DNA of 64,000 nucleotides from an uncultured Leptospirales bacterium. GTDB taxonomy: Bacteria > Spirochaetota > UBA4802 > JAKQUI01. Of this stretch, positions 1 to 64,000 are shown piece after piece (position 1 is the first letter of the stretch; every line of letters begins with the position of its first letter). Position numbers and translations under genes: made by a program. The notes beneath the pieces are model-generated. The model saw only the letters and a list, made by a program, of their open reading frames with translations, did not search any database and had not been told where the DNA came from. The stretch spans positions 1 to 64,000 of the forward strand of contig CAZZCF010000007.1 of NCBI GenBank assembly GCA_964652955.1. The letters run 5' to 3'.

Positions 1-152
1 CAACGGGAACGGCATTTGAGACCTGCCAGACGACATTATCCCCGAGCCGCAGGCCGCCGCTCTGTTTATCGAGGTATGAAATTCCCGTGCTTATCATGGA
101 GGTCGCCTTTCAGTGACATTCTCCCTTCCAGCGAAAAAACTATGTATGATTA

Positions 153-260
153 CGTGTAACAAGTAACAGGTAACAGGTGATCGGTGGTATGCTGTCATCA
201 ACTTCTTCTTCAATCATCCGTTACCCGTCACCTGTTGCCTGTCACGCGTTACCTGTTACA
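153..260. repeat. Imperfect inverted repeat built from GTAACAG/CTGTTAC heptamers (left arm about 153-180, right arm about 219-260). It lies downstream of the amtB 3' end and could be a terminator or regulatory palindrome.
   Basis: Read directly: gtaacaagtaacaggtaacaggtga ... tcacctgttgcctgtcacgcgttacctgttaca. The arms are near reverse-complements. Confidence 0.5.
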
Positions 261-350
261 TCATTAACCGCTCATCAAATCCTGTAACTCCTGTCAATAG
301 CTCTATGCTCTTTCACTCTTAATGAATATGCACATACGTAATCCATTCTC

Positions 351-1802
351 CTACTTCAGCATGTAGGATTCGAAATCGGGATATCCCTCCATGCCGTGCT
401 CGGAGATGTCCAGGCCGCGGAGCTCCTCCTCGCGGGATACGCGGATTCCCATTATTGCGTTGATAATGACCCAGGCAACCCAGCTGAGGATGAAGGTGAA
501 GGCACCGACTGTCACCACGCCCACAACCTGATTCGCGAAAGAGCTGATACCGCCGCCGTAGAAGAGCCCGATGGGAGGCTGTCCCTCTCTGCCGGCATAG
601 GGTGCAGCGGCGAAGAGGCCCACGGCGAGCGTTCCCCAGATGCCGTTGACCAGGTGTACTGACGTTGCGCCGACGGGATCGTCGATTCCCCATCGGTCAA
701 AGGCGATGACAAAGACGACAACCAGTATGCCGCCGATGAATCCGATGATGATTGCCGCTCCCGGTTCTACATAGGCGCAGGGTGCGGTGATAGCGACCAG
801 GCCGGCCAGCGAGCCATTGAGTATCATCGAGAGATCGGGTTTCCCTATGACAACCCATGCGGTAATGGTTGCCGCGAGGGCGCCGGCGGCTGCGGCGAGA
901 TTGGTGGTTACGCATATGCGGGCGATATCTTCCGCGATAGCTGCCATGGTTGATCCGGGGTTGAAGCCGAACCATCCCAGCCAGAGAACAAAGACGCCGA
1001 TGGTTGCGAGTGTCATGCTGTGACCGGGTATCGGATTGACGCTTCCGTCGGGATTGTACTTTCCGATACGCGGACCGAGAACAAGGACGCCGGCCAGCGC
1101 GGCCCAGCCGCCGACCGAATGGACCGCCGTGGAACCGGCGAAATCCCAGAAACCGCGCTCCTGCAGCCAGCCCCCACCCCATATCCAGTGGCCGGTTATC
1201 GGGTACATGATGCCGACCAGCAGGAATGAGAATATAACAAAGGCGCCGAACTTTATCCGGCCGCCAACGGAGCCCGAGACGATGGTCGCTGCCGTTGCGG
1301 CGAAAACGAGTTGGAAGAAGAACTTCGCAAAGAGGGGAACCCCCGCCCAGCTTATCGCCGAGTACACTCCCCGGTACATGTCGCCGGTGGCCGGGCTGTT
1401 GTCCATTCCGCCGAGCATCCATATTCCCTTGAGCCCCAGGAATCCGACACCGTCGCCGAACATCAGTCCCCACCCGATGAACCAGAAGGCGATGCTGGCG
1501 ATGGCGAAAACGATGAAATTCTTGGCGCAGATATTTACCGAGTTCTTTTCCTGCTGAAGGCCGGCCTCAACCATGCCGAAGCCGAGATTCATAAAGAAGA
1601 CGAGCATGCCGGCAATCAACACCCATACGGTATCTGCAATGACCCTGCCGTTGAGCAGGAGCACCTTGAACGATTCCAGTTGCTCTGTCACATCAGCACT
1701 GATCCTCGGTGTCGGTGTTTCATTCATCTCTTCGGCACCGAGCATGCCGGCTCCCAGGACAAGGGCGGCGAGTATGAAAATGGTTACTATACGGGATCGC
1801 AT
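351..1802 (-). CDS. amtB: Ammonium transporter, Amt family
   Basis: 483-aa polytopic membrane protein with an N-terminal signal-like segment. Strong Amt-like sequence throughout (GFGMVEAG, AGAL-type helices). Sits next to glnA and a P-II gene. Confidence 0.9.
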   Translation of the reverse strand: MRSRIVTIFILAALVLGAGMLGAEEMNETPTPRISADVTEQLESFKVLLLNGRVIADTVWVLIAGMLVFFMNLGFGMVEAGLQQEKNSVNICAKNFIVFAIASIAFWFIGWGLMFGDGVGFLGLKGIWMLGGMDNSPATGDMYRGVYSAISWAGVPLFAKFFFQLVFAATAATIVSGSVGGRIKFGAFVIFSFLLVGIMYPITGHWIWGGGWLQERGFWDFAGSTAVHSVGGWAALAGVLVLGPRIGKYNPDGSVNPIPGHSMTLATIGVFVLWLGWFGFNPGSTMAAIAEDIARICVTTNLAAAAGALAATITAWVVIGKPDLSMILNGSLAGLVAITAPCAYVEPGAAIIIGFIGGILVVVFVIAFDRWGIDDPVGATSVHLVNGIWGTLAVGLFAAAPYAGREGQPPIGLFYGGGISSFANQVVGVVTVGAFTFILSWVAWVIINAIMGIRVSREEELRGLDISEHGMEGYPDFESYMLK

Positions 1803-1816
1803 TGGTATTCCTCCTG

Positions 1817-3280
1817 TTAGATTTCGTAGTAGAGTGAGTATTCCCAGGGATGGGGCCGTAATGCTACCTGATCGATCTCATTCTTTCGCTTGTACCGAAT
1901 GTAGCTTTCAATGAGCTCCTTTGAAAAAACGCTGCCTTTCAGCAGGAAGTCGTTATCATCTTCGAGCCCGTCAATGGATTCCCTGAGACTTCCCGGTGTC
2001 AGGCCGATGCTGTGCATCTCCTCCGGATTGAGCTCGTAAATATCCTCGTCGATGGGATCGGGCGGTGCAATCCGGTTCTCAATCCCGTCGATTCCCGCCA
2101 TGATCATCGCTGCGAAGGCGAGGTGTGGATTGCAGGAGGGGTCGGGGCAGCGGAACTCGATTCGCTTTGCTTTTTCACTTTCGCTGTACATGGGAATCCG
2201 CACCGCTGCCGATCGGTTTCGGGCCGAGTAGACGAGATTGATGGGCGCCTCGTAGCCCGGAACCAGCCGTCGGTATGAATTGGTAATCGGTGCGGCGAAA
2301 GCGAGCACGGCCTTGATATGGGCAAAGAGCCCCCCGATGAAATACTCGGCGGTTTCACTGATATCCGCATATCGTCCGAATTGGTAGAAGACATTTTTCC
2401 CCTCCTGCCAGAGGCTGATATGCGTATGCATGCCGGAGCCGTTGTCCATGAATATCGGTTTGGGCATAAAGGTAACCGTCTTGCCGTAGCGGCGGGCGAC
2501 ATTCTTGATGATATACTTGTACTTCAGGAGGGCGTCTGCCTGTTCGACCAGCTCGTCCACCCTGAGCCCTATCTCGGTCTGGCCTGCCGTGGCGACCTCG
2601 TGGTGATGGAGATCGACCGGCACGCCGCAGCTCCTCAGAACCTCCACCATCTTTGACCGGAGATTGTGGTGCTGATCGGAAGGTGCCGCCGGGAAGTATC
2701 CCTCCTTGTAGCCGATCTTGTATCCGAGATTTCCCTCGCCCTTTCCGGAGTTCCAGTACGCCTCTGAGGAGTCGACCTCGTACAGAGCGCGATTCTGGGT
2801 CTGCTCGTACCGTACGGAGTCGAAGATAAAGAATTCAGGCTCGGGACCAAAGTATGCCGTATCGGCTATCCCGGTGCTTCTCAAATGCTCGACCGCCCGC
2901 TGAGCGACGTACCGGGGATCCTTCGTGTACCGCTGTCGCTTCACCGGATCGACGATATCGCAGAAGAAACTCAGGGTGCGATGGTCAAAGAAGGGATCGA
3001 TAAAAGCGGTGTTCGCATCGGGCCGCATCAGCATATCGCTCTTGTTGATTGACTGAAAGCCCCTGATTGAGGAACCGTCAAATCCCGTTCCGGTGGCAAA
3101 GAGATCCTCCTCCGCCCGGTCAGCGGTTACCGTATAGTGGTGCAACCTGCCGAAGAGGTCTGCAAATTTCAGATCAAGGAATTCGATGCGCTTCTCCTTG
3201 ATGATCTGTAGAATTTCAACAATTGAAGTGAAATCCTTATCCCCGTTAACCGTATAAATCTCTTCAAATACAGCTTCCAT
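1817..3280 (-). CDS. glnA: Glutamine synthetase, type I
   Basis: 487 aa. N-terminal beta-grasp region (FDGSSIRGFQSINKSDMLMRPD...IDPFF) and catalytic region (MHTHISLW, NLVYSARNRSAAVRIP) match GlnA. Confidence 0.9.
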   Translation of the reverse strand: MEAVFEEIYTVNGDKDFTSIVEILQIIKEKRIEFLDLKFADLFGRLHHYTVTADRAEEDLFATGTGFDGSSIRGFQSINKSDMLMRPDANTAFIDPFFDHRTLSFFCDIVDPVKRQRYTKDPRYVAQRAVEHLRSTGIADTAYFGPEPEFFIFDSVRYEQTQNRALYEVDSSEAYWNSGKGEGNLGYKIGYKEGYFPAAPSDQHHNLRSKMVEVLRSCGVPVDLHHHEVATAGQTEIGLRVDELVEQADALLKYKYIIKNVARRYGKTVTFMPKPIFMDNGSGMHTHISLWQEGKNVFYQFGRYADISETAEYFIGGLFAHIKAVLAFAAPITNSYRRLVPGYEAPINLVYSARNRSAAVRIPMYSESEKAKRIEFRCPDPSCNPHLAFAAMIMAGIDGIENRIAPPDPIDEDIYELNPEEMHSIGLTPGSLRESIDGLEDDNDFLLKGSVFSKELIESYIRYKRKNEIDQVALRPHPWEYSLYYEI

Positions 3281-3289
3281 TCTTCGCTC

Positions 3290-4573
3290 CTATTCCAGCT
3301 CCTTTTTGATGGGCAGGGAATGCTTTCCGTTTCCATTGACAATACTCGTGAGATCGACGCCGGTGGCATTCTTAATCTGCTCGAGAAAGGTTACGACGCT
3401 CGAGGTGACATCGCCGATATGACTGGGTATCCCGCCGTTCCCCATGACCACCAGCTTCTCGACCTTGAGGTTGTCTGCAATGACCTTAGAGATGTTCTCG
3501 ACGATGTTCGGGAGAAGGTGCAGCATGAAGAGCTCCCTGCTGTCGCCGTTCTCCCATTCCGCTCGCATCTCCTTCACGGCGCTGGCCATTGCCAGTCCCT
3601 GCTCTTTGAGATATGCTGCCTGGCCGATGGATTTCATCTCATTGGCTCTCCTGTCGGCCTCCGCCGGGATGATGACCTCGGCGTGATACTTATTTGCATT
3701 GACTTCGGTCTTCACCGTTTCGAGGGTTTTTTGCTGATTGAGCTCCTCGATCCTCCGGGCAAACTCCGCCTTCGCCTCAAGCCGGTTGGTCTCCTCGTCC
3801 AGTGATGCCTTTCTGTTCCGGTAGCCGGCCTCATATTCCTGAATGGCGACCTGCGATTTGAGCTCAATGTCCGAGGCCTTCTTCTTGGATTCCGCTTCGA
3901 CGATACGGGCCTCACTCTCTGCCTCGGCTTCCTTGATGCGGGCATCGCGCTGCACGAGGGCATTTCGCTGCCTTCCCACCGCTTCGAGGTATCCCTGTGA
4001 GTCCCTAAGATCTTCTATCTTGACTGAATCGAGGGTATATCCCAGATTCCGGAGCTCTTCCCTGGCAATCTCAAAAACCCGTTTCTCAAACTCGAGCCGG
4101 TTATAGTTGGCATCCTCGGGAGTGACCGTTGCGATAACGCCGCGGAGAATCCCCTCGAGAGTATTTTTCGCGATGGACTCAATCTCGAGAGCCGATTTTC
4201 CGAGGAGGCGCTCGACGGCATTCTCAAGCCCCGCTCCCTCCTGTGAGGCAATTTTTACATGGGTAACGGCAACGATGTTGAGCGGTATCATGCCGTTGCT
4301 GAGAGCGCCTTCAATCTCGATGGTCAGCGGTATTGTTGCCAGGGAGAGCCGTGATACGCGCTCGATGATGGGCATCCGCAATCCCCAGCCCCCACGGATA
4401 ATCCGGTATCCCCTTATCTCTCCCGTTTTGAGCTTTCGCCTTCTGCCGGAGAAGATGAGTATTTCATTCGGTTCGCATATCTTGAGATTGACCTTCAGAT
4501 AGATTAGCAGTGCGGCAATGCCGAGAACGACCAGCGAGATGAACAGTGCCCAGTCGATATTCCCTGCGTTCAT
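3290..4573 (-). CDS. SPFH/band-7 flotillin-like protein (YqiK/FloT family)
   Basis: 427 aa. N-terminal TM segment, then an SPFH core and a long Ala/Glu-rich coiled-coil (EAEAESEARIVEAESKKKASD...) typical of flotillins. Confidence 0.75.
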   Translation of the reverse strand: MNAGNIDWALFISLVVLGIAALLIYLKVNLKICEPNEILIFSGRRRKLKTGEIRGYRIIRGGWGLRMPIIERVSRLSLATIPLTIEIEGALSNGMIPLNIVAVTHVKIASQEGAGLENAVERLLGKSALEIESIAKNTLEGILRGVIATVTPEDANYNRLEFEKRVFEIAREELRNLGYTLDSVKIEDLRDSQGYLEAVGRQRNALVQRDARIKEAEAESEARIVEAESKKKASDIELKSQVAIQEYEAGYRNRKASLDEETNRLEAKAEFARRIEELNQQKTLETVKTEVNANKYHAEVIIPAEADRRANEMKSIGQAAYLKEQGLAMASAVKEMRAEWENGDSRELFMLHLLPNIVENISKVIADNLKVEKLVVMGNGGIPSHIGDVTSSVVTFLEQIKNATGVDLTSIVNGNGKHSLPIKKELE

Positions 4574-4618
4574 GTCTTCCTCCTCGTATACATTAATGTG
4601 GTTTGTAAACAGGTACGA

Positions 4619-4960
4619 TTATCCAATTGCTCGTGTCCCCCGTTCGCTTGTTCGGATTCGGATACACTCCTCGATGGGGATAATGAAGATTTTGCCGTCA
4701 CCAATGGTTCCGGTTTTGGCCCCTCTCGTGATCGCCTTGATGGTCGGTTCCACATAATCATCATTAATCGCTATCTGGATTTCGACCTTCTTGAGGAGCT
4801 TGATCTCATGCTCCACTCCCCGATAGGTCTCGGGGTATCCCTTCTGCCTCCCGGAGCCGATGACATTTACCACGGTCATCAGGTTGACGCTCGCGTCCTT
4901 GAGCTCCTTTTTTACATCAGCGAGCTTCTCGGGTCGTATAACTGCAATAACAAGTTTCAT
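4619..4960 (-). CDS. glnB: Nitrogen regulatory protein P-II
   Basis: Internal start MKLVIAVIRPEKL of ORF 4619..5077 gives the canonical 113-aa P-II (T-loop GYPETYRGVE, C-terminal GDGKIFI). GGAGG RBS is 7 nt upstream of the ATG at 4960. Confidence 0.88.
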   Translation of the reverse strand: MKLVIAVIRPEKLADVKKELKDASVNLMTVVNVIGSGRQKGYPETYRGVEHEIKLLKKVEIQIAINDDYVEPTIKAITRGAKTGTIGDGKIFIIPIEECIRIRTSERGTRAIG

Positions 4961-5323
4961 CAAAACCTCCTTGCCGGTAATATCCTCTTCACTGTTGCAT
5001 GTTCGGGTCATCACAATCGCTTGATGTGATGACGGAGCGCATATCATAAAAAAGCGGATCAGTGCTCTCGATGTCAAGAGTATGGGTGAGCAGTGAGGTA
5101 AATTGCGGGGTTATTTTACATTTCGGAAATCTGTCCGTAACATGTCTGTAACATTGAGCGAGTTACCATGATGCGAGGGGTTGTACAAGCCTCTGCCGAC
5201 TTGATATGATTCCGGTATACGGTAAGCAGCTTCGGTATTCTGTCGGAGATGCATGCGGGCGTTACGGAAGAGACCCGGCAGCTCTTCGTTGGCGAGGTTC
5301 AGGTACTTTGATGTGAAGGGGCG

Positions 5324-8537
<3,214 letters not shown>

Positions 8538-8554
<17 letters not shown>

Positions 8555-9626
8555 GTTTTTTTACCATGCTGACAAATTCGTCAAAGAGGTGCTTCGAGTC
8601 GTTGGGGCCGGGGCGCGCTTCCGGATGGAACTGCACCGAGAAGACCGGCAGCCGGCGATGCCGGATCCCTTCGACGGTATTATCGTTGAGATTGATATGG
8701 GTTATTTCGACCGCATCCCGATTCAGGGAGTCGGTATCGACACAGAAGTTGTGATTTTGTACGGTAATCGCTATGCTGCCGGTGCGCAGGTCCTTCACGG
8801 GATGATTTCCGCCGTGATGGCCGAACGTGAGTTTGTAGGTTCTCCCCCCCAGGGCGATGCCCAGTATCTGATGCCCCAAACAGATGCCGAAGAGGGGAAT
8901 GCTGCCCATACATTCTCCGGCGATGTTGATGACATTGCTGACCGGCTCCGGATCGCCCGGACCATTGGAGATGAGGACGCCGTCGGGCTTCAGGTCACGG
9001 ATTTCATCCATACTCACCGTTGCAGGGACAACCGTCACCCGGCAGTCCCGCTGTGCGAGCTCCCGGAGGATGTTCAGTTTTACGCCGCAGTCGATGACCA
9101 CGATATGGAGAATTCCCGTTTCGTTCCAGATGGTTGTTCGGTCGCACGTTACCTCATCGGCGAGATTTCTCCCCTGCATGTCCGGAATCGCCAGTGCCCG
9201 CCGGATGAGCTCCTCGTCGCCGTCTCGTGCTGTCGAAATAATTCCCCTGAGTGAGCCCTTTTCCCGCAGCCGGCGGGTCAGCGCCCTGGTGTCAATCCCC
9301 TCAATGCCGGCAATGCCGTGCCTGGTGAGGTACGCTCGAAGTTCTCCCTCGCTCCGGTAATTGCTTGCGATCCTGCTCGCCTCCCTGACGACGAAGCCCT
9401 CGACCTGAATTCTATCCGATTCACTGTCATCGCCGTTCACACCGTAGTTGCCGATGAGGGGGTAGGTCATGCAGACAATCTGTCCGCGATAGGAGGGATC
9501 GGTGAGTATCTCCTGATAGCCTGTCATGCTGGTGTTGAAGACAACTTCGCCCCTCCCTTCGATATCGGCGCCGAAGGAAGAGCCGTAATAGATTGTGCCA
9601 TCCTCAAGTATGAGCTTCGCTTTCAT
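8538..9626 (-). CDS. carA: Carbamoyl-phosphate synthase small subunit (glutamine amidotransferase)
   Basis: 362 aa. CPSase small-chain N-domain plus class-I GATase (GICLGHQ catalytic Cys, HPE). Its 3' end overlaps the carB start by 17 nt. Confidence 0.95.
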
Positions 9627-10026
9627 TATACGCTGTCATCAACGGTGTAATCGGTGTACTCGTTTGCAGGATATTCCCTATCACTATAGCATCGTTGGAA
9701 GTTATTCACATTATTTTTTCATTCCCATCACATATGGTTTCCTGCTTGTTGCAGAATCGCCATACGCTTTTCAACATTAAATGGATAATGAAAGCATTTG
9801 CCATTACTTTTTTTGTTCTCCGATATTTTTAACATAACCGTAACATTTTCCGAATGAATAATTTTACCACCCCGTAACATTATTGAAGAATTTATTATTG
9901 AATCAGTGATCTGCTGAAGATACCTTTAGTAGTACTAACAGGAGCCTCTTATGAATTTTCGCCGAAAGAGCTTGAAGCGCACTCTTGACCGAGTGATGGA
10001 TTTCTCCCGGCGATGGGGAGTCGAGC

Positions 10027-13000
10027 TTGTTCCGAGCGATGTCGATGGATGGTTTTATGCAGGGAAGGGTTTACCGAAAAGGATTATACCGAAGTTATTA
10101 CGAGCATGATTCCTGTGGTATCGGATTCGTCGCCAGCATTCATGGCGAGCGGTCGTACGATATCATCCGGCGCGGACTCGAGGTGCTCGAGCGGATGGAG
10201 CACCGGGGCGCTGAATCGGCTGACAACAGAACCGGCGATGGGGCCGGCATTATGATGCAGGTTCCCCATCTCTTTTACGCCGACGAGATACCCGGCCTCC
10301 CCGAACCGGGAGCCTACGGTACGGGAATGGTTTTTCTGCCCCGTGATGACCGGGCAGCCGATTACTGTGTGAGCGCGATTGAGCGCGTTGTTCGGGACGA
10401 GGGGTATCGCATTGTTGCCTGGCGGGAGGTGCCGGTTGATAATTCCGATATCGGCGAGATCGCACGGCAGTCGGAGCCCCGCATGCGGCAGGTGTTTCTT
10501 TCGGGAAACGGTGAAGCCGGGGACATCCTGGAGAGAAAGCTCTATGTGATACGAAAGAGCATCGAACGCGAAATGCATTCCGCCGATGTCGAAGGAGTGC
10601 CTCCCTGTTACCTCCCGTCGCTTTCGAGCAGAACTGTTGTGTACAAAGGGATGCTGATGCCCTCGCAGGTGAAGAGCTACTTTGACGATCTGCAGGATCT
10701 GAGACTTTCGAGTGCCATTGCGCTGGTTCATTCCCGCTTCAGCACCAACACGTTCCCCTCCTGGGAGCTGGCGCAGCCCTTCAGGATGATAGCGCACAAT
10801 GGTGAGATTAATACGATTAAGGGGAACCGATTCTGGATGCAGGCGCGCGAGGCGGATTTTGAATCAGAGCTTTTCGGTGATGATATTGATAAAATATTCC
10901 CCGTCATAGAGCCGGGGATGAGCGATTCCGCATCCTTTGACAATGCGCTCGAGATGCTCGTTATGACCGGACGATCGCTCCCGCATGCCCTGATGATGCT
11001 CATACCGGAGTCATGGAATGAGAAGAACCCCCTGCCGGATGATCTGAAGCATTTCTACGAATATCATGCCACCTTTATGGAACCGTGGGATGGCCCTGCC
11101 TCGATGGTATTCTGTGATGGGCGCTATGTTGGCGGAACGCTCGATCGGAACGGGCTTCGACCGTCCCGGTTTGTGATCACCAGGGATAATATAATAGTTA
11201 TGGGCTCCGAGGTGGGCGTGCAGACCTTTTCTCCCGAGGAGATCACCGCCAAAGGACGGCTCATGCCGGGTAAGCTGCTCCTCATCGATACGGATGAGGG
11301 ACGCATCATACCGGATGACGAGGTGAAGGAGACCATTGCGCGTCAGAAACCGTATAAGGAGTGGATTGAGCGCAATCGGATCAGGCTCAGCGATATCCCC
11401 GCGAAGGTTGTTCCCGTCGCTCTCGATGATTCCCGGCTGCACTGCCTGCAGCTCCTCCACGGTTATAACAGGGAGGATATTGAGAAGATCCTCATGCCCA
11501 TGGCCGGCACGGGAACGGAACCGACCAGTTCCATGGGAACCGATACGCCGCTCGCGGTCTTCTCCGATAAGCCGCAGCTCCTCTTCAACTATTTTAAACA
11601 GGTATTCGCGCAGGTTACCAATCCTGCAATTGATCCGATTCGGGAGGAGCTGGTCATGACCCTGACGAGCTTTATCGGGAAACAGGGAAATCTCCTTGCC
11701 GAGACCGCTGATCACTGCAGGCGGATAAAGTTCAGAAACCCGATATTTACCAATACCGATATTGTGACGGTAGAGCAGCTCGATGCCGATGCCTTCAGGT
11801 CGATACGGCTTCACTGTACCTTCCCCGTTCGGGAAGGCGCTGCCGGGCTCGAGGAGGCGCTGGAGCGGCTCTGCCGCGATGCAGAGAAACGCATCGATGA
11901 GGGGTATGGCATTATAATACTTTCCGATAAAGCGGTTGATTCGGAACAGGCGCCGATTCCGTCGCTGCTGAGCTGCGCCGGTGTCCATCATCATCTGATC
12001 CGGAGGAAAAAGCGGACGAGAGCGGGACTGATTATCGAAACCGCCGAGGCACGGGAGGTAATGCATTTTGCCCTCCTCTTCGGATACGGTGCGGATGCGA
12101 TTAATCCCTATGGCGCCTTTGCGAGTATATATCATTTGCTGAAAAGGAATAAGCTTGCTCCGGGAATTGATTATCTGAAGGCTGAAGAAAACCTCATAAA
12201 GGCAATCAATAAGGGAATCCTCAAAGTCCTCTCGAAGATGGGCATCTCGACGCTGCGGAGCTACCGCGGTTCCCAGATATTTGAAGCGGTCGGTCTGGGC
12301 AGGGAGCTCGTTGACCGGTACTTTACCGGGACCGAATCCCGCATCGGCGGCATCGGCCTGGAGGAGATAGCCCGTGAAGCATGCATGCTGCACCGGAGGG
12401 CATACATCGAGAAGCCGGAGCTGCTCCCCTCCGACGGTGTGTATTCGTACCGGAGAAGTGGCGAGCGGCATGCCTGGAACCCGGAGACCATTCATCTCCT
12501 GCAATGGGCAACCAGTACCGGTGACTATGAACGGTACCGGGAATTTGCGCGTATTGTCAACGAACAGAATGCGGAACCACGGTTTATCCGTGGGCTTTTC
12601 GATTTCGTGCCGGGGAGCGAGATTCCTCTCGAAGAGGTCGAGCCGGTTGAGAATATCTGCAGGAGGTTTACCACCGGGGCGATGTCGTTCGGTTCTCTGA
12701 GCCTCGAGGCGCATGAGACGATTGCGATTGCCATGAACTCCATTCACGGCAGGAGCAACTCGGGCGAGGGGGGAGAGAACCCTGAGCGATTCGTGCCGCG
12801 AAATGATGGAACCCTCTCACGGAGCGCGATTAAGCAGATCGCTTCGGGCCGCTTCGGTGTGACGAGCAACTACCTGGTGAATGCCGATGAGATCCAGATA
12901 AAGATTGCGCAGGGAGCAAAGCCCGGCGAGGGGGGGCAGCTCCCCGGCTATAAGGTTGACGGGATCATTGCGCAAACCCGCCATTCCACACCGGGCGTGA

Positions 13001-14589
13001 CCCTGATCTCGCCGCCGCCGCATCACGATATCTACTCCATAGAGGACCTCGCCCAGCTCATCTTCGATCTGAAGAATGCGAATCCCGCCGCTGCCGTCAG
13101 CGTGAAACTGGTCTCTGAAACGGGTGTGGGAACCGTTGCCGCAGGCGTCGCGAAAGCCCACGCCGATCTCATTCTGATAAGCGGCTTTGAGGGGGGAACC
13201 GGAGCGAGTCCGCAGAGCTCGATAAAACACGCCGGATTGCCCTGGGAGATAGGTCTCGCCGAAACCCATCAGACTCTGGTTCTCAACGATCTGCGCGGCC
13301 GGGTCAGGCTGCAGACCGACGGGCAGCTCAAGACGGGCCGTGATATCGTTCTCGCCGGAATGCTCGGTGCAGAGGAGTTCGGCTTCGGAACCGCGGTGCT
13401 CATCGTGCTCGGCTGTCTGATGATGCGGAAATGTCACCTGAACACCTGTCCCGTCGGCGTCGCGACCCAGGACCCTGAGCTTCGGAAGCGGTTTGCCGGG
13501 AAACCGGAATATCTGATACAGTACCTCACCTTCATTGCCATGGAGGCGCGTGAAATTATGGCTCGCCTCGGCATTCGCACCTTCAACGAGATCATCGGGC
13601 GAACAGACCTCCTCTCGATTCGTCGGCTCGAACACGACAAGGCGAAAACCCTCGATCCTGCCGATCTCCTCTATCGGCCCGATAGTATGGAGGGGAGGGC
13701 AACCTCCTGTGTTCAGCCGCAGGTCCATCGGATTGAGCGGGTTCTCGACCGGGATCTTATCAAGCGATCGAGGGCCGCCCTCGAGGAAAAGAAGCCGGTC
13801 AAGATCGAATTCCCCATTGGGAATGTGGATAGGGCTGCAGGCGCCATGCTCTCCGGTGAGGTTTCGAAGCGCTACGGCGAACAGGGCCTGCCTGACGACA
13901 CTATTACCTGCGTGTTTCACGGGAGCGCCGGTCAGAGCTTCGGTGCATTTCTCGCGCGGGGGATTACCTTCCGGCTTGAGGGAGATGCGAATGACTATTT
14001 CGGCAAAGGGCTTTCCGGGGGGAGATTGATTGCCGTACCGCCCAGAGGGTCTCTCTTCGCACCTGAGGAAAATATCATTGTCGGGAACACCGTGCTCTAC
14101 GGCGCCACATCGGGTGAAGCATTCGTACGAGGAGTTGCCGGAGAGCGATTCGGTGTTCGCAACAGCGGTGCCGTTGCCGTCGTGGAGGGCACCGGTGATC
14201 ACTGCGCCGAGTATATGACCGGAGGACGAATTATCGTTCTCGGCAGGGTGGGCCGGAATTTCGCGGCAGGCATGAGCGGCGGCATCGCCTATGTGCTCAA
14301 CAAGGAGGGGACCTTCGAGTACTTCTGCAACAGGGGGATGGTTGAGTTAACGCCTATCCTCGAGTATGAGGATCAGGAGTTTGTGAAGGAACTGCTCACA
14401 CGTCATTACGAGTATACGGGGAGCACGGTTGCCCGGGAAATCCTCGACAACTGGCACCTGTACATGCCGAAGTTCATCAAGGTGATGCCGCTCGAATACA
14501 AGCGTGCCCTTCAGGAGATGAAACTGCAGCAGATCGAAGAGCAGCTTCGGGCAATTAGAGATGAGGAGCAGCTGGAGGTAATTTACTGA
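10027..14589 (+). CDS. gltB: Glutamate synthase large subunit (Ntn amidotransferase, FMN and GXGXG domains)
   Basis: 1520 aa. N-terminal CGIGF nucleophile region, central FMN/Fe-S domain, C-terminal GXGXG domain. The track start is a TTG. The true start may be the ATG at about 10039. Confidence 0.93.
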   Translation: MFRAMSMDGFMQGRVYRKGLYRSYYEHDSCGIGFVASIHGERSYDIIRRGLEVLERMEHRGAESADNRTGDGAGIMMQVPHLFYADEIPGLPEPGAYGTGMVFLPRDDRAADYCVSAIERVVRDEGYRIVAWREVPVDNSDIGEIARQSEPRMRQVFLSGNGEAGDILERKLYVIRKSIEREMHSADVEGVPPCYLPSLSSRTVVYKGMLMPSQVKSYFDDLQDLRLSSAIALVHSRFSTNTFPSWELAQPFRMIAHNGEINTIKGNRFWMQAREADFESELFGDDIDKIFPVIEPGMSDSASFDNALEMLVMTGRSLPHALMMLIPESWNEKNPLPDDLKHFYEYHATFMEPWDGPASMVFCDGRYVGGTLDRNGLRPSRFVITRDNIIVMGSEVGVQTFSPEEITAKGRLMPGKLLLIDTDEGRIIPDDEVKETIARQKPYKEWIERNRIRLSDIPAKVVPVALDDSRLHCLQLLHGYNREDIEKILMPMAGTGTEPTSSMGTDTPLAVFSDKPQLLFNYFKQVFAQVTNPAIDPIREELVMTLTSFIGKQGNLLAETADHCRRIKFRNPIFTNTDIVTVEQLDADAFRSIRLHCTFPVREGAAGLEEALERLCRDAEKRIDEGYGIIILSDKAVDSEQAPIPSLLSCAGVHHHLIRRKKRTRAGLIIETAEAREVMHFALLFGYGADAINPYGAFASIYHLLKRNKLAPGIDYLKAEENLIKAINKGILKVLSKMGISTLRSYRGSQIFEAVGLGRELVDRYFTGTESRIGGIGLEEIAREACMLHRRAYIEKPELLPSDGVYSYRRSGERHAWNPETIHLLQWATSTGDYERYREFARIVNEQNAEPRFIRGLFDFVPGSEIPLEEVEPVENICRRFTTGAMSFGSLSLEAHETIAIAMNSIHGRSNSGEGGENPERFVPRNDGTLSRSAIKQIASGRFGVTSNYLVNADEIQIKIAQGAKPGEGGQLPGYKVDGIIAQTRHSTPGVTLISPPPHHDIYSIEDLAQLIFDLKNANPAAAVSVKLVSETGVGTVAAGVAKAHADLILISGFEGGTGASPQSSIKHAGLPWEIGLAETHQTLVLNDLRGRVRLQTDGQLKTGRDIVLAGMLGAEEFGFGTAVLIVLGCLMMRKCHLNTCPVGVATQDPELRKRFAGKPEYLIQYLTFIAMEAREIMARLGIRTFNEIIGRTDLLSIRRLEHDKAKTLDPADLLYRPDSMEGRATSCVQPQVHRIERVLDRDLIKRSRAALEEKKPVKIEFPIGNVDRAAGAMLSGEVSKRYGEQGLPDDTITCVFHGSAGQSFGAFLARGITFRLEGDANDYFGKGLSGGRLIAVPPRGSLFAPEENIIVGNTVLYGATSGEAFVRGVAGERFGVRNSGAVAVVEGTGDHCAEYMTGGRIIVLGRVGRNFAAGMSGGIAYVLNKEGTFEYFCNRGMVELTPILEYEDQEFVKELLTRHYEYTGSTVAREILDNWHLYMPKFIKVMPLEYKRALQEMKLQQIEEQLRAIRDEEQLEVIY

Positions 14590-16007
14590 TGGGCAATCCG
14601 AGAGGGTTTCTGGAGATTGACAGGGAGGAGTCGGGATATCGTCCCGTCGAGGAGCGCCTGCATGATTACAGCGAGGTGGAGAAGCAGCTCCCCGATGAGC
14701 GGCGACGACAACAGGCTGCACGATGCATGGACTGCGGTGTTCCCTTCTGCCACTGGGCCTGTCCGCTCGAGAATAGTATGCCCGAATGGCAGGAGATGCT
14801 GTATCGGGGTGACTGGAAAGCTGCCTATGATATTCTGCAGGATACCGATAACTTTCCTGAATTTACGGGAAGGGTGTGCCCCGCGCTGTGCGAGGCTTCC
14901 TGTGTTCTCGCCGTGAACGGGGATGCCGTCACCATACGCCAGAATGAGCTGGCGGTGATTGAGAAGGCCTTCAGTGAAGGGTATGTGCAGCCCCGCCCGC
15001 CCGAGCGGAGGACCGGGAAGCGGGTTGCCGTCATCGGCAGCGGACCCGCCGGTCTCGCCTGCGCCGATATGCTGAACCGGTTCGGCCACACCGTGACGCT
15101 CTACGAGGCGGCGGATAGCGTGGGGGGATATCTCCGGTTCGGCATACCGGACTTCAAGCTCGAAAAGAGCATCATTGACCGTCGGGTGAATATTCTCAGG
15201 GAAGAGGGATTGATAATCAGAACCGGGGTGCGGGTTGGCACGGACTGCTCGGCTGCCGATGTTCGGAAAGAGAACGATGCGATCTGCATCGCGATTGGAG
15301 CACGTGAACCGCGTGACCTGCCGGCGGAGGGAAGAGATCTCACCGGCATACATTTTGCCCTGGAGTACCTTGTGCAGCAGAACAGGATCGTTCGCGGCGA
15401 TTTGATCCCCGAAGCGGCGCTCATCAAAGCATTCGACAAGGATGTTGTTGTGATAGGCGGTGGTGATACCGGTGCTGATTGTGTCGGCTCATTGAACCGG
15501 CAGGGCGCTCGAAGCGTCGTGCAGCTCGAGATCCTGCCGCAGCCGCCGGAGAGGAGGAGTGGGGATGAGCCGTGGCCACTCTGGCCAAAAATTCTGCGGT
15601 ATTCGAGCTCGCATGAGGAGGGATGCGATCGGATGTGGAGCGTGCTCGTCAAGCGGTTCTTCGGTACGGACGGTGCGGTGACGGGCATCTCCGCCGCGAG
15701 CGTTGCCCGGGAAAGCGAGGACGGAAAGATAATCATGCGCGAGATTGCCGGCTCCTCCTTCGACCTGAAGGCCGATCTCGTCATTCTGGCCATGGGATTT
15801 ATCCATGTGGTTCACGAGGGTCTGGTTGCCGATCTCGGCGTTCATCTCGATTCCCGCGGGAACATTGCTACCGATGAGAACTGCATGACCGGTGTCGAGG
15901 GAATCTTCGCCGCCGGCGACTCGGTCCGCGGCGCTTCGCTCGTGGTATGGGCGATTCAGCAGGGGCGGGAAACCGCCCGCGCCATTGACCGGTATCTGAA
16001 CACATAG
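14589..16007 (+). CDS. gltD: Glutamate synthase small subunit (NADPH-dependent, Fe-S/FAD)
   Basis: 472 aa. Cys-rich Fe-S motifs (CMDCGVPFC, CPALCEASC) and two Rossmann GxGxxG motifs (VIGSGPAG, VIGGGDTG). TGATG overlap with the gltB stop. Confidence 0.92.
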   Translation: MGNPRGFLEIDREESGYRPVEERLHDYSEVEKQLPDERRRQQAARCMDCGVPFCHWACPLENSMPEWQEMLYRGDWKAAYDILQDTDNFPEFTGRVCPALCEASCVLAVNGDAVTIRQNELAVIEKAFSEGYVQPRPPERRTGKRVAVIGSGPAGLACADMLNRFGHTVTLYEAADSVGGYLRFGIPDFKLEKSIIDRRVNILREEGLIIRTGVRVGTDCSAADVRKENDAICIAIGAREPRDLPAEGRDLTGIHFALEYLVQQNRIVRGDLIPEAALIKAFDKDVVVIGGGDTGADCVGSLNRQGARSVVQLEILPQPPERRSGDEPWPLWPKILRYSSSHEEGCDRMWSVLVKRFFGTDGAVTGISAASVARESEDGKIIMREIAGSSFDLKADLVILAMGFIHVVHEGLVADLGVHLDSRGNIATDENCMTGVEGIFAAGDSVRGASLVVWAIQQGRETARAIDRYLNT

Positions 16008-16213
16008 GATACTATCGGTTTTTTTCTCCAGCTTCCTTGAATAGTGTCTAAAAAGAGAATTTCTTCATAACCCCTTCATTTATCTTGACATGATGAGCTT
16101 CTTCAGTTATCATTATGGCACCCTTTTCCGAATCGGTTTTTGATATGCATTTTTTTTAACGCTTCAAGCGGAAGGACTCGCCTGCTGACATAGATATATC
16201 CGAGGGGGAATGT

Positions 16214-17935
16214 ATGGGATCATTAAATAATCTTAAAATCGGGGTTCGTCTGACCATTGCATTTGCGATAATTCTCTTTATTATGTTCGTTCTTGGTGGT
16301 GTTTCTCTGTGGGGCATATTGAGAATACAGGGGGTTGCCCGTGATCTTCTTCAGTTGGATGGTGTTATTGCCGAGCATTCAGCGGTGGTGGCTATCGAAG
16401 CGCTGCAGTGCCGCCGCTATGAGAAGGATATGTTTTTGAATATCGGAGAGGAGAAGAAGGTACGGGATTATCACGCGAAATGGGAAAAGGCGCACAAAGC
16501 CGTTCTTGATCACCTCACTACCGTAGAAAAAGTGGTCGAGTGGGATGACGAAGTTACGGCTGTCAAAACGATGAAGGCTGCAATTCCGGGCTACGTTAAG
16601 GGGGTTGACAGCATTTATGCGATGATTCTTTCCGAAAGGGTAACAACGCCTCAGAAAGCAAACGACGTCATGAAGCAGTACAAGAATCCGGTGAGAAATC
16701 TCATCTATTCGGCCGAGCAATTTGCCAGAAGGGGAAACGAGCGGCTCAGAGCAATCGACGCTAAGATAGGAGACGTTTCAGCACTTACCGTTGTTCTTAT
16801 CGTTGTGCTTATTCCGATTTCGCTTATACTGAGCATACTCATCGGATTGTTCATAACGAGGAGCATAACAGGACGCCTCTCCTACATTACGGGCACTTCG
16901 GAAATGATTGCCGAGGGGAATCTGACCGCCGATGTTGAGGTTTCAGGGGCCGATGAGATCGGCGTGCTTCTCAGATCACAGGAGCGCATTGTCTTGAAGT
17001 TGAGAGATATCATCAACGATGTTCAGAAGGCATCGGGCAACATGGCGGTATCCACCGAGGAGATGTCGAGCACAACGCTGCTCTTCTCGGAGAATGCACA
17101 GAGTCAGGCGGCATCGGCAGAAGAGATAACGGCGACCATTGAAGAGATAGCTGCGGGAGTTGATAGTATCACCCGGAATGTTTCACAACAGGTGGAACGA
17201 CTGGATTCACTCCTCGGGCGCATGGAAGAACTTTCATCCACCATTGTCGGAATGGGTGATCAGGTTCGGGAGGCCGTTCAGATATCCAGCGAGATATCTT
17301 CTACGGCGAAGCTTGGCGGGCAATCGCTCGAATCGCTCAACAGCAGCATGACGACTATTACCAGCAGCTCGCAGAAGGTGATGAACATTGTTGCGATTAT
17401 CAATGAGATTTCCGATCGCATCAATCTGCTCTCGCTGAATGCGGCTATTGAGGCCGCCCGTGCCGGAGAAGCGGGCAAGGGATTTGCCGTGGTCGCCGAA
17501 GAGATATCCAAGCTCGCCGATCAGACCGCCCAGAGCATCGGCGAGATAAATACACTCATCAAGGCGAATGAGAGCGAGATAAAAAGGGGTATTGAAAATG
17601 CGGCAAGCACTGTCGATACGATTCGCGTGATCATAGAGAGGATCGATTCAGTTGACAGGATGATGGATGCACTCTCTGCGAAGATGCGGGATCAGCTCAC
17701 CATGAAGGGCACCGTTCATGATGATATTGTTACGGTGAAGCAGCAGCTCGATCAGATACTGCGGGCAACCGAAGAACAAAATGTTGCCACCGGCGAGATG
17801 AGCAGATCCATCACCACTATAAACGATCTCAGTCAGTCCTATGCCTCGGGAGCGGAGGAGCTCTCGGTCAACGCCGATCACCTTGCGAAGATGGCGGAGA
17901 ATTTAAAGGATATGATGTCCTTTTTCACGGTGTAA
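16214..17935 (+). CDS. Methyl-accepting chemotaxis protein (two TM helices, periplasmic sensor, HAMP, MA domain)
   Basis: 573 aa. N-terminal TM, a second TM around residue 195, HAMP, and a highly conserved MCP signalling domain (NLLSLNAAIEAARAGEAGKGFAVVAEEI). Confidence 0.9.
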   Translation: MGSLNNLKIGVRLTIAFAIILFIMFVLGGVSLWGILRIQGVARDLLQLDGVIAEHSAVVAIEALQCRRYEKDMFLNIGEEKKVRDYHAKWEKAHKAVLDHLTTVEKVVEWDDEVTAVKTMKAAIPGYVKGVDSIYAMILSERVTTPQKANDVMKQYKNPVRNLIYSAEQFARRGNERLRAIDAKIGDVSALTVVLIVVLIPISLILSILIGLFITRSITGRLSYITGTSEMIAEGNLTADVEVSGADEIGVLLRSQERIVLKLRDIINDVQKASGNMAVSTEEMSSTTLLFSENAQSQAASAEEITATIEEIAAGVDSITRNVSQQVERLDSLLGRMEELSSTIVGMGDQVREAVQISSEISSTAKLGGQSLESLNSSMTTITSSSQKVMNIVAIINEISDRINLLSLNAAIEAARAGEAGKGFAVVAEEISKLADQTAQSIGEINTLIKANESEIKRGIENAASTVDTIRVIIERIDSVDRMMDALSAKMRDQLTMKGTVHDDIVTVKQQLDQILRATEEQNVATGEMSRSITTINDLSQSYASGAEELSVNADHLAKMAENLKDMMSFFTV

Positions 17936-18072
17936 CCGATTTCGGGACCGAGATATCGCTCTTGCCCCTTCTTTATAATTTTTTTATACCTTCTTTATGG
18001 TGAATTCACCCATTCGGAATCTTCTGATCATCCAGAGAAGTTAAAATTTAATTCAGGGAGGCTCATGAGTAT

Positions 18073-18903
18073 ATGAGATTGACAGGAGAAAAGATTGCAC
18101 TGCTTTGCCTTGTGATTGCAGTGGGTCTCTCAACGTACGGATGGTCGAAGGTTTACAGCGACAAGGTGGTCATCAAGGGCTCCACCACGGTGTTACCGAT
18201 AACGATGAAATGTTCCGAGGCATTCAGAAAGAGGAACCAGGTATCGATTTCGATCTCCGGAACTGGTTCAGGTGACGGCATCAAATCGCTTATCGAGGGT
18301 ACCTGCGATATTGCCAATTCATCGAGGCAGATGAAGAGTAAGGAGCTGGCTTCAGCAAAGAATAACGGCATTGCTGTTAAGGAAATTGCCATTGCCTACG
18401 ATATGATTATTCCGGTCATTCACCCCTCGAACAGGAATATCAAGAATCTCACTCTGGAGCAGCTGAAGGGGATCTATGATGGCTCGATAACGAGCTGGAA
18501 AGAGCTCGGCGGCAGGGATGAGAAGATCGTCGTTATTTCACGAGACAGCAGCTCGGGCACCTACGAGGTCTGGCACGAGAAGGTCATGAAAAAGACAGAT
18601 GTGCGACCAGACGCATTGCTCCAGGCGTCAAATGGGGCGGTTGTTGCGGTGGTATCAAGAAACCGCAAGGCTATCGGCTATATCGGTGTCGGGTATCTCA
18701 ACCGGGGATTGCGCTCGGTTACCGTGAACGATATTCAGCCAACCATTGAAAATGGAAAGTCCGGTAAATATCCCGTTGCGAGGAAGCTTTATGTCTACGT
18801 AAATGAAAACAAGTTCTCAGAAGGAGCAAAGGCCTTCATTGATTTCATACTCTCGCGCGAGGGTCAAAAGCTTGTCAAGAAGGCCGGATATATTCCTCTT
18901 TAA
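18073..18903 (+). CDS. PstS-family periplasmic phosphate-binding protein-like substrate-binding protein
   Basis: 276 aa. Signal/lipobox-like N-terminus and PBP-superfamily motifs (KGSTTVLPI, SGTGSGDG, ISRDSSSGTY). Confidence 0.7.
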   Translation: MRLTGEKIALLCLVIAVGLSTYGWSKVYSDKVVIKGSTTVLPITMKCSEAFRKRNQVSISISGTGSGDGIKSLIEGTCDIANSSRQMKSKELASAKNNGIAVKEIAIAYDMIIPVIHPSNRNIKNLTLEQLKGIYDGSITSWKELGGRDEKIVVISRDSSSGTYEVWHEKVMKKTDVRPDALLQASNGAVVAVVSRNRKAIGYIGVGYLNRGLRSVTVNDIQPTIENGKSGKYPVARKLYVYVNENKFSEGAKAFIDFILSREGQKLVKKAGYIPL

Positions 18904-18966
18904 TTCCTCCGGGGTATTGCAAATCACGGGGCCGTATCGGAGAAACCTGATACGGCCCTACCTTCT

Positions 18967-21057
18967 CTATCGGTCTCCTCCTCTCAGTGGCAGCCGGATC
19001 GTAAACCGGCTTCCCCTTTCAGGTTCGCTCTCCACTGAAATAGTCCCGCCGTGAAGCTCTATAATCCGCTTTGCCAGGTAGAGCCCGATCCCTACCCCGC
19101 TCACCTCATAGGTCAGAGAGCTGTCGACCCGATAGAACTTCTCCCAGATCCGTGAGACCTTTTCCTCGGGAATGCCAATACCTGTATCGATTACGTGAAT
19201 GCTGATCACGTCATCCATTTCTCCACCATTCGCTTCGGGATCAGCTTCCGCTGTAATAGAAATTGTTCCCTTTCTCTTATTGAAGAGAACGGCGTTTTTT
19301 ATGATATGGTCAATTGCTTTCTGCATATACCGTTCGTCAACGTGAAGCATACAGTCGGGAAGGGCAACGGTGACCGTTAATCTGTTGTCGGTCGTCAGCT
19401 GAGAGAATTTATTCAGGCTCCGCTTGATAAGATCGGCAATACAGGTCTCCGCGAGGTTCAGGGACGGTCGGGACTGAATGTCGGTGATCAGGACGAGGTC
19501 CTCTATGTAGGTTTTGAGCTTGTCGATGTTCCCGTATATCTTTTCACCGTACTGTTTGAGGGTGTCAATATCCGTTTCGTCCTCATCCCGCAGAAGCTCT
19601 GCATAGCTGTACATTACCTGCAGGGGGGTCTTGAGCTCGTGGGAGAGATTGTTGAGGAATTCGTCCTTGAGCTGATCAGCTCTTTGCAGGGATTCGATGA
19701 GCCACTCCTGGTACTTGAGGACCTCGCTCTGGGCATCCTCCTTCTCCCGCGTCAGGAGATTTATCCGATCGCCGAGCGCCAGGGAGAGGAGGACAATCTG
19801 AATGAGCGAGCCGAACTGGAATGACCAGACGGTCAGGGTGGTGCTCGGGAGCGCGCCAAACCGGTTCAGCGCCGTGATCAGCACCCCGGCGAGAAAAAAT
19901 CCGAAGGCGATGAGATAAAAGCGGGTCTGACGGATTCCCCTTTTCAGCGTGATGATGCCCGTCGTGATGGAGAGGGGTACCAGAAAGATCGCGTAGGCTG
20001 CTCCGAGCTGAATTCCCGCGGAATAGGGTACGAAGAAGGAGAGGGTAAAGCCGATGACGCTGAGGATGATGTTGAAGATGAGAAACCGATCGAAGGCCGG
20101 TATTACCTCCTTTGTCTGCAGGAATGAGCGGGTGAAGACAATTATCCAGATGAAGCATAAAAAGAGTGTCGCGGGGACCATATCGTTCATCCAGGTGCTG
20201 TTCCTCCAGAGATATTGAAAGCCCATGCCGCTCAGTGAGAGCGAAACCAGGATGAAGGTGATGATGTACATGACGTAGGAGTAATAGGAGCGATCCCGGG
20301 TATAGAGCGCCAGGAGAAGGTTGAAGAGCGCCATGATGATGAGCGCTCCGAAGTAGATGCCGTAGAGCATCTGCTGTGTGTTCACCTCGGAGATCAGCTC
20401 GGCATATGAGAAGAGAGCAAGAGGAACATTGAGCGAGCTGGTCGTTTCCACACGAAGATAATAGGTATGAAGGCCGGGAGTGTTCAGAAGCGGGAAAACG
20501 AATTTCTGATATTCGATCTCCCGCCGATCGAAGGGAAGGATGTCCCCTGCTCGCTTTATCACATAGGAGCCATCACCCCGCGGCTGATAGAGCGCAATGG
20601 TATCGAGGAGCGGATAGCCGATCTCCAGGAACCAATTTGTTCTGTTCCCCTCGGGAACGATGGTGGCAAAGCGCACCCACAGCACGGAGGTGGTGAATCC
20701 GAAATTGGGTGATACCGTGTCCGATGGGACGAAGGGTGCTGTATTGACGGTATCTATGGTATAGATAGTGTCCCGTTCCTCCAGATACTCTATGTGTGCT
20801 TCAGTAAGCGGTCTGTTTTCACCCTCTTCCAGGACTATCGGTACTGCGAATATCGGAACCTCTTTAAGAGCGGCGATGAGGATGAGGATGATGATGATTT
20901 TGATGCACCGGTGGCGATGCTCAACCGGAGTGCGACCAACATGGGATTGAATAGCAGTCATAGAAGAATCTCCAGACAGTCCGCATAATAATCGGTGCCA
21001 CTCCCCTGAACCGGATCGGCTCACGGTGTCTCCCGGAGCATGGGGTTTCAGTAGCAT
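18967..21057 (-). CDS. Sensor histidine kinase with 7TMR-DISM extracellular and 7TM receptor domains, HisKA and HATPase_c
   Basis: 696 aa. Signal peptide, beta-rich extracellular domain, seven predicted TM helices, then SHELKTPL H-box and a GHKL ATPase (DTGIGIP, GVGIGL). Confidence 0.85.
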   Translation of the reverse strand: MLLKPHAPGDTVSRSGSGEWHRLLCGLSGDSSMTAIQSHVGRTPVEHRHRCIKIIIILILIAALKEVPIFAVPIVLEEGENRPLTEAHIEYLEERDTIYTIDTVNTAPFVPSDTVSPNFGFTTSVLWVRFATIVPEGNRTNWFLEIGYPLLDTIALYQPRGDGSYVIKRAGDILPFDRREIEYQKFVFPLLNTPGLHTYYLRVETTSSLNVPLALFSYAELISEVNTQQMLYGIYFGALIIMALFNLLLALYTRDRSYYSYVMYIITFILVSLSLSGMGFQYLWRNSTWMNDMVPATLFLCFIWIIVFTRSFLQTKEVIPAFDRFLIFNIILSVIGFTLSFFVPYSAGIQLGAAYAIFLVPLSITTGIITLKRGIRQTRFYLIAFGFFLAGVLITALNRFGALPSTTLTVWSFQFGSLIQIVLLSLALGDRINLLTREKEDAQSEVLKYQEWLIESLQRADQLKDEFLNNLSHELKTPLQVMYSYAELLRDEDETDIDTLKQYGEKIYGNIDKLKTYIEDLVLITDIQSRPSLNLAETCIADLIKRSLNKFSQLTTDNRLTVTVALPDCMLHVDERYMQKAIDHIIKNAVLFNKRKGTISITAEADPEANGGEMDDVISIHVIDTGIGIPEEKVSRIWEKFYRVDSSLTYEVSGVGIGLYLAKRIIELHGGTISVESEPERGSRFTIRLPLRGGDR

Positions 21058-21322
21058 ATGCGTTCATTCCCGGGAGCGGTTTTACACCATACCATATGGT
21101 GATCTCTTGTCCAACACTTTCCGTGTTGCATCTCCGGGAGAGGGGGGGTATACTGTCATTGCGCCCCGGTCGGACACAATGTGAATTGCCGTTTCTGTGT
21201 GATCGGCGGGCGAAGTATCGGTTGTGACTGCGTGTGCAGATATCCCAAATAGTCTTGAAAATTTCTGGAGCTGTTAGACGCTGCGTCAGCTGCTACGGGA
21301 TTTTCGTGTACATGGTGTTGTT

Positions 21323-23035
21323 ATGATTTCAGTGGAGAGCGAGATACTCGAAACGGTAAAGGCAATGGCTGATCTGCTCATTGATGAGATGCGAGAGGAG
21401 GATGGTGCCGTCTTCTGTTCCCAGTGCGGCATCGCTCACGGGAGATCACCCGAATCAATTTTCCCCTTCGCATTTCTCTATCGGGAAACAGGTAAGCAGA
21501 ACTATCGAGACGCAGCGCTCGCCTGCGGGGGATGGCTTGTCAGAAATCAGATGCCCGATGGCTCATGGCACAACGAGCAATCGGTGAAATGGCCGGGAAT
21601 TACCGTTTTTAATCTCCTTGCGCTGCTGGGAGCGATTGATCTTTTACAGGAATGCGTTGACTGTTCACCGCTCAGATCGGCATCACTGAAGGCGGCACGC
21701 TGGGTTGAAGGGGCAATTGATCGGGGATATGCCAATATCAATTATCCGATAACAGCCATGGCCGTGCTGGCGCTGGCGGCTCAGATACTGGGGGTCCCGT
21801 CATTCTCTCATTCCGCAGGGAGGCTCCGTGACGACTGCATCGAGATATTTACCGGAGAAGGCTTTATTCACGGTGAGGGGAATGCGTACCCGTCGGTAGA
21901 TATCGGGTATAATTTTGATATGTCTCTCGGAATGCTCGCTCTCTTCGCACGATTGACCGATGATGAACGGGTGCTTGCTTTGGCCCTGCGGTCAACAGGA
22001 ACCCATCTGGAATTCCTCTATCCGGATGGCTCCCTTGACAACTCCTTTGGCACCCGCTCGTACAAGTGGACTCTCTTTGGTTCGAAGACAGCTCACGCGA
22101 TGCAGATACCGCTGCTTCTCCTCGCCGATAGGGATCAGCGATTCTCGCTGGCAGCGGTGCGAAATCTCCGGTACTTGAACCGGATACGGCAGGGCGGTTT
22201 CATCCCGACCGGTCCTGCACGGTATGATAACCGGGTATGCATTCATGCAAGCTTTACCAGGATGACTGCGCTTTCGCAGGCGCTCTACTTTGCACGAAGG
22301 TTCAATATTGATATCACGGTTCATGAAGGTGCGCAACTGCCTTCCGAGCAGCACACGTCCCGCTTCTACGAAAATATCAATACCCTTCTCTACCGTGGGA
22401 GAGATTTTGTTGCCACGGTGGCCGGATACGGTGTTTCCTACTGGAACGGTCCTCTCAATCATCCCTCCGGTGGTTCCCTCTCCTACCTGTATCATCGACG
22501 AACCGGCCCCCTTCAGATCGGCAGCGTAAACGAATATATTCGGGAGGAGCCCTTCAACATGACAGAGATGCCACAGCGCGAGTCGATAACACCTCGCATT
22601 GAGCTCGTCAGTGATCCGCGCTGTTCCAATGTGTATTGCTCTGATTCAGCAATAACGCTGAAGGATAATACGGTGCATGTCGGAGGAGTGCTGCAGCGAG
22701 TTGAAGCCTCGTTCGCCTATTCCATAGAGTATCGCTTTGCTCGTGATATGCTCATAAAACGGTATAGGGTAGCGGGAGGTACGGGCATGTTTCGCATCAT
22801 TGAGCCGATCTTTGCTTATGATGATGATAGTGTCGAGAGGGGGGAGGGGATCATTCTAATAATGCAGCCGGAGAGAGTCGTCGAGGTGAAATGCGCGTCG
22901 GAGAACCGCCTGTTGCTCTCGGAGGGAAAAATCTGGTGCCCCTTCCCCGGTGTCTGGGCACATCGAATCGTTGTTGAGCCCCGGTCGGACGAGGTTTCAG
23001 TGGCTATTACGGTGCGCCTGAAAGATAAGTTTTAA
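21323..23035 (+). CDS. Hypothetical protein, possibly an (alpha/alpha)-toroid enzyme
   Basis: 570-aa ORF with no opposing genes. Weak resemblance (DGSWHNE, GW repeats) to six-hairpin or prenyltransferase-like repeats. Function not supported. Confidence 0.45.
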   Translation: MISVESEILETVKAMADLLIDEMREEDGAVFCSQCGIAHGRSPESIFPFAFLYRETGKQNYRDAALACGGWLVRNQMPDGSWHNEQSVKWPGITVFNLLALLGAIDLLQECVDCSPLRSASLKAARWVEGAIDRGYANINYPITAMAVLALAAQILGVPSFSHSAGRLRDDCIEIFTGEGFIHGEGNAYPSVDIGYNFDMSLGMLALFARLTDDERVLALALRSTGTHLEFLYPDGSLDNSFGTRSYKWTLFGSKTAHAMQIPLLLLADRDQRFSLAAVRNLRYLNRIRQGGFIPTGPARYDNRVCIHASFTRMTALSQALYFARRFNIDITVHEGAQLPSEQHTSRFYENINTLLYRGRDFVATVAGYGVSYWNGPLNHPSGGSLSYLYHRRTGPLQIGSVNEYIREEPFNMTEMPQRESITPRIELVSDPRCSNVYCSDSAITLKDNTVHVGGVLQRVEASFAYSIEYRFARDMLIKRYRVAGGTGMFRIIEPIFAYDDDSVERGEGIILIMQPERVVEVKCASENRLLLSEGKIWCPFPGVWAHRIVVEPRSDEVSVAITVRLKDKF

Positions 23036-23039
23036 TACT

Positions 23040-24335
23040 TCAGTACCCGAAGAGACGCGGCAGGATGAGGCTGATGGCGGGCATGGCGGTTACGAGCAGC
23101 AGCGCGGCGATCATCCCGATGAAGAGGGGCATCAGAGGCCGAATCACGCTGAGAATCGATATCCCTGAGATGCTGCAGCCGACGAAGAGGACGCTCCCCA
23201 CCGGCGGCGTGCACAATCCGATGCAGAGATTGAGTACCATTATAATGCCGAAGTGAATGGGATCAATCCCCAGCGTCACCACCACCGGGAGAAAGATAGG
23301 GGTGAAGATGAGCACTGCCGGCGTCATATCCATGAAGGTTCCCACCACGAGCAGGATGCAATTAATGATCAGGAGGATGAGTATTCTGTTTTCGGTGAGC
23401 GCGATGAGCGCGGTGCTAATGCTCTGCGGTATATTCGCATAGGCCATAATCCAGGACATGCCCATCGATGTTCCCACCAGGAGCATGACGATGGAGGTGG
23501 TAACCGCGCTTTCCAGGAGGATGTCGGGTATCTCCCTGAACCGCACCTCGCGGTAAACGAGGACGGAGAGGACGAAGGTATACAGCACCGCGATGGCGGA
23601 TGCCTCGGTTGCGGTGAAGTATCCTGCGACGATGCCGCCGATGACCACGATCAGAAGGAAGAGACTGGGAATGGCATCGAGGAATCGAATGAGTCCCGTC
23701 CGGAGCGGTATGGCGTCGCCTACCGGATAGCGGCGCCGTTTTGCGTAGATGCACGATATGATCATGAGGAAGAGCCCCACGAGTATACCCGGCAGATAGC
23801 CGGCGAGGAAAAGGGCAGCGATGGAGATTCCACCGCTCGCCAGCGAGAAGACGATGAGAATATTGCTCGGTGGTATTATAAGTCCCGTTGTTGCCGAGGA
23901 GATGGTAACCGCCGCGCTGAACTCGCGGTCGTATCCCTCGGCCACCATCACCGGGACCATGAAACCGCCGATGGCCGAAACGGCAGCGACCGCTGATCCG
24001 GAAATTGCCCCGAAGAGCATGCACGCCAGAATGTTGACAAGGGCAAGCCCACCGGGAAGCCGACCGAAGAGAAATATAGCCAGATCGATGAGCCGGCGTG
24101 CAATGCCGCCGCGATTCATGAACTGCCCTGACAGTATGAAGAGCGGGATGGCCAGGAGCGCAAAGCTGTCGAGACCGGTTGCGATTCGCTGGGCGACCGT
24201 TGTTGCCGCGGGGAGATAGCTGATGCTCATGAGCATCGTGCCGAGCGTCGCGATCCCCATGCAGAAGGATATCGGTACGCCGGCGAGCAGCAGCACGATG
24301 AATATTCCCATAAGAAAAAAGGCTTCTCCTTCCAT
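23040..24335 (-). CDS. dctM: TRAP transporter large permease
   Basis: 431-aa polytopic membrane protein with DctM-like sequence. Last gene of a P-Q-M gene order. Confidence 0.88.
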   Translation of the reverse strand: MEGEAFFLMGIFIVLLLAGVPISFCMGIATLGTMLMSISYLPAATTVAQRIATGLDSFALLAIPLFILSGQFMNRGGIARRLIDLAIFLFGRLPGGLALVNILACMLFGAISGSAVAAVSAIGGFMVPVMVAEGYDREFSAAVTISSATTGLIIPPSNILIVFSLASGGISIAALFLAGYLPGILVGLFLMIISCIYAKRRRYPVGDAIPLRTGLIRFLDAIPSLFLLIVVIGGIVAGYFTATEASAIAVLYTFVLSVLVYREVRFREIPDILLESAVTTSIVMLLVGTSMGMSWIMAYANIPQSISTALIALTENRILILLIINCILLVVGTFMDMTPAVLIFTPIFLPVVVTLGIDPIHFGIIMVLNLCIGLCTPPVGSVLFVGCSISGISILSVIRPLMPLFIGMIAALLLVTAMPAISLILPRLFGY

Positions 24336-24354
24336 ATCCTATTCCCGATTTTCG

Positions 24355-24882
24355 TTATCGACGTTCCGCGCTCGATTCCTCCCCTCGACGGGTGAATGCA
24401 TGCCTGCGCGAGCGCAAAGGAATGGCTGTTCTCAGTGAGTCGAGGGCGTACAGGATGATGAGGAATCCGCTCACGGGGATGACCAGGTAGACGATCCCGA
24501 GCGGGATCTGAAGCGCGGCGGAGCTTTGCCGCAGGGAGAGGGTCAAGTACACAAGTCGAGCGCCGCCGATCACCATGACCAGCAGGGCGAAGGCGAGCAG
24601 CGAGAGATCGATGAATATCCCGAGATATTCACGTGCCCCTTCGCGGAGCCGGGTGCCCAGTATATCAATGGCGAGATGCTTTTTCGCTCCGGCAGTATAG
24701 CTGGCCCCGAGGAGCCCTACCCAGATGAGGAGGAAACGGGCGATCTCCTCAGTATATGAGCTCGGATCCCCCAGGATAAAGCGGGTGAAGATCTGCCACA
24801 GGACGTTCACCGTCATGAGTGCCATGATCGCCATGAGCACTCCCTCCAGTATTCTATTGACGATCACTATCATTCTTGTCAT
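24355..24882 (-). CDS. dctQ: TRAP transporter small permease
   Basis: 175 aa with four TM helices. Positioned between dctP-like and dctM-like genes. Confidence 0.8.
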   Translation of the reverse strand: MTRMIVIVNRILEGVLMAIMALMTVNVLWQIFTRFILGDPSSYTEEIARFLLIWVGLLGASYTAGAKKHLAIDILGTRLREGAREYLGIFIDLSLLAFALLVMVIGGARLVYLTLSLRQSSAALQIPLGIVYLVIPVSGFLIILYALDSLRTAIPLRSRRHAFTRRGEESSAERR

Positions 24883-24883
24883 T

Positions 24884-25909
24884 TTAGCGCACCGCCGTAA
24901 TCTGTTCGATGAGCAATTTCATCTCCGGGTTTCTGCTGTACCGCTCGTAGAGCGGCTGAACCCGCTCGCGAAAGGGTTTTTTGTCGGGATACGAAACCAG
25001 CACCCCTGCGCGGCGAACCGCAGCGAGCGCCTCCACGGTTGCCTTGCGCCATATCTTCTTCTGATACTGCGCCGATTCGTCGGCGGCTTCCTGAAGCCAA
25101 TCCCGCTGCCGGGTAGTGAGCGCCCTCCAGATGGTCGTGCTCACCAGCAGAACATCCGGCACCGCCGTGTGCTCATCAAGGGAATAGAATGTGCAGATTT
25201 CGTAATGTCGCGAGGTATAGAAGGATGGCGGATTATTCTCCGCCCCGTCGACAATTCCCTGCTGCAGCGCCGTGTACAACTCTCCCCATGAGATCGGCGT
25301 TGCCGATCCGCCGAGCGCATTCACGATTCTGATGGCGCAGGCGCTCTCCTGTGTTCGAATCTTGAGGCCGATGAGATCCTCCGGCCGTCGTATGTTTTGT
25401 TCCTTCGTGTAAAAGCTCCTGCTCCCGGCATCATAATAGCAGAGGCCGCGAAGTCGGTATTTCTCCAGTTCGTGGAGGAGATCCCTTCCGATGGCGCCTT
25501 CAAAGACCGAGAACTTGTGGGACTCGTCTCGGAAGAGGAAGGGGAGACCGAAGACCTGAAAGATCGGCGCAAAGCATTCGAGAACGCTCGAGGATACCTT
25601 GGTCATCCCCAGACTGCCGATCTGCAGGAGCTCGAGACACTCCCGCTCGGTACCAAGCTGCTGGCCGGGATAGATGTCAATTCTCATGGTTCCTCCCGAT
25701 TTTTCCTTCAGGAGGCGTGCCATAAAGGTCATGGCTTGGTGAACCGGGTGCGTGGTGTCCAGACCGTGGCCGAGCTTGATTACCGTGACATTTTTCCGCG
25801 GGCTGCAGGCCTGGATGAGGACAAGGTGCATCAGCAGCGTGAGGAATATCATACCCCGCTGCCTGATAGGCGATCGCGGCATCATCACTCTCCCCTGCTC
25901 ACCGCTCAT
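24884..25909 (-). CDS. dctP: TRAP transporter solute-binding protein
   Basis: 341 aa. Signal/lipoprotein-like N-terminus. DctP-family similarity (LGHGLDTTHPVHQAMTF, YPGQQLG). Confidence 0.82.
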   Translation of the reverse strand: MSGEQGRVMMPRSPIRQRGMIFLTLLMHLVLIQACSPRKNVTVIKLGHGLDTTHPVHQAMTFMARLLKEKSGGTMRIDIYPGQQLGTERECLELLQIGSLGMTKVSSSVLECFAPIFQVFGLPFLFRDESHKFSVFEGAIGRDLLHELEKYRLRGLCYYDAGSRSFYTKEQNIRRPEDLIGLKIRTQESACAIRIVNALGGSATPISWGELYTALQQGIVDGAENNPPSFYTSRHYEICTFYSLDEHTAVPDVLLVSTTIWRALTTRQRDWLQEAADESAQYQKKIWRKATVEALAAVRRAGVLVSYPDKKPFRERVQPLYERYSRNPEMKLLIEQITAVR

Positions 25910-27371
25910 CTGTACCGATGAGGATGCCCTTTAACTCCTTCTCCTCGTCAATCATCTCTGTCGTAGATTCACCGCCCCTCTTTCGGGAGAGGAGCGTGCG
26001 CAGCCGCTCGTGGAGCATCGGGGAGAGGGGATAGCGAATACAGTTTATGAGCGCAACGGCAAGGAAGATCATCGGCGCCAGGGCGAAGATCAGCCGGAGG
26101 ATGATGATGAAGGTATCGGACTGCTCCTGCGGTATCATCTTCACGGCACCGGCCACCTTCTGCTCGACGGGAGGGAGATAGCCGGCAAGATGAATTGCAC
26201 CGGAGATCAGGAAGAGGGCGATGGCCGAGCTCGCCTTCCTCATGAAGGTGAAGAGGCCGGAGTAGATCCCCTCTCGCCGCTCGCCGGTCTTGAGCTCATC
26301 GATATCCGGTATGTCGGGAAACATGGCGAAGATGGTGACGTTGTTGCCCGCCGATGCGATGCCGAGGACGGCGCCGAAGAGGTAGAGAAAGAGGAGCGGG
26401 GAATCGGGCCCTACGATAAAGCTGTATATCAGCGCGAGCATCCAGAGTATCACCGATCCCATAAAAACAGTCCGCTTGCTCGTCTTCTTGCTCAGGATGT
26501 CGGAGATGGGAAGGAAGACAATTTGCATGATGAAGAGGGTTGCGAGGAGCGGAGTCAGCTGATCCGGCCTGCCGATGTAATAGGTCATGAAGTAGATGAC
26601 GATTGCCATCACCGAGTCTATGGTGAGGAAGGAGAAGATGTACATCATCATAACATGCCGAAAGGATCGCACCTTGAAGGGCTCGATGAAGGTGAAGGTG
26701 ATCGTTTCCGAGAACCGCCTGTGCGCTATCTCGCGCTGGAATTCCTTCCGCTCGAAAGTCGTGAAAAAGGTGCCGATGTAGGGGAGCGCGAAGAAGAGGC
26801 CGAAGCAGACCGCCATCACCATATAGCCGGTCCGCACATCGTCGAATCCCCTGACCACCTCGAGGGGGACCGTCGCGCAGAGAATGCCCGAGATGCCGGA
26901 GAAGACCATGCGAAAGGTGGCGAGCGATGTTCGCTCGTTGTAGTCGACGGTGAGCTCCGAAGCCAGCGCGTTGTAGGGAACCATCACCATGGTGATGACC
27001 GTCGAGAAGAAGATGTAGGCGCAGCAGACGTAGATGAAGCGGTGCATCTCGCGCGAGAAGTCGACGGGGAACCACATCAGGAAGAAGGAGAGGAAGATCA
27101 GAATGATACCCGCGAGAAAGTAGGGCCTCCTCCTGCCGAAGCGGGTCCGGGTTTGGTCCGAGATCATCCCCATCAGGGGATCGCTCACCGCGTCCCATAT
27201 CTTGCTGATGAGGAAGGCGAGTCCCGCAAGCGCCGGGCTTATCTTGACGATATCGGTGAGAAAGTAGAGGTAGTAGAAGCCGATGATGGTCATGGCGCCG
27301 CCGCCGAAGATGTCGCCGGCGCCATAGCCCAGCTTGGTCGACAGGCTGAGCTTCTCCGAGGAATTGTTCAT
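25899..27371 (-). CDS. MFS transporter, glycoside-pentoside-hexuronide (GPH) cation symporter family
   Basis: Internal start MNNSSEKLSL, preceded by a GGGAGG RBS. The N-terminal region (GYGAGD...DAVSDPLMGMISDQTRTRFGRRRPY) is the GPH/MelB signature. Paralog of 59949..61409. Confidence 0.8.
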   Translation of the reverse strand: MNNSSEKLSLSTKLGYGAGDIFGGGAMTIIGFYYLYFLTDIVKISPALAGLAFLISKIWDAVSDPLMGMISDQTRTRFGRRRPYFLAGIILIFLSFFLMWFPVDFSREMHRFIYVCCAYIFFSTVITMVMVPYNALASELTVDYNERTSLATFRMVFSGISGILCATVPLEVVRGFDDVRTGYMVMAVCFGLFFALPYIGTFFTTFERKEFQREIAHRRFSETITFTFIEPFKVRSFRHVMMMYIFSFLTIDSVMAIVIYFMTYYIGRPDQLTPLLATLFIMQIVFLPISDILSKKTSKRTVFMGSVILWMLALIYSFIVGPDSPLLFLYLFGAVLGIASAGNNVTIFAMFPDIPDIDELKTGERREGIYSGLFTFMRKASSAIALFLISGAIHLAGYLPPVEQKVAGAVKMIPQEQSDTFIIILRLIFALAPMIFLAVALINCIRYPLSPMLHERLRTLLSRKRGGESTTEMIDEEKELKGILIGTDER

Positions 27372-27599
27372 GGCAATCGCCTCCCGATGGTGTGAACAGG
27401 AATTGTAATTCTGTTTCGGCAACAGATAACCGTACCACAAAAGTTCACAAATGCAAGCACTAATTCGACAGGGGCACGCGCGTTTTCATAGAAATTGCAA
27501 CGGGGAAAATAAATTATTGAATCGTCGATAAATTATATATAGTATTTCTTTAAAAAGTAAATTTTCCCGTTCAGCACAAAACGTCATTGAGAGAGAACT

Positions 27600-30500
27600 A
27601 TGGAAAATAAGAAAATACTCGTTGTCGAAAATGAAATACCTATCGCGCTGCATATCGGCGAAGCACTCAGCAGCAGGGGCGGCTATACCGCGCAAATAGC
27701 CGCAAACGGTGCCGAAGCGCTTGAAATGATATCAGCGGACATGCCTGACCTGGTCATTATGGACATTTTACTCGATGATCAGATGGATGGAATCGAAGCC
27801 TCAGAAATCATAAAAGCACGATACGACATTCCTGTTATTTATATCACCGCAAGCACCGATTACAGCCATTTAAAGCGAGCAATAGAAACAGAACCGTATG
27901 GATATATTATTAAACCGATTGATGAGCTGGAGCTCTCCTGTGCAGTACAGCTGACCCTTCAGAAGCACGAGTCGGAGAAGAAGATAGGTGAGAGCGAGGA
28001 GCGCTACCGATCTCTGTTCGAAGGCGCGAGTGATCATGTCTTCCTGGTAAACAAAGATCTGCAGTATTTCGCCGTAAACCCGAGCGCCCTTCAAGCGGGA
28101 GGTTTTCAACTGGAAGATATAAAAGATAAAGGGCCCCATGAAGTTTTCCACGAGGATGGTGAGTTCTATCTGGCAAAATACCGTAAGGTGTTACAGACAG
28201 GAAAGCCTGATAGATTTGAGCGAGAACTTCGTCTTTCCGACGGCTTTCACTGGTTCTCGGTTATATTAAGTCCCATTCGAGATAAAAAAGGAGACGTTGT
28301 CGGATTGACCGGCATAAGCAGAGACATCACTGAACGGAAAAATGCAGAAGCAATGCTCAGGAGGGGAGAACAGGAAATCCGTATAATCGCCGACAGCGTT
28401 CCCGGCCTGTTTTCATATCTCGATGCAGAAGGCCGGTATCGCTTTGTGAGCAAGCGGTACGAAGAGTGGTTCGGCGTCTCCCGCGAGGAGACAATTGGGA
28501 AGCATTATCGGGAGGTTCTGGGTGAGAACACCTATGAGATAATCAGGGATCACGTCAATGCGGCCCTCTCGGGTAAGCTGGTCCGATACGAGAATGAGCT
28601 CCCCTACAGTAATGGCGGCACGAAGTGGGTAATCGCCGAGTATGTTCCGGATCTCGATGAACAGGGAAACGTCGATGGCTTCTTCGCCCTGGTTATCGAC
28701 ATCACCGAACGGAAGCGGGCGGAAGAGCTGGCTATTGCCCAGCGAGACCTGGGGCTGGCGCTCGGAGAGATGCATGGACTCGACGAGGCGCTGGGGCTCT
28801 GCCTGGAGACAGCCATTCGCATTTCAGGCATGGACAGCGGCGGCATCTACCTCCTTGACGAGCCGTCCGGTGCGTTTGATCTTGTCATTCATCAGGGGCT
28901 GTCGAACTATTTCGTCAGCAGTGCGTCTCACTATGCGCCAGATTCGCCCAATGTGCAGCTCATCATGGCGGGCCGGCCGGTCTACAGTGAACATCAGCAG
29001 TTAAGCGTGCCTCTTAAGACTTTTGAAATGCGCGAGAATTTGAGAGCCATCGCCATACTGCCGGTGCGCCACGAAGATCAAATGACAGCCTGTCTCAATG
29101 TCGCTTCCCATGCCGTAGACGTGGTTCCCAATTGGTCCCGCATCGCGCTTGAAGCGATAGCAGCTCAAATAGGAAGCACCCTTGCCAGCAAGCGTGCGGA
29201 GGAGGCGAAGCGGGAGAGCGAAATGCGGGAGCGGGAGTATATACAAAACCTCGAGTTTCTCTCCCGGACGGCATTTGAGCTTCTTGAATACCCCGCCGAT
29301 GGGAACCACTATGAATTCATCGGAGGGAAACTCAACGAGATAATAAAAAACGCCGTAATCATTATCAATTCATACGATGAAAGCTCCAATACACTCTGCT
29401 GCAGGGACATCAGGGGACTCGGCGGTTTAACCGAAAAGGTTACAGCACTCCTCGGGAAATCACTCGTCGGAATGGTGGTACCGCTCACCATTGATGAGGC
29501 ATGGGAGCGATTGCACACCGGGAGGATAATGGATGGACCCGCGGGCCTTCACGATCTGAGCTTTGGCAAGATACCGAAGCGGACAGCCCGCGCGATTGAG
29601 AAGCTCCTCGGCATTGATCACATTTACGCGATCGGTTTTGTCAGCGAGGGGAAACTGTTCGGTACCGCCATTTTTGTACTGCTCGGAGGTGCAGATCGGA
29701 TATCCTGGAACCCGGTGGAAACCTTCATACACCAGGCGGCCATTGCGCTGCAGCGAAGGCAGGCAGTCTATGCGCTTTCCGAGAGCGAGCGGAAGTACCG
29801 CGATCTGGTCGAGAACATCAGCGATGTCATCTACACGCTCGACGGGAAGGGCATCATAACCTACATAAGTCCCGTTGTGAAGCGTCTGTACGGATACGAT
29901 CCGGACGATATTATAGGGAAGCACTTTACAGACCTTGTATACCCAGAGGATGTGGAGCTCATTGTCGAGGGATTCGAGCGATCGCTGCAGGATATCCATT
30001 TGCCCAATGAATACCGGCTGATAACCCGATCGGGTGAAGTGAGATGGTTTCGCGTATCCGAGAGAACCATCCATGAAGGAGATATGCCAGCAGGTGTTCG
30101 GGGCATTCTGACTGATATCACCGAGAAGAAGCTGGCGGAGGAAAAATTACGCGAGAGCGAGGAGCGTTTTCGTGATATTGTCGAAAATGCCGAGGCCGGT
30201 TACTTTTTCATTGATACGGAAGGATATTACCAATCGGTGAATAAAGCATGGCTGCGCATGTACGGTTACTCCTCTGCCGAAGAGGTCATCGGCAAGCACT
30301 TTTCTATCACCCAGGTAGAGACAGATCTGGAAGAGGCTTTCCAGCTGGGGGAACAGGTATTGCGGGGCGAACCGCTCAATACGAATGAGTTCACCCGGCG
30401 TTGCAAGGATGGATCTGTCGGCTATCACTCCTTCGCATCCCGGCCCGTGGTCAGAGAAGGCAAGGTGGTGGGTATCGAGGGATTCATGACCGATATCACC

Positions 30501-31502
30501 GAACGTAAGCGTATGGAGCAACGGCAGTGCGAGAGCGAGGAGAAAGCAAGGGTTCTGCTCAATGCGCCGATCGGTGCGGTGCTCCTTATTGACAGTGACG
30601 GGAATATTCTCGACGCCAATGAAACCGTGCTCAGGCGAACCAACCGGACCATGGATGAGGTAATCGGCATGTCGGTCTCGGATCTGGTGCCTGAGGAAGT
30701 GGCGCTGTCAAGGAGAGCGCACATTCAACAGGTTATAGATAGCGCAAAGCCTGCGCGTTTTGTGGATTTCCACGACGGCATATGGAACGATATTATGTTG
30801 TATCCAATCTTCGATGCAGACGGGAAGGTAGACAAGATTGCAGCCTTTGGATATGACATCACCGAGAAGAAAACTCTGGAGAAAGAGATTTTGAACATCA
30901 GCGAAAAGGAGCGAAGGCGCATCGGCCAGGAGCTCCACGACGGCCTCGGGCAGCTCCTCACCGGGATAGCATACATCACCGAGGTGCTGAAAGATAAGCT
31001 CGCTGAAAAGGGGTATTCCGAGGTATCGGATGTGAAAAAGATATCAGCGCTCATCGAGGATGCCATCGAGCAGACGCGCGGCCTGGCGCGCGGCCTCTAT
31101 CCGGTGATCTCTGAGCCCTCGGGGATTATCACCGCACTGGAGAGCATGGCGCTGCGAGTTGAGCGGATTTTCGGGATAAGCTGCCGGGTGGAGAGAAGTG
31201 GGAAGATTCGGATTTCCGATAACGCTGTTGCAACAAATCTCTTTTTCATAGCCCAGGAGGCGGTCAACAATGCCATAAAGCACGGGAAGGCTAAGAAAAT
31301 CCGGCTCTGTCTGAACACCGGTAAATCGAAGATCACCATCGCCATTCACGACGACGGAACCGGGTACACACAGGAGAAAAAGGAGGACGCCGGGATGGGA
31401 TTGAGGATTATGCGGTACCGGGCAGAACAGATTGGCGCTGAATTTTCCGGCGTTCCCGGTGAAAATGGCGGCTTTACCGTTACGGTTGCCCTGAAAGCTT
31501 GA
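27600..31502 (+). CDS. Hybrid sensor kinase: N-terminal receiver, multiple PAS domains, GAF, HisKA_3 (NarX-type) dimerisation domain, HATPase_c
   Basis: 1300 aa. REC with acceptor in DLVIMDILL. At least four PAS modules (repeated DITERK linkers), a GAF-like region, an H-box ELHDGLGQLLTG typical of HisKA_3, and a C-terminal GHKL ATPase. Confidence 0.88.
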   Translation: MENKKILVVENEIPIALHIGEALSSRGGYTAQIAANGAEALEMISADMPDLVIMDILLDDQMDGIEASEIIKARYDIPVIYITASTDYSHLKRAIETEPYGYIIKPIDELELSCAVQLTLQKHESEKKIGESEERYRSLFEGASDHVFLVNKDLQYFAVNPSALQAGGFQLEDIKDKGPHEVFHEDGEFYLAKYRKVLQTGKPDRFERELRLSDGFHWFSVILSPIRDKKGDVVGLTGISRDITERKNAEAMLRRGEQEIRIIADSVPGLFSYLDAEGRYRFVSKRYEEWFGVSREETIGKHYREVLGENTYEIIRDHVNAALSGKLVRYENELPYSNGGTKWVIAEYVPDLDEQGNVDGFFALVIDITERKRAEELAIAQRDLGLALGEMHGLDEALGLCLETAIRISGMDSGGIYLLDEPSGAFDLVIHQGLSNYFVSSASHYAPDSPNVQLIMAGRPVYSEHQQLSVPLKTFEMRENLRAIAILPVRHEDQMTACLNVASHAVDVVPNWSRIALEAIAAQIGSTLASKRAEEAKRESEMREREYIQNLEFLSRTAFELLEYPADGNHYEFIGGKLNEIIKNAVIIINSYDESSNTLCCRDIRGLGGLTEKVTALLGKSLVGMVVPLTIDEAWERLHTGRIMDGPAGLHDLSFGKIPKRTARAIEKLLGIDHIYAIGFVSEGKLFGTAIFVLLGGADRISWNPVETFIHQAAIALQRRQAVYALSESERKYRDLVENISDVIYTLDGKGIITYISPVVKRLYGYDPDDIIGKHFTDLVYPEDVELIVEGFERSLQDIHLPNEYRLITRSGEVRWFRVSERTIHEGDMPAGVRGILTDITEKKLAEEKLRESEERFRDIVENAEAGYFFIDTEGYYQSVNKAWLRMYGYSSAEEVIGKHFSITQVETDLEEAFQLGEQVLRGEPLNTNEFTRRCKDGSVGYHSFASRPVVREGKVVGIEGFMTDITERKRMEQRQCESEEKARVLLNAPIGAVLLIDSDGNILDANETVLRRTNRTMDEVIGMSVSDLVPEEVALSRRAHIQQVIDSAKPARFVDFHDGIWNDIMLYPIFDADGKVDKIAAFGYDITEKKTLEKEILNISEKERRRIGQELHDGLGQLLTGIAYITEVLKDKLAEKGYSEVSDVKKISALIEDAIEQTRGLARGLYPVISEPSGIITALESMALRVERIFGISCRVERSGKIRISDNAVATNLFFIAQEAVNNAIKHGKAKKIRLCLNTGKSKITIAIHDDGTGYTQEKKEDAGMGLRIMRYRAEQIGAEFSGVPGENGGFTVTVALKA

Positions 31503-31788
31503 TTCGGGTCAGGATTATTAAACATTAAATATGATGTTTTCCATGATAATAAAACAACCAGTTTCGGTTATTGAAATATTCTATCATTTGCAATATTTAT
31601 TTAATAGTATACTTCATATAGTTATGAGGGATGATTACCGCGACGATGGCCGAACAGTTCGATAATAACACGGTCAATTACGTAATAAGTACATCTTGCT
31701 GTAAAGAGATTCTTTTTCGTCTGTTCGATAAACATGGCCTCACGTTTTATAACACGTACGGAGGTTTCATACTGCAATAGCAAAAAAA

Positions 31789-32478
31789 ATGAAGACAGTT
31801 AATGAAAATGAGAGGGACAATAGAACGGTCAGGATTGTCATTGTCGATGATCATCCCATCGTTCGACAGGGATTAAAAGAACTGATTGAACGTGATAAGG
31901 ATATTCTCGTCTGTGACGATGTCGGGGATACCAAGAGCGCCATCCGGGCTATCGCGAAGCATGAGCCTGACCTCGCTCTCGTCGACATCTCGCTCAACGG
32001 GACCAGCAGCGGCATCGATCTCGTTCGGGCGATTCGAGAGCGATATCCGAAAATCAAAACGCTCGTTCTCTCCATGCACGATGAATCGATATACGCCGAG
32101 CGGGCGATCCGGGCGGGCGCCCGGGGATACATCATGAAAAAGGAGGCGACCAGGAACATCATACAGGCGATCCGGAAGGTGATGGAGGGGGATATATATC
32201 TCAGCGAGGAGATGTCGGGACGGATTATCGACAAGCTCCTCCATGCAGGTCCTGAGGATGTCGATACGCACATAGAAAAACTGAGCAACAAGCAGCTCGA
32301 GGTGTTTCGCCTCATCGGAAGGGGATTCAAGACGGGCGTCATAGCGAAAAAGCTCAATATCAGCGTCAACACGGTTGAATCACATCGACGATATATAAAG
32401 GAGAAGCTGGGACTGAAGAGCTCGGCGGAGCTTACGAGGCTTGCCGTTCAATGGTCGCTCGAAAGTACCGCCGAGTGA
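31789..32478 (+). CDS. NarL/FixJ-family response regulator (REC plus LuxR-type HTH)
   Basis: 229 aa. REC (VDISLNG acceptor) and a C-terminal LuxR HTH (LSNKQLEVFRLIGRGFKTGVIAKKLNISVNTVESHRRYI). Cognate partner for the HisKA_3 kinase upstream. Confidence 0.9.
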   Translation: MKTVNENERDNRTVRIVIVDDHPIVRQGLKELIERDKDILVCDDVGDTKSAIRAIAKHEPDLALVDISLNGTSSGIDLVRAIRERYPKIKTLVLSMHDESIYAERAIRAGARGYIMKKEATRNIIQAIRKVMEGDIYLSEEMSGRIIDKLLHAGPEDVDTHIEKLSNKQLEVFRLIGRGFKTGVIAKKLNISVNTVESHRRYIKEKLGLKSSAELTRLAVQWSLESTAE

Positions 32479-32587
32479 TGCTGAACGAAGAGCCGTGATG
32501 AACAAACCTGCCTGAAAACATTCAATTATTCCAGAAACCTTACCCCTGAAAGCCCCCTGAGAATTATTACTAACAAGAAATTGACAT

Positions 32588-32618
32588 GTTCCCCGCCCGC
32601 CGGAGGCGGGCGGGGAAC
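32588..32618 (+). terminator. GC-rich hairpin (14-bp stem, GGAG loop) downstream of the LuxR regulator gene. Likely an intrinsic terminator.
   Basis: gttccccgcccgcc ggag gcgggcggggaac read directly. An AT-rich region with an 11-A run follows. Confidence 0.5.
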
Positions 32619-33044
32619 AATGATTTCATACTTTCTGGACGCCGGTTAGGCCGGCATGTCGAACTAAACAAAAAAAAAAATATAAACATAATTGAATCCA
32701 TCATAACAATATCACTACTATCGGCCATTGACATGATGGAAACAAACAATTATTCATTATATATGTATCAAGGTAACAGGTGAGGTGATCTACCGTTTCG
32801 ACACAGGGGAGAAGAGCTCTGATAAGAATGCGGATAGTGAGTTCTCTGTGTCAAGGAGTGCTCATATAAATAAACGCGGTGAACCTCCGAATTTTATGAG
32901 CTTACCTATGACAACGGAATTGTACAGAAAACGAAAATCATCTAATGGTCATGCATACCTGTGGTGTTGCATCCGTTAAATATAAAGCACATCCGGTCAT
33001 TGCAGAGAGCGGTACCGGAAAATTTAAGGGAGGATTATAATCGC

Positions 33045-33989
33045 ATGAATGAAAGCAAAGAGCATCTGAAAAAGAAAGTAGCAGTACTCGATGCTGTCAA
33101 CAGGGTTTTCAGGGAGGCGCTCCTCTGCGAAACGGAGGAGGAGGTTGCCAAGCAGTGCCTCGCGGTCGCCGAGGAGCTGACCGGGAGCAGGTTCGGTTAT
33201 ATCGGAGAGCTGAACGCTGCCGGTCTCTTCGACACCATCGCATTGAGCGATCCGGGATGGGGAGCGTGCAGAATGTCAGAAACAAATAAAGTTACTCTCA
33301 TCTATAACATGGAGATACGGGGCATATGGGGCCGGGTTCTACAAGATGGAAAATCGCTCATCGTCAACGAGCCGGCTTCACATCCCGACAGCACCGGCGT
33401 CCCCGAAGGACATCCGCCCCTGACAGCTTTTCTGGGAGTGCCATTGAAGCAGGTCGATAAGACGACCGGGATGATAGCCCTGGCGAACCGTGAGGGGGGC
33501 TATACTGATGCCGATCGCGAGGCAATCGAGGCTCTCTCGGTCGCCTTTGTGGAGGCCATACGAAGCAAACGGACCGAGCTCACCGTAAAGCAGCTCGCCC
33601 AAGAGATACTGGAGCTCTCCACACCGGTGATGCAGATATGGGATGGGGTGGTGGTGGCGCCGCTCATCGGCACCCTGGACATCGAGCGGACGCAGCAGTT
33701 CATGGAGCGACTCCTGAATGCCATTGTGGAGACGAAGTCTCCGGTCGCACTGATCGACATCACCGGTGTGCCGACCATCGACACGCAGACCGGGCAGCAT
33801 CTCATCGAAGCGATATCGGCTGCAAAGCTTCTGGGAACCGAAGTGGTGCTCACCGGCGTGAGTCCTGTTATTGCGCAGACGCTAGTGCACCTGGGCATCG
33901 ATCTCTCGGACTTCATCACCAGGTCGTCCCTCTCGGCGGGGGTGCGCGTGGCGCTGGATGCTTTGAATCTGCGTGTGGTCAGTAAATGA
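33045..33989 (+). CDS. RsbR-like stressosome sensor paralog 1: N-terminal GAF domain plus C-terminal STAS domain
   Basis: Start chosen at MNESKEHLKK (GGAGG RBS upstream). ORF track starts at 32961. The C-terminal 120 aa (ELSTPVMQIWDGVVVAPLIGTLD...IDITGVPTIDTQTGQHLIEA) matches the RsbR STAS domain. The N-terminal half is GAF-like. Confidence 0.78.
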   Translation: MNESKEHLKKKVAVLDAVNRVFREALLCETEEEVAKQCLAVAEELTGSRFGYIGELNAAGLFDTIALSDPGWGACRMSETNKVTLIYNMEIRGIWGRVLQDGKSLIVNEPASHPDSTGVPEGHPPLTAFLGVPLKQVDKTTGMIALANREGGYTDADREAIEALSVAFVEAIRSKRTELTVKQLAQEILELSTPVMQIWDGVVVAPLIGTLDIERTQQFMERLLNAIVETKSPVALIDITGVPTIDTQTGQHLIEAISAAKLLGTEVVLTGVSPVIAQTLVHLGIDLSDFITRSSLSAGVRVALDALNLRVVSK

Positions 33990-34043
33990 AGATATTACCT
34001 CTCGTGAGGTATACCTATCCGGAAACCATTTAAGGAGAATGAA

Positions 34044-34991
34044 ATGGCACAGAGGAAAAAAGATGACGGGAGAGCGCCGGGAAGCGAGTTCCTGTACCGC
34101 ACGCTTATAAACAACCTCCCCCAGAAGATATTCTACAAGGACAAGAATTCAGGGTACGTATCCTGCAACGAGAGCTTTGCAAAGGATTTAGGGATTACCC
34201 CGAGTGAGTTCGCCGGGAAGACCGATTTCGACTTCTTCCCGAAGGAACTGGCGGAGAAGTACCGCACCGACGACCTGCGTATCATGGAGGCCGGTAAAAT
34301 AGAAGAGATTGACGAGAGCTATTTGAAGGATGGAGAGGAGTTCTTCGTCCATACGGTCAAAGTGCCCATCAGAGACGTGGATGGTGAGATCGCGGGCATT
34401 CTCGGCATCTTCTGGGATGCCACCGCTAAAAAGCGTGATGAGGAGGAGCTGCAGCGGTACAAGGAACAGCTCGAGGAGATGGTGAAGGAGCGAACTGCAG
34501 AATTGCATCAAGCGAACGAGCGCCTCGAGGGGGAGATTGCCGAGGGGAAGCGGCGCGAGGAGATAATCGCGCAGCAGTCGCAGGAGATACTGGAGCTCTC
34601 AACGCCGGTACTGAAGATATGGGAGGGAGTTGTGGCGGCGCCGCTCATCGGCACCCTGGACAGCAATCGGACGCAGCAGTTCATGGACGTCTTTCTCAAC
34701 TCAATTGTGGCAAACAATGCACCGGTCGCACTCATCGACATCACCGGGGTGCCCACCATCGATACGCAGACCGGGCAGCACCTCATCGAGGCGATATCGG
34801 CGGCACGCCTCCTTGGCACCGAGGTGATTCTCACCGGGGTGCGGCCCGCCATCGCACAGACGCTGGTGCATCTGGGAATCGATCTCTCCGAGTTCAGAAC
34901 CTGCTCGTCCCTCTCCTCGGGCCTGAGCATGGCGCTGGAGACGCTCAACCGGGAGGTCATATCAAGAGATGACATACAAGGAGATCTGTAA
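34044..34991 (+). CDS. RsbR-like stressosome sensor paralog 2: PAS domain, coiled-coil linker, STAS domain
   Basis: 315 aa. PAS-like N-domain (FYKDKNSGYVSCNESFAKDLG), coiled-coil, then an RsbR-type STAS (ELSTPVLKIWEGVVAAPLIGTLD...). AAGGAG RBS. Confidence 0.8.
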   Translation: MAQRKKDDGRAPGSEFLYRTLINNLPQKIFYKDKNSGYVSCNESFAKDLGITPSEFAGKTDFDFFPKELAEKYRTDDLRIMEAGKIEEIDESYLKDGEEFFVHTVKVPIRDVDGEIAGILGIFWDATAKKRDEEELQRYKEQLEEMVKERTAELHQANERLEGEIAEGKRREEIIAQQSQEILELSTPVLKIWEGVVAAPLIGTLDSNRTQQFMDVFLNSIVANNAPVALIDITGVPTIDTQTGQHLIEAISAARLLGTEVILTGVRPAIAQTLVHLGIDLSEFRTCSSLSSGLSMALETLNREVISRDDIQGDL

Positions 34992-35161
34992 TGGGAGCTG
35001 AAAATATATCGGTCATTAAGATGGGAGATACGCTCATGGTTACGGTTCCGGCCGATCCGGACGACGAGACGGTATTCGCGCTGCAGGAGCGGATTCTCGC
35101 GGCAATGGAGAAGCAAGAGGTGAAGGAGCTTGAGGATTGCATTGTTGAAGATCTTCATTGA
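34991..35161 (+). pseudogene. Truncated duplicate of rsbS (first about 40 aa of the STAS protein, then diverges and stops)
   Basis: TAATG overlap with the paralog-2 stop. Encodes MGAENISVIKMGDTLMVTVPADPDDETV..., identical to the N-terminus of the intact RsbS at 36219, then out-of-family sequence and a stop after 56 aa. Confidence 0.6.
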
Positions 35162-35226
35162 GGTAAATGATTCAACTGTAATTTGATAATAATATTCGAA
35201 GATGTATTAAATTATAGGAGTATGGC

Positions 35227-36219
35227 ATGAGCAATGAGAGGAAAACAAAAAAAAAGCTTATCGAAGAACTGGAGGGACTGCGCGGCAAAATAACTGAACT
35301 CGAAGGGGCTATGTCTGAAGAAGAACCGATGTTACGTCGCGAACAGGATTTGATAGAGCTGAACAGGATGATGATATCGGCTTCAACGTTCGGTATTATC
35401 GTGTATAAGGCTTCCGGACAATGTGTTATTGCAAACGAAACGGCAGCCAAATCCATCGGTGCAACCAGAGAACAGGTGTTGCAGCAAAACTTTTACCATA
35501 TAGAATCATGGGAAAAGAGCGGTTTGCTTGAGGCAGCGAAAGGAGCACTCAAAGATGGATCGGATAAGAAGATTGAAATACATACTATTTCAACATTTGG
35601 GAAGGATATCTGGTTGGGATGCCGTTTTACTCCGTTTGTATACCTTGATGAACAATACCTCATGCTCATTTTTGAAAATATTACCGACCGGATTATCGTT
35701 TCACAGGAGCTGCAAAGAACCCGTGACGAACTGAAGGAGAAAAACGAGAAACTCGAGAAGGAGATATCAGAGGGCAGAAAACGAGAGGAGATAATAAGAC
35801 GGCAGCATCAGGAAATACTGGAGCTCTCAACACCTGTCATGAAAATCTGTGAGGGCGTGGTGGCGGCGCCTCTCATCGGCACACTGGACAGCCAGCGGAC
35901 GCAGCAGTTCATGGATGTCTTTCTCAATGCCATTGTTGATAACAACGCGCCGGTTGCTCTGGTGGATATCACCGGAGTTCCCACCATCGATACGCAGACC
36001 GGCCAGCATCTCATCGAGGCCATATCGGCGGCGCGCCTCCTGGGAACCGAGGTGATTCTCACCGGAGTGCGGCCCGCCATCGCGCAGACCCTGGTGCATC
36101 TCGGAATCGATCTCTCAGATCTCAGGACCTGCTCCTCCCTATCGGCAGGGCTGAGCATGGCGCTGAGGACGCTCAACCGGGAGGTCATATCAAGAGATGA
36201 CATACAAGGAGATCTGTAA
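35227..36219 (+). CDS. RsbR-like stressosome sensor paralog 3: PAS domain, coiled-coil, STAS domain
   Basis: 330 aa. PAS N-domain. The C-terminal STAS is nearly identical to paralog 2 (ELSTPVMKICEGVVAAPLIGTLD...NREVISRDDIQGDL). Confidence 0.8.
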   Translation: MSNERKTKKKLIEELEGLRGKITELEGAMSEEEPMLRREQDLIELNRMMISASTFGIIVYKASGQCVIANETAAKSIGATREQVLQQNFYHIESWEKSGLLEAAKGALKDGSDKKIEIHTISTFGKDIWLGCRFTPFVYLDEQYLMLIFENITDRIIVSQELQRTRDELKEKNEKLEKEISEGRKREEIIRRQHQEILELSTPVMKICEGVVAAPLIGTLDSQRTQQFMDVFLNAIVDNNAPVALVDITGVPTIDTQTGQHLIEAISAARLLGTEVILTGVRPAIAQTLVHLGIDLSDLRTCSSLSAGLSMALRTLNREVISRDDIQGDL

Positions 36220-36599
36220 TGGGAGCTGAAAATATATCGGTCATTAAGATGGGAGATACGCTCATGGTTACGGTTCCGGCCGATCCGGACGACGAGACGG
36301 TATCCGCGCTGCAGGAGCGGATTCTCGCGGCAATGGAGAAGCACGAGGCCAAGGGATTGATACTTGACTTATCCACCGTCGAGACGATGGATTCCTTTTT
36401 CGCGCGGATTGTGGCCGAGACCGCACAGATGGTTCAGCTCATGGGCGGCCGGACGGTGATCGCGGGGATGCGGGCGAGCGTTGCCATCACCACCACGCAG
36501 CTGGGGCTGACCCTGGGGAATGCCATGACCGCCCTCGACGTGGACTGGGCGCTCCTGATGCTCGTCAGGAAACCGGCCGGAGGCATTGGGGATGAATGA
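36219..36599 (+). CDS. rsbS: RsbS-like single-STAS anti-sigma-factor antagonist (stressosome scaffold)
   Basis: 126-aa STAS-only protein with the conserved phosphorylatable region (LILDLSTVETMDS). Translationally coupled (TAATG) to the preceding rsbR paralog. Confidence 0.82.
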   Translation: MGAENISVIKMGDTLMVTVPADPDDETVSALQERILAAMEKHEAKGLILDLSTVETMDSFFARIVAETAQMVQLMGGRTVIAGMRASVAITTTQLGLTLGNAMTALDVDWALLMLVRKPAGGIGDE

Positions 36600-37008
36600 C
36601 AACGAAAATCCGATTGGCGAGGTTCCAATTCAGAACGAGGGCGATATCGTATCGGCCCGTAAGGTCGCGAGAGAGGTGTCGCAAAAGCTCGGATTCGGCG
36701 TCACCGATGTCACCCGAATCGTGACTGCGGTCTCGGAGCTGGCGCGAAATATCTACCGCTTTGCCGGAACGGGGATAATGCGCTGGAGTGTCATGAACGA
36801 GGGTATTGTCGGTATTGAGCTCATATTCGAGGACAAGGGACCCGGCATCACCGATATTGAACAGGCTATGGGCTTGGGATTCACCAGCGGGCAGGGACTG
36901 GGGATGGGGCTTCCCGGAGCCAGGCGGCTCATGGATGAGCTGGAGATCGAGTCGCGGGTGGGAGTCGGCACCACGGTGACGGTGCGAAAGTGGCTCAAGA
37001 GAAAATAA
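36586..37008 (+). CDS. rsbT: RsbT-like GHKL serine kinase (switch protein)
   Basis: 140 aa. N-box SELARNIYRFAG, G1 DKGPGI, G2 GLGMGLPG. Overlaps the rsbS 3' end as in rsbRST operons. Confidence 0.82.
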   Translation: MGMNDNENPIGEVPIQNEGDIVSARKVAREVSQKLGFGVTDVTRIVTAVSELARNIYRFAGTGIMRWSVMNEGIVGIELIFEDKGPGITDIEQAMGLGFTSGQGLGMGLPGARRLMDELEIESRVGVGTTVTVRKWLKRK

Positions 37009-37009
37009 C

Positions 37010-38023
37010 GTGATTGATTCGGAACATTCCATACCGGTAACGCACACAGGCGATGTGAACAGAGCGCGCACGGCAGCAAGGGAAGCAGCCGTGAATATCG
37101 GTTTTGCCGAGAAGGAGGGGGAGGAGATCGCCCTGGTGACAAGCGAGCTCGCCACCAACCTCTGCAAGCATGCGAGGGGCGGCGTTCTGATCATCTCGGC
37201 AATCGGGGAAGGAACGAAGCGGGGGATTCAGGTTGAAACGTCCGACCGGGGGCCGGGAATAGCCGATGTCGACGATGCAATGACCAACGGCTTTTCCACA
37301 ACGGGGAGCCTCGGGTACGGGATTGGAACGGTTATCAGGCTCATGGATGAGGTTGCTGTCAGTTCCCTGGAGAAGGATGCCGGCACGAGGGTGATCTGCA
37401 AAAGATGGGTTCGCGATATGAGTGACGGGGTAAAGAGATGTCCGCTCGATTTCGGCGTTGCAATCCGTCCCCGTCCGGGGAGCAGCCTTAACGGCGATGC
37501 GTATGTAATCAGGAAGTGGAACGATTGTGCACTGGTCGGACTCATCGACGGTCTCGGGCACGGACAGTTTGCTCATCGTGCATCGCAGACGGCAAAGAAG
37601 TACATCGAGAGGCATTTCGAACAGCCGCTGCAGAATCTCTTTCTCGGGACGGCGCGGCAGTGCCGGTCAACGCGGGGAGTGGTGATGGCGCTTGCCCGTT
37701 TCGACTGGGAAGCAAAGCGGCTCACCTTCGCGAGCGTGGGGAATGTCGAGGTGCGGGTAGTAAATAGCCACGAGAAGTTTTCTTTTATTCAGCGGCGTGG
37801 CGTCATCGGTCTCAATGCGCCCGCTCCGGCGGTTACCGAGCACCGGTGGGAGGAGCACTATATTATGATTATGCATACGGATGGATTGAGAACGCGATGG
37901 CAGTGGAAGGATTTTCCGGAGCTCGTCGAGCAATCGGCAACCGAAGCAGCGCGTTTGTTTCTCCATAAGCTTGCAAAGGATATTGACGACGCAGCGGTTC
38001 TGGTGGTGAAGAGGAGAATATGA
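37010..38023 (+). CDS. Fusion protein: RsbW/RsbT-like GHKL kinase domain plus PP2C (SpoIIE-type) serine phosphatase domain
   Basis: 337 aa, GTG start. N-terminal GHKL motifs (SELATNLCKHARGG, DRGPGI, GYGIG). C-terminal PP2C metal-binding Asp motifs (GDAYVI, DGLGHG, MHTDGL). Confidence 0.78.
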   Translation: MIDSEHSIPVTHTGDVNRARTAAREAAVNIGFAEKEGEEIALVTSELATNLCKHARGGVLIISAIGEGTKRGIQVETSDRGPGIADVDDAMTNGFSTTGSLGYGIGTVIRLMDEVAVSSLEKDAGTRVICKRWVRDMSDGVKRCPLDFGVAIRPRPGSSLNGDAYVIRKWNDCALVGLIDGLGHGQFAHRASQTAKKYIERHFEQPLQNLFLGTARQCRSTRGVVMALARFDWEAKRLTFASVGNVEVRVVNSHEKFSFIQRRGVIGLNAPAPAVTEHRWEEHYIMIMHTDGLRTRWQWKDFPELVEQSATEAARLFLHKLAKDIDDAAVLVVKRRI

Positions 38024-38880
38024 AACAGGAGGAATTGCAGAAAAAGCTTGATAAGGCCTTGAGAACAATTCAGTCGCTTCAAGGTGAGCTCAGAGAGACC
38101 AATCAGGGCGTCATAGCACTCAACCTTGAGCTGGAGCAGCGGGTTGAGGAGAAGGAGAGGGCGGAGGAAGCGCTCCAGGATGCAAACAAGGAGCTCGAAG
38201 CCTTCAGCTACTCGGTATCGCATGACCTCCGGGCGCCGCTGCGTGCCATTGACGGCTTCGCCAATATACTCCTCGAGGAGTACAATGATGTGCTCGATGA
38301 TGAGGGGAAACGATTAATCGGTATAATTATGAAAAACGTCAATTCGATGGGGCAGCTCATCGACGATCTCCTGGCTTTCTCCCGGTTGAGCCGTCAGCAG
38401 ATGCAGCGTTTGGTGATAGACGTGCGACCGCTGGTTCAGGAGGTTGTCGACAATCTCATGCAGAGTGAAAATAACCGAAATATCGAATGGAAGATCGACG
38501 CGCTCCCCCCGGTGATCGGCGATCGCTCCATGATCCGGCAGGTCTACGCCAATCTCCTCTCCAACGCGATCAAGTTCACCCGGAAGCGGGATATCGCCCG
38601 CATCGAGGTGGGAGCACGTAAATGTGATGAGGAGATTGTCTATTTTGTACGGGATAACGGTGCGGGATTCGATATGCAGTATCAAGAGAAGCTCTTTGTC
38701 GTTTTCCAGCGGCTGCACAGCGAGAAGGATTTCGAGGGGACCGGTGTCGGTATGGCCAACGTCAGGCGCATCGTTCACCGGCACGGGGGACGGATCTGGG
38801 CGGAGGGGAAGGTCGGCGAGGGCGCGACTTTTTATTTTACCATTCCACCCGAGGAGGGAACCGATGAAATATCCCGATGA
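38020..38880 (+). CDS. Soluble histidine kinase (N-terminal coiled-coil, HisKA, HATPase_c). No sensor domain.
   Basis: 286 aa. About 60-aa coiled-coil, then H-box SHDLRAPL and GHKL motifs (DNGAGFD, GTGVGMA). ATGA overlap with the upstream gene. Confidence 0.85.
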   Translation: MKQEELQKKLDKALRTIQSLQGELRETNQGVIALNLELEQRVEEKERAEEALQDANKELEAFSYSVSHDLRAPLRAIDGFANILLEEYNDVLDDEGKRLIGIIMKNVNSMGQLIDDLLAFSRLSRQQMQRLVIDVRPLVQEVVDNLMQSENNRNIEWKIDALPPVIGDRSMIRQVYANLLSNAIKFTRKRDIARIEVGARKCDEEIVYFVRDNGAGFDMQYQEKLFVVFQRLHSEKDFEGTGVGMANVRRIVHRHGGRIWAEGKVGEGATFYFTIPPEEGTDEISR

Positions 38881-39396
38881 AGTTGGGAGTCTCCCCGTCG
38901 AAGTCCTGACCGGCGAGGTCAAAGTCGCCGCTGTTGGAGTCCTCCGCGCCAGCGCGTTGGGTTCATGCGTTGCGGTTGCGATGCTCGATGTTGAGGCCGG
39001 GATCGGCGGTCTTGCGCACGTGATGCTGCCGGGGTCCTCACCCGGTTACCGGGATGCAAAAGGAACGAAGTACGCCGAGGACGGGATACGCGAATTGATT
39101 CACTCCATGACGGCGCAGGGTGCGCGGCTCGAAAGTCTCGTGGCCTGTGTGTTGTCGGCGGCGGCAACATCCTCGAGCGTTATGACGACACGATCTGCGA
39201 GGCGAATATCAGGTCGGTTACCAAGGTTCTCGCAGGGATGGGCATTCGGATAATGGCCTGCGAGGTGGGTGGCTCCCAACGAAGGAGCGTTTCCCTCGAC
39301 GTGGAGTCCGCTCGTGTTTCCTGCACGGTCGGGGACTCGGCCTCGAAGCTGCTATGGCAAGGCCGGGGCGAGCGAGAGGAGGATGTCAACTCATGA
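38864..39396 (+). pseudogene. cheD: cheD (chemoreceptor glutamine deamidase) with an apparent single-base frameshift near 39148-39155
   Basis: Starts at MKYPDEV (GAGGAGG RBS) with the CheD core LGSCVAVAMLD...GGLAHVMLPG. After ...LVACV the reading frame shifts. The conserved continuation VGGGNILERYDD...ACEVGGSQRRSVSLDVESARV runs in the other frame to a TGA overlapping the next gene's ATG. Confidence 0.65.
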
Positions 39397-42092
39397 AGCG
39401 AAGGACAAAAGCGGATATACAACGAGAGAAGGGAGAGTTCCGCCAGCGCAGCACCGAACTGGAGTGCTCGGAGGACGGTACGTCGGAGAGCGGCAAGCTG
39501 GCGGCGGAGGTGAAAATCAAGGAAGCCCAGTATCGCGGGGTATTCGAGGCATCGAAAGACACTATCCTCATTTTCGATCTCGACGGCGTGATCAAAGAGG
39601 TCAATCCCGCCGCCTGCGACATGTATGGCTACTCGCACGGGGAGATGGTCGGACTCACCGGGAGGGACATTGTGCATCACGACTATCACCACTTGTTCAA
39701 GGAATTCGTTGCGAAAGCAGGGGCGGGCGAGCTGTTTGCCGCCGAGTCGGTTGATCTTCGGAAAGACGGTTCACAATTTGACATAGAGGTCAGAGGAAGT
39801 GGTTTCGAGTATATGGGCCGCCCTCATCTTCTCGCCATCGTTCGTGACATCACTGAGCGCAAGCAGATGGCGAAGGGCCTCCGGCGCATGGCGACGGTGG
39901 TGAGAGACTCCAACGACGCGATCACGATCCAGGACTTCGAGGGTAGGATCACGGACTGGAACCACGGCGCCGAGCTGATGTACGGCTATTCTGAGGAAGA
40001 GGCGTTCCAGTCGAACATCGATCGTCTGACGATTCCCGCCAAGGTTGCAGAGCAGAATGCTTTCATCCAACGGTTGGCGGCGGGCGAAGACGTCACGTCG
40101 TTCGAGACCCAGCGGGTGACCAAGGACGGGCGCGTCCTCGATGTCTGGATGACCGTCACCAAGCTGATGGACGATGCCGGCAAGCCGATTGGCCTGGCCT
40201 CCACCGAGCGCGACATCACCGAGCGCAAGCGGGCCGAGGCGGCGCGCGACGCTGCCTACCAGCAGCTCCTTAAGGCGGAACGAGATCTCTCAATCAGAAA
40301 CAAGATCAACGAGATATGCCTGACCATATCCGACGAGGAGATGTACGGCGAGATTCTGAAGGTCGTCTTGGAGCAGTTGAAGAGCAAGTACGGGACCTTT
40401 GGATGCCTCGAAGAGGACGGCTCACTGGTCGTCCCTTCCATGACCAGGGACGTCTGGGATCAATGCCGAGTTCCGCAAAAGGACATTATCTTCCCAAGAG
40501 ACAAATGGGGAAACAGCATCTGGTGCCGGGCGATCCTGGAGAAGAAGACCCTTCATTCAAATGAGCCGTCATACGTTCCAGAAGGGCACATCCCCATCCT
40601 TCGCAACATATCTGTACCCATCACATATGAGGGCAAAGCAATCGGCCTGTTCCAGGTCGCCAACAAGGATGCGGATTACGACGAAAACGACATCCAGATT
40701 CTCGAAACTATCGCCGGATTCGTAGCGCCGGTTCTAAATGCCAGGCTGCAAAGAGACAGGGAACTGCGGGAGCGCGAAAGAGCCGAAGAAGCGCTCAAGG
40801 CGTCAAACCAACAACTGGTGGCCAGCGAGCAGCAGCTCCGAGCAGCAAATCAGCAATTAGATGCCGGCAACCAGCAGCTCAGGGCCACCGAGCAGCAGCT
40901 TCGCGCGTCGAATCAGCAACTGGAGGCGAGCAATCAGCAGCTCCGGGCAACCGAGCGAGAGCTTCGGCAAAGCGAGCAGTTCATCAGGGCGGTGTTGGAC
41001 AACCTTCCTGTCGGCGTCGCTGTGAACTCGGTAGATCCCGCCGTGGCGTTCAGCTATATGAACGACAGCTTCCCAAGGATATACCGCACCACCAGAGAGG
41101 CGCTCGCCGACCGGGATGCCTTCTGGGAGGCGGTATATGAAGACCCCGTGTTCCGGGCGGAGATCAGGAAGAGGGTGCTGGAGGACTGCGCAAGCGGAGA
41201 CCCGGGAAGCATGAGATGGGAAGACGTCCCGATAACGCGCGAGGGGCAGGAGACTTCCTTCATTTTCGCGCGCAACATACCGGTTGCCGGAAAGGACCTG
41301 GCGATATCCATGGTATGGGATGTGACCGAGCGCAAGCGCGCGGAGGAAGAGCTCAGAAGACACCGCGATAATCTCGAAGAGCTGGTCGCGGAGCGCACCG
41401 TAGAGCTCGAGGCCTTCAGCTACTCGGTATCGCATGATCTCCGGACGCCGCTGCGGGCCATCGACGGCTTCGCAAATATTCTCCTCGAGGAGCACAACGA
41501 TGCGCTCGAAGAAGAGGGAAAACGGCTGCTCGGCATTATAATGAAGAATGTCAATTCAATGGGACAGCTCATCGACGATCTCCTGTCCTTCTCCCGGCTG
41601 GGCCGGCAGGAGATGAAGCGTATGGAGATTGACGTGCGGGCGCTGGTTCGGGAGGTTATCGACAATCTCATGCAGAGTGAGAATAATCGTAATATCGAAT
41701 GGAAGATCGACACGCTCCCTTCAATGATCGGCGATCGCTCGATGATACGGCAGGTCTACGCCAATCTCCTCTCCAACGCGATCAAGTTCACCCGGAAGCG
41801 GGATGCCGCGCGCGTCGAGGTAAGTTCCCGGGAGATCGACGAAGCAATTGTCTATTTCGTGCGGGATAACGGCGCTGGCTTCGATATGCAGTACGCGGAG
41901 AAGCTCTTCGGCGTCTTCCAGCGGCTGCACAGCGAGAAGGAGTTCGAGGGGACCGGGGTCGGCCTTGCCAATGTCAGGCGCATCGTTCACCGGCACGGGG
42001 GCAGGATCTGGGCCGAGGGGAAGGTCGGCGAGGGCGCGACTTTTTATTTTACCATTATGCATGAGGAGGGAACCGATGAAATATCCCGATGA
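39393..42092 (+). CDS. Cytoplasmic multi-sensor histidine kinase: PAS-PAS-GAF, heptad-repeat coiled-coil, PAS, HisKA, HATPase_c
   Basis: Start chosen at MKRRTKAD (AGGAGG RBS; track ORF starts at 39354). Two PAS (DITERK linkers), a GAF-like block, eight 7-aa repeats (A-x-N/E-Q-Q-L-R), a further PAS, and a kinase core paralogous to 38020..38880. Confidence 0.85.
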
Positions 42093-42519
42093 AGTCGAGA
42101 TTCTTCTCGTCGAGGACAAGGAGGAGGACGTGGAGCTCACTCTGCGGGCGCTGCGAAAGAACAACCTGGCGAACCGGGTGCACGTGGTTTCGGACGGCCA
42201 GGAGGCGATTGATTTCATCTTTGGGAAGGGAGCATACAGTGGGAGAGATATCAACCATACACCGAGGGTTATTCTCCTCGACCTGAAGCTTCCCAGGGTG
42301 AGCGGCCTTGAGGTGCTTCAGAGGATCAAGTCTGATGAACGGACAAAGGTGATACCGGTGGTGATGCTCACCTCCTCCAAAGAAGAGCAGGATATCGTCG
42401 AGAGCTACCGGCTGGGGGTGAACAGCTACATCGTCAAGCCGGTGAGCTTCAACGATTTCGTGAAGGCGGTTACCGACCTGGGCCTGTACTGGATGCTGCT
42501 CAATAAGCCGGCATTCTAG
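42076..42519 (+). CDS. Single-domain response regulator (REC only)
   Basis: 147 aa. Starts [18 protein letters not shown]. Acceptor in VILLDLKLP. Conserved K in IVKP. Overlaps the kinase 3' end. Confidence 0.82.
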
Positions 42520-42529
42520 GAATGTAAAT

Positions 42530-43936
42530 ATGATGAGCGAAGCAGCAAGAGATCTGCATATACTGATGCTCGAGGACAGCGAGGCCGACGCCGAGCTCAT
42601 AATCAATGAGATGCGAAAGGGCGCTCTCGCCTTTACGTACCAAAGGGTGGAGACGCGGGAGAAGTATCTCGCGGCAATTGAAAAGTATATGCCCGACATG
42701 ATTCTCTCGGACAACAGCCTTCCCGCTTTCGACGGCCTGTCGGCGCTCAGTATTGCGCAGGAAAAATGCCCCGAGGTCCCCTTCATCTTCGTCTCCGGGA
42801 CCATCGGCGAGGAGGTGGCCATAGAAACGCTGAAAGCCGGCGCGACCGATTACGTCATCAAGGACAGGCTCTCGCGGCTTGTTCCGGTAATAGAACGAGC
42901 ACTGAGGGAGGTGGAGGAGCGGCGGGAGAAGAGGCGGGCCGAGCAGCTCCTTTTGGAGAGCGAAAAGCGGTACCGGAGCCTCTACGAGGATGCGCCCATC
43001 GCCTACTTCACCATCGGCAGTGATCGCTCCATACGGCAGGCGAACAGCGCGGCAACTAGGCTTCTCGGCTATTCGAAGGACGAGCTTCTCCGTATGGAAT
43101 TATTTGATCTCTATTCCGACAATCCCGAGGGATTGTCCCGGGCGCGGAGCCACTTCGAGCGGTTTCTCCGGGGAGAGAATATCGACGACGAGGAGCTCAT
43201 GATGCGGAAAAGCGACGGCGAGCCGGTCTGGGTGAGCCTCGCCGTCCGTCCCGTCAGGGACGATCGGGGAGCCGTCGTGGAATCCCGATCCATGGCCATC
43301 GATATCACCGATCGGAAGCTGGCGCAGGAAGAGCTGGCAAAGAGCTTTGTCAAGCTCCGGAAGACCCTGAACGACACCATTTACGCCATGGCGCTCACCA
43401 TCGAGTCGCGGGACGCCTACACCGCCGGGCATCAGCAGAGGGTGGCCCATCTCGCGTGCGCCATTGCGGAGGAGCTGGGCATGCCGGCCGAGCAGATTGA
43501 GGGACTGCACATGGGCGCCATTGTCCACGATATCGGCAAGATCTCCATTCCCGCGCAGATTCTGAGCAAGCCGGGGAAGCTTCTCAAGGAGGAGTTCGAG
43601 ATAATTATCACCCACCCGCAGCAGGGATATGACATTCTCAAGGGGATTGATTTCCCCTGGCCGGTTGCGGAGATGGTGCTTCAGCATCACGAGCGGATAA
43701 ACGGCACCGGTTATCCCGGCGGGCTCAGGGATGGGGAAATACTCATTGAATCGAAGATACTCGCCGTCGCCGATGTGGTCGAGGCGATGTCCTCTCATCG
43801 TCCGTATCGTCCCAGCGTGGGTATCGTGAACGCCCTCGGGTACATTCAGATGAACAGCGGCGTTCTCTTTGATGCAGGAGTGGTCGGAGCCTGTGAGACT
43901 GTTTTCGAAAAGGGATTTGAATTTGAGGAGGGATAA
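42530..43936 (+). CDS. Response regulator with PAS and HD-GYP (c-di-GMP phosphodiesterase) domains
   Basis: 468 aa. REC (DMILSDNSLP), PAS, and HD-GYP with an intact HD (HQQRVAHL, VHDIGK) and GYP (HHERINGTGYPGGL). Confidence 0.85.
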   Translation: MMSEAARDLHILMLEDSEADAELIINEMRKGALAFTYQRVETREKYLAAIEKYMPDMILSDNSLPAFDGLSALSIAQEKCPEVPFIFVSGTIGEEVAIETLKAGATDYVIKDRLSRLVPVIERALREVEERREKRRAEQLLLESEKRYRSLYEDAPIAYFTIGSDRSIRQANSAATRLLGYSKDELLRMELFDLYSDNPEGLSRARSHFERFLRGENIDDEELMMRKSDGEPVWVSLAVRPVRDDRGAVVESRSMAIDITDRKLAQEELAKSFVKLRKTLNDTIYAMALTIESRDAYTAGHQQRVAHLACAIAEELGMPAEQIEGLHMGAIVHDIGKISIPAQILSKPGKLLKEEFEIIITHPQQGYDILKGIDFPWPVAEMVLQHHERINGTGYPGGLRDGEILIESKILAVADVVEAMSSHRPYRPSVGIVNALGYIQMNSGVLFDAGVVGACETVFEKGFEFEEG

Positions 43937-44153
43937 AGCGAATGCGACAGGATTTACAGGATAACGTGATATTAAGATATGGATTTTCAGAGATAATGGT
44001 AATATTTGGTAATATTGACGATAAACAGGGACGAATGGAGATAGTTATCGGTTATTTTTTACCTGTTACCCGTTACTCGTAACACATAATAATCGGCGTT
44101 AATCTGCAGTTATATTTTAAAAGTGTTACAAAAACTGATGCTGGGGTCTGGAG

Positions 44154-46859
44154 ATGACTGAAAAACTGAAGATTCTGATCCTTGAAGACAGTCCCGACGA
44201 CTGCGAGCTGATGGAGCGCGAGCTCAGGAAGGGGAAAATTTCCTTTGCCGCCACGCGCGTCGAGACGGAAGAGGATTATATCAGGGAGATCGAGAATAGT
44301 ACCCCCGATATTTTACTCGTTGATTACGCCCTTCCGAGCTTCGACGGGCTCTCGGCGTTGCGCATCTCGATGGAAAAGCGCCCCGGCGTGCCCTTCATCT
44401 TCGTCTCGGGAGTCATCGAGGAGGAGACAGCCATCGAGAGCCTGAAGGCGGGAGCCACCGACTACGTCTTTAAGCACCGGCTCTCCCGGCTGGTCCCCGT
44501 GGTGAAACGGGCGCTGCGGGAGGTCGAGGAGCGCGGGGAGCTGGAGCGTGCCGAGCGGGCGCTCAGGGATTCCGAGAGACGATACCGTGAGCTGGTGGAG
44601 AACATCAACGACGTGATATTCTCCCAGGACGCCGAGGGTCGCATTGTCTATATCAGCCCCGCCCTGGAGCGGATGAGCCAGTACAAAACCGAAGATATCA
44701 TCGGCAAATCCTTTATAGAGCTTGTTCACCCGGAGGATCTCCCCGGACTGATGGAGAGCTATACCCGAACCATGGAAGGGAGCCGGGAGCCGTGGGAATT
44801 CCGGATGTTCGACAAGGACGGCTCCGTTCGCTGGGTGCGGACATCGAGCAGGCCCCTGGTCAGGGATGGTGAGATTGCTGGTTTGCTGGGGATTTTGACC
44901 GACATCACCGAGCGTAAATTAGATGAAGAACGGATACGGCATCTCAACCTGGTGATTCGCTCGATCCGGAATGTCAATCAGCTCATCACCAAGGAGAAGG
45001 ATCGGGATAGACTGCTCCAGGGGGCCTGCGACAACCTGGTAGAGAACCGCGGGTATTATAAATGCTGGATTGCCCTTCTGGGCAGCGACGGACGGCTTCT
45101 GAAGCATAAGGAGGCCGGATGGGGGGATGCGCTTTCCCAGAAGATCGATATGGCCGAAAAGGGCAAACACGCCCTAATGGTCAGAAGGACGCTGGAGCAA
45201 CCGGGCGTCGCCGTTGTCATGGATCCCGCACGGGAGTGTTTCGACTGTCCCCTGTCAAGTTACTACGAAGAGGGAATGGCGGCGATGACCTCGCGACTTG
45301 AGTACGAGGGGACGGTGTACGGTCTCATCAGCGTTACCATTCCTGCAGCGATTGCCGTTGACGAAGAGGAACAGAGCCTTTTTCAGGAGGCTGCAGATGA
45401 CATCGCCTTCGCCCTCCATAACATCGAGATGGAGAAGGAGCGTGACGCCTCTCAACGGGATCTTGCCGAGCGTATCAAGGAGATGAGCTGTCTCTATCGG
45501 ATAAACGAGATAGGCCGGCGGGAAGATTACTCCATTGACGATTTTCTCCGGGAGACCGTCAGGATAATGCCGGACGGATGGCAGTTTCCGGAGTTGACCG
45601 GCTGCCGCATCGTCTTTGAGGGGAAAGAATATAGAACAGATAATTTCAGGGAAACCGAGTGGAAGCAGGAAGACGATATAATCATCAACAGGGAGCGGGC
45701 GGGGAAGATCGAGGTGTGTCTCCTGGAGCCTCCTCACGCGGACGAGGAGCCCTTTCTCCATGGTGAAGAAGAGCTCATCGGGGCAATCGCCTTCACCCAT
45801 GCCGTCATCATCCATCAGTGGCAGACGGTGGAAGCCCTCCGGAAGAGCGAGGAGAAATATCGGACCATTCTCGAGCAGATGGTGGAGGGATATTTTGAGA
45901 GCGATTTGAAAGGAAACATTACCTTTGTCAACAAATCGGTATGTGAAGCAATGGGATATGAGAAGGATGAGTTTATAGGCATGAATTACCGGCAGATCAC
46001 GGGCGAGACGAACGCGCAGAAGGTCTGGCAAGTGTACAACGACGTTTATCGCAGCGGGGAGCCTAAAAAGAACGCAGAGCACGATTTAATAAGAAAAAAC
46101 GGGAGCAGGATATCCGTTGAGGGATCCGTCGACTTGATTAGAGACCGGTCGTCGAATCCCATTGGTTTCAGAAGCGTCGTGCACGATGTCACCGATAGAA
46201 AGAAGGCCGAGGAGCAGATACGCCAGTCGCTGCGGGAGAAGGAGATCATGCTGCAGGAGATTCATCACCGGGTGAAGAACAACATGCAGATTATCTCCAG
46301 CATGCTGGGGCTTCAGAAGAAATACATCCGGGACGAACGGGATATCGAGCTCTTCAGAGACAGCCAGAGCCGCATTCGCTCCATGGCCCTGGTTCACGAG
46401 AAGCTCTATCGATCGAGGAATCTGGCGCGGATCGACTTTGCCGAATACACGAGGGATCTCGTCGATCAGCTGTTGCAGTTCTATAACGTAAAGAAGATGG
46501 ACATAGACTTCAAAATTGAATTTGAGAGCATATATTTCGGCGTTGACATCGCCATTCCCTGCGCCCTCATCATCAACGAGCTCGTCTCGAATTCGCTGAA
46601 ACACGCTTTCCCCGATGGTATGAAGGGGATACTATACGTTCATCTCACCAAAGATGGAGACATGTACCTTCTGACCGTGAGCGACAACGGTATCGGCTTC
46701 CCCAAAGGGATCGACTTTCAAAAAACCGAATCGCTCGGCCTGCAGCTCGTCGACGCCTTTGTCAGGCAGATCAAGGGGAGCATATCGCTTGAGCGGAAGG
46801 GAGGAACCTCTTTCAACATCGCGTTCAAGGATAAAAAAGCAGGAAAAGGTATTACATGA
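44154..46859 (+). CDS. Hybrid sensor kinase: REC, PAS, GAF, PAS, HisKA_2, HATPase_c
   Basis: 901 aa. REC paralogous to that of 42530. PAS domains, a central GAF-like region, H-box EIHHRVKNNMQIISSMLGL typical of HisKA_2/HWE-like kinases, and a C-terminal ATPase. Confidence 0.85.
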   Translation: MTEKLKILILEDSPDDCELMERELRKGKISFAATRVETEEDYIREIENSTPDILLVDYALPSFDGLSALRISMEKRPGVPFIFVSGVIEEETAIESLKAGATDYVFKHRLSRLVPVVKRALREVEERGELERAERALRDSERRYRELVENINDVIFSQDAEGRIVYISPALERMSQYKTEDIIGKSFIELVHPEDLPGLMESYTRTMEGSREPWEFRMFDKDGSVRWVRTSSRPLVRDGEIAGLLGILTDITERKLDEERIRHLNLVIRSIRNVNQLITKEKDRDRLLQGACDNLVENRGYYKCWIALLGSDGRLLKHKEAGWGDALSQKIDMAEKGKHALMVRRTLEQPGVAVVMDPARECFDCPLSSYYEEGMAAMTSRLEYEGTVYGLISVTIPAAIAVDEEEQSLFQEAADDIAFALHNIEMEKERDASQRDLAERIKEMSCLYRINEIGRREDYSIDDFLRETVRIMPDGWQFPELTGCRIVFEGKEYRTDNFRETEWKQEDDIIINRERAGKIEVCLLEPPHADEEPFLHGEEELIGAIAFTHAVIIHQWQTVEALRKSEEKYRTILEQMVEGYFESDLKGNITFVNKSVCEAMGYEKDEFIGMNYRQITGETNAQKVWQVYNDVYRSGEPKKNAEHDLIRKNGSRISVEGSVDLIRDRSSNPIGFRSVVHDVTDRKKAEEQIRQSLREKEIMLQEIHHRVKNNMQIISSMLGLQKKYIRDERDIELFRDSQSRIRSMALVHEKLYRSRNLARIDFAEYTRDLVDQLLQFYNVKKMDIDFKIEFESIYFGVDIAIPCALIINELVSNSLKHAFPDGMKGILYVHLTKDGDMYLLTVSDNGIGFPKGIDFQKTESLGLQLVDAFVRQIKGSISLERKGGTSFNIAFKDKKAGKGIT

Positions 46860-48247
46860 GAGGAGACGCTCGCAACGCGAAGAAAATACTGATTGTCGAG
46901 GACGTCATCATCGTTGCGATGGACATGAAGGATAAGCTCGAGCGGATGGGATTCGAAGTCGTCGGTATGGCAGCCTCCGGGGAGGAGGCGATAGAGAAGG
47001 CCCATCAGATCGAGCCGGATCTCATCCTCATGGACATCATGCTCGACGGCGACATCAACGGCATCGAGGCGGCACAGGAGATTCGGGATACGCTCTCCAT
47101 ACCGGTCATCTACACGACCGCGCTCTCCGGAGAAGAGGTGATCGAGCGCGCCCAGATCACCGATCCCTACGGCTACCTGATCAAGCCCATTGAGGAGAAG
47201 GATCTACTCATTTCGATCGAGATAGCCCTCAGGAGGCATGAGTTCGAAAAGAAGCTGGAGGAGAGCGAGAAGCGCTTTCGCACGCTCTTCGAGGAATCGA
47301 AGGACGCCATCTATATAAGGGACAGCGAAGGGAATTATGTCGATCTCAACCGATCGATGCTCGAGCTCTTTGGCTATGAGCGGGGGGACATGGCGGACCT
47401 CACCGTGAATGGCCTCTTTGCTGATCGGGATGATATTGCTTCATTTGAGCATACCCTGCGGGAAGTGGGATTCGTAAAGAACCTCGAAGTGAATATGCAG
47501 CGAAAGGACGGCACCGGGCTCATCTGCGTGTTGACGGAGAATGCGCTGCGGGAGAACGGAGCGATAACCGGCTATCAGGGTGTTATTCGCGATATTACCG
47601 ATAGAAAGCGCTCCGAGGAGGAGATACGGAGAGGGTACGAAAAGCTGCGTAAAACCATCGACGGCATTGTGCAGGCGATGTCGCTCACCGTCGAGGCGCG
47701 TGACCCTTACACGGCGGGCCATCAGAGGCGGGTGGCGGAGCTCGCCGCGGCAATTGCCGACGAGATGGGGCTCGACGAACAACAGATAGAGGGGATCAGG
47801 ATGGCAGGGGTAATACACGATCTCGGGAAGATATACGTTCCCTCGGAGATACTGAGCAAGCCGGGGAAGATTACCGATGCCGAGTTCAACATCATCAAGA
47901 TGCACCCGCTGGTGGGGTACGATATACTGAAGACCATAGACTTCCCCTGGCCCATTGCGCAGATTGTACATCAGCATCACGAACGAATGGACGGCTCCGG
48001 GTATCCGCAGGGACTTACGGGAGACGATATTCTCATCGAGGCGCGGATCATGGCCGTTGCGGACGTGGTCGAGGCCATGGCATCGCACCGTCCCTACCGG
48101 CCCGCTCTCGGCATCGATGTTGCTCTCGACGAGATCCGGAAGAACAGGGGCCGCTACTATGATCCCGATGTGGCCGACGCCTGCCTTCGGCTCTTTGATG
48201 AGAAGGGATACCGCATAGAGACAAAAGCAGACACGCTGCTTTTTTGA
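46856..48247 (+). CDS. Response regulator with PAS and HD-GYP domains (second paralog)
   Basis: 463 aa. FixJ-like REC (DLILMDIMLDG...PVIYTTA), PAS, HD-GYP (HQRRVAEL, IHDLGK, HHERMDGSGYPQGL). Confidence 0.85.
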   Translation: MRGDARNAKKILIVEDVIIVAMDMKDKLERMGFEVVGMAASGEEAIEKAHQIEPDLILMDIMLDGDINGIEAAQEIRDTLSIPVIYTTALSGEEVIERAQITDPYGYLIKPIEEKDLLISIEIALRRHEFEKKLEESEKRFRTLFEESKDAIYIRDSEGNYVDLNRSMLELFGYERGDMADLTVNGLFADRDDIASFEHTLREVGFVKNLEVNMQRKDGTGLICVLTENALRENGAITGYQGVIRDITDRKRSEEEIRRGYEKLRKTIDGIVQAMSLTVEARDPYTAGHQRRVAELAAAIADEMGLDEQQIEGIRMAGVIHDLGKIYVPSEILSKPGKITDAEFNIIKMHPLVGYDILKTIDFPWPIAQIVHQHHERMDGSGYPQGLTGDDILIEARIMAVADVVEAMASHRPYRPALGIDVALDEIRKNRGRYYDPDVADACLRLFDEKGYRIETKADTLLF

Positions 48248-50616
48248 ATGGAATTGATGCTATGAAATCGAAGCGTATACTTATTGTCGAGGACGAGATA
48301 CCAACCGCCATGTACCTTCGGGGTATTCTGGAGGGGAGGGGATACAGTGTCGCCGGTGCAGTCGCCACCGGCGAGGAGGCGCTTGCACGCTTCAAAGCCG
48401 AGCAGATAGACCTCGTCCTCATGGACATCATCCTGGAGGGGGAGATGGACGGGATTGAGACGTCGCGTCGCATCAAGAAGCTGCGGGATGTTCCGATTAT
48501 CTACCTCACCGCGAGCACCGACGAGAGGAACCTCAGCCGCGCGATGGAAACCGAGCCGCACGGCTATCTTATCAAGCCGATAGACGAATACGAGCTCTAT
48601 TCGACGGTGGAAACGACTCTCATACGGGATTCCCTGGAGAAGAAGATCAGGGAGAGCGAGGAGAAATACCGAACCCTCGTTGGGAATCTCAACGATGTGC
48701 TCCTTACCGTTGATACCGCGGGAACGATTACCTACATCAGTCCGGTGATCGAGCGGATGAGCGGATATATGGTGGATGAAATTTCCGGGAGAAATTTCAC
48801 CGATTTCATTCATCCCGATGACCTTCATGCGCTCCTCGAGAGCTTCACTTCAACGCTGAAGGGAGATCTTGCGCCATCCGAGTTCAGGATGCTTGACAGG
48901 GATGGAACGGTGCGTCACATGCGGTCCTCGAGCAGGCCTATTGTTGAGAAGGGAGAAGTGGTCGGCCTCTCGACGCTCATGACCGACATCACCGATCGGA
49001 AGATGCTCGAAGCGGAAAAGGATCGCTTCCTTGCGGACCTTGCAGAGCGAACGAAGGAGCTGGGATGTCTCTACAACATATCGAAAATTTTCGAGAACCG
49101 GGAACTTCCCCTCAACGCAATATTGAAAGAAATGACAAAGGCCATCCCCGAGGCGTGGCAATATCCGGACATGGTGCAGGCGAGAATCGTCTACGACGGC
49201 AGGGAGTACCGTCCGAGGAATTTCTCCCAAAAAGCGCATGCGATAACGGCGGATATTGTCGTCAGGGGCGAGAAGGCCGGTTATGTTCAGGTTTCCTATC
49301 GCGAGAAACGTACGACTCAGAGTGAGGAACCCTTTCTGGCGGAGGAACAGAAGCTCCTCGACGTTATCGTCGAACGGCTCGGAACCATAATTGAGCATAA
49401 ACAGGCGGATGAGGAGCTCCGCATCGCCCGACGCGAGATTGAGAGCCTCCTTGCCGCAATAACCTCGATTCTCATTCAGGTCTCGACAAAGGACCAGGTG
49501 ATTCGCTGGAACAGGATTGCCGAGATCACCTTCGGCATACCGGCTTCCGCGGTGCTGAACCGTAAGTTCTCCCAGTGCTCAATTAAATGGGAATGGGATA
49601 ATATCTATGAGGGGATATTCTACTGCATTGCCGAGGATAAACCCGTTCGGCTCGATGAAATCGTCTATGTTCGACCGGATGGGAAGAAGCGTTTTCTCGG
49701 CATCACGGTCAATCCTATAAAGGATGTTGACGACACGCTCATGGGTTTTCTCCTCTTCGGAACCGATATCACCGAACGGAAGAACATGGAGAGCCAGCTT
49801 CTCCAGGCGCAGAAGCTTGAATCGATAGGGCAGCTCGCTGCCGGCATCGCCCACGAGATTAATACGCCCACGCAGTACGTGAACGATAACGTACACTTTC
49901 TGCAGGGCGCCTTCGCCGATTACCAGAGGCTTCATGAGCGATGCGATCTGCTCGTTGCCGCCGTACGGGAGGAAGGCACCACAGTTGAGATGGCGAAGCA
50001 GATAGAATCAATCAAGGGAGAGATAGATTTCCCCTTCATCAACGAGGAGATCCCGAAGGCAATCGAACAATCGATAGACGGCCTGGGTCGCATCTCGCGG
50101 ATTGTGCAGTCGATGAAGCAGTTCTCACATCCGGGAACCGACAATAAAGTCGACGAGGATATCAATAAAGCGCTGGAAAATACGGTTGCCATTTCACGAA
50201 ACGAATGGAAATACGTTGCCGATGTGGAAACAGACTACGATCCGGACATCCCCCGCGTTCCCTGCTTTCCCGGCGAGCTGAACCAGGTCTTTCTCAACAT
50301 ACTGGTGAACGCCGCACAGGCCATCGAGGAGAAAAACAGGGGGAGCGATGAAAAAGGGGTGATACGCATCAGCACCAGTCAGGTTGAAAGCTCCGTAGAG
50401 ATACGCATCAGTGATACCGGAAAGGGGGTTCCGCCGGACATACAGTCGAAGGTTTTTGATCCCTTTTTCACCACGAAGGCGGTGGGAAAGGGAACGGGGC
50501 AGGGACTCGCTATATCGCACGCTGTTATCGTTGAGAAGCACGGCGGCACCATTTCGCTCGAGTCGGAGATGGGGAAGGGGACAATATTTACTATTCGATT
50601 ACCGCTGGAGGGATAA
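48244..50616 (+). CDS. Hybrid sensor kinase: REC, PAS, GAF-like, PAS, HisKA, HATPase_c
   Basis: 790 aa. REC (DLVLMDIILEGE...PIIYLTA). H-box region QLAAGIAHEINTP. GHKL motifs DTGKGVP and GKGTGQGLA. Confidence 0.85.
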   Translation: MNGIDAMKSKRILIVEDEIPTAMYLRGILEGRGYSVAGAVATGEEALARFKAEQIDLVLMDIILEGEMDGIETSRRIKKLRDVPIIYLTASTDERNLSRAMETEPHGYLIKPIDEYELYSTVETTLIRDSLEKKIRESEEKYRTLVGNLNDVLLTVDTAGTITYISPVIERMSGYMVDEISGRNFTDFIHPDDLHALLESFTSTLKGDLAPSEFRMLDRDGTVRHMRSSSRPIVEKGEVVGLSTLMTDITDRKMLEAEKDRFLADLAERTKELGCLYNISKIFENRELPLNAILKEMTKAIPEAWQYPDMVQARIVYDGREYRPRNFSQKAHAITADIVVRGEKAGYVQVSYREKRTTQSEEPFLAEEQKLLDVIVERLGTIIEHKQADEELRIARREIESLLAAITSILIQVSTKDQVIRWNRIAEITFGIPASAVLNRKFSQCSIKWEWDNIYEGIFYCIAEDKPVRLDEIVYVRPDGKKRFLGITVNPIKDVDDTLMGFLLFGTDITERKNMESQLLQAQKLESIGQLAAGIAHEINTPTQYVNDNVHFLQGAFADYQRLHERCDLLVAAVREEGTTVEMAKQIESIKGEIDFPFINEEIPKAIEQSIDGLGRISRIVQSMKQFSHPGTDNKVDEDINKALENTVAISRNEWKYVADVETDYDPDIPRVPCFPGELNQVFLNILVNAAQAIEEKNRGSDEKGVIRISTSQVESSVEIRISDTGKGVPPDIQSKVFDPFFTTKAVGKGTGQGLAISHAVIVEKHGGTISLESEMGKGTIFTIRLPLEG

Positions 50617-50624
50617 TCGGGAAG

Positions 50625-50996
50625 ATGCCACAGGATAAAATGGGAATACTCTTTGTCGATGACGATCCGAAACTGCTCGAAGGCCTGCGGAGAATGCTCA
50701 GGGGAAAGCGAGAGGTCTGGGAGATGGCCTTTGTGGTAAGCGGAAGGGAAGCGCTCGCGGTGCTTGCCGGATCTCATATCGATATAATTGTCGCAGACTA
50801 CAAAATGCCGGGGATGAACGGCTTCGAGCTTCTGGAAAAGGTGAAGGATGAGTATCCGCATATCAGGCGGATTCTCCTCACCGGGCAGTCCGATGAGGAG
50901 GTCTTCGCGCGATCCGGGGAGATCGTACACCGCTACCTCTCCAAGCCCTGTGAGCCGGGAGTGCTCATCGAAACGCTCGAACATATTTCTACATAA
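50625..50996 (+). CDS. Single-domain response regulator (REC only)
   Basis: 123 aa. Acceptor IVADYKMPGMNG. Conserved K in LSKP. Confidence 0.8.
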   Translation: MPQDKMGILFVDDDPKLLEGLRRMLRGKREVWEMAFVVSGREALAVLAGSHIDIIVADYKMPGMNGFELLEKVKDEYPHIRRILLTGQSDEEVFARSGEIVHRYLSKPCEPGVLIETLEHIST

Positions 50997-51005
50997 GGAC
51001 ACATT

Positions 51006-52535
51006 ATGAAACCTGATGCTGTTAGCATACTCATCGTTGAGGATTCGGTAACAACGGCGATGTATATCGACAGAATGCTCAATGATCGGGGATATGAAAA
51101 AATACGGAGAGCGGTTTCGGGTACCGAGGCGCTGACGATGGTACGGGAAGAGCCGCCGGATCTTGTACTGATGGATATTATGCTGGAAGAGGATATGGAC
51201 GGTATCGAGACGACACACACCATAAAGGAGTACCTCGATGTTCCGGTCATTTATATAACCGCCAATACAGACGAGCGGAATCTTCAGCGAGCGCGGGAGA
51301 CCAATCCCCATGGATACCTCATTAAACCGATAAATGATTTTGAGCTCTACACGGTTGTCGAGATGGCGCTGTTCAGGCATCAGCTCGAAAAGAAAATCGC
51401 CGAGAGCGAGGAGCGATACCGCACGCTCCTCTCGTCAATATCGTCAATTCTCATCGGAATCGACACCGGCGCTATCATCACGCACTGGAATGCCGTTGCC
51501 GAGAATACCTTCGGCAGAACCGCTTCCGAGGTAATAGGTCGCAGTATTTACGATTTCGAAATATGCAGGGACCGGGAGGCCATACGTGATGGCATCTCCC
51601 GGAGCCGGAGTGGTAATGAGGCGGTATCTTTAACCGATATTCCATTCACGAACCGGAATGGTGAGGAAGGGTATCTCGGGATTACTATTAGTGTGATCAG
51701 ATCACCCGGAGGAACGATTACCGGTTTTCTCCTGTACGGGAAAGACGTTACCGAGAAGCGAATGTTGGAACAACAGCTCATTCAGTCGAGCAAAATGGCC
51801 TCGCTCGGCGAGATGGCGACCGGCATCGCCCATGAGATCAATCAACCTCTGAATGTCATCAAGATAGCCGCACAGCTTGTCAAAGACAGCATTATTGAGA
51901 ATGACTATACGCCGGGTTTCATCGAGGAGCGCTCGGATGTCATCCTGTCCCAGGTGGAGAAGGCATCCGGGATTATCGATCATATACGTACCTTCGGCCG
52001 CAAGGATGACCTGAACTTCACCGACCTCGATCCCCATAAGCCGATCAGGGACGCTTTTACGCTTCTCGGGGAGCAGCTCAAAAACCATTCCATTGAATAC
52101 TCCCTGGAGCTGGACCATGCCGAATGTATTATTTCCGGCGACGCGAACCGCCTGGAGCAGGTCTTCATCAACCTGATAATCAATGCGCGAGACGCCCTCG
52201 ATACCTATGAGTGCTCTGATCAAAAAAGTATAAAGGTCTTATCATTACACGATGCGGATAATGGAACGATAGTAATTCACTTCGAGGATAACGGGCCGGG
52301 AATTCCCGACACCGGTGTCAATAAAATATTCGAGCCTTTTTTTACCACCAAGGAGGTCGGGAAGGGAACCGGACTCGGCCTCTCCATCAGTTACAGCATC
52401 ATCAAATCGCATGATGGTTCGATAAAAGTGAGCTCGGGTAAAGCGGGGACACGCTTCACCATAGCGCTGCCTGTGAAACGTGTTTCCGGTGAGCAGTGCA
52501 GCAATTCAGGAAAAGTGCGGGAGGTGCCACATTGA
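51006..52535 (+). CDS. Hybrid sensor kinase: REC, PAS, HisKA, HATPase_c
   Basis: 509 aa. REC (DLVLMDIMLEED...PVIYITA), one PAS, H-box ATGIAHEINQP, ATPase DNGPGIP and GKGTGLGLS. Confidence 0.85.
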   Translation: MKPDAVSILIVEDSVTTAMYIDRMLNDRGYEKIRRAVSGTEALTMVREEPPDLVLMDIMLEEDMDGIETTHTIKEYLDVPVIYITANTDERNLQRARETNPHGYLIKPINDFELYTVVEMALFRHQLEKKIAESEERYRTLLSSISSILIGIDTGAIITHWNAVAENTFGRTASEVIGRSIYDFEICRDREAIRDGISRSRSGNEAVSLTDIPFTNRNGEEGYLGITISVIRSPGGTITGFLLYGKDVTEKRMLEQQLIQSSKMASLGEMATGIAHEINQPLNVIKIAAQLVKDSIIENDYTPGFIEERSDVILSQVEKASGIIDHIRTFGRKDDLNFTDLDPHKPIRDAFTLLGEQLKNHSIEYSLELDHAECIISGDANRLEQVFINLIINARDALDTYECSDQKSIKVLSLHDADNGTIVIHFEDNGPGIPDTGVNKIFEPFFTTKEVGKGTGLGLSISYSIIKSHDGSIKVSSGKAGTRFTIALPVKRVSGEQCSNSGKVREVPH

Positions 52536-53290
52536 ATAGAAAACTCATTCTTCTGGTTGATGACGAGCCCGATATCTGTGCCGAGATGAGTATCTTCCTG
52601 TCCAAAAAGGGATATGACGTGATTGTCGCAAACAATGGGAAGGATGCAATCGACCTTTTTAAATTAAGAAATCCGATTCTGGTGATAACCGATTTCAAGA
52701 TGCCCGGGATGGACGGTATTGAGCTCCTCAAAAAGATAAAGCTCATCAACCGCGACATTCACGTCATCCTCATGAGCGGCGTTGCGGATATAAAAACAAC
52801 GGTCACCGCCATGAAGGCCGACGCCTTTGACTTTGTCGCGAAGCCGGTTGATTTAAAAAAACTTGAACAGGCAATTAAGGTTGCCATTCAGCGGGCGGTT
52901 GATTCTCTCTCGAGAAAGGGAAAGAAGCTGGTGAGCCTCTTCCTTACCCATGAAGGGCTTGAAGGTGAGCAGCCGGTCTCCGTTCTGTACTTCAATATTA
53001 ATATTGATGAATACTCTCAGGAGCGCTATCGTGCCGAGTTCCATGATCTCATGGTAGATGGCCATCTGCGGGAACATATTATATTCAACATGCAAAGTGT
53101 GATGTATATCAACAATATCGGGCTGAACTTTCTCATCTATATTAAAGAGTCACTGAATGAGCGTAACCATAAAATATATATGTGCAATGTTCAGAATCCG
53201 GTGCAGAATTATCTAAGTACCCTCGGGTACAGCAGCTTTTTCAACGTGGAGACGAGCCTTGAAACTATTATTGAGAAGATTCGCTACTGA
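52496..53290 (+). CDS. Response regulator with a C-terminal STAS (anti-sigma-factor-antagonist-like) domain
   Basis: 264 aa. REC (ILVITDFKMPGMDG), then an about 110-aa domain resembling SpoIIAA/STAS. The start may instead be the TTG at about 52532 overlapping the upstream stop. Confidence 0.7.
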   Translation: MQQFRKSAGGATLNRKLILLVDDEPDICAEMSIFLSKKGYDVIVANNGKDAIDLFKLRNPILVITDFKMPGMDGIELLKKIKLINRDIHVILMSGVADIKTTVTAMKADAFDFVAKPVDLKKLEQAIKVAIQRAVDSLSRKGKKLVSLFLTHEGLEGEQPVSVLYFNINIDEYSQERYRAEFHDLMVDGHLREHIIFNMQSVMYINNIGLNFLIYIKESLNERNHKIYMCNVQNPVQNYLSTLGYSSFFNVETSLETIIEKIRY

Positions 53291-53382
53291 TTCTGGTGAT
53301 ATACCATCGTTCTTAGAGGGGAATGATCTTCCTGATGTGATTCAGGAACGCTCCGGCAGAGGCGGTGGGTAAGGAGAAAATA

Positions 53383-54537
53383 ATGGAAGAAAAAATTCTG
53401 GTTGTCGATGATGAGCAGAACGTGCTTGACGGTATCAAGCGGCACCTGCACGGCAAGCTGAATATAATCACTGCCGGATCGGGTATGGAAGGCCTGGAGA
53501 TGATAAAGACCAGCGAGCCCTTTTCGGTGGTTGTTTCCGACTACAAGATGCCGCAGATGAACGGCGTCATGTTTCTTGCGAAGGTGGGTGAGATGGCACC
53601 CGACACCGTTAAGATTATGCTCACCGGACAGGCGGATATGCAGGCAATTATCGATGTCATCAATCAGGGAACCATATTCCGATTTCTGACAAAACCGTGT
53701 CCTCCCGATCTGCTCAGGAAAAATATTTATGATGGCATTCATCAGTATCGATTAATCAACGCCGAGAAGGAGCTTCTCGGGAAGACCCTCAGCGGGAGCA
53801 TCAAGCTCCTCAGCGATCTCCTTGCGCTGGCGAAACCGGAAGCCTTCAGCCGCTCTCTGCGCGTGCGGCATATCGTGCGGCAGATTGCCGAAAAGATGGA
53901 TCTGGGGAATATATGGCAGGTCGAGATTGCGGCGATGCTGTCCCAGATAGGCTGTATAACCATTCCGGATTCGATACTCAGCAAGGTGTACCGGGATATT
54001 CGGCTTCATCCCGATGAGATGCTCATGTTCGAGAATCATCCGAAAACCGGAAGCGAGATGCTTGCCAATATCCCCCGTCTGGAGCCGGTTGCCGAGATTG
54101 TGCTGTATCAGGAGAAGCTCTTCGACGGCACCGGTTTCCCCCGCGATAAGAGAAGCGGCGAGGATATTCCCCTGGGCGCCCGCATCCTGAAGGTTGCCCT
54201 GGACTTCGACAAGATGCTTCAATCCGGATTGGACACGAATGAGGCCATAGATGAAGTGAAGAAGCGTATGAGATGGTATGATTATAAAGTTGTTCAAAAA
54301 CTTGATAAAACAATATCGCGTGACAACAAAAAGAAGAAGATCTATACGGTTAAAGAGGTCATGATCGATCATTTAGACGATACCATGCTCCTTGCCAAGG
54401 AGCTCGTCTCCGCTTCGGGAGTGGTTCTCGGGAGCAAAAACCAGCGGTTGACCAAATCGATGATAATAACGCTGAAGAATTACAGAAAGAACAGGGAGAT
54501 AAAAGATCCCATTATGGTGGTGGTTCCGCTCACGTGA
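53383..54537 (+). CDS. Response regulator with a degenerate HD-GYP-like output domain
   Basis: Start chosen at MEEKIL (AAGGAG RBS; track ORF starts at 53365). REC intact (VVVSDYKMPQMNG). The output domain aligns with HD-GYP but lacks the HD dyad (SQIGCITIP) and has YQEKLFDGTGFP in place of HHE...GYP. Confidence 0.7.
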   Translation: MEEKILVVDDEQNVLDGIKRHLHGKLNIITAGSGMEGLEMIKTSEPFSVVVSDYKMPQMNGVMFLAKVGEMAPDTVKIMLTGQADMQAIIDVINQGTIFRFLTKPCPPDLLRKNIYDGIHQYRLINAEKELLGKTLSGSIKLLSDLLALAKPEAFSRSLRVRHIVRQIAEKMDLGNIWQVEIAAMLSQIGCITIPDSILSKVYRDIRLHPDEMLMFENHPKTGSEMLANIPRLEPVAEIVLYQEKLFDGTGFPRDKRSGEDIPLGARILKVALDFDKMLQSGLDTNEAIDEVKKRMRWYDYKVVQKLDKTISRDNKKKKIYTVKEVMIDHLDDTMLLAKELVSASGVVLGSKNQRLTKSMIITLKNYRKNREIKDPIMVVVPLT

Positions 54538-54590
54538 GCTAATATGCCGGGGAAGACCTCCGATAAAAAATTTGAGCACTGTAATCGACC

Positions 54591-55982
54591 ATGAATGATA
54601 TTCGCCTGCTCATCGTTACAAGAAACCCTGATAGGTGCTCATGGCTCATGGAAACACTGCTGGAGGGGCATTACAATATCATTGTTGTCAACCGGATTGC
54701 AGAGGCGAAACGGAAAACAAAAAATGAATACTTTGATTTAATCATTGCCTTGACCGATTCGATTACGGAGAGCGATTCGGCAATACGGCGGTTCATAAAT
54801 GGAGAGGATCTCAACAAGAAGATACCCGTCCTTCTGATGAATCCCGAGAAGCTCACGGTCGAATTATTTTTTCGCTGGCTCAACAGGGGAATGGGACATC
54901 ACATCAACAATCCGTATCAGAAAGAGTATCTCATAACGAGCATACGGGAATTAATAAACAGCAGTAATCCGAAGGATGCGAAGAACGAACGTATCTGCAT
55001 GGAGATAAAGTCAGATAAAAAAAAGTATTCACTTAAACTGGGTAAAGCGCAGTTAAGAGATTTCCTGGTATCAACCATCAGGAATGCCGTACAGCAGAAT
55101 CTCATGATTCAAAAGGCCCGGGAAGAGCTGACCGCGCTTAATGAGAATACCATGAGAGATTCCCCGGAGGATATTGTATCAGCGGGGAACCGAAAGAGCG
55201 ATGGTTTAAAAAAGGAACTGATAGCCGCATTCGAAAATGAAGAATTTACGGTATACTATCAGCCGATTGTTTCTCTCAAGCGGGGGAAGATTGCCGGTTT
55301 TGAGGCGCTTGCCCGGTGGGAGCATCCAAGCAGAGGGCTCGTGAAGCCAGACGCGTTTATTCCGCATGCCGAGGAGACGGGGCTTATTATCCCCCTGGGG
55401 AACTGGATAATCGAGAAGTCGGTCGGGCAGCTGAAGAAGTGGCATGAGACTTTCCATTCCGATCCTTCCCTTTCTATAAGTATCAATCTCTCGGCTGTTC
55501 AGTTCAGACATGAGGGACTGTACGAAACCATCGAAGAGATAGTTGCCCGTTACCGCGTCCCTCCCGATACAATCAAGTTTGAGATTACGGAAAGCGCCCT
55601 CATGGAGGACAAGGAATCAGCTAATATGATGCTCCTCAAGCTCAAAGCAATGGGTTTTCAGATCTGCATGGATGATTTCGGAACCGGCTATTCATCGCTC
55701 AGCTATCTCAGGCACTTTCCCGTTGATATTCTCAAGATAGACAAGTCCTTTGTTCGATGGATGGGTTTTGACGATGAGAGCGAGGTCATTGTGCAGATAA
55801 TCGTTCAACTGGCCCATTTCCTTCACATGCAGGTCATCGCCGAAGGAATTGAGAATCAGGAGCATTACCGGAAGCTCAGTGAGCTCTCCTGCGAGTACGG
55901 GCAGGGATATCTTTTTTCAAAACCGATCGATGCCCGATCGGCAGAAGAGCTGTTACGATCTGAAACGGTTTGGAATTGTTAG
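54591..55982 (+). CDS. EAL-domain c-di-GMP phosphodiesterase with an N-terminal pseudo-receiver domain
   Basis: 463 aa. The N-terminal REC-like fold has Ala at the acceptor position (DLIIALTD). The C-terminal EAL has catalytic motifs (QPIV, FEALARW, DDFGTGYSSLSYL, KIDKSF, EGIE). Confidence 0.8.
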   Translation: MNDIRLLIVTRNPDRCSWLMETLLEGHYNIIVVNRIAEAKRKTKNEYFDLIIALTDSITESDSAIRRFINGEDLNKKIPVLLMNPEKLTVELFFRWLNRGMGHHINNPYQKEYLITSIRELINSSNPKDAKNERICMEIKSDKKKYSLKLGKAQLRDFLVSTIRNAVQQNLMIQKAREELTALNENTMRDSPEDIVSAGNRKSDGLKKELIAAFENEEFTVYYQPIVSLKRGKIAGFEALARWEHPSRGLVKPDAFIPHAEETGLIIPLGNWIIEKSVGQLKKWHETFHSDPSLSISINLSAVQFRHEGLYETIEEIVARYRVPPDTIKFEITESALMEDKESANMMLLKLKAMGFQICMDDFGTGYSSLSYLRHFPVDILKIDKSFVRWMGFDDESEVIVQIIVQLAHFLHMQVIAEGIENQEHYRKLSELSCEYGQGYLFSKPIDARSAEELLRSETVWNC

Positions 55983-56034
55983 GTTGCAATACCATGAAGC
56001 TGAATTTATGTGGTGAGTGTTCATGGGGGAATAA

Positions 56035-56361
56035 CTAATTCACATAACAAATATTTTTCTCGGCATTGATGACGCCATTCCCTGCGAAATGATTATCAAC
56101 GAGCTTGTCGCGAATTCATTGAAATACGCCTTTCCCGACCAAAGTAAGGGTGAAATATCAATAGATTTTCACAAGGACTCTTCGGGGGATCATACTCTCG
56201 TCGTGCGTGATAGCGGTGTGGGAGTTCCCGATAATATTGACATTTCAACAACTGAATCCCTCGGTTTGCATCTGGTGCATTCCTTGACAAAACAGCTGAA
56301 AAGGGATGTTGCTCTGGATAGGAGGAACGGAATGGCGGTAACCGTTATATTTCCCGAATGA
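56035..56361 (+). pseudogene. 3' remnant of a HisKA_2-type histidine kinase gene (HATPase_c domain only)
   Basis: The frame opens just after a stop. It encodes IDDAIPCEMIINELVANSLKYAFPD...TESLGLHLV, paralogous in protein and DNA to the C-terminus of 44154..46859. No upstream H-box or sensor. Confidence 0.55.
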
Positions 56362-56615
56362 GGAAAAAAATTTCGACGCAGATGGTACAATATGCGCAGT
56401 GTACATTCTGCGAGAAGCAAATTTTAATATGTCAATTCGGCACTTCCATTTTACGATTTCACAATGATGTCATTCACGAGAAAATCATAGAGAAAACACG
56501 CCGAAGAATATAAAATGAATACGGAAAGAGCAGTCGAAAATAATTTTCTTGCAATTATTATAGCCCTCTGTCAATCTACAGGCTCACTATCACCTTGAAG
56601 GAACGCGGCTGATCA

Positions 56616-58655
56616 ATGGGCTGGCTCACGCTACTTTTTTCAATTGCTGCTTTTGCGCTTCTCCTTATCGGCATCCTGCTTGCCGCTGTATTCCTGTATC
56701 TTTTCAAGGTGTATTCCCGTTTATCTTTAGATGAGCTTCCGGTGGCGGCAGGCGCTCGGGGAGATAACTTCGAGGTGCGTTCTGCAAAAGGAGTGCCCTA
56801 TTTGTGGAGCTATGGGCTTCCCTATCCGACCGATTGCGATGAGACCGGTCACCGGGTGCAGATGCTCACCGGCCACTGGGAGATGAAATTTGATCCCGAT
56901 GCCATCGGCGAGATGGAGCGATGGCATACCCTGAGCATTAACGGAAACTGGATTGGCGTTTCCGTTCCCTTTACCTATAACGCCGCGGAGAGCCCCCATA
57001 CCGCCTATGAGGGATATACCTGGTTCTGCAAGCGGTTTCGCCTTTCTTTCAGGAGAAAAGAAAATCACTTTATTCGTCTCTGCTTCCGGGGAGTATTGTT
57101 GCGCTGTACCGTCTGGCTCAACGGAAAGCTCCTCGGTGTCCGGGAGGGCGGCTACACTCCCTTCTATTTCGATGTTTCTGAACATATCCAGGAGGGGATG
57201 GAGAATTTCCTGGTGGTGAGGAGTGATAACCGGTTAACCGAGGTCTCGCTGCCACCCCGGATCCGCGCGGATCACAATCCGGGCTGGCATACCTATGGGG
57301 GTATCTACCGCGATGTGTACCTCGAGCTGATACCCGAAACCTATGTGTTCAAGGTTGATGCGAGGCCGGAGGTGAATGATGACCATGCGGCACTTGCGGT
57401 TGATATCCTCGTGCACAATCGCAGGATACGGAGACCCTATTCGCTCTCCTGCACGGTAGCCGATCAGGGGCACACGGTTGGCCATGAGCGTATCGAGAGC
57501 CGTACACCGGGAAAGGTAGAGCGGCATTCCTTTACGGTGCGTATTGCGAGGCCGAAGCTCTGGTCTCCCGAATCTCCCCATCTCTATGATGTCCGCCTCT
57601 CGCTTAAATCGAAGGGGATACGAGAGGATCTTCTGGTGAAAACCGGCATGCGAACCGTTTCCGTGGAAGGTGAATCGCTTCTGCTCAACGGGAAGCAGAT
57701 CTTCCTCAAGGGTATCTGCAAGCATGAGGATGATCCTGAGGCCGGCGCCACTCAGACGGATGATATCATCAAGCGGGATCTCTCGCTCATTCGGCGCATG
57801 GGCGCCAATTATATCAGGATGGCGCACTATCCGCATCGGTCAAAAGAGCTCCTGCGCGCGCGGGACATGGGATTTCTTCTCAGCGAGGAGATCCCCCTCT
57901 ATCAGGCGGGGGTTGGATTTACCGCGTGGTATGAGGAGAAGAAGAGCATTGCCCTGTTTCCCCATCGGCTTTTCGGAATGAAACAGATGAGCAACCGGGA
58001 GCTTCTCCTGAATGCGCAGCGAGAGCTCATTGAGATGATAGAGCGTGATCGAAATAATCCGGCTGTCATCCTCTGGAGCGCGGGGAATGAGTGCTATACC
58101 CTCTTCGAGGGGGGGAAGATTTTCGGATGGCTCCGTTCCGTTGCGAAGGCCTTTGACCCGACGAGACCGGTCACCATGGCGGAGCTGACGTATAATATTC
58201 CGATCCTCGACCGGAGCAGAACAACAGCACGGTATATGGATGTTATCTCCCTGAATACCTACTACGGCTGGTACTACGGCAGGACCGATGGTATCGGTCC
58301 TCACCTGGACCGATTTCACAGGCGATATCCGGGAAAGCCCGTTATCCTGTCTGAATTCGGCGCCGGTGCGGCGCCGGGGAGAAGTGAGAGCAATGGCGTT
58401 TGGAAAGCCGAGCGGGTTGACTACGGGAAGACCTATTCGGAGGAGTATCAGGAAAAGGTAATGATCGATTACTGGAATACCGTACAGGAGAGGAAGCATG
58501 TCGTTGGGGTTTCGCCCTGGGTATTCTCCGATTTTTACAACACCTGGTTCCCGAACAATCCGGTTCCCTGTTACAATCTCAAGGGAGTGACATCGCGGGA
58601 GCGGGTGCCGAAGCGCTCCTATCATCAACTGAAGAAGCTCTACAGGAAAAAGTGA
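56616..58655 (+). CDS. Glycoside hydrolase family 2 (beta-glucuronidase/beta-galactosidase-like), membrane-anchored
   Basis: 679 aa. N-terminal TM helix. GH2 sugar-binding, Ig-like and TIM-barrel regions (MAHYPH, WSAGNECY acid/base region, NTYYGWY). Confidence 0.78.
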   Translation: MGWLTLLFSIAAFALLLIGILLAAVFLYLFKVYSRLSLDELPVAAGARGDNFEVRSAKGVPYLWSYGLPYPTDCDETGHRVQMLTGHWEMKFDPDAIGEMERWHTLSINGNWIGVSVPFTYNAAESPHTAYEGYTWFCKRFRLSFRRKENHFIRLCFRGVLLRCTVWLNGKLLGVREGGYTPFYFDVSEHIQEGMENFLVVRSDNRLTEVSLPPRIRADHNPGWHTYGGIYRDVYLELIPETYVFKVDARPEVNDDHAALAVDILVHNRRIRRPYSLSCTVADQGHTVGHERIESRTPGKVERHSFTVRIARPKLWSPESPHLYDVRLSLKSKGIREDLLVKTGMRTVSVEGESLLLNGKQIFLKGICKHEDDPEAGATQTDDIIKRDLSLIRRMGANYIRMAHYPHRSKELLRARDMGFLLSEEIPLYQAGVGFTAWYEEKKSIALFPHRLFGMKQMSNRELLLNAQRELIEMIERDRNNPAVILWSAGNECYTLFEGGKIFGWLRSVAKAFDPTRPVTMAELTYNIPILDRSRTTARYMDVISLNTYYGWYYGRTDGIGPHLDRFHRRYPGKPVILSEFGAGAAPGRSESNGVWKAERVDYGKTYSEEYQEKVMIDYWNTVQERKHVVGVSPWVFSDFYNTWFPNNPVPCYNLKGVTSRERVPKRSYHQLKKLYRKK

Positions 58656-58741
58656 AAGGATTTCCCTCTGACATGCAGGAGAGGAGAAGCCGCCGCGATG
58701 CCGTGATGCAGAGATGAAAAGGAAGAGGGTATAACCGCAGA

Positions 58742-59758
58742 GTGCCTATGAACGAGAAGGGTCCCTTTGATTTTTCCAGATTTCAGGAAGAGTTCTTCCC
58801 GGAGTGGGTCGAGCTGTTTCGCTCAGGATCGGGTATCGGCGACTACAGTTATAAAAAGGGCGGTCCCACGAGCCTCTACGGGACGACCGATATGCTCATA
58901 AGCCGATGCACCCTCGGCGAGCTGGATCTCTCGGAGGGGGAGAGGGATGAATGGGCGACGTGCATCAATCAGTTTCAGAAGCCCGATACTGGCTGGTACC
59001 GGAAGACCTATACCTATACCCACTACCGGGAGCACACCACCGCCTATGCCGTGGCGGCGCTGCATCTGATCAACAGGCGTCCCGCCTATCCGATGGGATG
59101 GAGGGATGCGATCCTCTCCTCAACAGAAGCAATGGAAAAGTGGATCAGGGGGGTGAACTGGTCGCTCATCTGGCCGGGCTCGCACATTATTGCCGGTATC
59201 CCGGCAATGCTCCTCATGCTCGGCGAGGAAACGGATGAATTTCTCACCTGGTATTTCAACTGGCTGGACCGTGAGGCTGATCCCGCTTCCGGTTTCTGGT
59301 GCCGGGGCCTCGTACATCGCCTGCGTGTCATCCGGAAGCCCACCAAGCACGAGATGGGCGGCGCCTTCCACATGTACTATGTCTACGAGTTCTGCAGCAG
59401 GGAGTGGCGCTATCCCGAGCGGATCATCAATCACACCCTCCGGCTTCAGCAGCCCAACGGCCTCTGGGACGGTGCGGTATCCTATTGTATTGATCTGGAC
59501 GGAATCTACTGCCTCACCCGATCATGCCGAATTGCGGATGGATATCGCAAAGATGATGTACGTGCGGCTGTTGTCCGATATCTCGCTGCCGCTGAGAAAA
59601 TTCTCACCGATCGGGAGTTTTTCTTTCGTCACTATAGCAATTCCCATATTCTGCCAGGCGCGCTCTCGGCAATTGCCGAATGCCAGAAGCTCTACCCCGA
59701 GCTGGTGAAGACGCCGCGGCCGTGGATACAGACTCTCGACAGGGCCTGTTTTATTTGA
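58742..59758 (+). CDS. Hypothetical protein
   Basis: 338-aa ORF between the GH2 and GPH genes. No confident family recognised. Trp/Tyr-rich repeats suggest an alpha/alpha fold. Confidence 0.45.
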   Translation: MPMNEKGPFDFSRFQEEFFPEWVELFRSGSGIGDYSYKKGGPTSLYGTTDMLISRCTLGELDLSEGERDEWATCINQFQKPDTGWYRKTYTYTHYREHTTAYAVAALHLINRRPAYPMGWRDAILSSTEAMEKWIRGVNWSLIWPGSHIIAGIPAMLLMLGEETDEFLTWYFNWLDREADPASGFWCRGLVHRLRVIRKPTKHEMGGAFHMYYVYEFCSREWRYPERIINHTLRLQQPNGLWDGAVSYCIDLDGIYCLTRSCRIADGYRKDDVRAAVVRYLAAAEKILTDREFFFRHYSNSHILPGALSAIAECQKLYPELVKTPRPWIQTLDRACFI

Positions 59759-59948
59759 TCATATATGAATTTTGGGAAAGGGAGTCGGCTGTCTGTATCT
59801 GTCCGTGCTGTTGGCGGGGAGAGGGCAGCAGGGTGCCGGGGGAAGGTGATGAATAGTGAAATCGCCTGTTATCCGTTACCTGCCACTGATGCGATTCAAT
59901 TAATCGGTTTTCAACTGCGGTTATACTAAATGCAAAGAGGAGCTTGCA

Positions 59949-61409
59949 ATGACCGAAAAAAATTCTGAGAAGCTTCGTTTCGGAACAAAGATAGCCTACG
60001 GTGTCGGCGACACCTTCGGCGGGGGCGCCTTAATCGTTATTGGCATCTACTACCTCTATTTCCTCACCGACGTGGTGAAGATAGATCCCGCGCTCGCCGG
60101 TATCGTTCTCCTGCTGAGCAAGGTATGGGACGCCGTCTCCGATCCCATCATGGGATTTATCTCCGACCGGACGCGAACGCGATTCGGCCGGCGCCGTCCC
60201 TATTTTCTTGCCGGAATTATCTTTGTGTTTCTGGCAACCTTTCTCCTCTGGTATCCGGTTGACTTTGACCTCGAGCTGCACCGATTCGTTTTTGTGCTCT
60301 TCGCGTATATCTTCTTCTCGACTATCATTACCATGGTGCACGTTCCCTATACGGCGCTCTCCTCCGAGCTTACCCTCGATTACAGTGAGCGGACCTCCCT
60401 CGTTTCAGTGCGGATGTGGTTTTCCGGCCTCTCGGCTCTCGTCTGTGCTGCGATCCCACTCGAAGTGGTCAAGCACTTCCCCGATGTGCGACACGGGTAT
60501 ATAACCATGGGTATCTTTCTCGGATTATTCTTCGCCCTTCCCTTTATTGCGGTTTTTCTCTTCACCCGGGAACGGCCCGAGTTTCAGTCGGAGGTGCAAC
60601 CAATCGATGTGCGCCGCACTATCAGGGAATTCATGGAGCCCTTCAGGATGCGATCCTTTCGGAATGTGCTCTGGATGTACGTTTTCTCTTTTATGACCTT
60701 CGATGTGGTCATGGCGATTATCATCTACTTCATGACCTATTATCTCAAGAAAAGCGATCAGACAAACTACGTCTTTGCAACGCTCTTTATTATCAAGCTC
60801 GTCTTCATACCGGTGCTCTATGTGCTCAGCCAGCGCTTGAACAAGAAGACCAGCTTTGCATACTTCTGTTTTTTCATGCTCATCACCATGCTGTTGAGCT
60901 TTGTCATCGCGCCTGATTCCTCAATGATCGTCCTTCACCTCTTCGCAGCCGCGCTCGGTATTGCCGTTGGCGGGATCGCGGTTCTCGTCTGGGCAATCTT
61001 CCCCGATATCACCGACGTCGACGAGCTCTACAGCGGTCTGCGGCGGGAGGGCATCTACTCCGGCATCTTTACTTTTGCCCGGAAGGTCAGCTCGGCAGTT
61101 GCTCTCTTTATCATCTCAATCGCGATGTCGCTTGCCGGTTACCGGCCTCCGGTCAAGGAGACGGTTGACGGCGTGGTGAAGATGATCCCCCAGGAGCAGA
61201 CCGGTGAATTCATTATCGTGCTGCGGGTCGTCTTTGTGGTTGTGCCCGCGATCTTTCTCCTCATATCCTTCCTGAACTCGGTCCGGTATCCCCTGAGCCC
61301 CGCTCTTCATAACCGGCTCAAGGATTTTCTCATTAAGCGGAGAAGCGGGAAGGGAAAGCCGGATCTCCTTGCGGCGCAGGAGCGGGAATTCAAGGAGATA
61401 CTCATTTAG
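59949..61409 (+). CDS. MFS transporter, GPH cation symporter family (paralog of 25899..27371)
   Basis: 486 aa. GPH signature (GYGVGD...DAVSDPIMGFISDRTRTRFGRRRPY). Twelve predicted TM helices. Confidence 0.8.
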   Translation: MTEKNSEKLRFGTKIAYGVGDTFGGGALIVIGIYYLYFLTDVVKIDPALAGIVLLLSKVWDAVSDPIMGFISDRTRTRFGRRRPYFLAGIIFVFLATFLLWYPVDFDLELHRFVFVLFAYIFFSTIITMVHVPYTALSSELTLDYSERTSLVSVRMWFSGLSALVCAAIPLEVVKHFPDVRHGYITMGIFLGLFFALPFIAVFLFTRERPEFQSEVQPIDVRRTIREFMEPFRMRSFRNVLWMYVFSFMTFDVVMAIIIYFMTYYLKKSDQTNYVFATLFIIKLVFIPVLYVLSQRLNKKTSFAYFCFFMLITMLLSFVIAPDSSMIVLHLFAAALGIAVGGIAVLVWAIFPDITDVDELYSGLRREGIYSGIFTFARKVSSAVALFIISIAMSLAGYRPPVKETVDGVVKMIPQEQTGEFIIVLRVVFVVVPAIFLLISFLNSVRYPLSPALHNRLKDFLIKRRSGKGKPDLLAAQEREFKEILI

Positions 61410-62574
61410 CATCTCCGGCTCTCCGGTAAAAAATCAGAAAGAGGGCGACGAGCAGTGCGCCGAGAAGCGGCACGGCGTAGAGGCTGCTCGTGCCGGTGAA
61501 GAGATCGAGCAGGAAGAAGAATGTTCGATACAGGGTGATGACGAGCGCACTCATGGTCGGAACATCGACCGGTGTTTCCAGATTGACGGTGGAGAGCCTG
61601 GGGAGCCACCCGCGGAGCACGAGTGATTCCAGATTATAAAGATGCACGACAGATGAGAATCGTGCGGCGATGCGCAGGTCTTCGGCGAGATGTTCGAAGG
61701 AGAAGAAGGGTTTCATATAGCTTCCCAGGGCGGCGGAACCGCCGTTGAGCGATCGCGCATAGGAGAGCACATTGGCGGCGCCGGTTCCCAGTCCTGAATC
61801 TTTGAAGAAGCTCCGGTAGAACATATAGCTCGATATGTCAGATGGGACAAATACGATATGAAACATCTCCTGAATGGAGTTGTCTCCGTCGAGCATGTCG
61901 TCCAGGATATAGGCATAGTTGAAGGTGCTCACCTCATAGCCGTCTTTTTGCATTTGCAGAACCGTATCCCGGTAGATGAGAAATGCTTTTGTATAGAGAT
62001 CCCGATCGCGGTGATCGAGGAGAAATCCTATCGCCCCGAGAATACCGTCCCTTTTGACCGCCTCGCGGAGAAGCTGAACATCCTGATAGGTCGGCTCCAT
62101 GTCGAGCATGATACCTTTTACGGTGAGCCTGTTTTCCGAGACCCAGCGCTGGAACCGATCATAGAGTGCGGGGAATTTCTCCGCATTATCAGCGGAGAGC
62201 CAGTAGCCGTCCTCGAAGGGGTGGAGCGGCCATACCCATACCGGAATCCCCGCCCGGTTGAGACGCTTGACCGCCTGCGCCATCCGGGGGGTAAAATTGT
62301 CCACGGCCATGGATATCTCGTACCCCTCTGTCCTGAGCAGGTGTAAAACATCATTGCTGAAAAGTGTCAGGATGGTAAGACCACCGACATCCCGCTTCTC
62401 AATCTCGAATATGGTGTTTCCGATCTCGGTGAAGAGTATCACTCTTTCAAGAGGATGGTGGGGAACAGAAGCTGTCAGGCGGTATACCCGCCATGAGGTA
62501 ATAATCAACGTTATGATCAAGAGGACACTGATAAGGGTGATAAGTGAATAGAGTGCTGATCTTAAATATCTCAT
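61402..62574 (-). CDS. Hypothetical membrane-anchored protein
   Basis: 390-aa ORF with N- and C-terminal TM helices. No family recognised. Good coding-like composition and no competing ORF. Confidence 0.45.
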   Translation of the reverse strand: MRYLRSALYSLITLISVLLIITLIITSWRVYRLTASVPHHPLERVILFTEIGNTIFEIEKRDVGGLTILTLFSNDVLHLLRTEGYEISMAVDNFTPRMAQAVKRLNRAGIPVWVWPLHPFEDGYWLSADNAEKFPALYDRFQRWVSENRLTVKGIMLDMEPTYQDVQLLREAVKRDGILGAIGFLLDHRDRDLYTKAFLIYRDTVLQMQKDGYEVSTFNYAYILDDMLDGDNSIQEMFHIVFVPSDISSYMFYRSFFKDSGLGTGAANVLSYARSLNGGSAALGSYMKPFFSFEHLAEDLRIAARFSSVVHLYNLESLVLRGWLPRLSTVNLETPVDVPTMSALVITLYRTFFFLLDLFTGTSSLYAVPLLGALLVALFLIFYRRAGDAK

Positions 62575-62808
62575 AGCGGCTCCTCCTATTTGTCTTCTCC
62601 CTTTATGCGTATTGTATCACGAAATCCCCGCGGTGATTTATCAAGCACGTTATGCGGTAGAGGGGGTGCAGGAAAGTTTTGAGGTAATTTCCCAATTCTC
62701 TTGTCCTGTTAATCCTGTCTGATCTTTTTGACCTTATTCCGATCAAAGAGTATTATTATCGTTGTTGCAGGCCGAACCTCTTTGAAGGAGCAGGGAAGCG
62801 GAGCCGGT

Positions 62809-64000
62809 TCATTTTTCCGCGGTGCCGGTTGCAAGGCCGAAATATCGCTTCGCATTGCCGTAGCAGATATCGGCTATCATCTCTCCGATGAGATCTCTGT
62901 CGTCGGGCAGGAGCCCCCTCTCCATATCGTTCCCGAGGAGGTTGCAGAGTATCCGTCGAAAGTACTCGTGCCGTGAATAGGAGAGGAAGCTCCGCGAATC
63001 GGTCGTCATGCCGATGAAGCGGGAGAGGAGCCCCATGTTCGAAAGGGCATTGAGCTGCTGCTCTATTCCCTCCTTCTGATCGAGGAACCACCAGGCGCTT
63101 CCGAACTGCATTTTGCCCGGCGTCCGCCCGTCCTGAAAATTCCCGATCATCGTGGCAATGACCTCGTTATCAGCAGGGTGTATCGGGTACAGTATGGTCT
63201 TGGCAAGCTGATCGGTCCGGTCGAGCCTATCGAGAAATGTTGCGAGGGGTCCGGCGAGGTCGCCATCTCCGATCGAATCGAAGCCGGTGTCCGGTCCCAG
63301 TTTTCGGTAGGCGCGGCTGTTCGCGTTTCTGAGCGCCCCGATGTGATACTGCTGTACCCATCCCCGGGCGTGATCCATGATACCGAAGAAATGGAGCATG
63401 AAGGACTTGAAGATGGCGCTGTCGTCTGTATCAACCGGTTTCCCGGCGCGCGCCCGTTTGAACGCTCGGGCCGCCCTGCGCTCGGTAAAGTTCTCGGCGT
63501 ATACCCGATCGATGCCGTGATCGGATATCCGGCAGCCCTGCTCGTGAAAGAAGCGGTGCCGCTCCTCGAGCGCGTCAAGGAAGTCGCCGAGGCGAGAAAT
63601 CTCCCTGTTGCAGACGGCGGCAAGCCTCTCTACCCATTCGTTGAAGGGCCCGGGAGTATCGATCCGCAGCGCGTTGTCAGGGCGCCATGCCGGGTACAAC
63701 CTCGTGCCCGTGCCGGCATGCATTCGATGATGCTCGAGAGTATCGGCCGGGTCGTCGGTGGTGCACACAACGGCGACCTTCATCTTGCGCAGCAGTGCCT
63801 GTGCGCTGAATTCATCTGTTTGGAGCATCTCATTGCACTGATCGTATATGCGCCGAGCGGATCGGGAATTGAGGAGCTCGTCGATGCCGAAGAAGCGCTT
63901 CAGCTCGAGATGCGTCCAGTGATAGAGGGGATTCCTGAGCGTGTGGGGAACCGTGCATGCCCAGGCGTTGAAGCGCTCCCAGTCCGGAACGGTGCCGGTA
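62809..64000 (-). CDS. uxaC: Glucuronate isomerase (uronate isomerase), 5'-partial. Continues beyond the window end.
   Basis: C-terminal 340 aa match UxaC (WVQQYHIGALRN, KMQFGSAWWF, DSRSFLSYSRHEYFRRIL). The frame stays open and UxaC-like (NPLYHWTHLEL) upstream to the window edge. Confidence 0.8.
   Translation of the reverse strand, partial: TGTVPDWERFNAWACTVPHTLRNPLYHWTHLELKRFFGIDELLNSRSARRIYDQCNEMLQTDEFSAQALLRKMKVAVVCTTDDPADTLEHHRMHAGTGTRLYPAWRPDNALRIDTPGPFNEWVERLAAVCNREISRLGDFLDALEERHRFFHEQGCRISDHGIDRVYAENFTERRAARAFKRARAGKPVDTDDSAIFKSFMLHFFGIMDHARGWVQQYHIGALRNANSRAYRKLGPDTGFDSIGDGDLAGPLATFLDRLDRTDQLAKTILYPIHPADNEVIATMIGNFQDGRTPGKMQFGSAWWFLDQKEGIEQQLNALSNMGLLSRFIGMTTDSRSFLSYSRHEYFRRILCNLLGNDMERGLLPDDRDLIGEMIADICYGNAKRYFGLATGTAEK

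Follow-up and report, generated by a model that had tools for sequence, protein, structure and literature searches.

Introduction

Rec-controlled histidine kinases (Rec-HK) are an established family the mechanism of which has been solved (PMC13269768, PMC5863495, PMC3868531). Rec-HK kinase cascades operating without Hpt have been described, e.g., LvrA>LvrB>LvrC, with LvrB from Leptospira (PMC13269768, PMC5863495), and CheA3>CheS3>CheY3, with CheS3 from Rhodospirillum (PMC3868531); in LvrB (PMC13269768) and CheS3 (PMC3868531), phosphorylation of the receiver activates ATP-dependent autophosphorylation. In a sensor kinase, a receiver domain can also act as an inhibitor, e.g., in RsbK (PMC4574943). 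Stressosome clusters followed by a downstream two-component module form a known class as well; in the Vibrio representative, efforts to demonstrate an interaction of RsbT with the kinase encoded downstream were unsuccessful (PMC9237108). HnoD inhibits the REC-EAL enzyme HnoB (bioRxiv 10.1101/2021.11.05.467447; PMC8846402).

The window, i.e., the whole 64,000-nt stretch of DNA that was analysed, comes from an uncultured Leptospirales bacterium; genes are named below by their first nucleotide. The locus belongs to the stressosome class just mentioned, and its REC-first kinases are Rec-HK. Region 27600–56361 is probably one signalling supercluster, in which the island of receiver-first genes would be the expanded two-component output half of a stressosome cluster. 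The sequence-only reading had overlooked this context, namely the RsbRST-X stressosome cluster at 32961–38880 of which the island would be the downstream module. What was observed directly, viz., domain content, conservation of gene order, family relationships and the state of the motifs, is given first.

Results and Discussion

Gene organization and synteny

All 21 cluster genes lie on the + strand; gaps of ≤10 nt or overlaps join 35227–38880, 39354–43936 and 44154–53290, and gaps within the island are 217 nt at most. Stop/start overlaps measure 4–17 nt, which argues for co-translation. Promoter and terminator scans gave no signal exceeding shuffled controls. The product of 50625 was found identical on 14 contigs, and the five listed (JGI and ENA metagenomes) share the gene order, so that the order in the island is not an assembly artefact.

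Locus L166 is a 62–90% identical relative; L167 and L168 are distant (RsbX-like protein 56–57%). The order in L166 is the same: RsbR-RsbS-RsbT-RsbX-HK286-REC148-REC.PAS.HDGYP-REC..HisKA_2 kinase-REC.PAS.HDGYP-REC..HK-REC; each island gene seen there is a 1:1 ortholog (62–90% identity), above any paralog. L167 and L168 keep R-S-T-X-HK (ca. 270 aa, 50% full length)-REC (60%)-REC (family B)-HK, followed by more receivers with OmpR or HD-GYP outputs. In all seven sampled RSTX loci (L166–L172) a gene follows RsbX within 6 nt, six of them with a 4-nt overlap; this gene is a 99-aa ORF in L172 and encodes a kinase in the other six loci. A similar array without stressosome was observed in L175.

Stressosome module

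Directly 5' of the island, with the sensor-less kinase 38020, an RsbR(×3)-RsbS-RsbT-RsbX-like module was found, the domains of which were assigned by Pfam. RsbR-like co-antagonist 1 (32961..33989, GAF-STAS; start codon uncertain) has a STAS domain ca. 70% identical to those of the other two RsbR-like proteins and Thr in the phospho-site column of the alignment. RsbR-like 2 (34044..34991, PAS-STAS) has an ortholog in L166 (83%) immediately 5' of RsbS. RsbR-like 3 (35227..36219, PAS-STAS) is 59% identical to 34044; no counterpart was observed between the RsbR-like gene and RsbS of L166, and 35227 is a lineage-specific duplicate. The stretch 34991..35161 is a 5' remnant of an RsbS gene (blastx, translation; 91% identity to residues 2–47 of the 36219 product) and was left behind when tandem duplication of RsbR-RsbS' yielded 35227.

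RsbS-like protein (36219..36599, STAS only, 126 aa) is 70–90% identical to the STAS-only gene product of L166–L169 and carries Ser in the phospho-site column. The RsbT-like switch kinase (36586..37008, HATPase_c_2, 140 aa; NCBIfam match anti-sigma F factor-like) has orthologs of 63–80% in L166–L169. In the RsbX-like protein (37010..38023) an RsbT-like HATPase_c_2 domain is fused to a PP2C/SpoIIE phosphatase; it has >4000 homologs across phyla (50–58% identity), and in the sampled loci its gene always lies 3' of R-S-T.

Putative entry kinases

Gene 38020 (38020..38880; Pfam) encodes a sensor-less HisKA-HATPase kinase of 286 aa, and its first 4 nt overlap the end of the RsbX-like gene. Residues 1–41 (nt 38020–38142) constitute a conserved post-RsbX motif, ..ETNxGxIALxLELE.., which is confined to the start of the post-RsbX gene, with no other match in 2.07 Mb; no RsbU_N domain was found in 38020 by domain scan. 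Full-length orthologs (50–79%) stand 3' of RsbX in L166–L168. The core gave its best NCBIfam match with the C-terminal kinase module of LvrA. It resembles the second kinase module of LvrA, whereas the donor His for LvrB was demonstrated in the first (PMC5863495).

Gene 39354 (39354..42092; Pfam) encodes a PAS-PAS-GAF-coiled coil-HisKA-HATPase kinase, whose core is 81% identical to that of 38020 (blastp; 86% nt identity over 300 nt); both cores match LvrA best (265–286 bits; next family ca. 140). It is a duplicate of the 38020 kinase core, lacks the post-RsbX motif and is missing from L166. Between the two kinases lies a frameshifted cheD-like remnant (38864..39390; weak Pfam CheD match, two-frame translation) that opens with MKYPDEV, the first seven codons of REC gene 42076, and so marks where the kinase-core duplication/insertion was joined. 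The GC content of this gap is 0.62, other gaps having 0.33–0.44.

Receiver-first genes

Nine consecutive + strand products, 42076–54537, carry an N-terminal Response_reg domain (Pfam, E 2.6e-12 to 3.5e-28), in agreement with the nine genes counted from the sequence alone; the receiver plus HisKA_3 architecture of 27600 agrees with that reading as well. The domain compositions (Pfam) are: 27600 (27600..31502), Rec-HK, REC-PAS ×5/GAF-HisKA_3-HATPase; 42076 (42076..42519), REC only; 42530 (42530..43936), REC-PAS-HD-GYP; 44154 (44154..46859), Rec-HK, REC-PAS-GAF-domain X-PAS-HisKA_2-HATPase; 46856 (46856..48247), REC-PAS-HD-GYP; 48244 (48244..50616), Rec-HK, REC-PAS-domain X-PAS-HisKA-HATPase with a long DHp insert; 50625 (50625..50996), REC only; 51006 (51006..52535), Rec-HK, REC-PAS-HisKA-HATPase; 52532 (52532..53290), REC-STAS response regulator; and 53383 (53383..54537), REC plus degenerate HD-GYP. 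The start of 42076 overlaps the 39354 stop by 17 nt; its orthologs (60–88%) stand directly 3' of the kinase in L166–L168, and it is the conserved partner of the post-RsbX kinase. An ortholog of 48244 (P0002) is 71% identical, and the PDB sequence matches of 48244 itself were ZraS and LvrB; an ortholog fragment of 50625 in L166 is 70% identical.

The two REC families named in the sequence-only reading do exist as sequence families; they account for just five of the nine receivers of the island, and at least five families are present. Family A comprises 27600, 46856, 48244 and 51006 (identity 42–58%; 27600 vs the others 42–53%), family B 42530 and 44154 (64%), family C 50625 and 53383 (37%, bootstrap 94); 42076 (family D) and 52532 fall in separate families (bootstrap 100 and 96, respectively). 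Since all NCBIfam matches lie below curated cut-offs, they denote family resemblance and not orthology: family B receivers match the LvrB receiver alone (135–165 bits; 149–165 bits for 42530), all four family A receivers match the PhyR receiver best, in two cases by just 2–3 bits over the next family, the 44154 core matches PhyK best, and the receiver of 50625 is NosR-like. Family A did not arise by local expansion; it is a REC(-PAS) cassette that is widespread at protein N-termini, with proteins of other organisms being as close as, or closer than, in-genome paralogs.

The combinatorial shuffling proposed earlier was borne out by modules shared between proteins with unlike receivers or kinase types. 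Behind unlike REC families, 42530 and 46856 carry paralogous HD-GYP modules (40% identity full length); PAS1 and an unannotated domain are common to 44154 and 48244, with unlike receivers 5' and unlike kinase types 3'; and the match between 48244 and 51006 covers the C-terminal half of the former. Asp, Thr/Ser and Lys are intact in all family A–E receivers, and the H box and N, G1 and G2 boxes in all window kinases (inspection of translations; HATPase_c E 1e-9 to 1e-25, Pfam).

Gene 54591 (54591..55982; Pfam, PDB sequence search, hhalign) encodes an EAL phosphodiesterase and is probably, judged from its sequence, a tenth receiver-first gene with a pseudo-receiver: the five best PDB sequence matches of its N-terminus are all receivers, aligned end-to-end (E 0.012–0.16), and comparison with the window receivers gave P 4.7e-4 (hhalign); acidic pair, Thr and Lys are substituted, and confidence in the AlphaFold model is low.

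Outputs

Outputs of the kinds expected from the first reading, c-di-GMP hydrolases and STAS, are present (HD-GYP, EAL, REC-STAS), together with a pseudo-enzyme. Catalytic motifs are intact in the HD-GYP domains of 42530 and 46856 and in the EAL domain of 54591; in 53383 they are lost (HD>SQ, HHE>YQE, GYP>GFP). This decay is that described for HnoD, and the next gene, 54591, encodes EAL; 53383 (NCBIfam NosR family, 278 bits; cutoff 400) is by analogy classed as an HnoD-like pseudo-enzyme.

The STAS domain of 52532 is without phosphorylatable Ser/Thr (INNIG in the alignment). About 20 full-length homologs were found, and kinase plus REC-STAS is a conserved operon: the pair 51006 (AtoS-like)/52532 (AtoC-like REC) recurs as a two-gene operon in L173 and L174 (45–52% identity), where the kinase is without REC and no RsbW-like neighbour was found. 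Residues 151–490 of 51006 are 45–47% identical to these kinases (368–372 aa, 5' of REC-STAS); 51006 is thus a REC joined onto a PAS-HisKA-HATPase kinase that elsewhere stands alone as REC-STAS partner. Among the outputs of the cluster just one is a transcription factor, 31789 (31789..32478, NarL-type, REC-GerE; Pfam), the next gene 3' of 27600 (gap 286 nt) and its likely cognate.

Proposed signal flow and alternatives

The absence of Hpt noted earlier was confirmed: no match was found among the called-gene products of the window (E ≤ 0.001–0.01), nor in unannotated linkers (E ≤ 10), where a search for hidden Hpt-like bundles had been suggested. Instead of the Hpt-less phosphorelay of maybe novel wiring that had been proposed, a Rec-HK kinase cascade is preferred; Hpt is not needed, because Rec-HKs run as HK -> REC-HK -> REC cascades. 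Conventional cognates, regarded beforehand as evidence against the relay, can be named inside the cluster for most kinases.

From adjacency and family resemblance we infer every phosphotransfer edge and the RsbT–kinase coupling. By homology, RsbS and the three RsbR-like sensors, each with STAS and either GAF or PAS, would hold the RsbT kinase, and the RsbX-like kinase-phosphatase fusion would reset the complex. Released RsbT may act on 38020 via the conserved helical motif of 40 residues at the N-terminus of this kinase; 39354, having its own PAS/GAF sensors and no motif, would charge the receivers served by 38020 without depending on the stressosome. In each REC-first kinase the phosphorylated receiver would turn on its own ATP-dependent autokinase. 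In tier 1, 38020/39354 (LvrA-like) would phosphorylate REC 42076 and the LvrB-like receivers of 42530 (HD-GYP) and 44154; in tier 2, 44154 (PhyK-like) would serve the PhyR-like receivers of 46856 (HD-GYP), 48244, 51006 and 27600; in tier 3, the predicted transfers are 27600 -> 31789 (transcription), 48244 -> 50625 and perhaps 53383, and 51006 -> 52532. PAS, GAF and domain X between receiver and kinase could let further signals gate each tier; since LvrB has no such PAS domains between REC and DHp, its coiled-coil mechanism is not directly transferable. The net effect would be that two active HD-GYPs and one EAL hydrolyse c-di-GMP, with 53383 possibly modulating the EAL enzyme; one transcription factor and a STAS partner switch under phospho-Asp control would provide the remaining outputs.

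Alternatively, the island could be a storage cluster of independent systems, arisen by repeated duplication and recombination and wired to acetyl phosphate or to kinases or receivers encoded elsewhere; the genes would then lie together because of ancestry and co-expression and would form no single cascade. Family A, found on ca. 107 of 119 matches to 48244 and forming no exclusive window clade in the REC tree, fits this view, and since it is a widespread cassette, family A kinases could sit elsewhere in the genome; the self-sufficient 51006/52532 pair, the stressosome-free array of L175, and duplication scars and remnants indicative of rapid turnover fit as well. However, L166 retains the gene order, the overlaps and 1:1 orthology, distant lineages retain the R-S-T-X-HK-REC-(REC-B)HK core, the overlaps argue for co-translation, and family-level cognate matches all lie inside the cluster; this explanation is considered unlikely, although it deserves serious attention. 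A slim chance is given to the N-terminal receivers being mainly phosphate sinks, dimerisation or inhibitory domains that adjust how each kinase answers its own PAS/GAF input, with no kinase-to-kinase information flow. Sensors (PAS/GAF/X) on every REC-first kinase, the RsbK precedent (PMC4574943) and the sink-like single-domain receivers 42076 and 50625 speak for it; yet a full phospho-acceptor pocket means that some kinase must charge these receivers, in three lineages family B receivers and the post-RsbX kinase specifically occur together, and the same REC families also precede HD-GYP outputs having no kinase of their own.

Slimmer still is the chance of a true His-Asp-His-Asp phosphorelay, in which DHp bundles of the REC-first kinases replace Hpt and the phosphoryl group moves from REC to its own DHp His and then to the next REC, the ATPase domains being minor. 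DHp dimers, as in Spo0B and ChpT, are structurally Hpt-like, and the lack of Hpt in the whole window and the alternation of receivers and DHp domains along the cluster are in line with such a relay. The CA domains of Spo0B and ChpT are degenerate, whereas all ATP-binding boxes are intact here; moreover, REC~P activates the autokinase in the closest studied homologs, LvrB and CheS3, and one to three sensor domains separate REC and DHp, a geometry far from intramolecular transfer.

Gene remnant at the 3' end

The cluster ends with the remains of a HisKA_2-type kinase gene, of which only the 3' HATPase part is left (56053..56361, also given as 56089–56361; Pfam); it shares 46% identity with the C-terminal end of 44154, and in-frame homology runs 5' of the ATG and is then interrupted by stop codons. 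Duplication scars and gene remnants point to rapid turnover in the cluster.

Gene cluster

Genes of the window are named by start coordinate. ORF listing and Pfam scans place 21 signalling genes in unbroken succession on the + strand between 27600 and 56361, with carbohydrate-uptake and catabolism genes on both sides. The cluster joins known kinds of system: a stressosome of RsbR-RsbS-RsbT-RsbX-like gene order (R-S-T-X) with two-component output, histidine kinases controlled by a receiver (Rec-HKs), HD-GYP proteins of the RpfX type and an HnoD-like pseudo-enzyme; their combination is unusually large and multi-tiered.

Nine consecutive genes, 42076 to 53383 (the island), encode products with Response_reg at the start (Pfam), as the sequence-only reading had stated, and the domain architectures given there were recovered by Pfam: REC only (42076, 50625); REC-PAS-HD-GYP (42530, 46856); receiver-first kinases of the HisKA_2 type (44154) and of the HisKA type (48244, 51006); REC-STAS (52532); REC and HD_5 (53383); outside the island, REC-PAS/GAF-HisKA_3-HATPase (27600). 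An identical 50625 product is carried by 14 contigs, and the gene order is the same in the five of them shown, which come from JGI and ENA metagenomes; the island is therefore not an assembly artefact. The best named relatives were Spirochaetota MAGs. Gaps on the + strand within the island are 217 nt at most; promoter and terminator scans gave counts no different from those of shuffled controls, so operon limits were drawn from gap sizes only. Whole-window Rfam and tRNA scans returned no match, and no c-di-GMP riboswitch. The 46-aa ORF 43942–44082, called in JGI data, was treated as spurious; it has no family match, and the equivalent gap of the related locus L166 (99 nt) is without a called gene. 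Among the flanking carbohydrate-utilisation genes, two ORFs, 21323–23035 (+, 570 aa) and 61402–62574 (−, 390 aa), matched no Pfam family at E ≤ 0.01.

Receiver-first kinases

The receiver-first kinases of the window belong to the Rec-HKs (hybrid response regulators). The receiver pocket (acidic pair, Asp, Thr/Ser, Lys; alignment) was found in the N-terminal receivers of 27600, 44154, 48244 and 51006, with E-N where the acidic pair is expected in 27600; a DHp domain with phosphorylatable His and a CA domain are present in the same polypeptide (Pfam HisKA, HisKA_2 or HisKA_3 and HATPase_c). H, N, G1 and G2 boxes are kept in all window kinases (translations read by eye), which argues against Spo0B-like relay proteins.

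These proteins had been taken for a branched phosphorelay in which no Hpt domain was visible. The lack of Hpt stands: no match was obtained in the products of the scanned called genes of the window (Pfam, E ≤ 0.001–0.01). A search for Hpt hidden in linkers gave no match either, in nine unannotated linkers at E ≤ 10. Domain X, common to 48244 (aa 255–400; 49006–49443) and 44154 (aa 425–565; 45426–45848), is ~135 residues long, bears the signature ELxCLYxIS...WQYPE...ARI...EGPFLxEE and has no Pfam family; its AlphaFold model (pLDDT 85.8; helix-helix-four strands-helix), with GAF domains as best structural matches (TM about 0.6), suggests a small GAF-like α/β fold and not a helical bundle. A profile search with domain X gave 11,280 cluster representatives at E ≤ 0.001 and 5,044 at 1e-30; many of these proteins match in more than one stretch.

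The phosphorelay itself could not be upheld. Within the window no Hpt stands between two receivers, as a multistep His-Asp-His-Asp relay has it, and what is probably a kinase cascade had been misread; Rec-HKs such as LvrB and CheS3 work without Hpt. In Leptospira, the N-terminal receiver of LvrB is phosphorylated by LvrA, whereupon a coiled coil is formed and the catalytic domain freed; the next phosphorylation, by LvrB, is that of LvrC, in which a receiver is joined to an anti-sigma fold (PMC13269768, PMC5863495). The CheA3 > CheS3 > CheY3 pathway of Rhodospirillum centenum is a second Rec-HK case (PMC3868531), and neither pathway has an Hpt protein between kinases and receivers (PMC13269768, PMC5863495, PMC3868531). 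The lesson for annotation is that receiver-first kinases without Hpt are best taken for kinase cascades, not for broken phosphorelays; in two reviews of two-component systems (PMC12471899, PMC12189002) nothing was found on receiver-first kinases.

By analogy with the Lvr pathway, the soluble receiver-first kinases of the window would receive the phosphoryl group from a kinase upstream, switch on their own autokinase activity and signal on to a further receiver, without Hpt; in both cases the output is tied to partner-switch proteins (LvrC with its anti-sigma fold; REC-STAS in the window). Unlike the Lvr pathway, the window would have several tiers and c-di-GMP outputs, its scores lie far below the curated LvrA and LvrB cut-offs, and the input would be a stressosome instead of the PAS domain of LvrA. 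The direct Rec-DHp-CA joining by a coiled coil seen in LvrB was not found in the window kinases, where one to seven PAS, GAF or X domains intervene between REC and DHp, and the LvrB-like REC is followed by a HisKA_2-type kinase; the direct form exists in the distantly related locus L168 (381 aa). As in CheA3 > CheS3 > CheY3, one kinase would phosphorylate the N-terminal receiver of a second with no Hpt protein between; that pathway, in which the terminal single-domain receiver is phosphorylated by the second kinase only, differs in its chemoreceptor/CheA input, single tier and other output, cyst development (PMC3868531).

In locus L175 (GCA_964527475.1, CAZGNL010000013.1), 8 of 10 consecutive same-strand genes are receiver-first, mostly REC-PAS kinases of the HWE/HisKA_2 or HisKA type, and the array ends with a REC-PAS-sigma54 activator; no stressosome genes lie within the 10 kb shown. 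As this is another organism, receiver-first arrays recur. A CheS3-like arrangement was seen in locus L173, where a CheA-CheB-(REC-HisKA-HATPase)-REC-(REC-HD-GYP) run (1–5585) adjoins a histidine kinase/REC-STAS pair.

Receiver families and domain shuffling

All receivers were aligned and a neighbour-joining tree (200 bootstraps), relatives included, was built; five families and one NarL-type receiver were distinguished: A – 27600, 46856, 48244 and 51006, 42–58% identity; B – 42530 and 44154, 64% identity, bootstrap 100 for the clade with members from L166, L167 and L168; C – 50625 and 53383, 37% identity, bootstrap 94; D – 42076, grouped with orthologs at bootstrap 100; E – 52532, grouped with further REC-STAS proteins at bootstrap 96. 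The two families described earlier are both real and account for only 5 of the 9 island receivers. About 107 of the 119 best database matches to 48244 have a family A receiver at residues ~4–122, and some foreign receivers are nearer to window members than the latter are to their own paralogs, the database homolog P0011 being nearer to 48244 than 51006 is; a recent local expansion of family A was ruled out by the tree and the nearest-neighbour distances.

The domain shuffling is genuine, as judged by comparison of the window proteins: the HD-GYP halves of 42530 and 46856 are paralogous and the receivers in front of them differ; PAS1 and domain X are common to 44154 and 48244, with different receivers before and different kinase types behind; the C-terminal half of 48244 matches 51006. 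The earlier interpretation was right as to shuffled receiver cassettes, absence of Hpt and outputs; it failed in the phosphorelay and missed the stressosome input.

Stressosome module

Upstream of the island lie genes for three RsbR-like proteins (32961, GAF-STAS; 34044 and 35227, PAS-STAS), an RsbS-like STAS-only protein (36219), an RsbT-like kinase (36586), an RsbX-like protein in which an RsbT-like domain is fused to a PP2C phosphatase (37010) and, overlapping the latter by 4 nt, a kinase of 286 residues without sensor domain (38020). Gene set and order (sensor-STAS, STAS only, RsbT-type kinase, PP2C phosphatase; Pfam) are those of the R-S-T-X module. The phosphorylatable Ser/Thr of stressosome RsbS and RsbR is present in the conserved STAS column (alignment), as ..MDS.. 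in the RsbS-like and ..IDT.. in the RsbR-like proteins. The N-terminal RsbT-like ATPase domain of the 37010–38023 product is 36% identical to RsbT-like 36586; such a fusion is the norm in more than 4000 RsbX-like homologs, and in the literature consulted RsbX consists of one PP2C domain.

Identical proteins aside, the best homolog of 48244 (P0002, 71%) is encoded on the contig of the closely related locus L166, where the order RsbR-RsbS-RsbT-RsbX-like-HK286-REC148-REC.PAS.HDGYP-REC..HisKA_2 kinase-REC.PAS.HDGYP-REC..HK-REC is the same as in the window (62–90% identity); the island is thus continuous, physically and in evolution, with the stressosome module. Matches to the RsbX-like fusion family, more than 4000 at 50–58% identity, extend across phyla, and its gene follows R-S-T in all seven sampled loci (L166–L172). 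The next gene starts within 6 nt in 7/7 (4-nt overlap in 6/7) and encodes a kinase in 6/7: a sensor-less kinase of ~270 residues with 50–79% full-length identity to 38020 in L166, L167 and L168; a PAS-containing kinase in L169–L171; in L172, the gene is a 99-residue ORF. In L166–L168 the kinase is followed by a family D receiver (60–88%) and then by a receiver-first kinase with a family B receiver. This recurrent unit of the window and its relatives (R-S-T-X, motif-bearing sensor-less kinase, single receiver, LvrB-like Rec-HK) connects the stressosome with the Rec-HK mechanism, solved recently, and offers a small set of soluble proteins for testing the link.

A class of stressosomes whose downstream modules are of two-component or c-di-GMP type has been described, and attempts to demonstrate in Vibrio that RsbT is linked to the downstream kinase did not succeed (PMC9237108). 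The window shares with the Vibrio-type stressosome (PMC9237108) the R-S-T-X order with a kinase gene directly downstream, the lack of a sigma factor, of RsbU and of RsbU_N in the kinase, and downstream domains that include HisKA, REC, HD and EAL. It differs in having three RsbR paralogs, headed by GAF or PAS where Vibrio has a single globin, an extra RsbT-like domain in the RsbX-like protein, a downstream module of 13 genes with four Rec-HKs instead of two proteins (VvD1, VvD2), and a conserved N-terminal motif of 40 residues in the kinase, none such having been found described in the literature on Vibrio-type stressosomes (PMC9237108, PMC12143880).

Post-RsbX N-terminal motif

The first ~41 residues of the 38020 product (38020–38142) read MKQEELQKKLDKALRTIQSLQGELRETNQGVIALNLELEQR. 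The stretch is conserved in every gene next to an RsbX-like gene on its downstream side, in short genes and PAS kinases alike (window and L166–L172), as a helical motif of ~40 residues, ..L..A.ETIR.LQ.EL.ETN.G.IAL.LELEQR, without a Pfam family. The pattern has one match in the window and one in each of L166–L171, a near variant occurs in the 99-residue ORF of L172, and no match was found elsewhere in six-frame translations of 175 loci (2.07 Mb). RsbU_N was sought in residues 1–131 of 38020 and gave no match at E ≤ 10; in place of RsbU_N-type docking, the different 40-residue motif stands there. RsbT acts on N-terminal dimerisation domains and linkers of its effectors (PMC12143880), and by analogy we infer that the motif is a candidate RsbT-docking element, through which RsbT would act on these kinases.

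Outputs

HD-GYP proteins 42530 and 46856 keep the full motif set (H, HD, HH, GYP) and are predicted to be active enzymes. They resemble RpfX (bioRxiv 10.1101/2021.11.05.467447) in REC-PAS-HD-GYP architecture and catalytic motifs, and differ from RpfG and RpfX in that their receivers come from two families, the same two that head cluster kinases. The HD-GYP domain of 53383 is degenerate at all four positions (HD>SQ, HHE>YQE, GYP>GFP, first His lost).

The next gene, 54591, encodes an EAL domain (Pfam E 1e-77), apparently complete in its motifs (EAL, N, ExxE, DDFGTG, KxD, EGxE, QG), after about 125 residues without Pfam match. This N-terminus is a probable pseudo-receiver: its five best PDB matches are all solved receivers aligned end to end (E 0.012–0.16), hhalign against the window's own receivers gave P 4.7e-4, and acidic pair, Thr and Lys are gone in the receiver alignment; an AlphaFold model computed without alignment (mean pLDDT 47) was too poor for a fold search.

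In the HnoK-HnoB-HnoD network of Shewanella and Vibrio one kinase feeds several receivers, as is predicted for the window, and HnoD, REC with a degenerate HD-GYP (HD>SE, HHE>QLE), has no c-di-GMP hydrolysis activity and acts as an inhibitor of the REC-EAL enzyme HnoB (PMC8846402; bioRxiv 10.1101/2021.11.05.467447). As HnoD regulates an EAL phosphodiesterase, so 53383 may act on the adjoining EAL protein 54591; unlike in the Hno network, the EAL protein of the window has a pseudo-receiver and there is no H-NOX sensor.

In the STAS domain of 52532 and its homologs, Asn (YINNIGLNF) occupies the column of the RsbS/RsbR Ser/Thr; the phosphorylatable Ser of SpoIIAA/RsbV-type anti-sigma antagonists was not found in the STAS loop of 52532, and the domain is presumably controlled via the fused receiver, not by a Ser kinase. 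The cluster contains no GGDEF domain. The HD-GYPs, as predicted c-di-GMP hydrolases, and REC-STAS agree with the outputs listed before.

Wiring

The evidence on wiring is indirect, being drawn from gene adjacency and resemblance to known families. Curated NCBIfam cut-offs are 1200 bits for LvrA (NF047465) and 500 bits for LvrB (NF047466), both for the whole protein; 38020 and its paralog 39354 gave 286 and 265 bits with the LvrA model, 42530 and 44154 gave 165 and 149 bits with the LvrB model, and these matches are best read as homologous modules, not orthologs. With every score below the curated cut-off, NCBIfam top matches were: family B receivers – LvrB receiver only (135–165 bits); cores of 38020, 39354 and the L168 kinase – C-terminal kinase module of LvrA, at roughly twice the next score; kinase core of 44154 – PhyK; all four family A receivers – PhyR receiver, by a clear margin for 46856 and 51006 and by just 2–3 bits for 27600 and 48244. 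PhyK and PhyR are a cognate pair. The module of LvrA that 38020 resembles is the second, and the demonstrated donor His for LvrB sits in the first.

REC-STAS proteins are rare (about 20 full-length homologs). In L173 and L174 they are encoded in a two-gene operon behind a PAS-HisKA-HATPase kinase of 368–372 residues, 45–47% identical to residues 151–490 of 51006; 51006 > 52532 is thus a conserved pair, in which 51006 is that kinase with a family A receiver added. Contig scans based on 52532 (genome and metagenome) gave generic receiver matches only (pattern DFKMPGMD) and no ortholog. Gene 50625 directly follows 48244 in the window and in L166, and a NarL-type regulator follows the HisKA_3 kinase 27600.

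On a further reading, which we consider improbable as a whole, the cluster would be a His-Asp kinase cascade with at least three tiers, set off by the stressosome and equivalent in bacteria to a cascade of MAPK style; each tier would have its own c-di-GMP phosphodiesterase tap and PAS/GAF gate, REC-STAS, as the lowest member, would exert feedback on RsbT or on the RsbX-like protein through the RsbT-like domain of the latter, and the 40-residue motif would be the RsbT control element for histidine kinases in many stressosomes without RsbU_N. The cluster bears on stressosome signalling outside the sigma-B paradigm of Bacillus and Listeria.

Duplications and scars

The window shows how a cascade grows: receiver cassettes are put before ordinary kinases, as in 51006, a stand-alone kinase elsewhere, and whole segments are duplicated. 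A 56-codon ORF (34991–35161) contains the first 46 residues of RsbS, 91% identical to 36219; given this 5' remnant, 35227 is the product of a tandem duplication in which an RsbR-RsbS' segment was copied. The cluster ends on the right with 56053–56361, a 3' remnant of a HisKA_2-type kinase gene, ATPase part only; 56089–56361 shares 46% identity with the C-terminus of 44154, and this homology runs in frame upstream of the annotated ATG to 56053, with stop codons there.

In its core, 39354 shares 81% identity with 38020 (86% for DNA, over 300 nt); 39354 has no counterpart in L166 and the post-RsbX motif is absent from it. The 512 nt before 39354 have GC 0.62 and hold a frameshifted cheD-like gene (38864–39390), with the N-terminal half in one frame and the C-terminal half in another. 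It opens with MKYPDEV, the first seven codons of receiver gene 42076, which marks the insertion point. Lying between two paralogous kinases, the cheD-like gene could be a pseudogene or an assembly error. Within 39354, three imperfect 63-nt direct repeats (40806–40973; product aa ~485–540) encode a coiled-coil segment, QQLRA(S/T)(E/N)QQL, that lies after the GAF domain and before the last PAS-like region.

Follow-up and report, generated by a model that had tools for sequence, protein, structure and literature searches.

Among the main signalling logics of bacteria are partner switching and two-component systems, and in the known links between the two the receiver sits on the kinase or the phosphatase that acts on an STAS protein. 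In the window (the whole 64-kb stretch of DNA analysed here), one gene joins a receiver (REC) to an STAS domain, which raises the question of how an STAS antagonist that bears a receiver itself would be switched and on what it would act. The maximal open reading frame (52496..53290, + strand) begins with GTG and encodes 264 aa, at the coordinates given in a preliminary description of this DNA, which had read it as a receiver fused to an anti-sigma-antagonist-like STAS domain. Pfam searches bore out the fusion. Response_reg (PF00072) matched residues 18-128 of the 264-aa ORF (E=3.5e-28; 98.4 bits against a cutoff of 30.2), which places the REC domain at 52547..52879 (+). STAS (PF01740) matched residues 157-257 (E=4.5e-10), covering positions 6-105 of the 106-position profile and scoring 39.7 bits where the curated cutoff is 22.6, which places the STAS domain at 52964..53266 (+). 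The outcome that the preliminary description had named as refuting, a C-terminal domain with no significant STAS match, therefore did not arise. PF13466 (STAS_2), which the preliminary description had named together with PF01740, gave no match in the target itself.

The coding sequence is probably shorter than the maximal ORF. An in-frame TTG at 52532 lies 5 nt after a Shine-Dalgarno sequence, GGGAGGTG (52519-52526), and overlaps the stop codon of the upstream kinase gene (TGA, 52533-52535), forming TTGA. The N-termini of the aligned REC-STAS homologues (alignment A1) match this TTG, for example that of P0002, a protein of 252 aa. Judged from these sequence features, the REC-STAS response regulator is probably encoded by 52532..53290 (+; 252 aa), starting at TTG 52532 and not at GTG 52496. 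Independent metagenome assemblies contain a protein identical to REC-STAS (P0001) as well as the 88%-identical P0002, and because these proteins recur across assemblies the gene is real.

The receiver retains all of the residues needed for Asp phosphorylation. The phospho-acceptor Asp54 is encoded by GAT at 52691-52693, and D10/D11, S82 and K104-P105 are intact. D10, D11, D54, S82 and K104 were invariant in 20 close relatives and in 29/29 diverse relatives, the latter being 30-48% identical to the target. The aromatic switch residue F101 was found in 28 of these 29, with Tyr in the remaining one. In the AF2 model the REC domain shows the (beta-alpha)5 fold (b1-a1...b5-a5), and Foldseek superposed it on the receivers of Spo0F, VicR and KdpE with an rmsd of about 1 Å.

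The STAS domain was assigned to a subfamily with a profile of the family's STAS sequences. Against the PDB, this profile was nearest to TM1442 (E=7.5e-8) and SpoIIAA (2e-6), compared to RsbS (0.32), SLC26 STAS domains (above 0.1) and MlaB (0.95). SpoIIAA scored 27.1 bits, compared to ≤2.6 bits for the window's own RsbS and RsbR1-3. The predicted secondary structure elements (b136-141, b149-154, a163-176, b182-186, a195-210, b214-218, a222-231 and a243-251) follow the classical STAS pattern, with AF2 block-mean pLDDT values of 80-95 for residues 151-250. By profile comparison, the output domain is of the anti-sigma-antagonist (SpoIIAA/RsbV) type, as the preliminary description had proposed, and is closer to it than to the RsbS/RsbR, SLC26 or MlaB subfamilies.

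The site at which SpoIIAA/RsbV proteins are phosphorylated is altered throughout the family. The motif Y-I-N-N-x-G-L is invariant in the family and the target reads I-N-N-I-G-L, with Asn194-Asn195 encoded at 53111-53116. In phmmer alignments, 'yinnigl' falls against 'fmdssgl' of SpoIIAA (1th8_B), which puts Asn195 on the canonical phospho-Ser, and against 'fmdasgl' of 1tid_B, where Ala lies opposite the second Asn. Asn194 replaces the preceding Asp in 29/29 relatives and Asn195 occupies the phospho-Ser position in 28/29, and the D-S-S/T-G-L pattern, with the phosphorylatable Ser/Thr of the SpoIIAA/RsbV family, is absent from REC-STAS. A second, distant REC-STAS group likewise lacks the Ser, its motif being VNG(E/A)G(L/I). 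Because Asn replaces Ser, the canonical STAS site is non-phosphorylatable. Together with the invariant catalytic residues of the receiver, this agrees with the earlier proposal that the protein would be controlled by Asp rather than Ser/Thr phosphorylation. Mere loss of phosphorylation does not account for the strict invariance of Asn-Asn, which suggests a positive role at the site, for example in ligand or nucleotide contact. In the AF2 model, N195 lies at the N-terminus of the predicted STAS helix alpha2.

The two domains are connected by a linker (52880..52963, +) that comprises an extended end of REC helix alpha5 (predicted helix at 108-131) and a low-confidence segment, with pLDDT below 50 across residues 128-133. 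The AF2 model as a whole (mean pLDDT 82.9, pTM 0.51) consists of two well-folded domains and this low-confidence linker. Across the family, residues 119-150 are just 16% identical and the linker between the anchors A118 and D159 ranges from 36 to 56 residues. Since the linker is variable and tolerant of indels, tethered occlusion and release, or dimerisation, would be favoured over rigid helical transmission. The relative placement of REC and STAS was not predicted with confidence (pTM 0.51), and for this reason occlusion and release is a mechanism that we infer. In a Foldseek search of the PDB with the whole model, REC matches dominated, the others being unrelated two-domain regulators at high rmsd, and no solved REC-STAS structure was found.

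REC-STAS lies within a tightly packed 8-gene block (44154-55982) whose products were annotated with Pfam. Immediately upstream is a gene for a histidine kinase of 509 aa (REC-PAS-HisKA-HATPase_c; 51006..52535, +), the probable cognate kinase, which overlaps the REC-STAS start by 4 nt. It is preceded by a single-domain receiver of 123 aa (50625..50996, +), and the same REC, REC-PAS-kinase and REC-STAS trio was also found in loci L005 and L012. Further upstream are a REC-PAS-GAF-HisKA_2 histidine kinase, a REC-PAS-HD-GYP protein and a REC-PAS histidine kinase (44154..50616, +), with gaps of -4 to +9 nt. Downstream, a REC-HD-GYP (HD_5) gene (53383..54537, +; HD_5 E=1.3e-41, REC E=1.1e-17) starts 92 nt past REC-STAS, its maximal ORF starting at 53365, and is followed after a gap of 53 nt by the last member of the block, a gene for an EAL-domain protein (54591..55982, +; E=1e-77). 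Both products are predicted c-di-GMP phosphodiesterases. The operon limits were drawn from intergenic distances only, because in a scan for promoters and terminators across 42-57 kb the counts did not exceed those of shuffled controls.

A histidine kinase gene was adjacent to REC-STAS in all ~30 loci examined. In 7 metagenome loci, the DHp+CA region of the window kinase was 51-63% identical to that of the kinase directly preceding REC-STAS, compared to 22-29% for other histidine kinases, and it was 44-60% identical to the adjacent kinase in 12/20 genome loci. In the closer relatives the adjacent kinase is, at 44-63% identity, an orthologue of the window's, and it often overlaps the REC-STAS start. 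That phosphotransfer takes place within what would be a dedicated two-gene pair, kinase 51006-52535 and REC-STAS, we infer solely from the order of the genes and their shared inheritance. Across about 30 loci, none of the genes for an RsbW-type kinase, a PP2C or a sigma factor was conserved beside REC-STAS. Isolated partner-switching neighbours were seen in L010 (REC-HATPase_c_2 and SpoIIE) and in L034 (REC-SpoIIE).

The preliminary description had called such fusions rare and poorly characterised, and the searches support this. An exhaustive representative search together with a full-length profile search yielded about 40-50 REC-STAS clusters among 1.8-5.8 billion proteins. Among GTDB genomes, the family was found only in Spirochaetota MAGs and in one unclassified MAG. 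When an STAS-only alignment was searched against a word-indexed protein database, just one protein of 150 aa was retrieved and even known members were overlooked, which was taken as a limitation of the tool. Giant tandem-STAS proteins, which ranked high in the profile search, have three STAS repeats and no REC domain that was found, and were excluded from the family. No characterised REC-STAS protein was found in the literature, although response-regulator censuses may still list the architecture. The family is small, uncharacterised and almost confined to spirochaetes, and its restriction to uncultured Spirochaetota limits the immediate experimental reach of the findings.

Comparison with known systems shows what is new in this arrangement. 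Like SpoIIAA/RsbV, REC-STAS belongs to the same STAS sequence family, with the same predicted fold and the conserved LDE, xGL and LGY motifs. It differs from them in that the phospho-Ser and the preceding Asp are both Asn, essentially invariantly, in that a receiver is fused to its N-terminus, and in that its conserved neighbour is a histidine kinase, in place of an adjacent RsbW/SpoIIAB-type kinase, PP2C or sigma factor. Cross-talk between two-component signalling and partner switching is in general already well known. Receivers are fused to partner-switching components in HsbR/PA3346 and SypE (REC with PP2C and an RsbW-like kinase), RsbY (REC-PP2C) and TciR (REC-RsbW-like). As in REC-STAS, the receiver of these proteins links the two kinds of signalling, but the enzyme under its control is a kinase or phosphatase, which in turn acts on a second protein, an STAS protein that can be phosphorylated on Ser. 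In REC-STAS, by contrast, the receiver is fused to the antagonist, which no longer has a Ser switch, the phospho-site having been lost invariantly across the family.

Two further systems share the general layout. YtvA (LOV-STAS) and RsbR also combine an input domain at the N-terminus with an STAS output at the C-terminus, whereas REC-STAS has an STAS domain of another subfamily (≤2.6 bits), no conserved linkage to rsbS-rsbT and a variable linker. CheS of Sinorhizobium and Agrobacterium is likewise an STAS protein within a two-component pathway, where it acts on the kinase CheA, but it is free-standing, is encoded in a chemotaxis cluster and has no REC fusion. Conceptually the closest working model is PhyR of the alphaproteobacterial general stress response, in which Asp phosphorylation of the REC domain frees a fused protein-binding domain that sequesters the regulator NepR. 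PhyR thus shows the partner switching driven by phospho-Asp that is proposed for REC-STAS. Its output is sigma-like and not STAS, its domain order is opposite, and no homology is claimed.

The best explanation, and one that we consider reasonably probable, is that REC-STAS and its kinase form a dedicated pair, conserved in uncultured Spirochaetota, in which Asp phosphorylation gates a protein-binding STAS output. The kinase encoded at 51006-52535 would phosphorylate Asp54 of REC-STAS, and this would alter the alpha4-beta5-alpha5 face of the receiver, its oligomeric state, or both. The change in the receiver may pair two STAS domains, or it may expose or mask the surface near the N-terminus of helix alpha2 through which the STAS domain contacts partners, and the STAS domain would then bind or release a partner protein. 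Free-standing STAS proteins are switched on and off by an RsbW/SpoIIAB-type kinase that phosphorylates Ser; here Asp phosphorylation would take over this role, with the Asn-Asn STAS domain acting as a permanently unphosphorylated pseudosubstrate form. Non-phosphorylatable SpoIIAA-type STAS variants remain partner-binding, as is seen for All4160, whose non-phosphorylatable variant is active. The partner is most likely a GHKL-fold protein. This may be an RsbW/RsbT-like Ser kinase or an anti-sigma factor, with its gene elsewhere in the genome, or the pair's own kinase, bound at its CA domain; a c-di-GMP enzyme is the main alternative candidate. Since the 8-gene block that contains the pair also encodes hybrid kinases as well as HD-GYP and EAL proteins, the pair would belong to a branched phosphorelay with c-di-GMP turnover under its control too.

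More tentatively, REC-STAS may represent a distinct class of response-regulator output, a partner switch in one protein. A pseudosubstrate-like STAS domain would sequester a GHKL Ser-kinase, an anti-sigma factor or another enzyme, would be engaged or released solely by Asp phosphorylation, and would take histidine-kinase input in place of the Ser-kinase/PP2C cycle; in the window, the target could be RsbT or the GHKL-PP2C protein of the stressosome, whose output would then be gated by a two-component system. This reading is possible but doubtful. If the gating by Asp phosphorylation set out above as the best explanation operates, a histidine kinase can drive a partner switch directly, without a cycle of Ser kinase and phosphatase, the catalogue of response-regulator outputs would be extended, and the two-gene module would offer a simple, genetically tractable case for the study of STAS partner choice.

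Other targets of the STAS domain have to be weighed against the gating of a GHKL-fold partner. The domain might bind and regulate a c-di-GMP enzyme, namely the adjacent REC-HD-GYP, the EAL protein or a GGDEF cyclase, and so tune c-di-GMP. The Pseudomonas STAS protein HsbA binds the cyclase HsbD. The REC-HD-GYP and EAL genes lie immediately 3' of REC-STAS in the window, and a REC-HD-GYP gene is found on the same strand beside the kinase and REC-STAS pair in seven loci (L006, L015, L017, L018, L019, L031 and L032) and 3.3-4.3 kb from it in L001 and L008. In L010 an HD_5 protein that lacks REC is encoded at 3.6 kb and in L023 a REC-EAL protein, a convergent PAS-GGDEF gene lies directly downstream in L001, L002, L003 and L008, and L001, L008, L009 and L014 have a PilZ gene close by. 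The association was, however, absent from L004, L005, L012, L020-L022, L029 and L034, and about one third to one half of the loci show it. The HD-GYP proteins have receivers of their own and may be parallel outputs of the same kinases, and since c-di-GMP genes are abundant in signalling-rich genomes, chance proximity is likely. Targets other than sigma-factor pathways do have precedents among STAS-only proteins, as All4160 regulates an EPS enzyme and CheS binds CheA, but we regard direct coupling to a c-di-GMP enzyme as unlikely. The CheS precedent, in which binding to CheA redirects phosphate flow between CheYs, also bears on the idea that the STAS domain docks on the GHKL (CA) domain of its own kinase and shifts its kinase/phosphatase balance or the partitioning of phosphotransfer between the operon's several receivers. 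The kinase is the only invariant neighbour of REC-STAS, STAS domains bind GHKL-fold proteins, and the operon contains many competing receivers, which would also suit a protein that is mainly a phosphate sink. Ordinary cognate phosphotransfer nevertheless fully explains the adjacency, and a phosphate sink would have no need for a conserved 120-aa domain with invariant motifs. Feedback on the kinase through a putative STAS-CA contact, or a role as a sink, is quite improbable.

The remaining candidate target is the stressosome. The preliminary description had noted a stressosome module and a GHKL-PP2C fusion upstream, and Pfam identified both. A stressosome-type operon (32961..38880, +) encodes three RsbR-like proteins (GAF-STAS, PAS-STAS and PAS-STAS), RsbS, RsbT (36586-37008) and a fusion of HATPase_c_2 and SpoIIE (GHKL-PP2C, 37010-38023), all within 32961-38023, as well as a HisKA-HATPase histidine kinase. 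REC-STAS might bind RsbT or GHKL-PP2C, or join the stressosome as an RsbR-like co-antagonist with a REC sensor, so that two-component phosphorylation gates its output. The operon belongs to the same same-strand signalling island, 14-19 kb upstream, and, if a 90-aa fragment of a kinase is set aside, no HATPase_c_2 proteins other than RsbT and GHKL-PP2C are encoded in the window; within the 64 kb, no other RsbW-type kinase, PP2C or sigma factor was found. In Vibrio vulnificus, two-component or c-di-GMP modules are known downstream of stressosomes, and an RsbRD_N protein lies 5.6 kb from the pair in L012. Against this, RsbS and RsbT were nearby in none of roughly 30 other loci. The flanks of the 20 genome loci, which gave no RsbS, RsbT or PP2C match, were probed with single-sequence phmmer, which is insensitive to divergent GHKL/PP2C and limited for RsbT, and the absence of RsbT/PP2C there is weaker evidence than the Pfam-annotated contexts. 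REC-STAS also belongs to an operon-like block of its own, which gaps of 473, 437 and 217 nt set apart from the stressosome operon. Its STAS domain is far from RsbS and RsbR in both the bit scores and the PDB comparison, and its linker varies, whereas RsbR/YtvA-type proteins have a conserved linker helix. The idea of an RsbR paralogue with a REC stressosome sensor was rejected on the STAS subtype and the absent linkage. Of the cross-talk proposed in the preliminary description, the use of Asp in place of Ser phosphorylation is supported, but the functional link to the stressosome and GHKL-PP2C is not borne out, and we consider it very unlikely that REC-STAS acts on them. In this window, the apparent tie to the stressosome is probably incidental, which is relevant to annotators of stressosome downstream modules.

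The open reading frame described earlier at 52496-53290 (+) was recovered at exactly these coordinates and encodes 264 aa from a GTG start. Pfam placed a receiver domain (REC; Response_reg) over residues 18-128 of this ORF (E=3.5e-28) and a STAS domain (PF01740) over residues 157-257 (E=4.5e-10; 39.7 bits against a curated cutoff of 22.6), so that the C-terminal assignment, first made by reading the sequence, is confirmed and the protein (REC-STAS) belongs to both domain families. NCBIfam returned receiver-domain matches only, to many regulators and each far under the family cutoff. Translation probably begins instead at the in-frame TTG at 52532, for a protein of 252 aa. A strong Shine-Dalgarno sequence, GGGAGGTG, is located at 52519-52526, and the TTG follows 5 nt later, sharing bases with the stop of the preceding gene (TTGA). 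The N-termini of aligned homologues, including a 252-aa protein 88% identical to REC-STAS, fall at the same position. Individual residues (D54, N195 etc.) are numbered on the 252-aa protein.

Two alignments were used to assess conservation: a close family of 20 sequences and a wider set of 29 that are 30-48% identical to REC-STAS. The phosphorylation residues D10, D11, D54, S82 and K104 were invariant in both alignments, and the aromatic switch residue F101 was conserved in 28 of 29 sequences, with Tyr in the remaining one. This conservation shows that the receiver should be competent for phosphorylation. An AlphaFold2 model computed from the 20-sequence family alignment (mean pLDDT 82.9) had a canonical (beta-alpha)5 receiver with a long last helix (residues 108-131), a low-confidence segment at residues 128-133, and a C-terminal part with STAS-type strand/helix order. 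The pTM was 0.51, so the mutual placement of REC and STAS is not fixed by the model. Across the family, 36 to 56 residues of linker separate the conserved anchors A118 and D159, and residues 119-150 are only 16% identical, which favours tethered occlusion and release or dimerisation over rigid helical transmission.

Searched against solved structures, the family STAS profile matched the anti-sigma antagonist TM1442 at E=7.5e-8 and SpoIIAA at E=2e-6 to 2.4e-5; the values were 0.32 for RsbS, above 0.1 for SLC26 STAS and 0.95 for MlaB. The same profile gave 27.1 bits for B. subtilis SpoIIAA (sequence entered by hand). The STAS motif Y-I-N-N-x-G-L is essentially invariant (N194 and G197 in 29/29, N195 in 28/29). 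HMMER paired it with F-M-D-S-S-G-L of SpoIIAA (1th8_B) and with F-M-D-A-S-G-L of the 1tid_B chain, whose Ala sits on the second Asn. The two alignments therefore place Asn195 at the canonical phospho-Ser position and Asn194 in place of the preceding Asp. The AlphaFold2 model puts Asn195 at the N-terminal end of STAS helix alpha2, the place that corresponds to Ser58 of SpoIIAA. The conserved phosphorylatable Ser/Thr that the preliminary description proposed to look for is thus absent. Judged by the profile scores and by the Asn at this position, the STAS domain is of the SpoIIAA/RsbV kind, yet has no phosphorylatable residue at the canonical site.

Among 5.8 billion proteins, a word-indexed search returned 20 full-length relatives (44-88% identical), lower scores being receiver-only matches. 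When 1.84 billion cluster representatives were searched exhaustively by HMMER with a STAS-only profile, 49 matched at E≤1e-10, about 28 of them proteins of 248-292 aa whose STAS match spans residues ~135-250; alignment identified 28/28 as REC-STAS. The full-length profile found ~42 clusters (268-325 bits), followed by a gap before receiver-only proteins, in line with the suggested rarity of the fusion. Database labels were generic ('anti-anti-sigma factor', 'hypothetical protein', 'response regulator'). In GTDB, sampled at one genome per species (185,579 species), 20 loci had a confirmed relative, all in MAGs; 19 were from Spirochaetota (Leptospirales/Leptospiraceae, Turneriellaceae, Spirochaetia) and one was labelled 'bacterium' only. 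Several of these genomes have two copies. The REC-STAS family is well delimited and lineage-restricted. A distant second group (P0338, P0346 and P0357; 236-241 aa, 29-35% identity) carries V-N-G-(E/A)-G-(L/I) at the phospho-site, likewise without Ser, which suggests that phospho-Ser loss is general among receiver-fused STAS domains. P0346 (locus L035, 10001-10726) lies directly downstream of histidine-kinase genes. The STAS profile search also returned large proteins that carry three STAS domains in tandem (P0143, P0147, P0152, P0154, P0162, P0164, P0167 and P0168), combined with TPR repeats, with ankyrin repeats and a Ser/Thr protein kinase, or with HATPase_c_2, HAMP, SpoIIE and HTH; these architectures are unusual and unrelated to REC-STAS.

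The sole constant neighbour of REC-STAS is a histidine kinase (HK). On the Pfam-annotated metagenome contigs (L001-L012, L034 and L035), a (REC-)PAS-HisKA-HATPase kinase immediately precedes REC-STAS on the same strand wherever the upstream gene is annotatable, and in some loci the two genes overlap. L005 and L012 repeat the full trio of the window: REC (~125 aa), REC-PAS-HK (~510 aa), REC-STAS. Over its phosphotransfer and ATPase regions (DHp and CA), the adjacent kinase of the window (51006-52535, +) is 51-63% identical to the adjacent kinases of the metagenome loci and 22-29% identical to other kinases of the same loci or the window. Among the genome loci an HK adjoins REC-STAS in 20 of 20, upstream in 18 (with a lone receiver gene in between in 5) and downstream in 2; the 12 closer loci show 44-60% identity for it and the divergent ones 28-38%. 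These data show that the kinase is co-inherited and translationally coupled with REC-STAS. Neither an RsbW-type kinase nor a PP2C or sigma factor was conserved beside REC-STAS across the loci examined, with two isolated exceptions. L010 (881-4890) has a REC-HATPase_c_2 (RsbW-like) protein, a SpoIIE protein and a lone REC within a few kb, and L034 (13295-14449) has a REC-SpoIIE protein; these receiver-fused enzymes are possible, unconserved partners. Genes for c-di-GMP signalling were recurrent, not universal: REC-HD-GYP is beside the pair of HK and REC-STAS, on the same strand, in the window, L006, L015, L017-L019, L031 and L032. In L001-L003 and L008 the next gene downstream is a convergent PAS-GGDEF gene, and four loci have PilZ genes nearby.

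In the window, REC-STAS lies in a 29-kb single-strand island (27600-56361, +) of ~20 successive genes, all for signalling proteins: 11 receiver-bearing proteins including five receiver-fused HKs, three HD-GYP proteins, one EAL protein and a stressosome module. This island is unusually dense in signalling genes. It has nitrogen-assimilation genes at one border and sugar/uronate genes at the other. Outside the island the window has ordinary chromosomal content (amt, glnA, carAB, gltBD, an MCP, transporters), in which no sigma or anti-sigma factor was found. Scans for promoter and terminator patterns did no better than shuffled controls. Pfam bore out the stressosome module and GHKL-PP2C fusion upstream, at 32961-38880 (+): GAF-STAS, two PAS-STAS, RsbS, RsbT, a HATPase_c_2+SpoIIE fusion and a HisKA-HATPase kinase. 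The operon resembles the Vibrio vulnificus arrangement of rsbRSTX with a two-component/c-di-GMP downstream module (PMC10014275), but has the fusion where the Bacillus and Vibrio modules have a separate RsbX. The PP2C gene (37010-38023, +) joins an N-terminal RsbW/RsbT-like HATPase_c_2 and a phosphatase domain in one 337-aa protein, and the plain kinase gene follows with a 4-nt overlap. REC-STAS is in a separate block of eight tightly packed genes (44154-55982; gaps -4 to +92 nt), in the order REC-PAS-GAF-HK, REC-PAS-HD-GYP, REC-PAS-HK, REC, REC-PAS-HK, REC-STAS, REC-HD-GYP and EAL. Gaps of 473, 437 and 217 nt intervene between operon and block.

Collectively, these results suggest a switch in which the adjacent kinase would phosphorylate Asp54, and the altered receiver would expose or mask a partner-binding surface of the STAS domain or pair two STAS domains. 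We consider this general route, from kinase through Asp54 to STAS output, reasonably probable. Asp phosphorylation would stand in for the Ser switch of free-standing antagonists, as the preliminary description had reasoned; the receiver residues are invariant and the phospho-Ser position is Asn in 28/29 sequences. In Anabaena, a non-phosphorylatable All4160 variant is active (bioRxiv 10.64898/2026.04.08.717354). The STAS domain would be akin to classical antagonists in their constitutively binding form, so the fused receiver would be its only off-switch. The architecture, control logic and rarity proposed at the outset thus stand, while cross-talk with the stressosome does not: the gene is in another block, and the family STAS profile scores at most 2.6 bits for all four stressosome STAS proteins of the window. 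The stressosome's RsbT or GHKL-PP2C protein is a very unlikely partner.

SpoIIAA-type STAS domains bind GHKL-fold proteins, so such a protein would be the most natural partner candidate. Alternatively, the partner may be a c-di-GMP enzyme, for which gene context gives partial support, or REC-STAS's own kinase, which has similar contextual support and an analogy in CheS, which binds CheA (PMC12654446). Taken singly, each specific partner is rather improbable. Functional SpoIIAA/RsbV antagonists have a phosphorylatable Ser and an adjacent cognate Ser kinase; REC-STAS has neither, and annotation as an RsbV/SpoIIAA orthologue is unwarranted. It also lacks the two marks of stressosome STAS proteins, the RsbR/RsbS STAS subtype and the conserved rsbS-rsbT association, and was rejected as an RsbR paralogue. 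REC-STAS may work like an antagonist. Sensor-STAS fusions such as YtvA and RsbR are known. Receivers are well known in fusion with partner-switching enzymes, as in HsbR/PA3346 and SypE (PMC8256260) and in TciR, a REC-RsbW-like protein (PMC12826045). We found no published description of a protein whose receiver is joined to the STAS antagonist itself; such an architecture may still be tabulated in Galperin's response-regulator censuses. REC-STAS recombines familiar domains as modules, and the hypothesis on it is clear and testable.

Elsewhere in the window, ORFs 21323-23035 (+; 570 aa), 58742-59758 (+; 338 aa) and 61402-62574 (-; 390 aa) had no Pfam match at the thresholds used. REC-STAS (52532-53290) has 43.9% G+C, the lowest of the signalling run, where most neighbours have 50-58%; the EAL gene (54591-55982, +; 46.7%) and a kinase fragment (56089-56361; 44.7%) are also low, and the 3' end of the block may have a different origin or different constraints. 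The N-terminal ~200 aa of the EAL protein have no significant Pfam match (sole listing UQ_con, weak, E=0.17). Its first ~130 residues look receiver-like by eye, with the acidic pocket absent, and may be a degenerate pseudo-receiver. An orphan 90-aa ORF at 56037-56361 (+) encodes only the CA domain of a histidine kinase, with no DHp upstream. This ORF shares 46% identity with a section of the C-terminal ATPase region in the HisKA_2-type kinase at 44154-46859; it seems to be the remnant of a truncated kinase at the island's edge.
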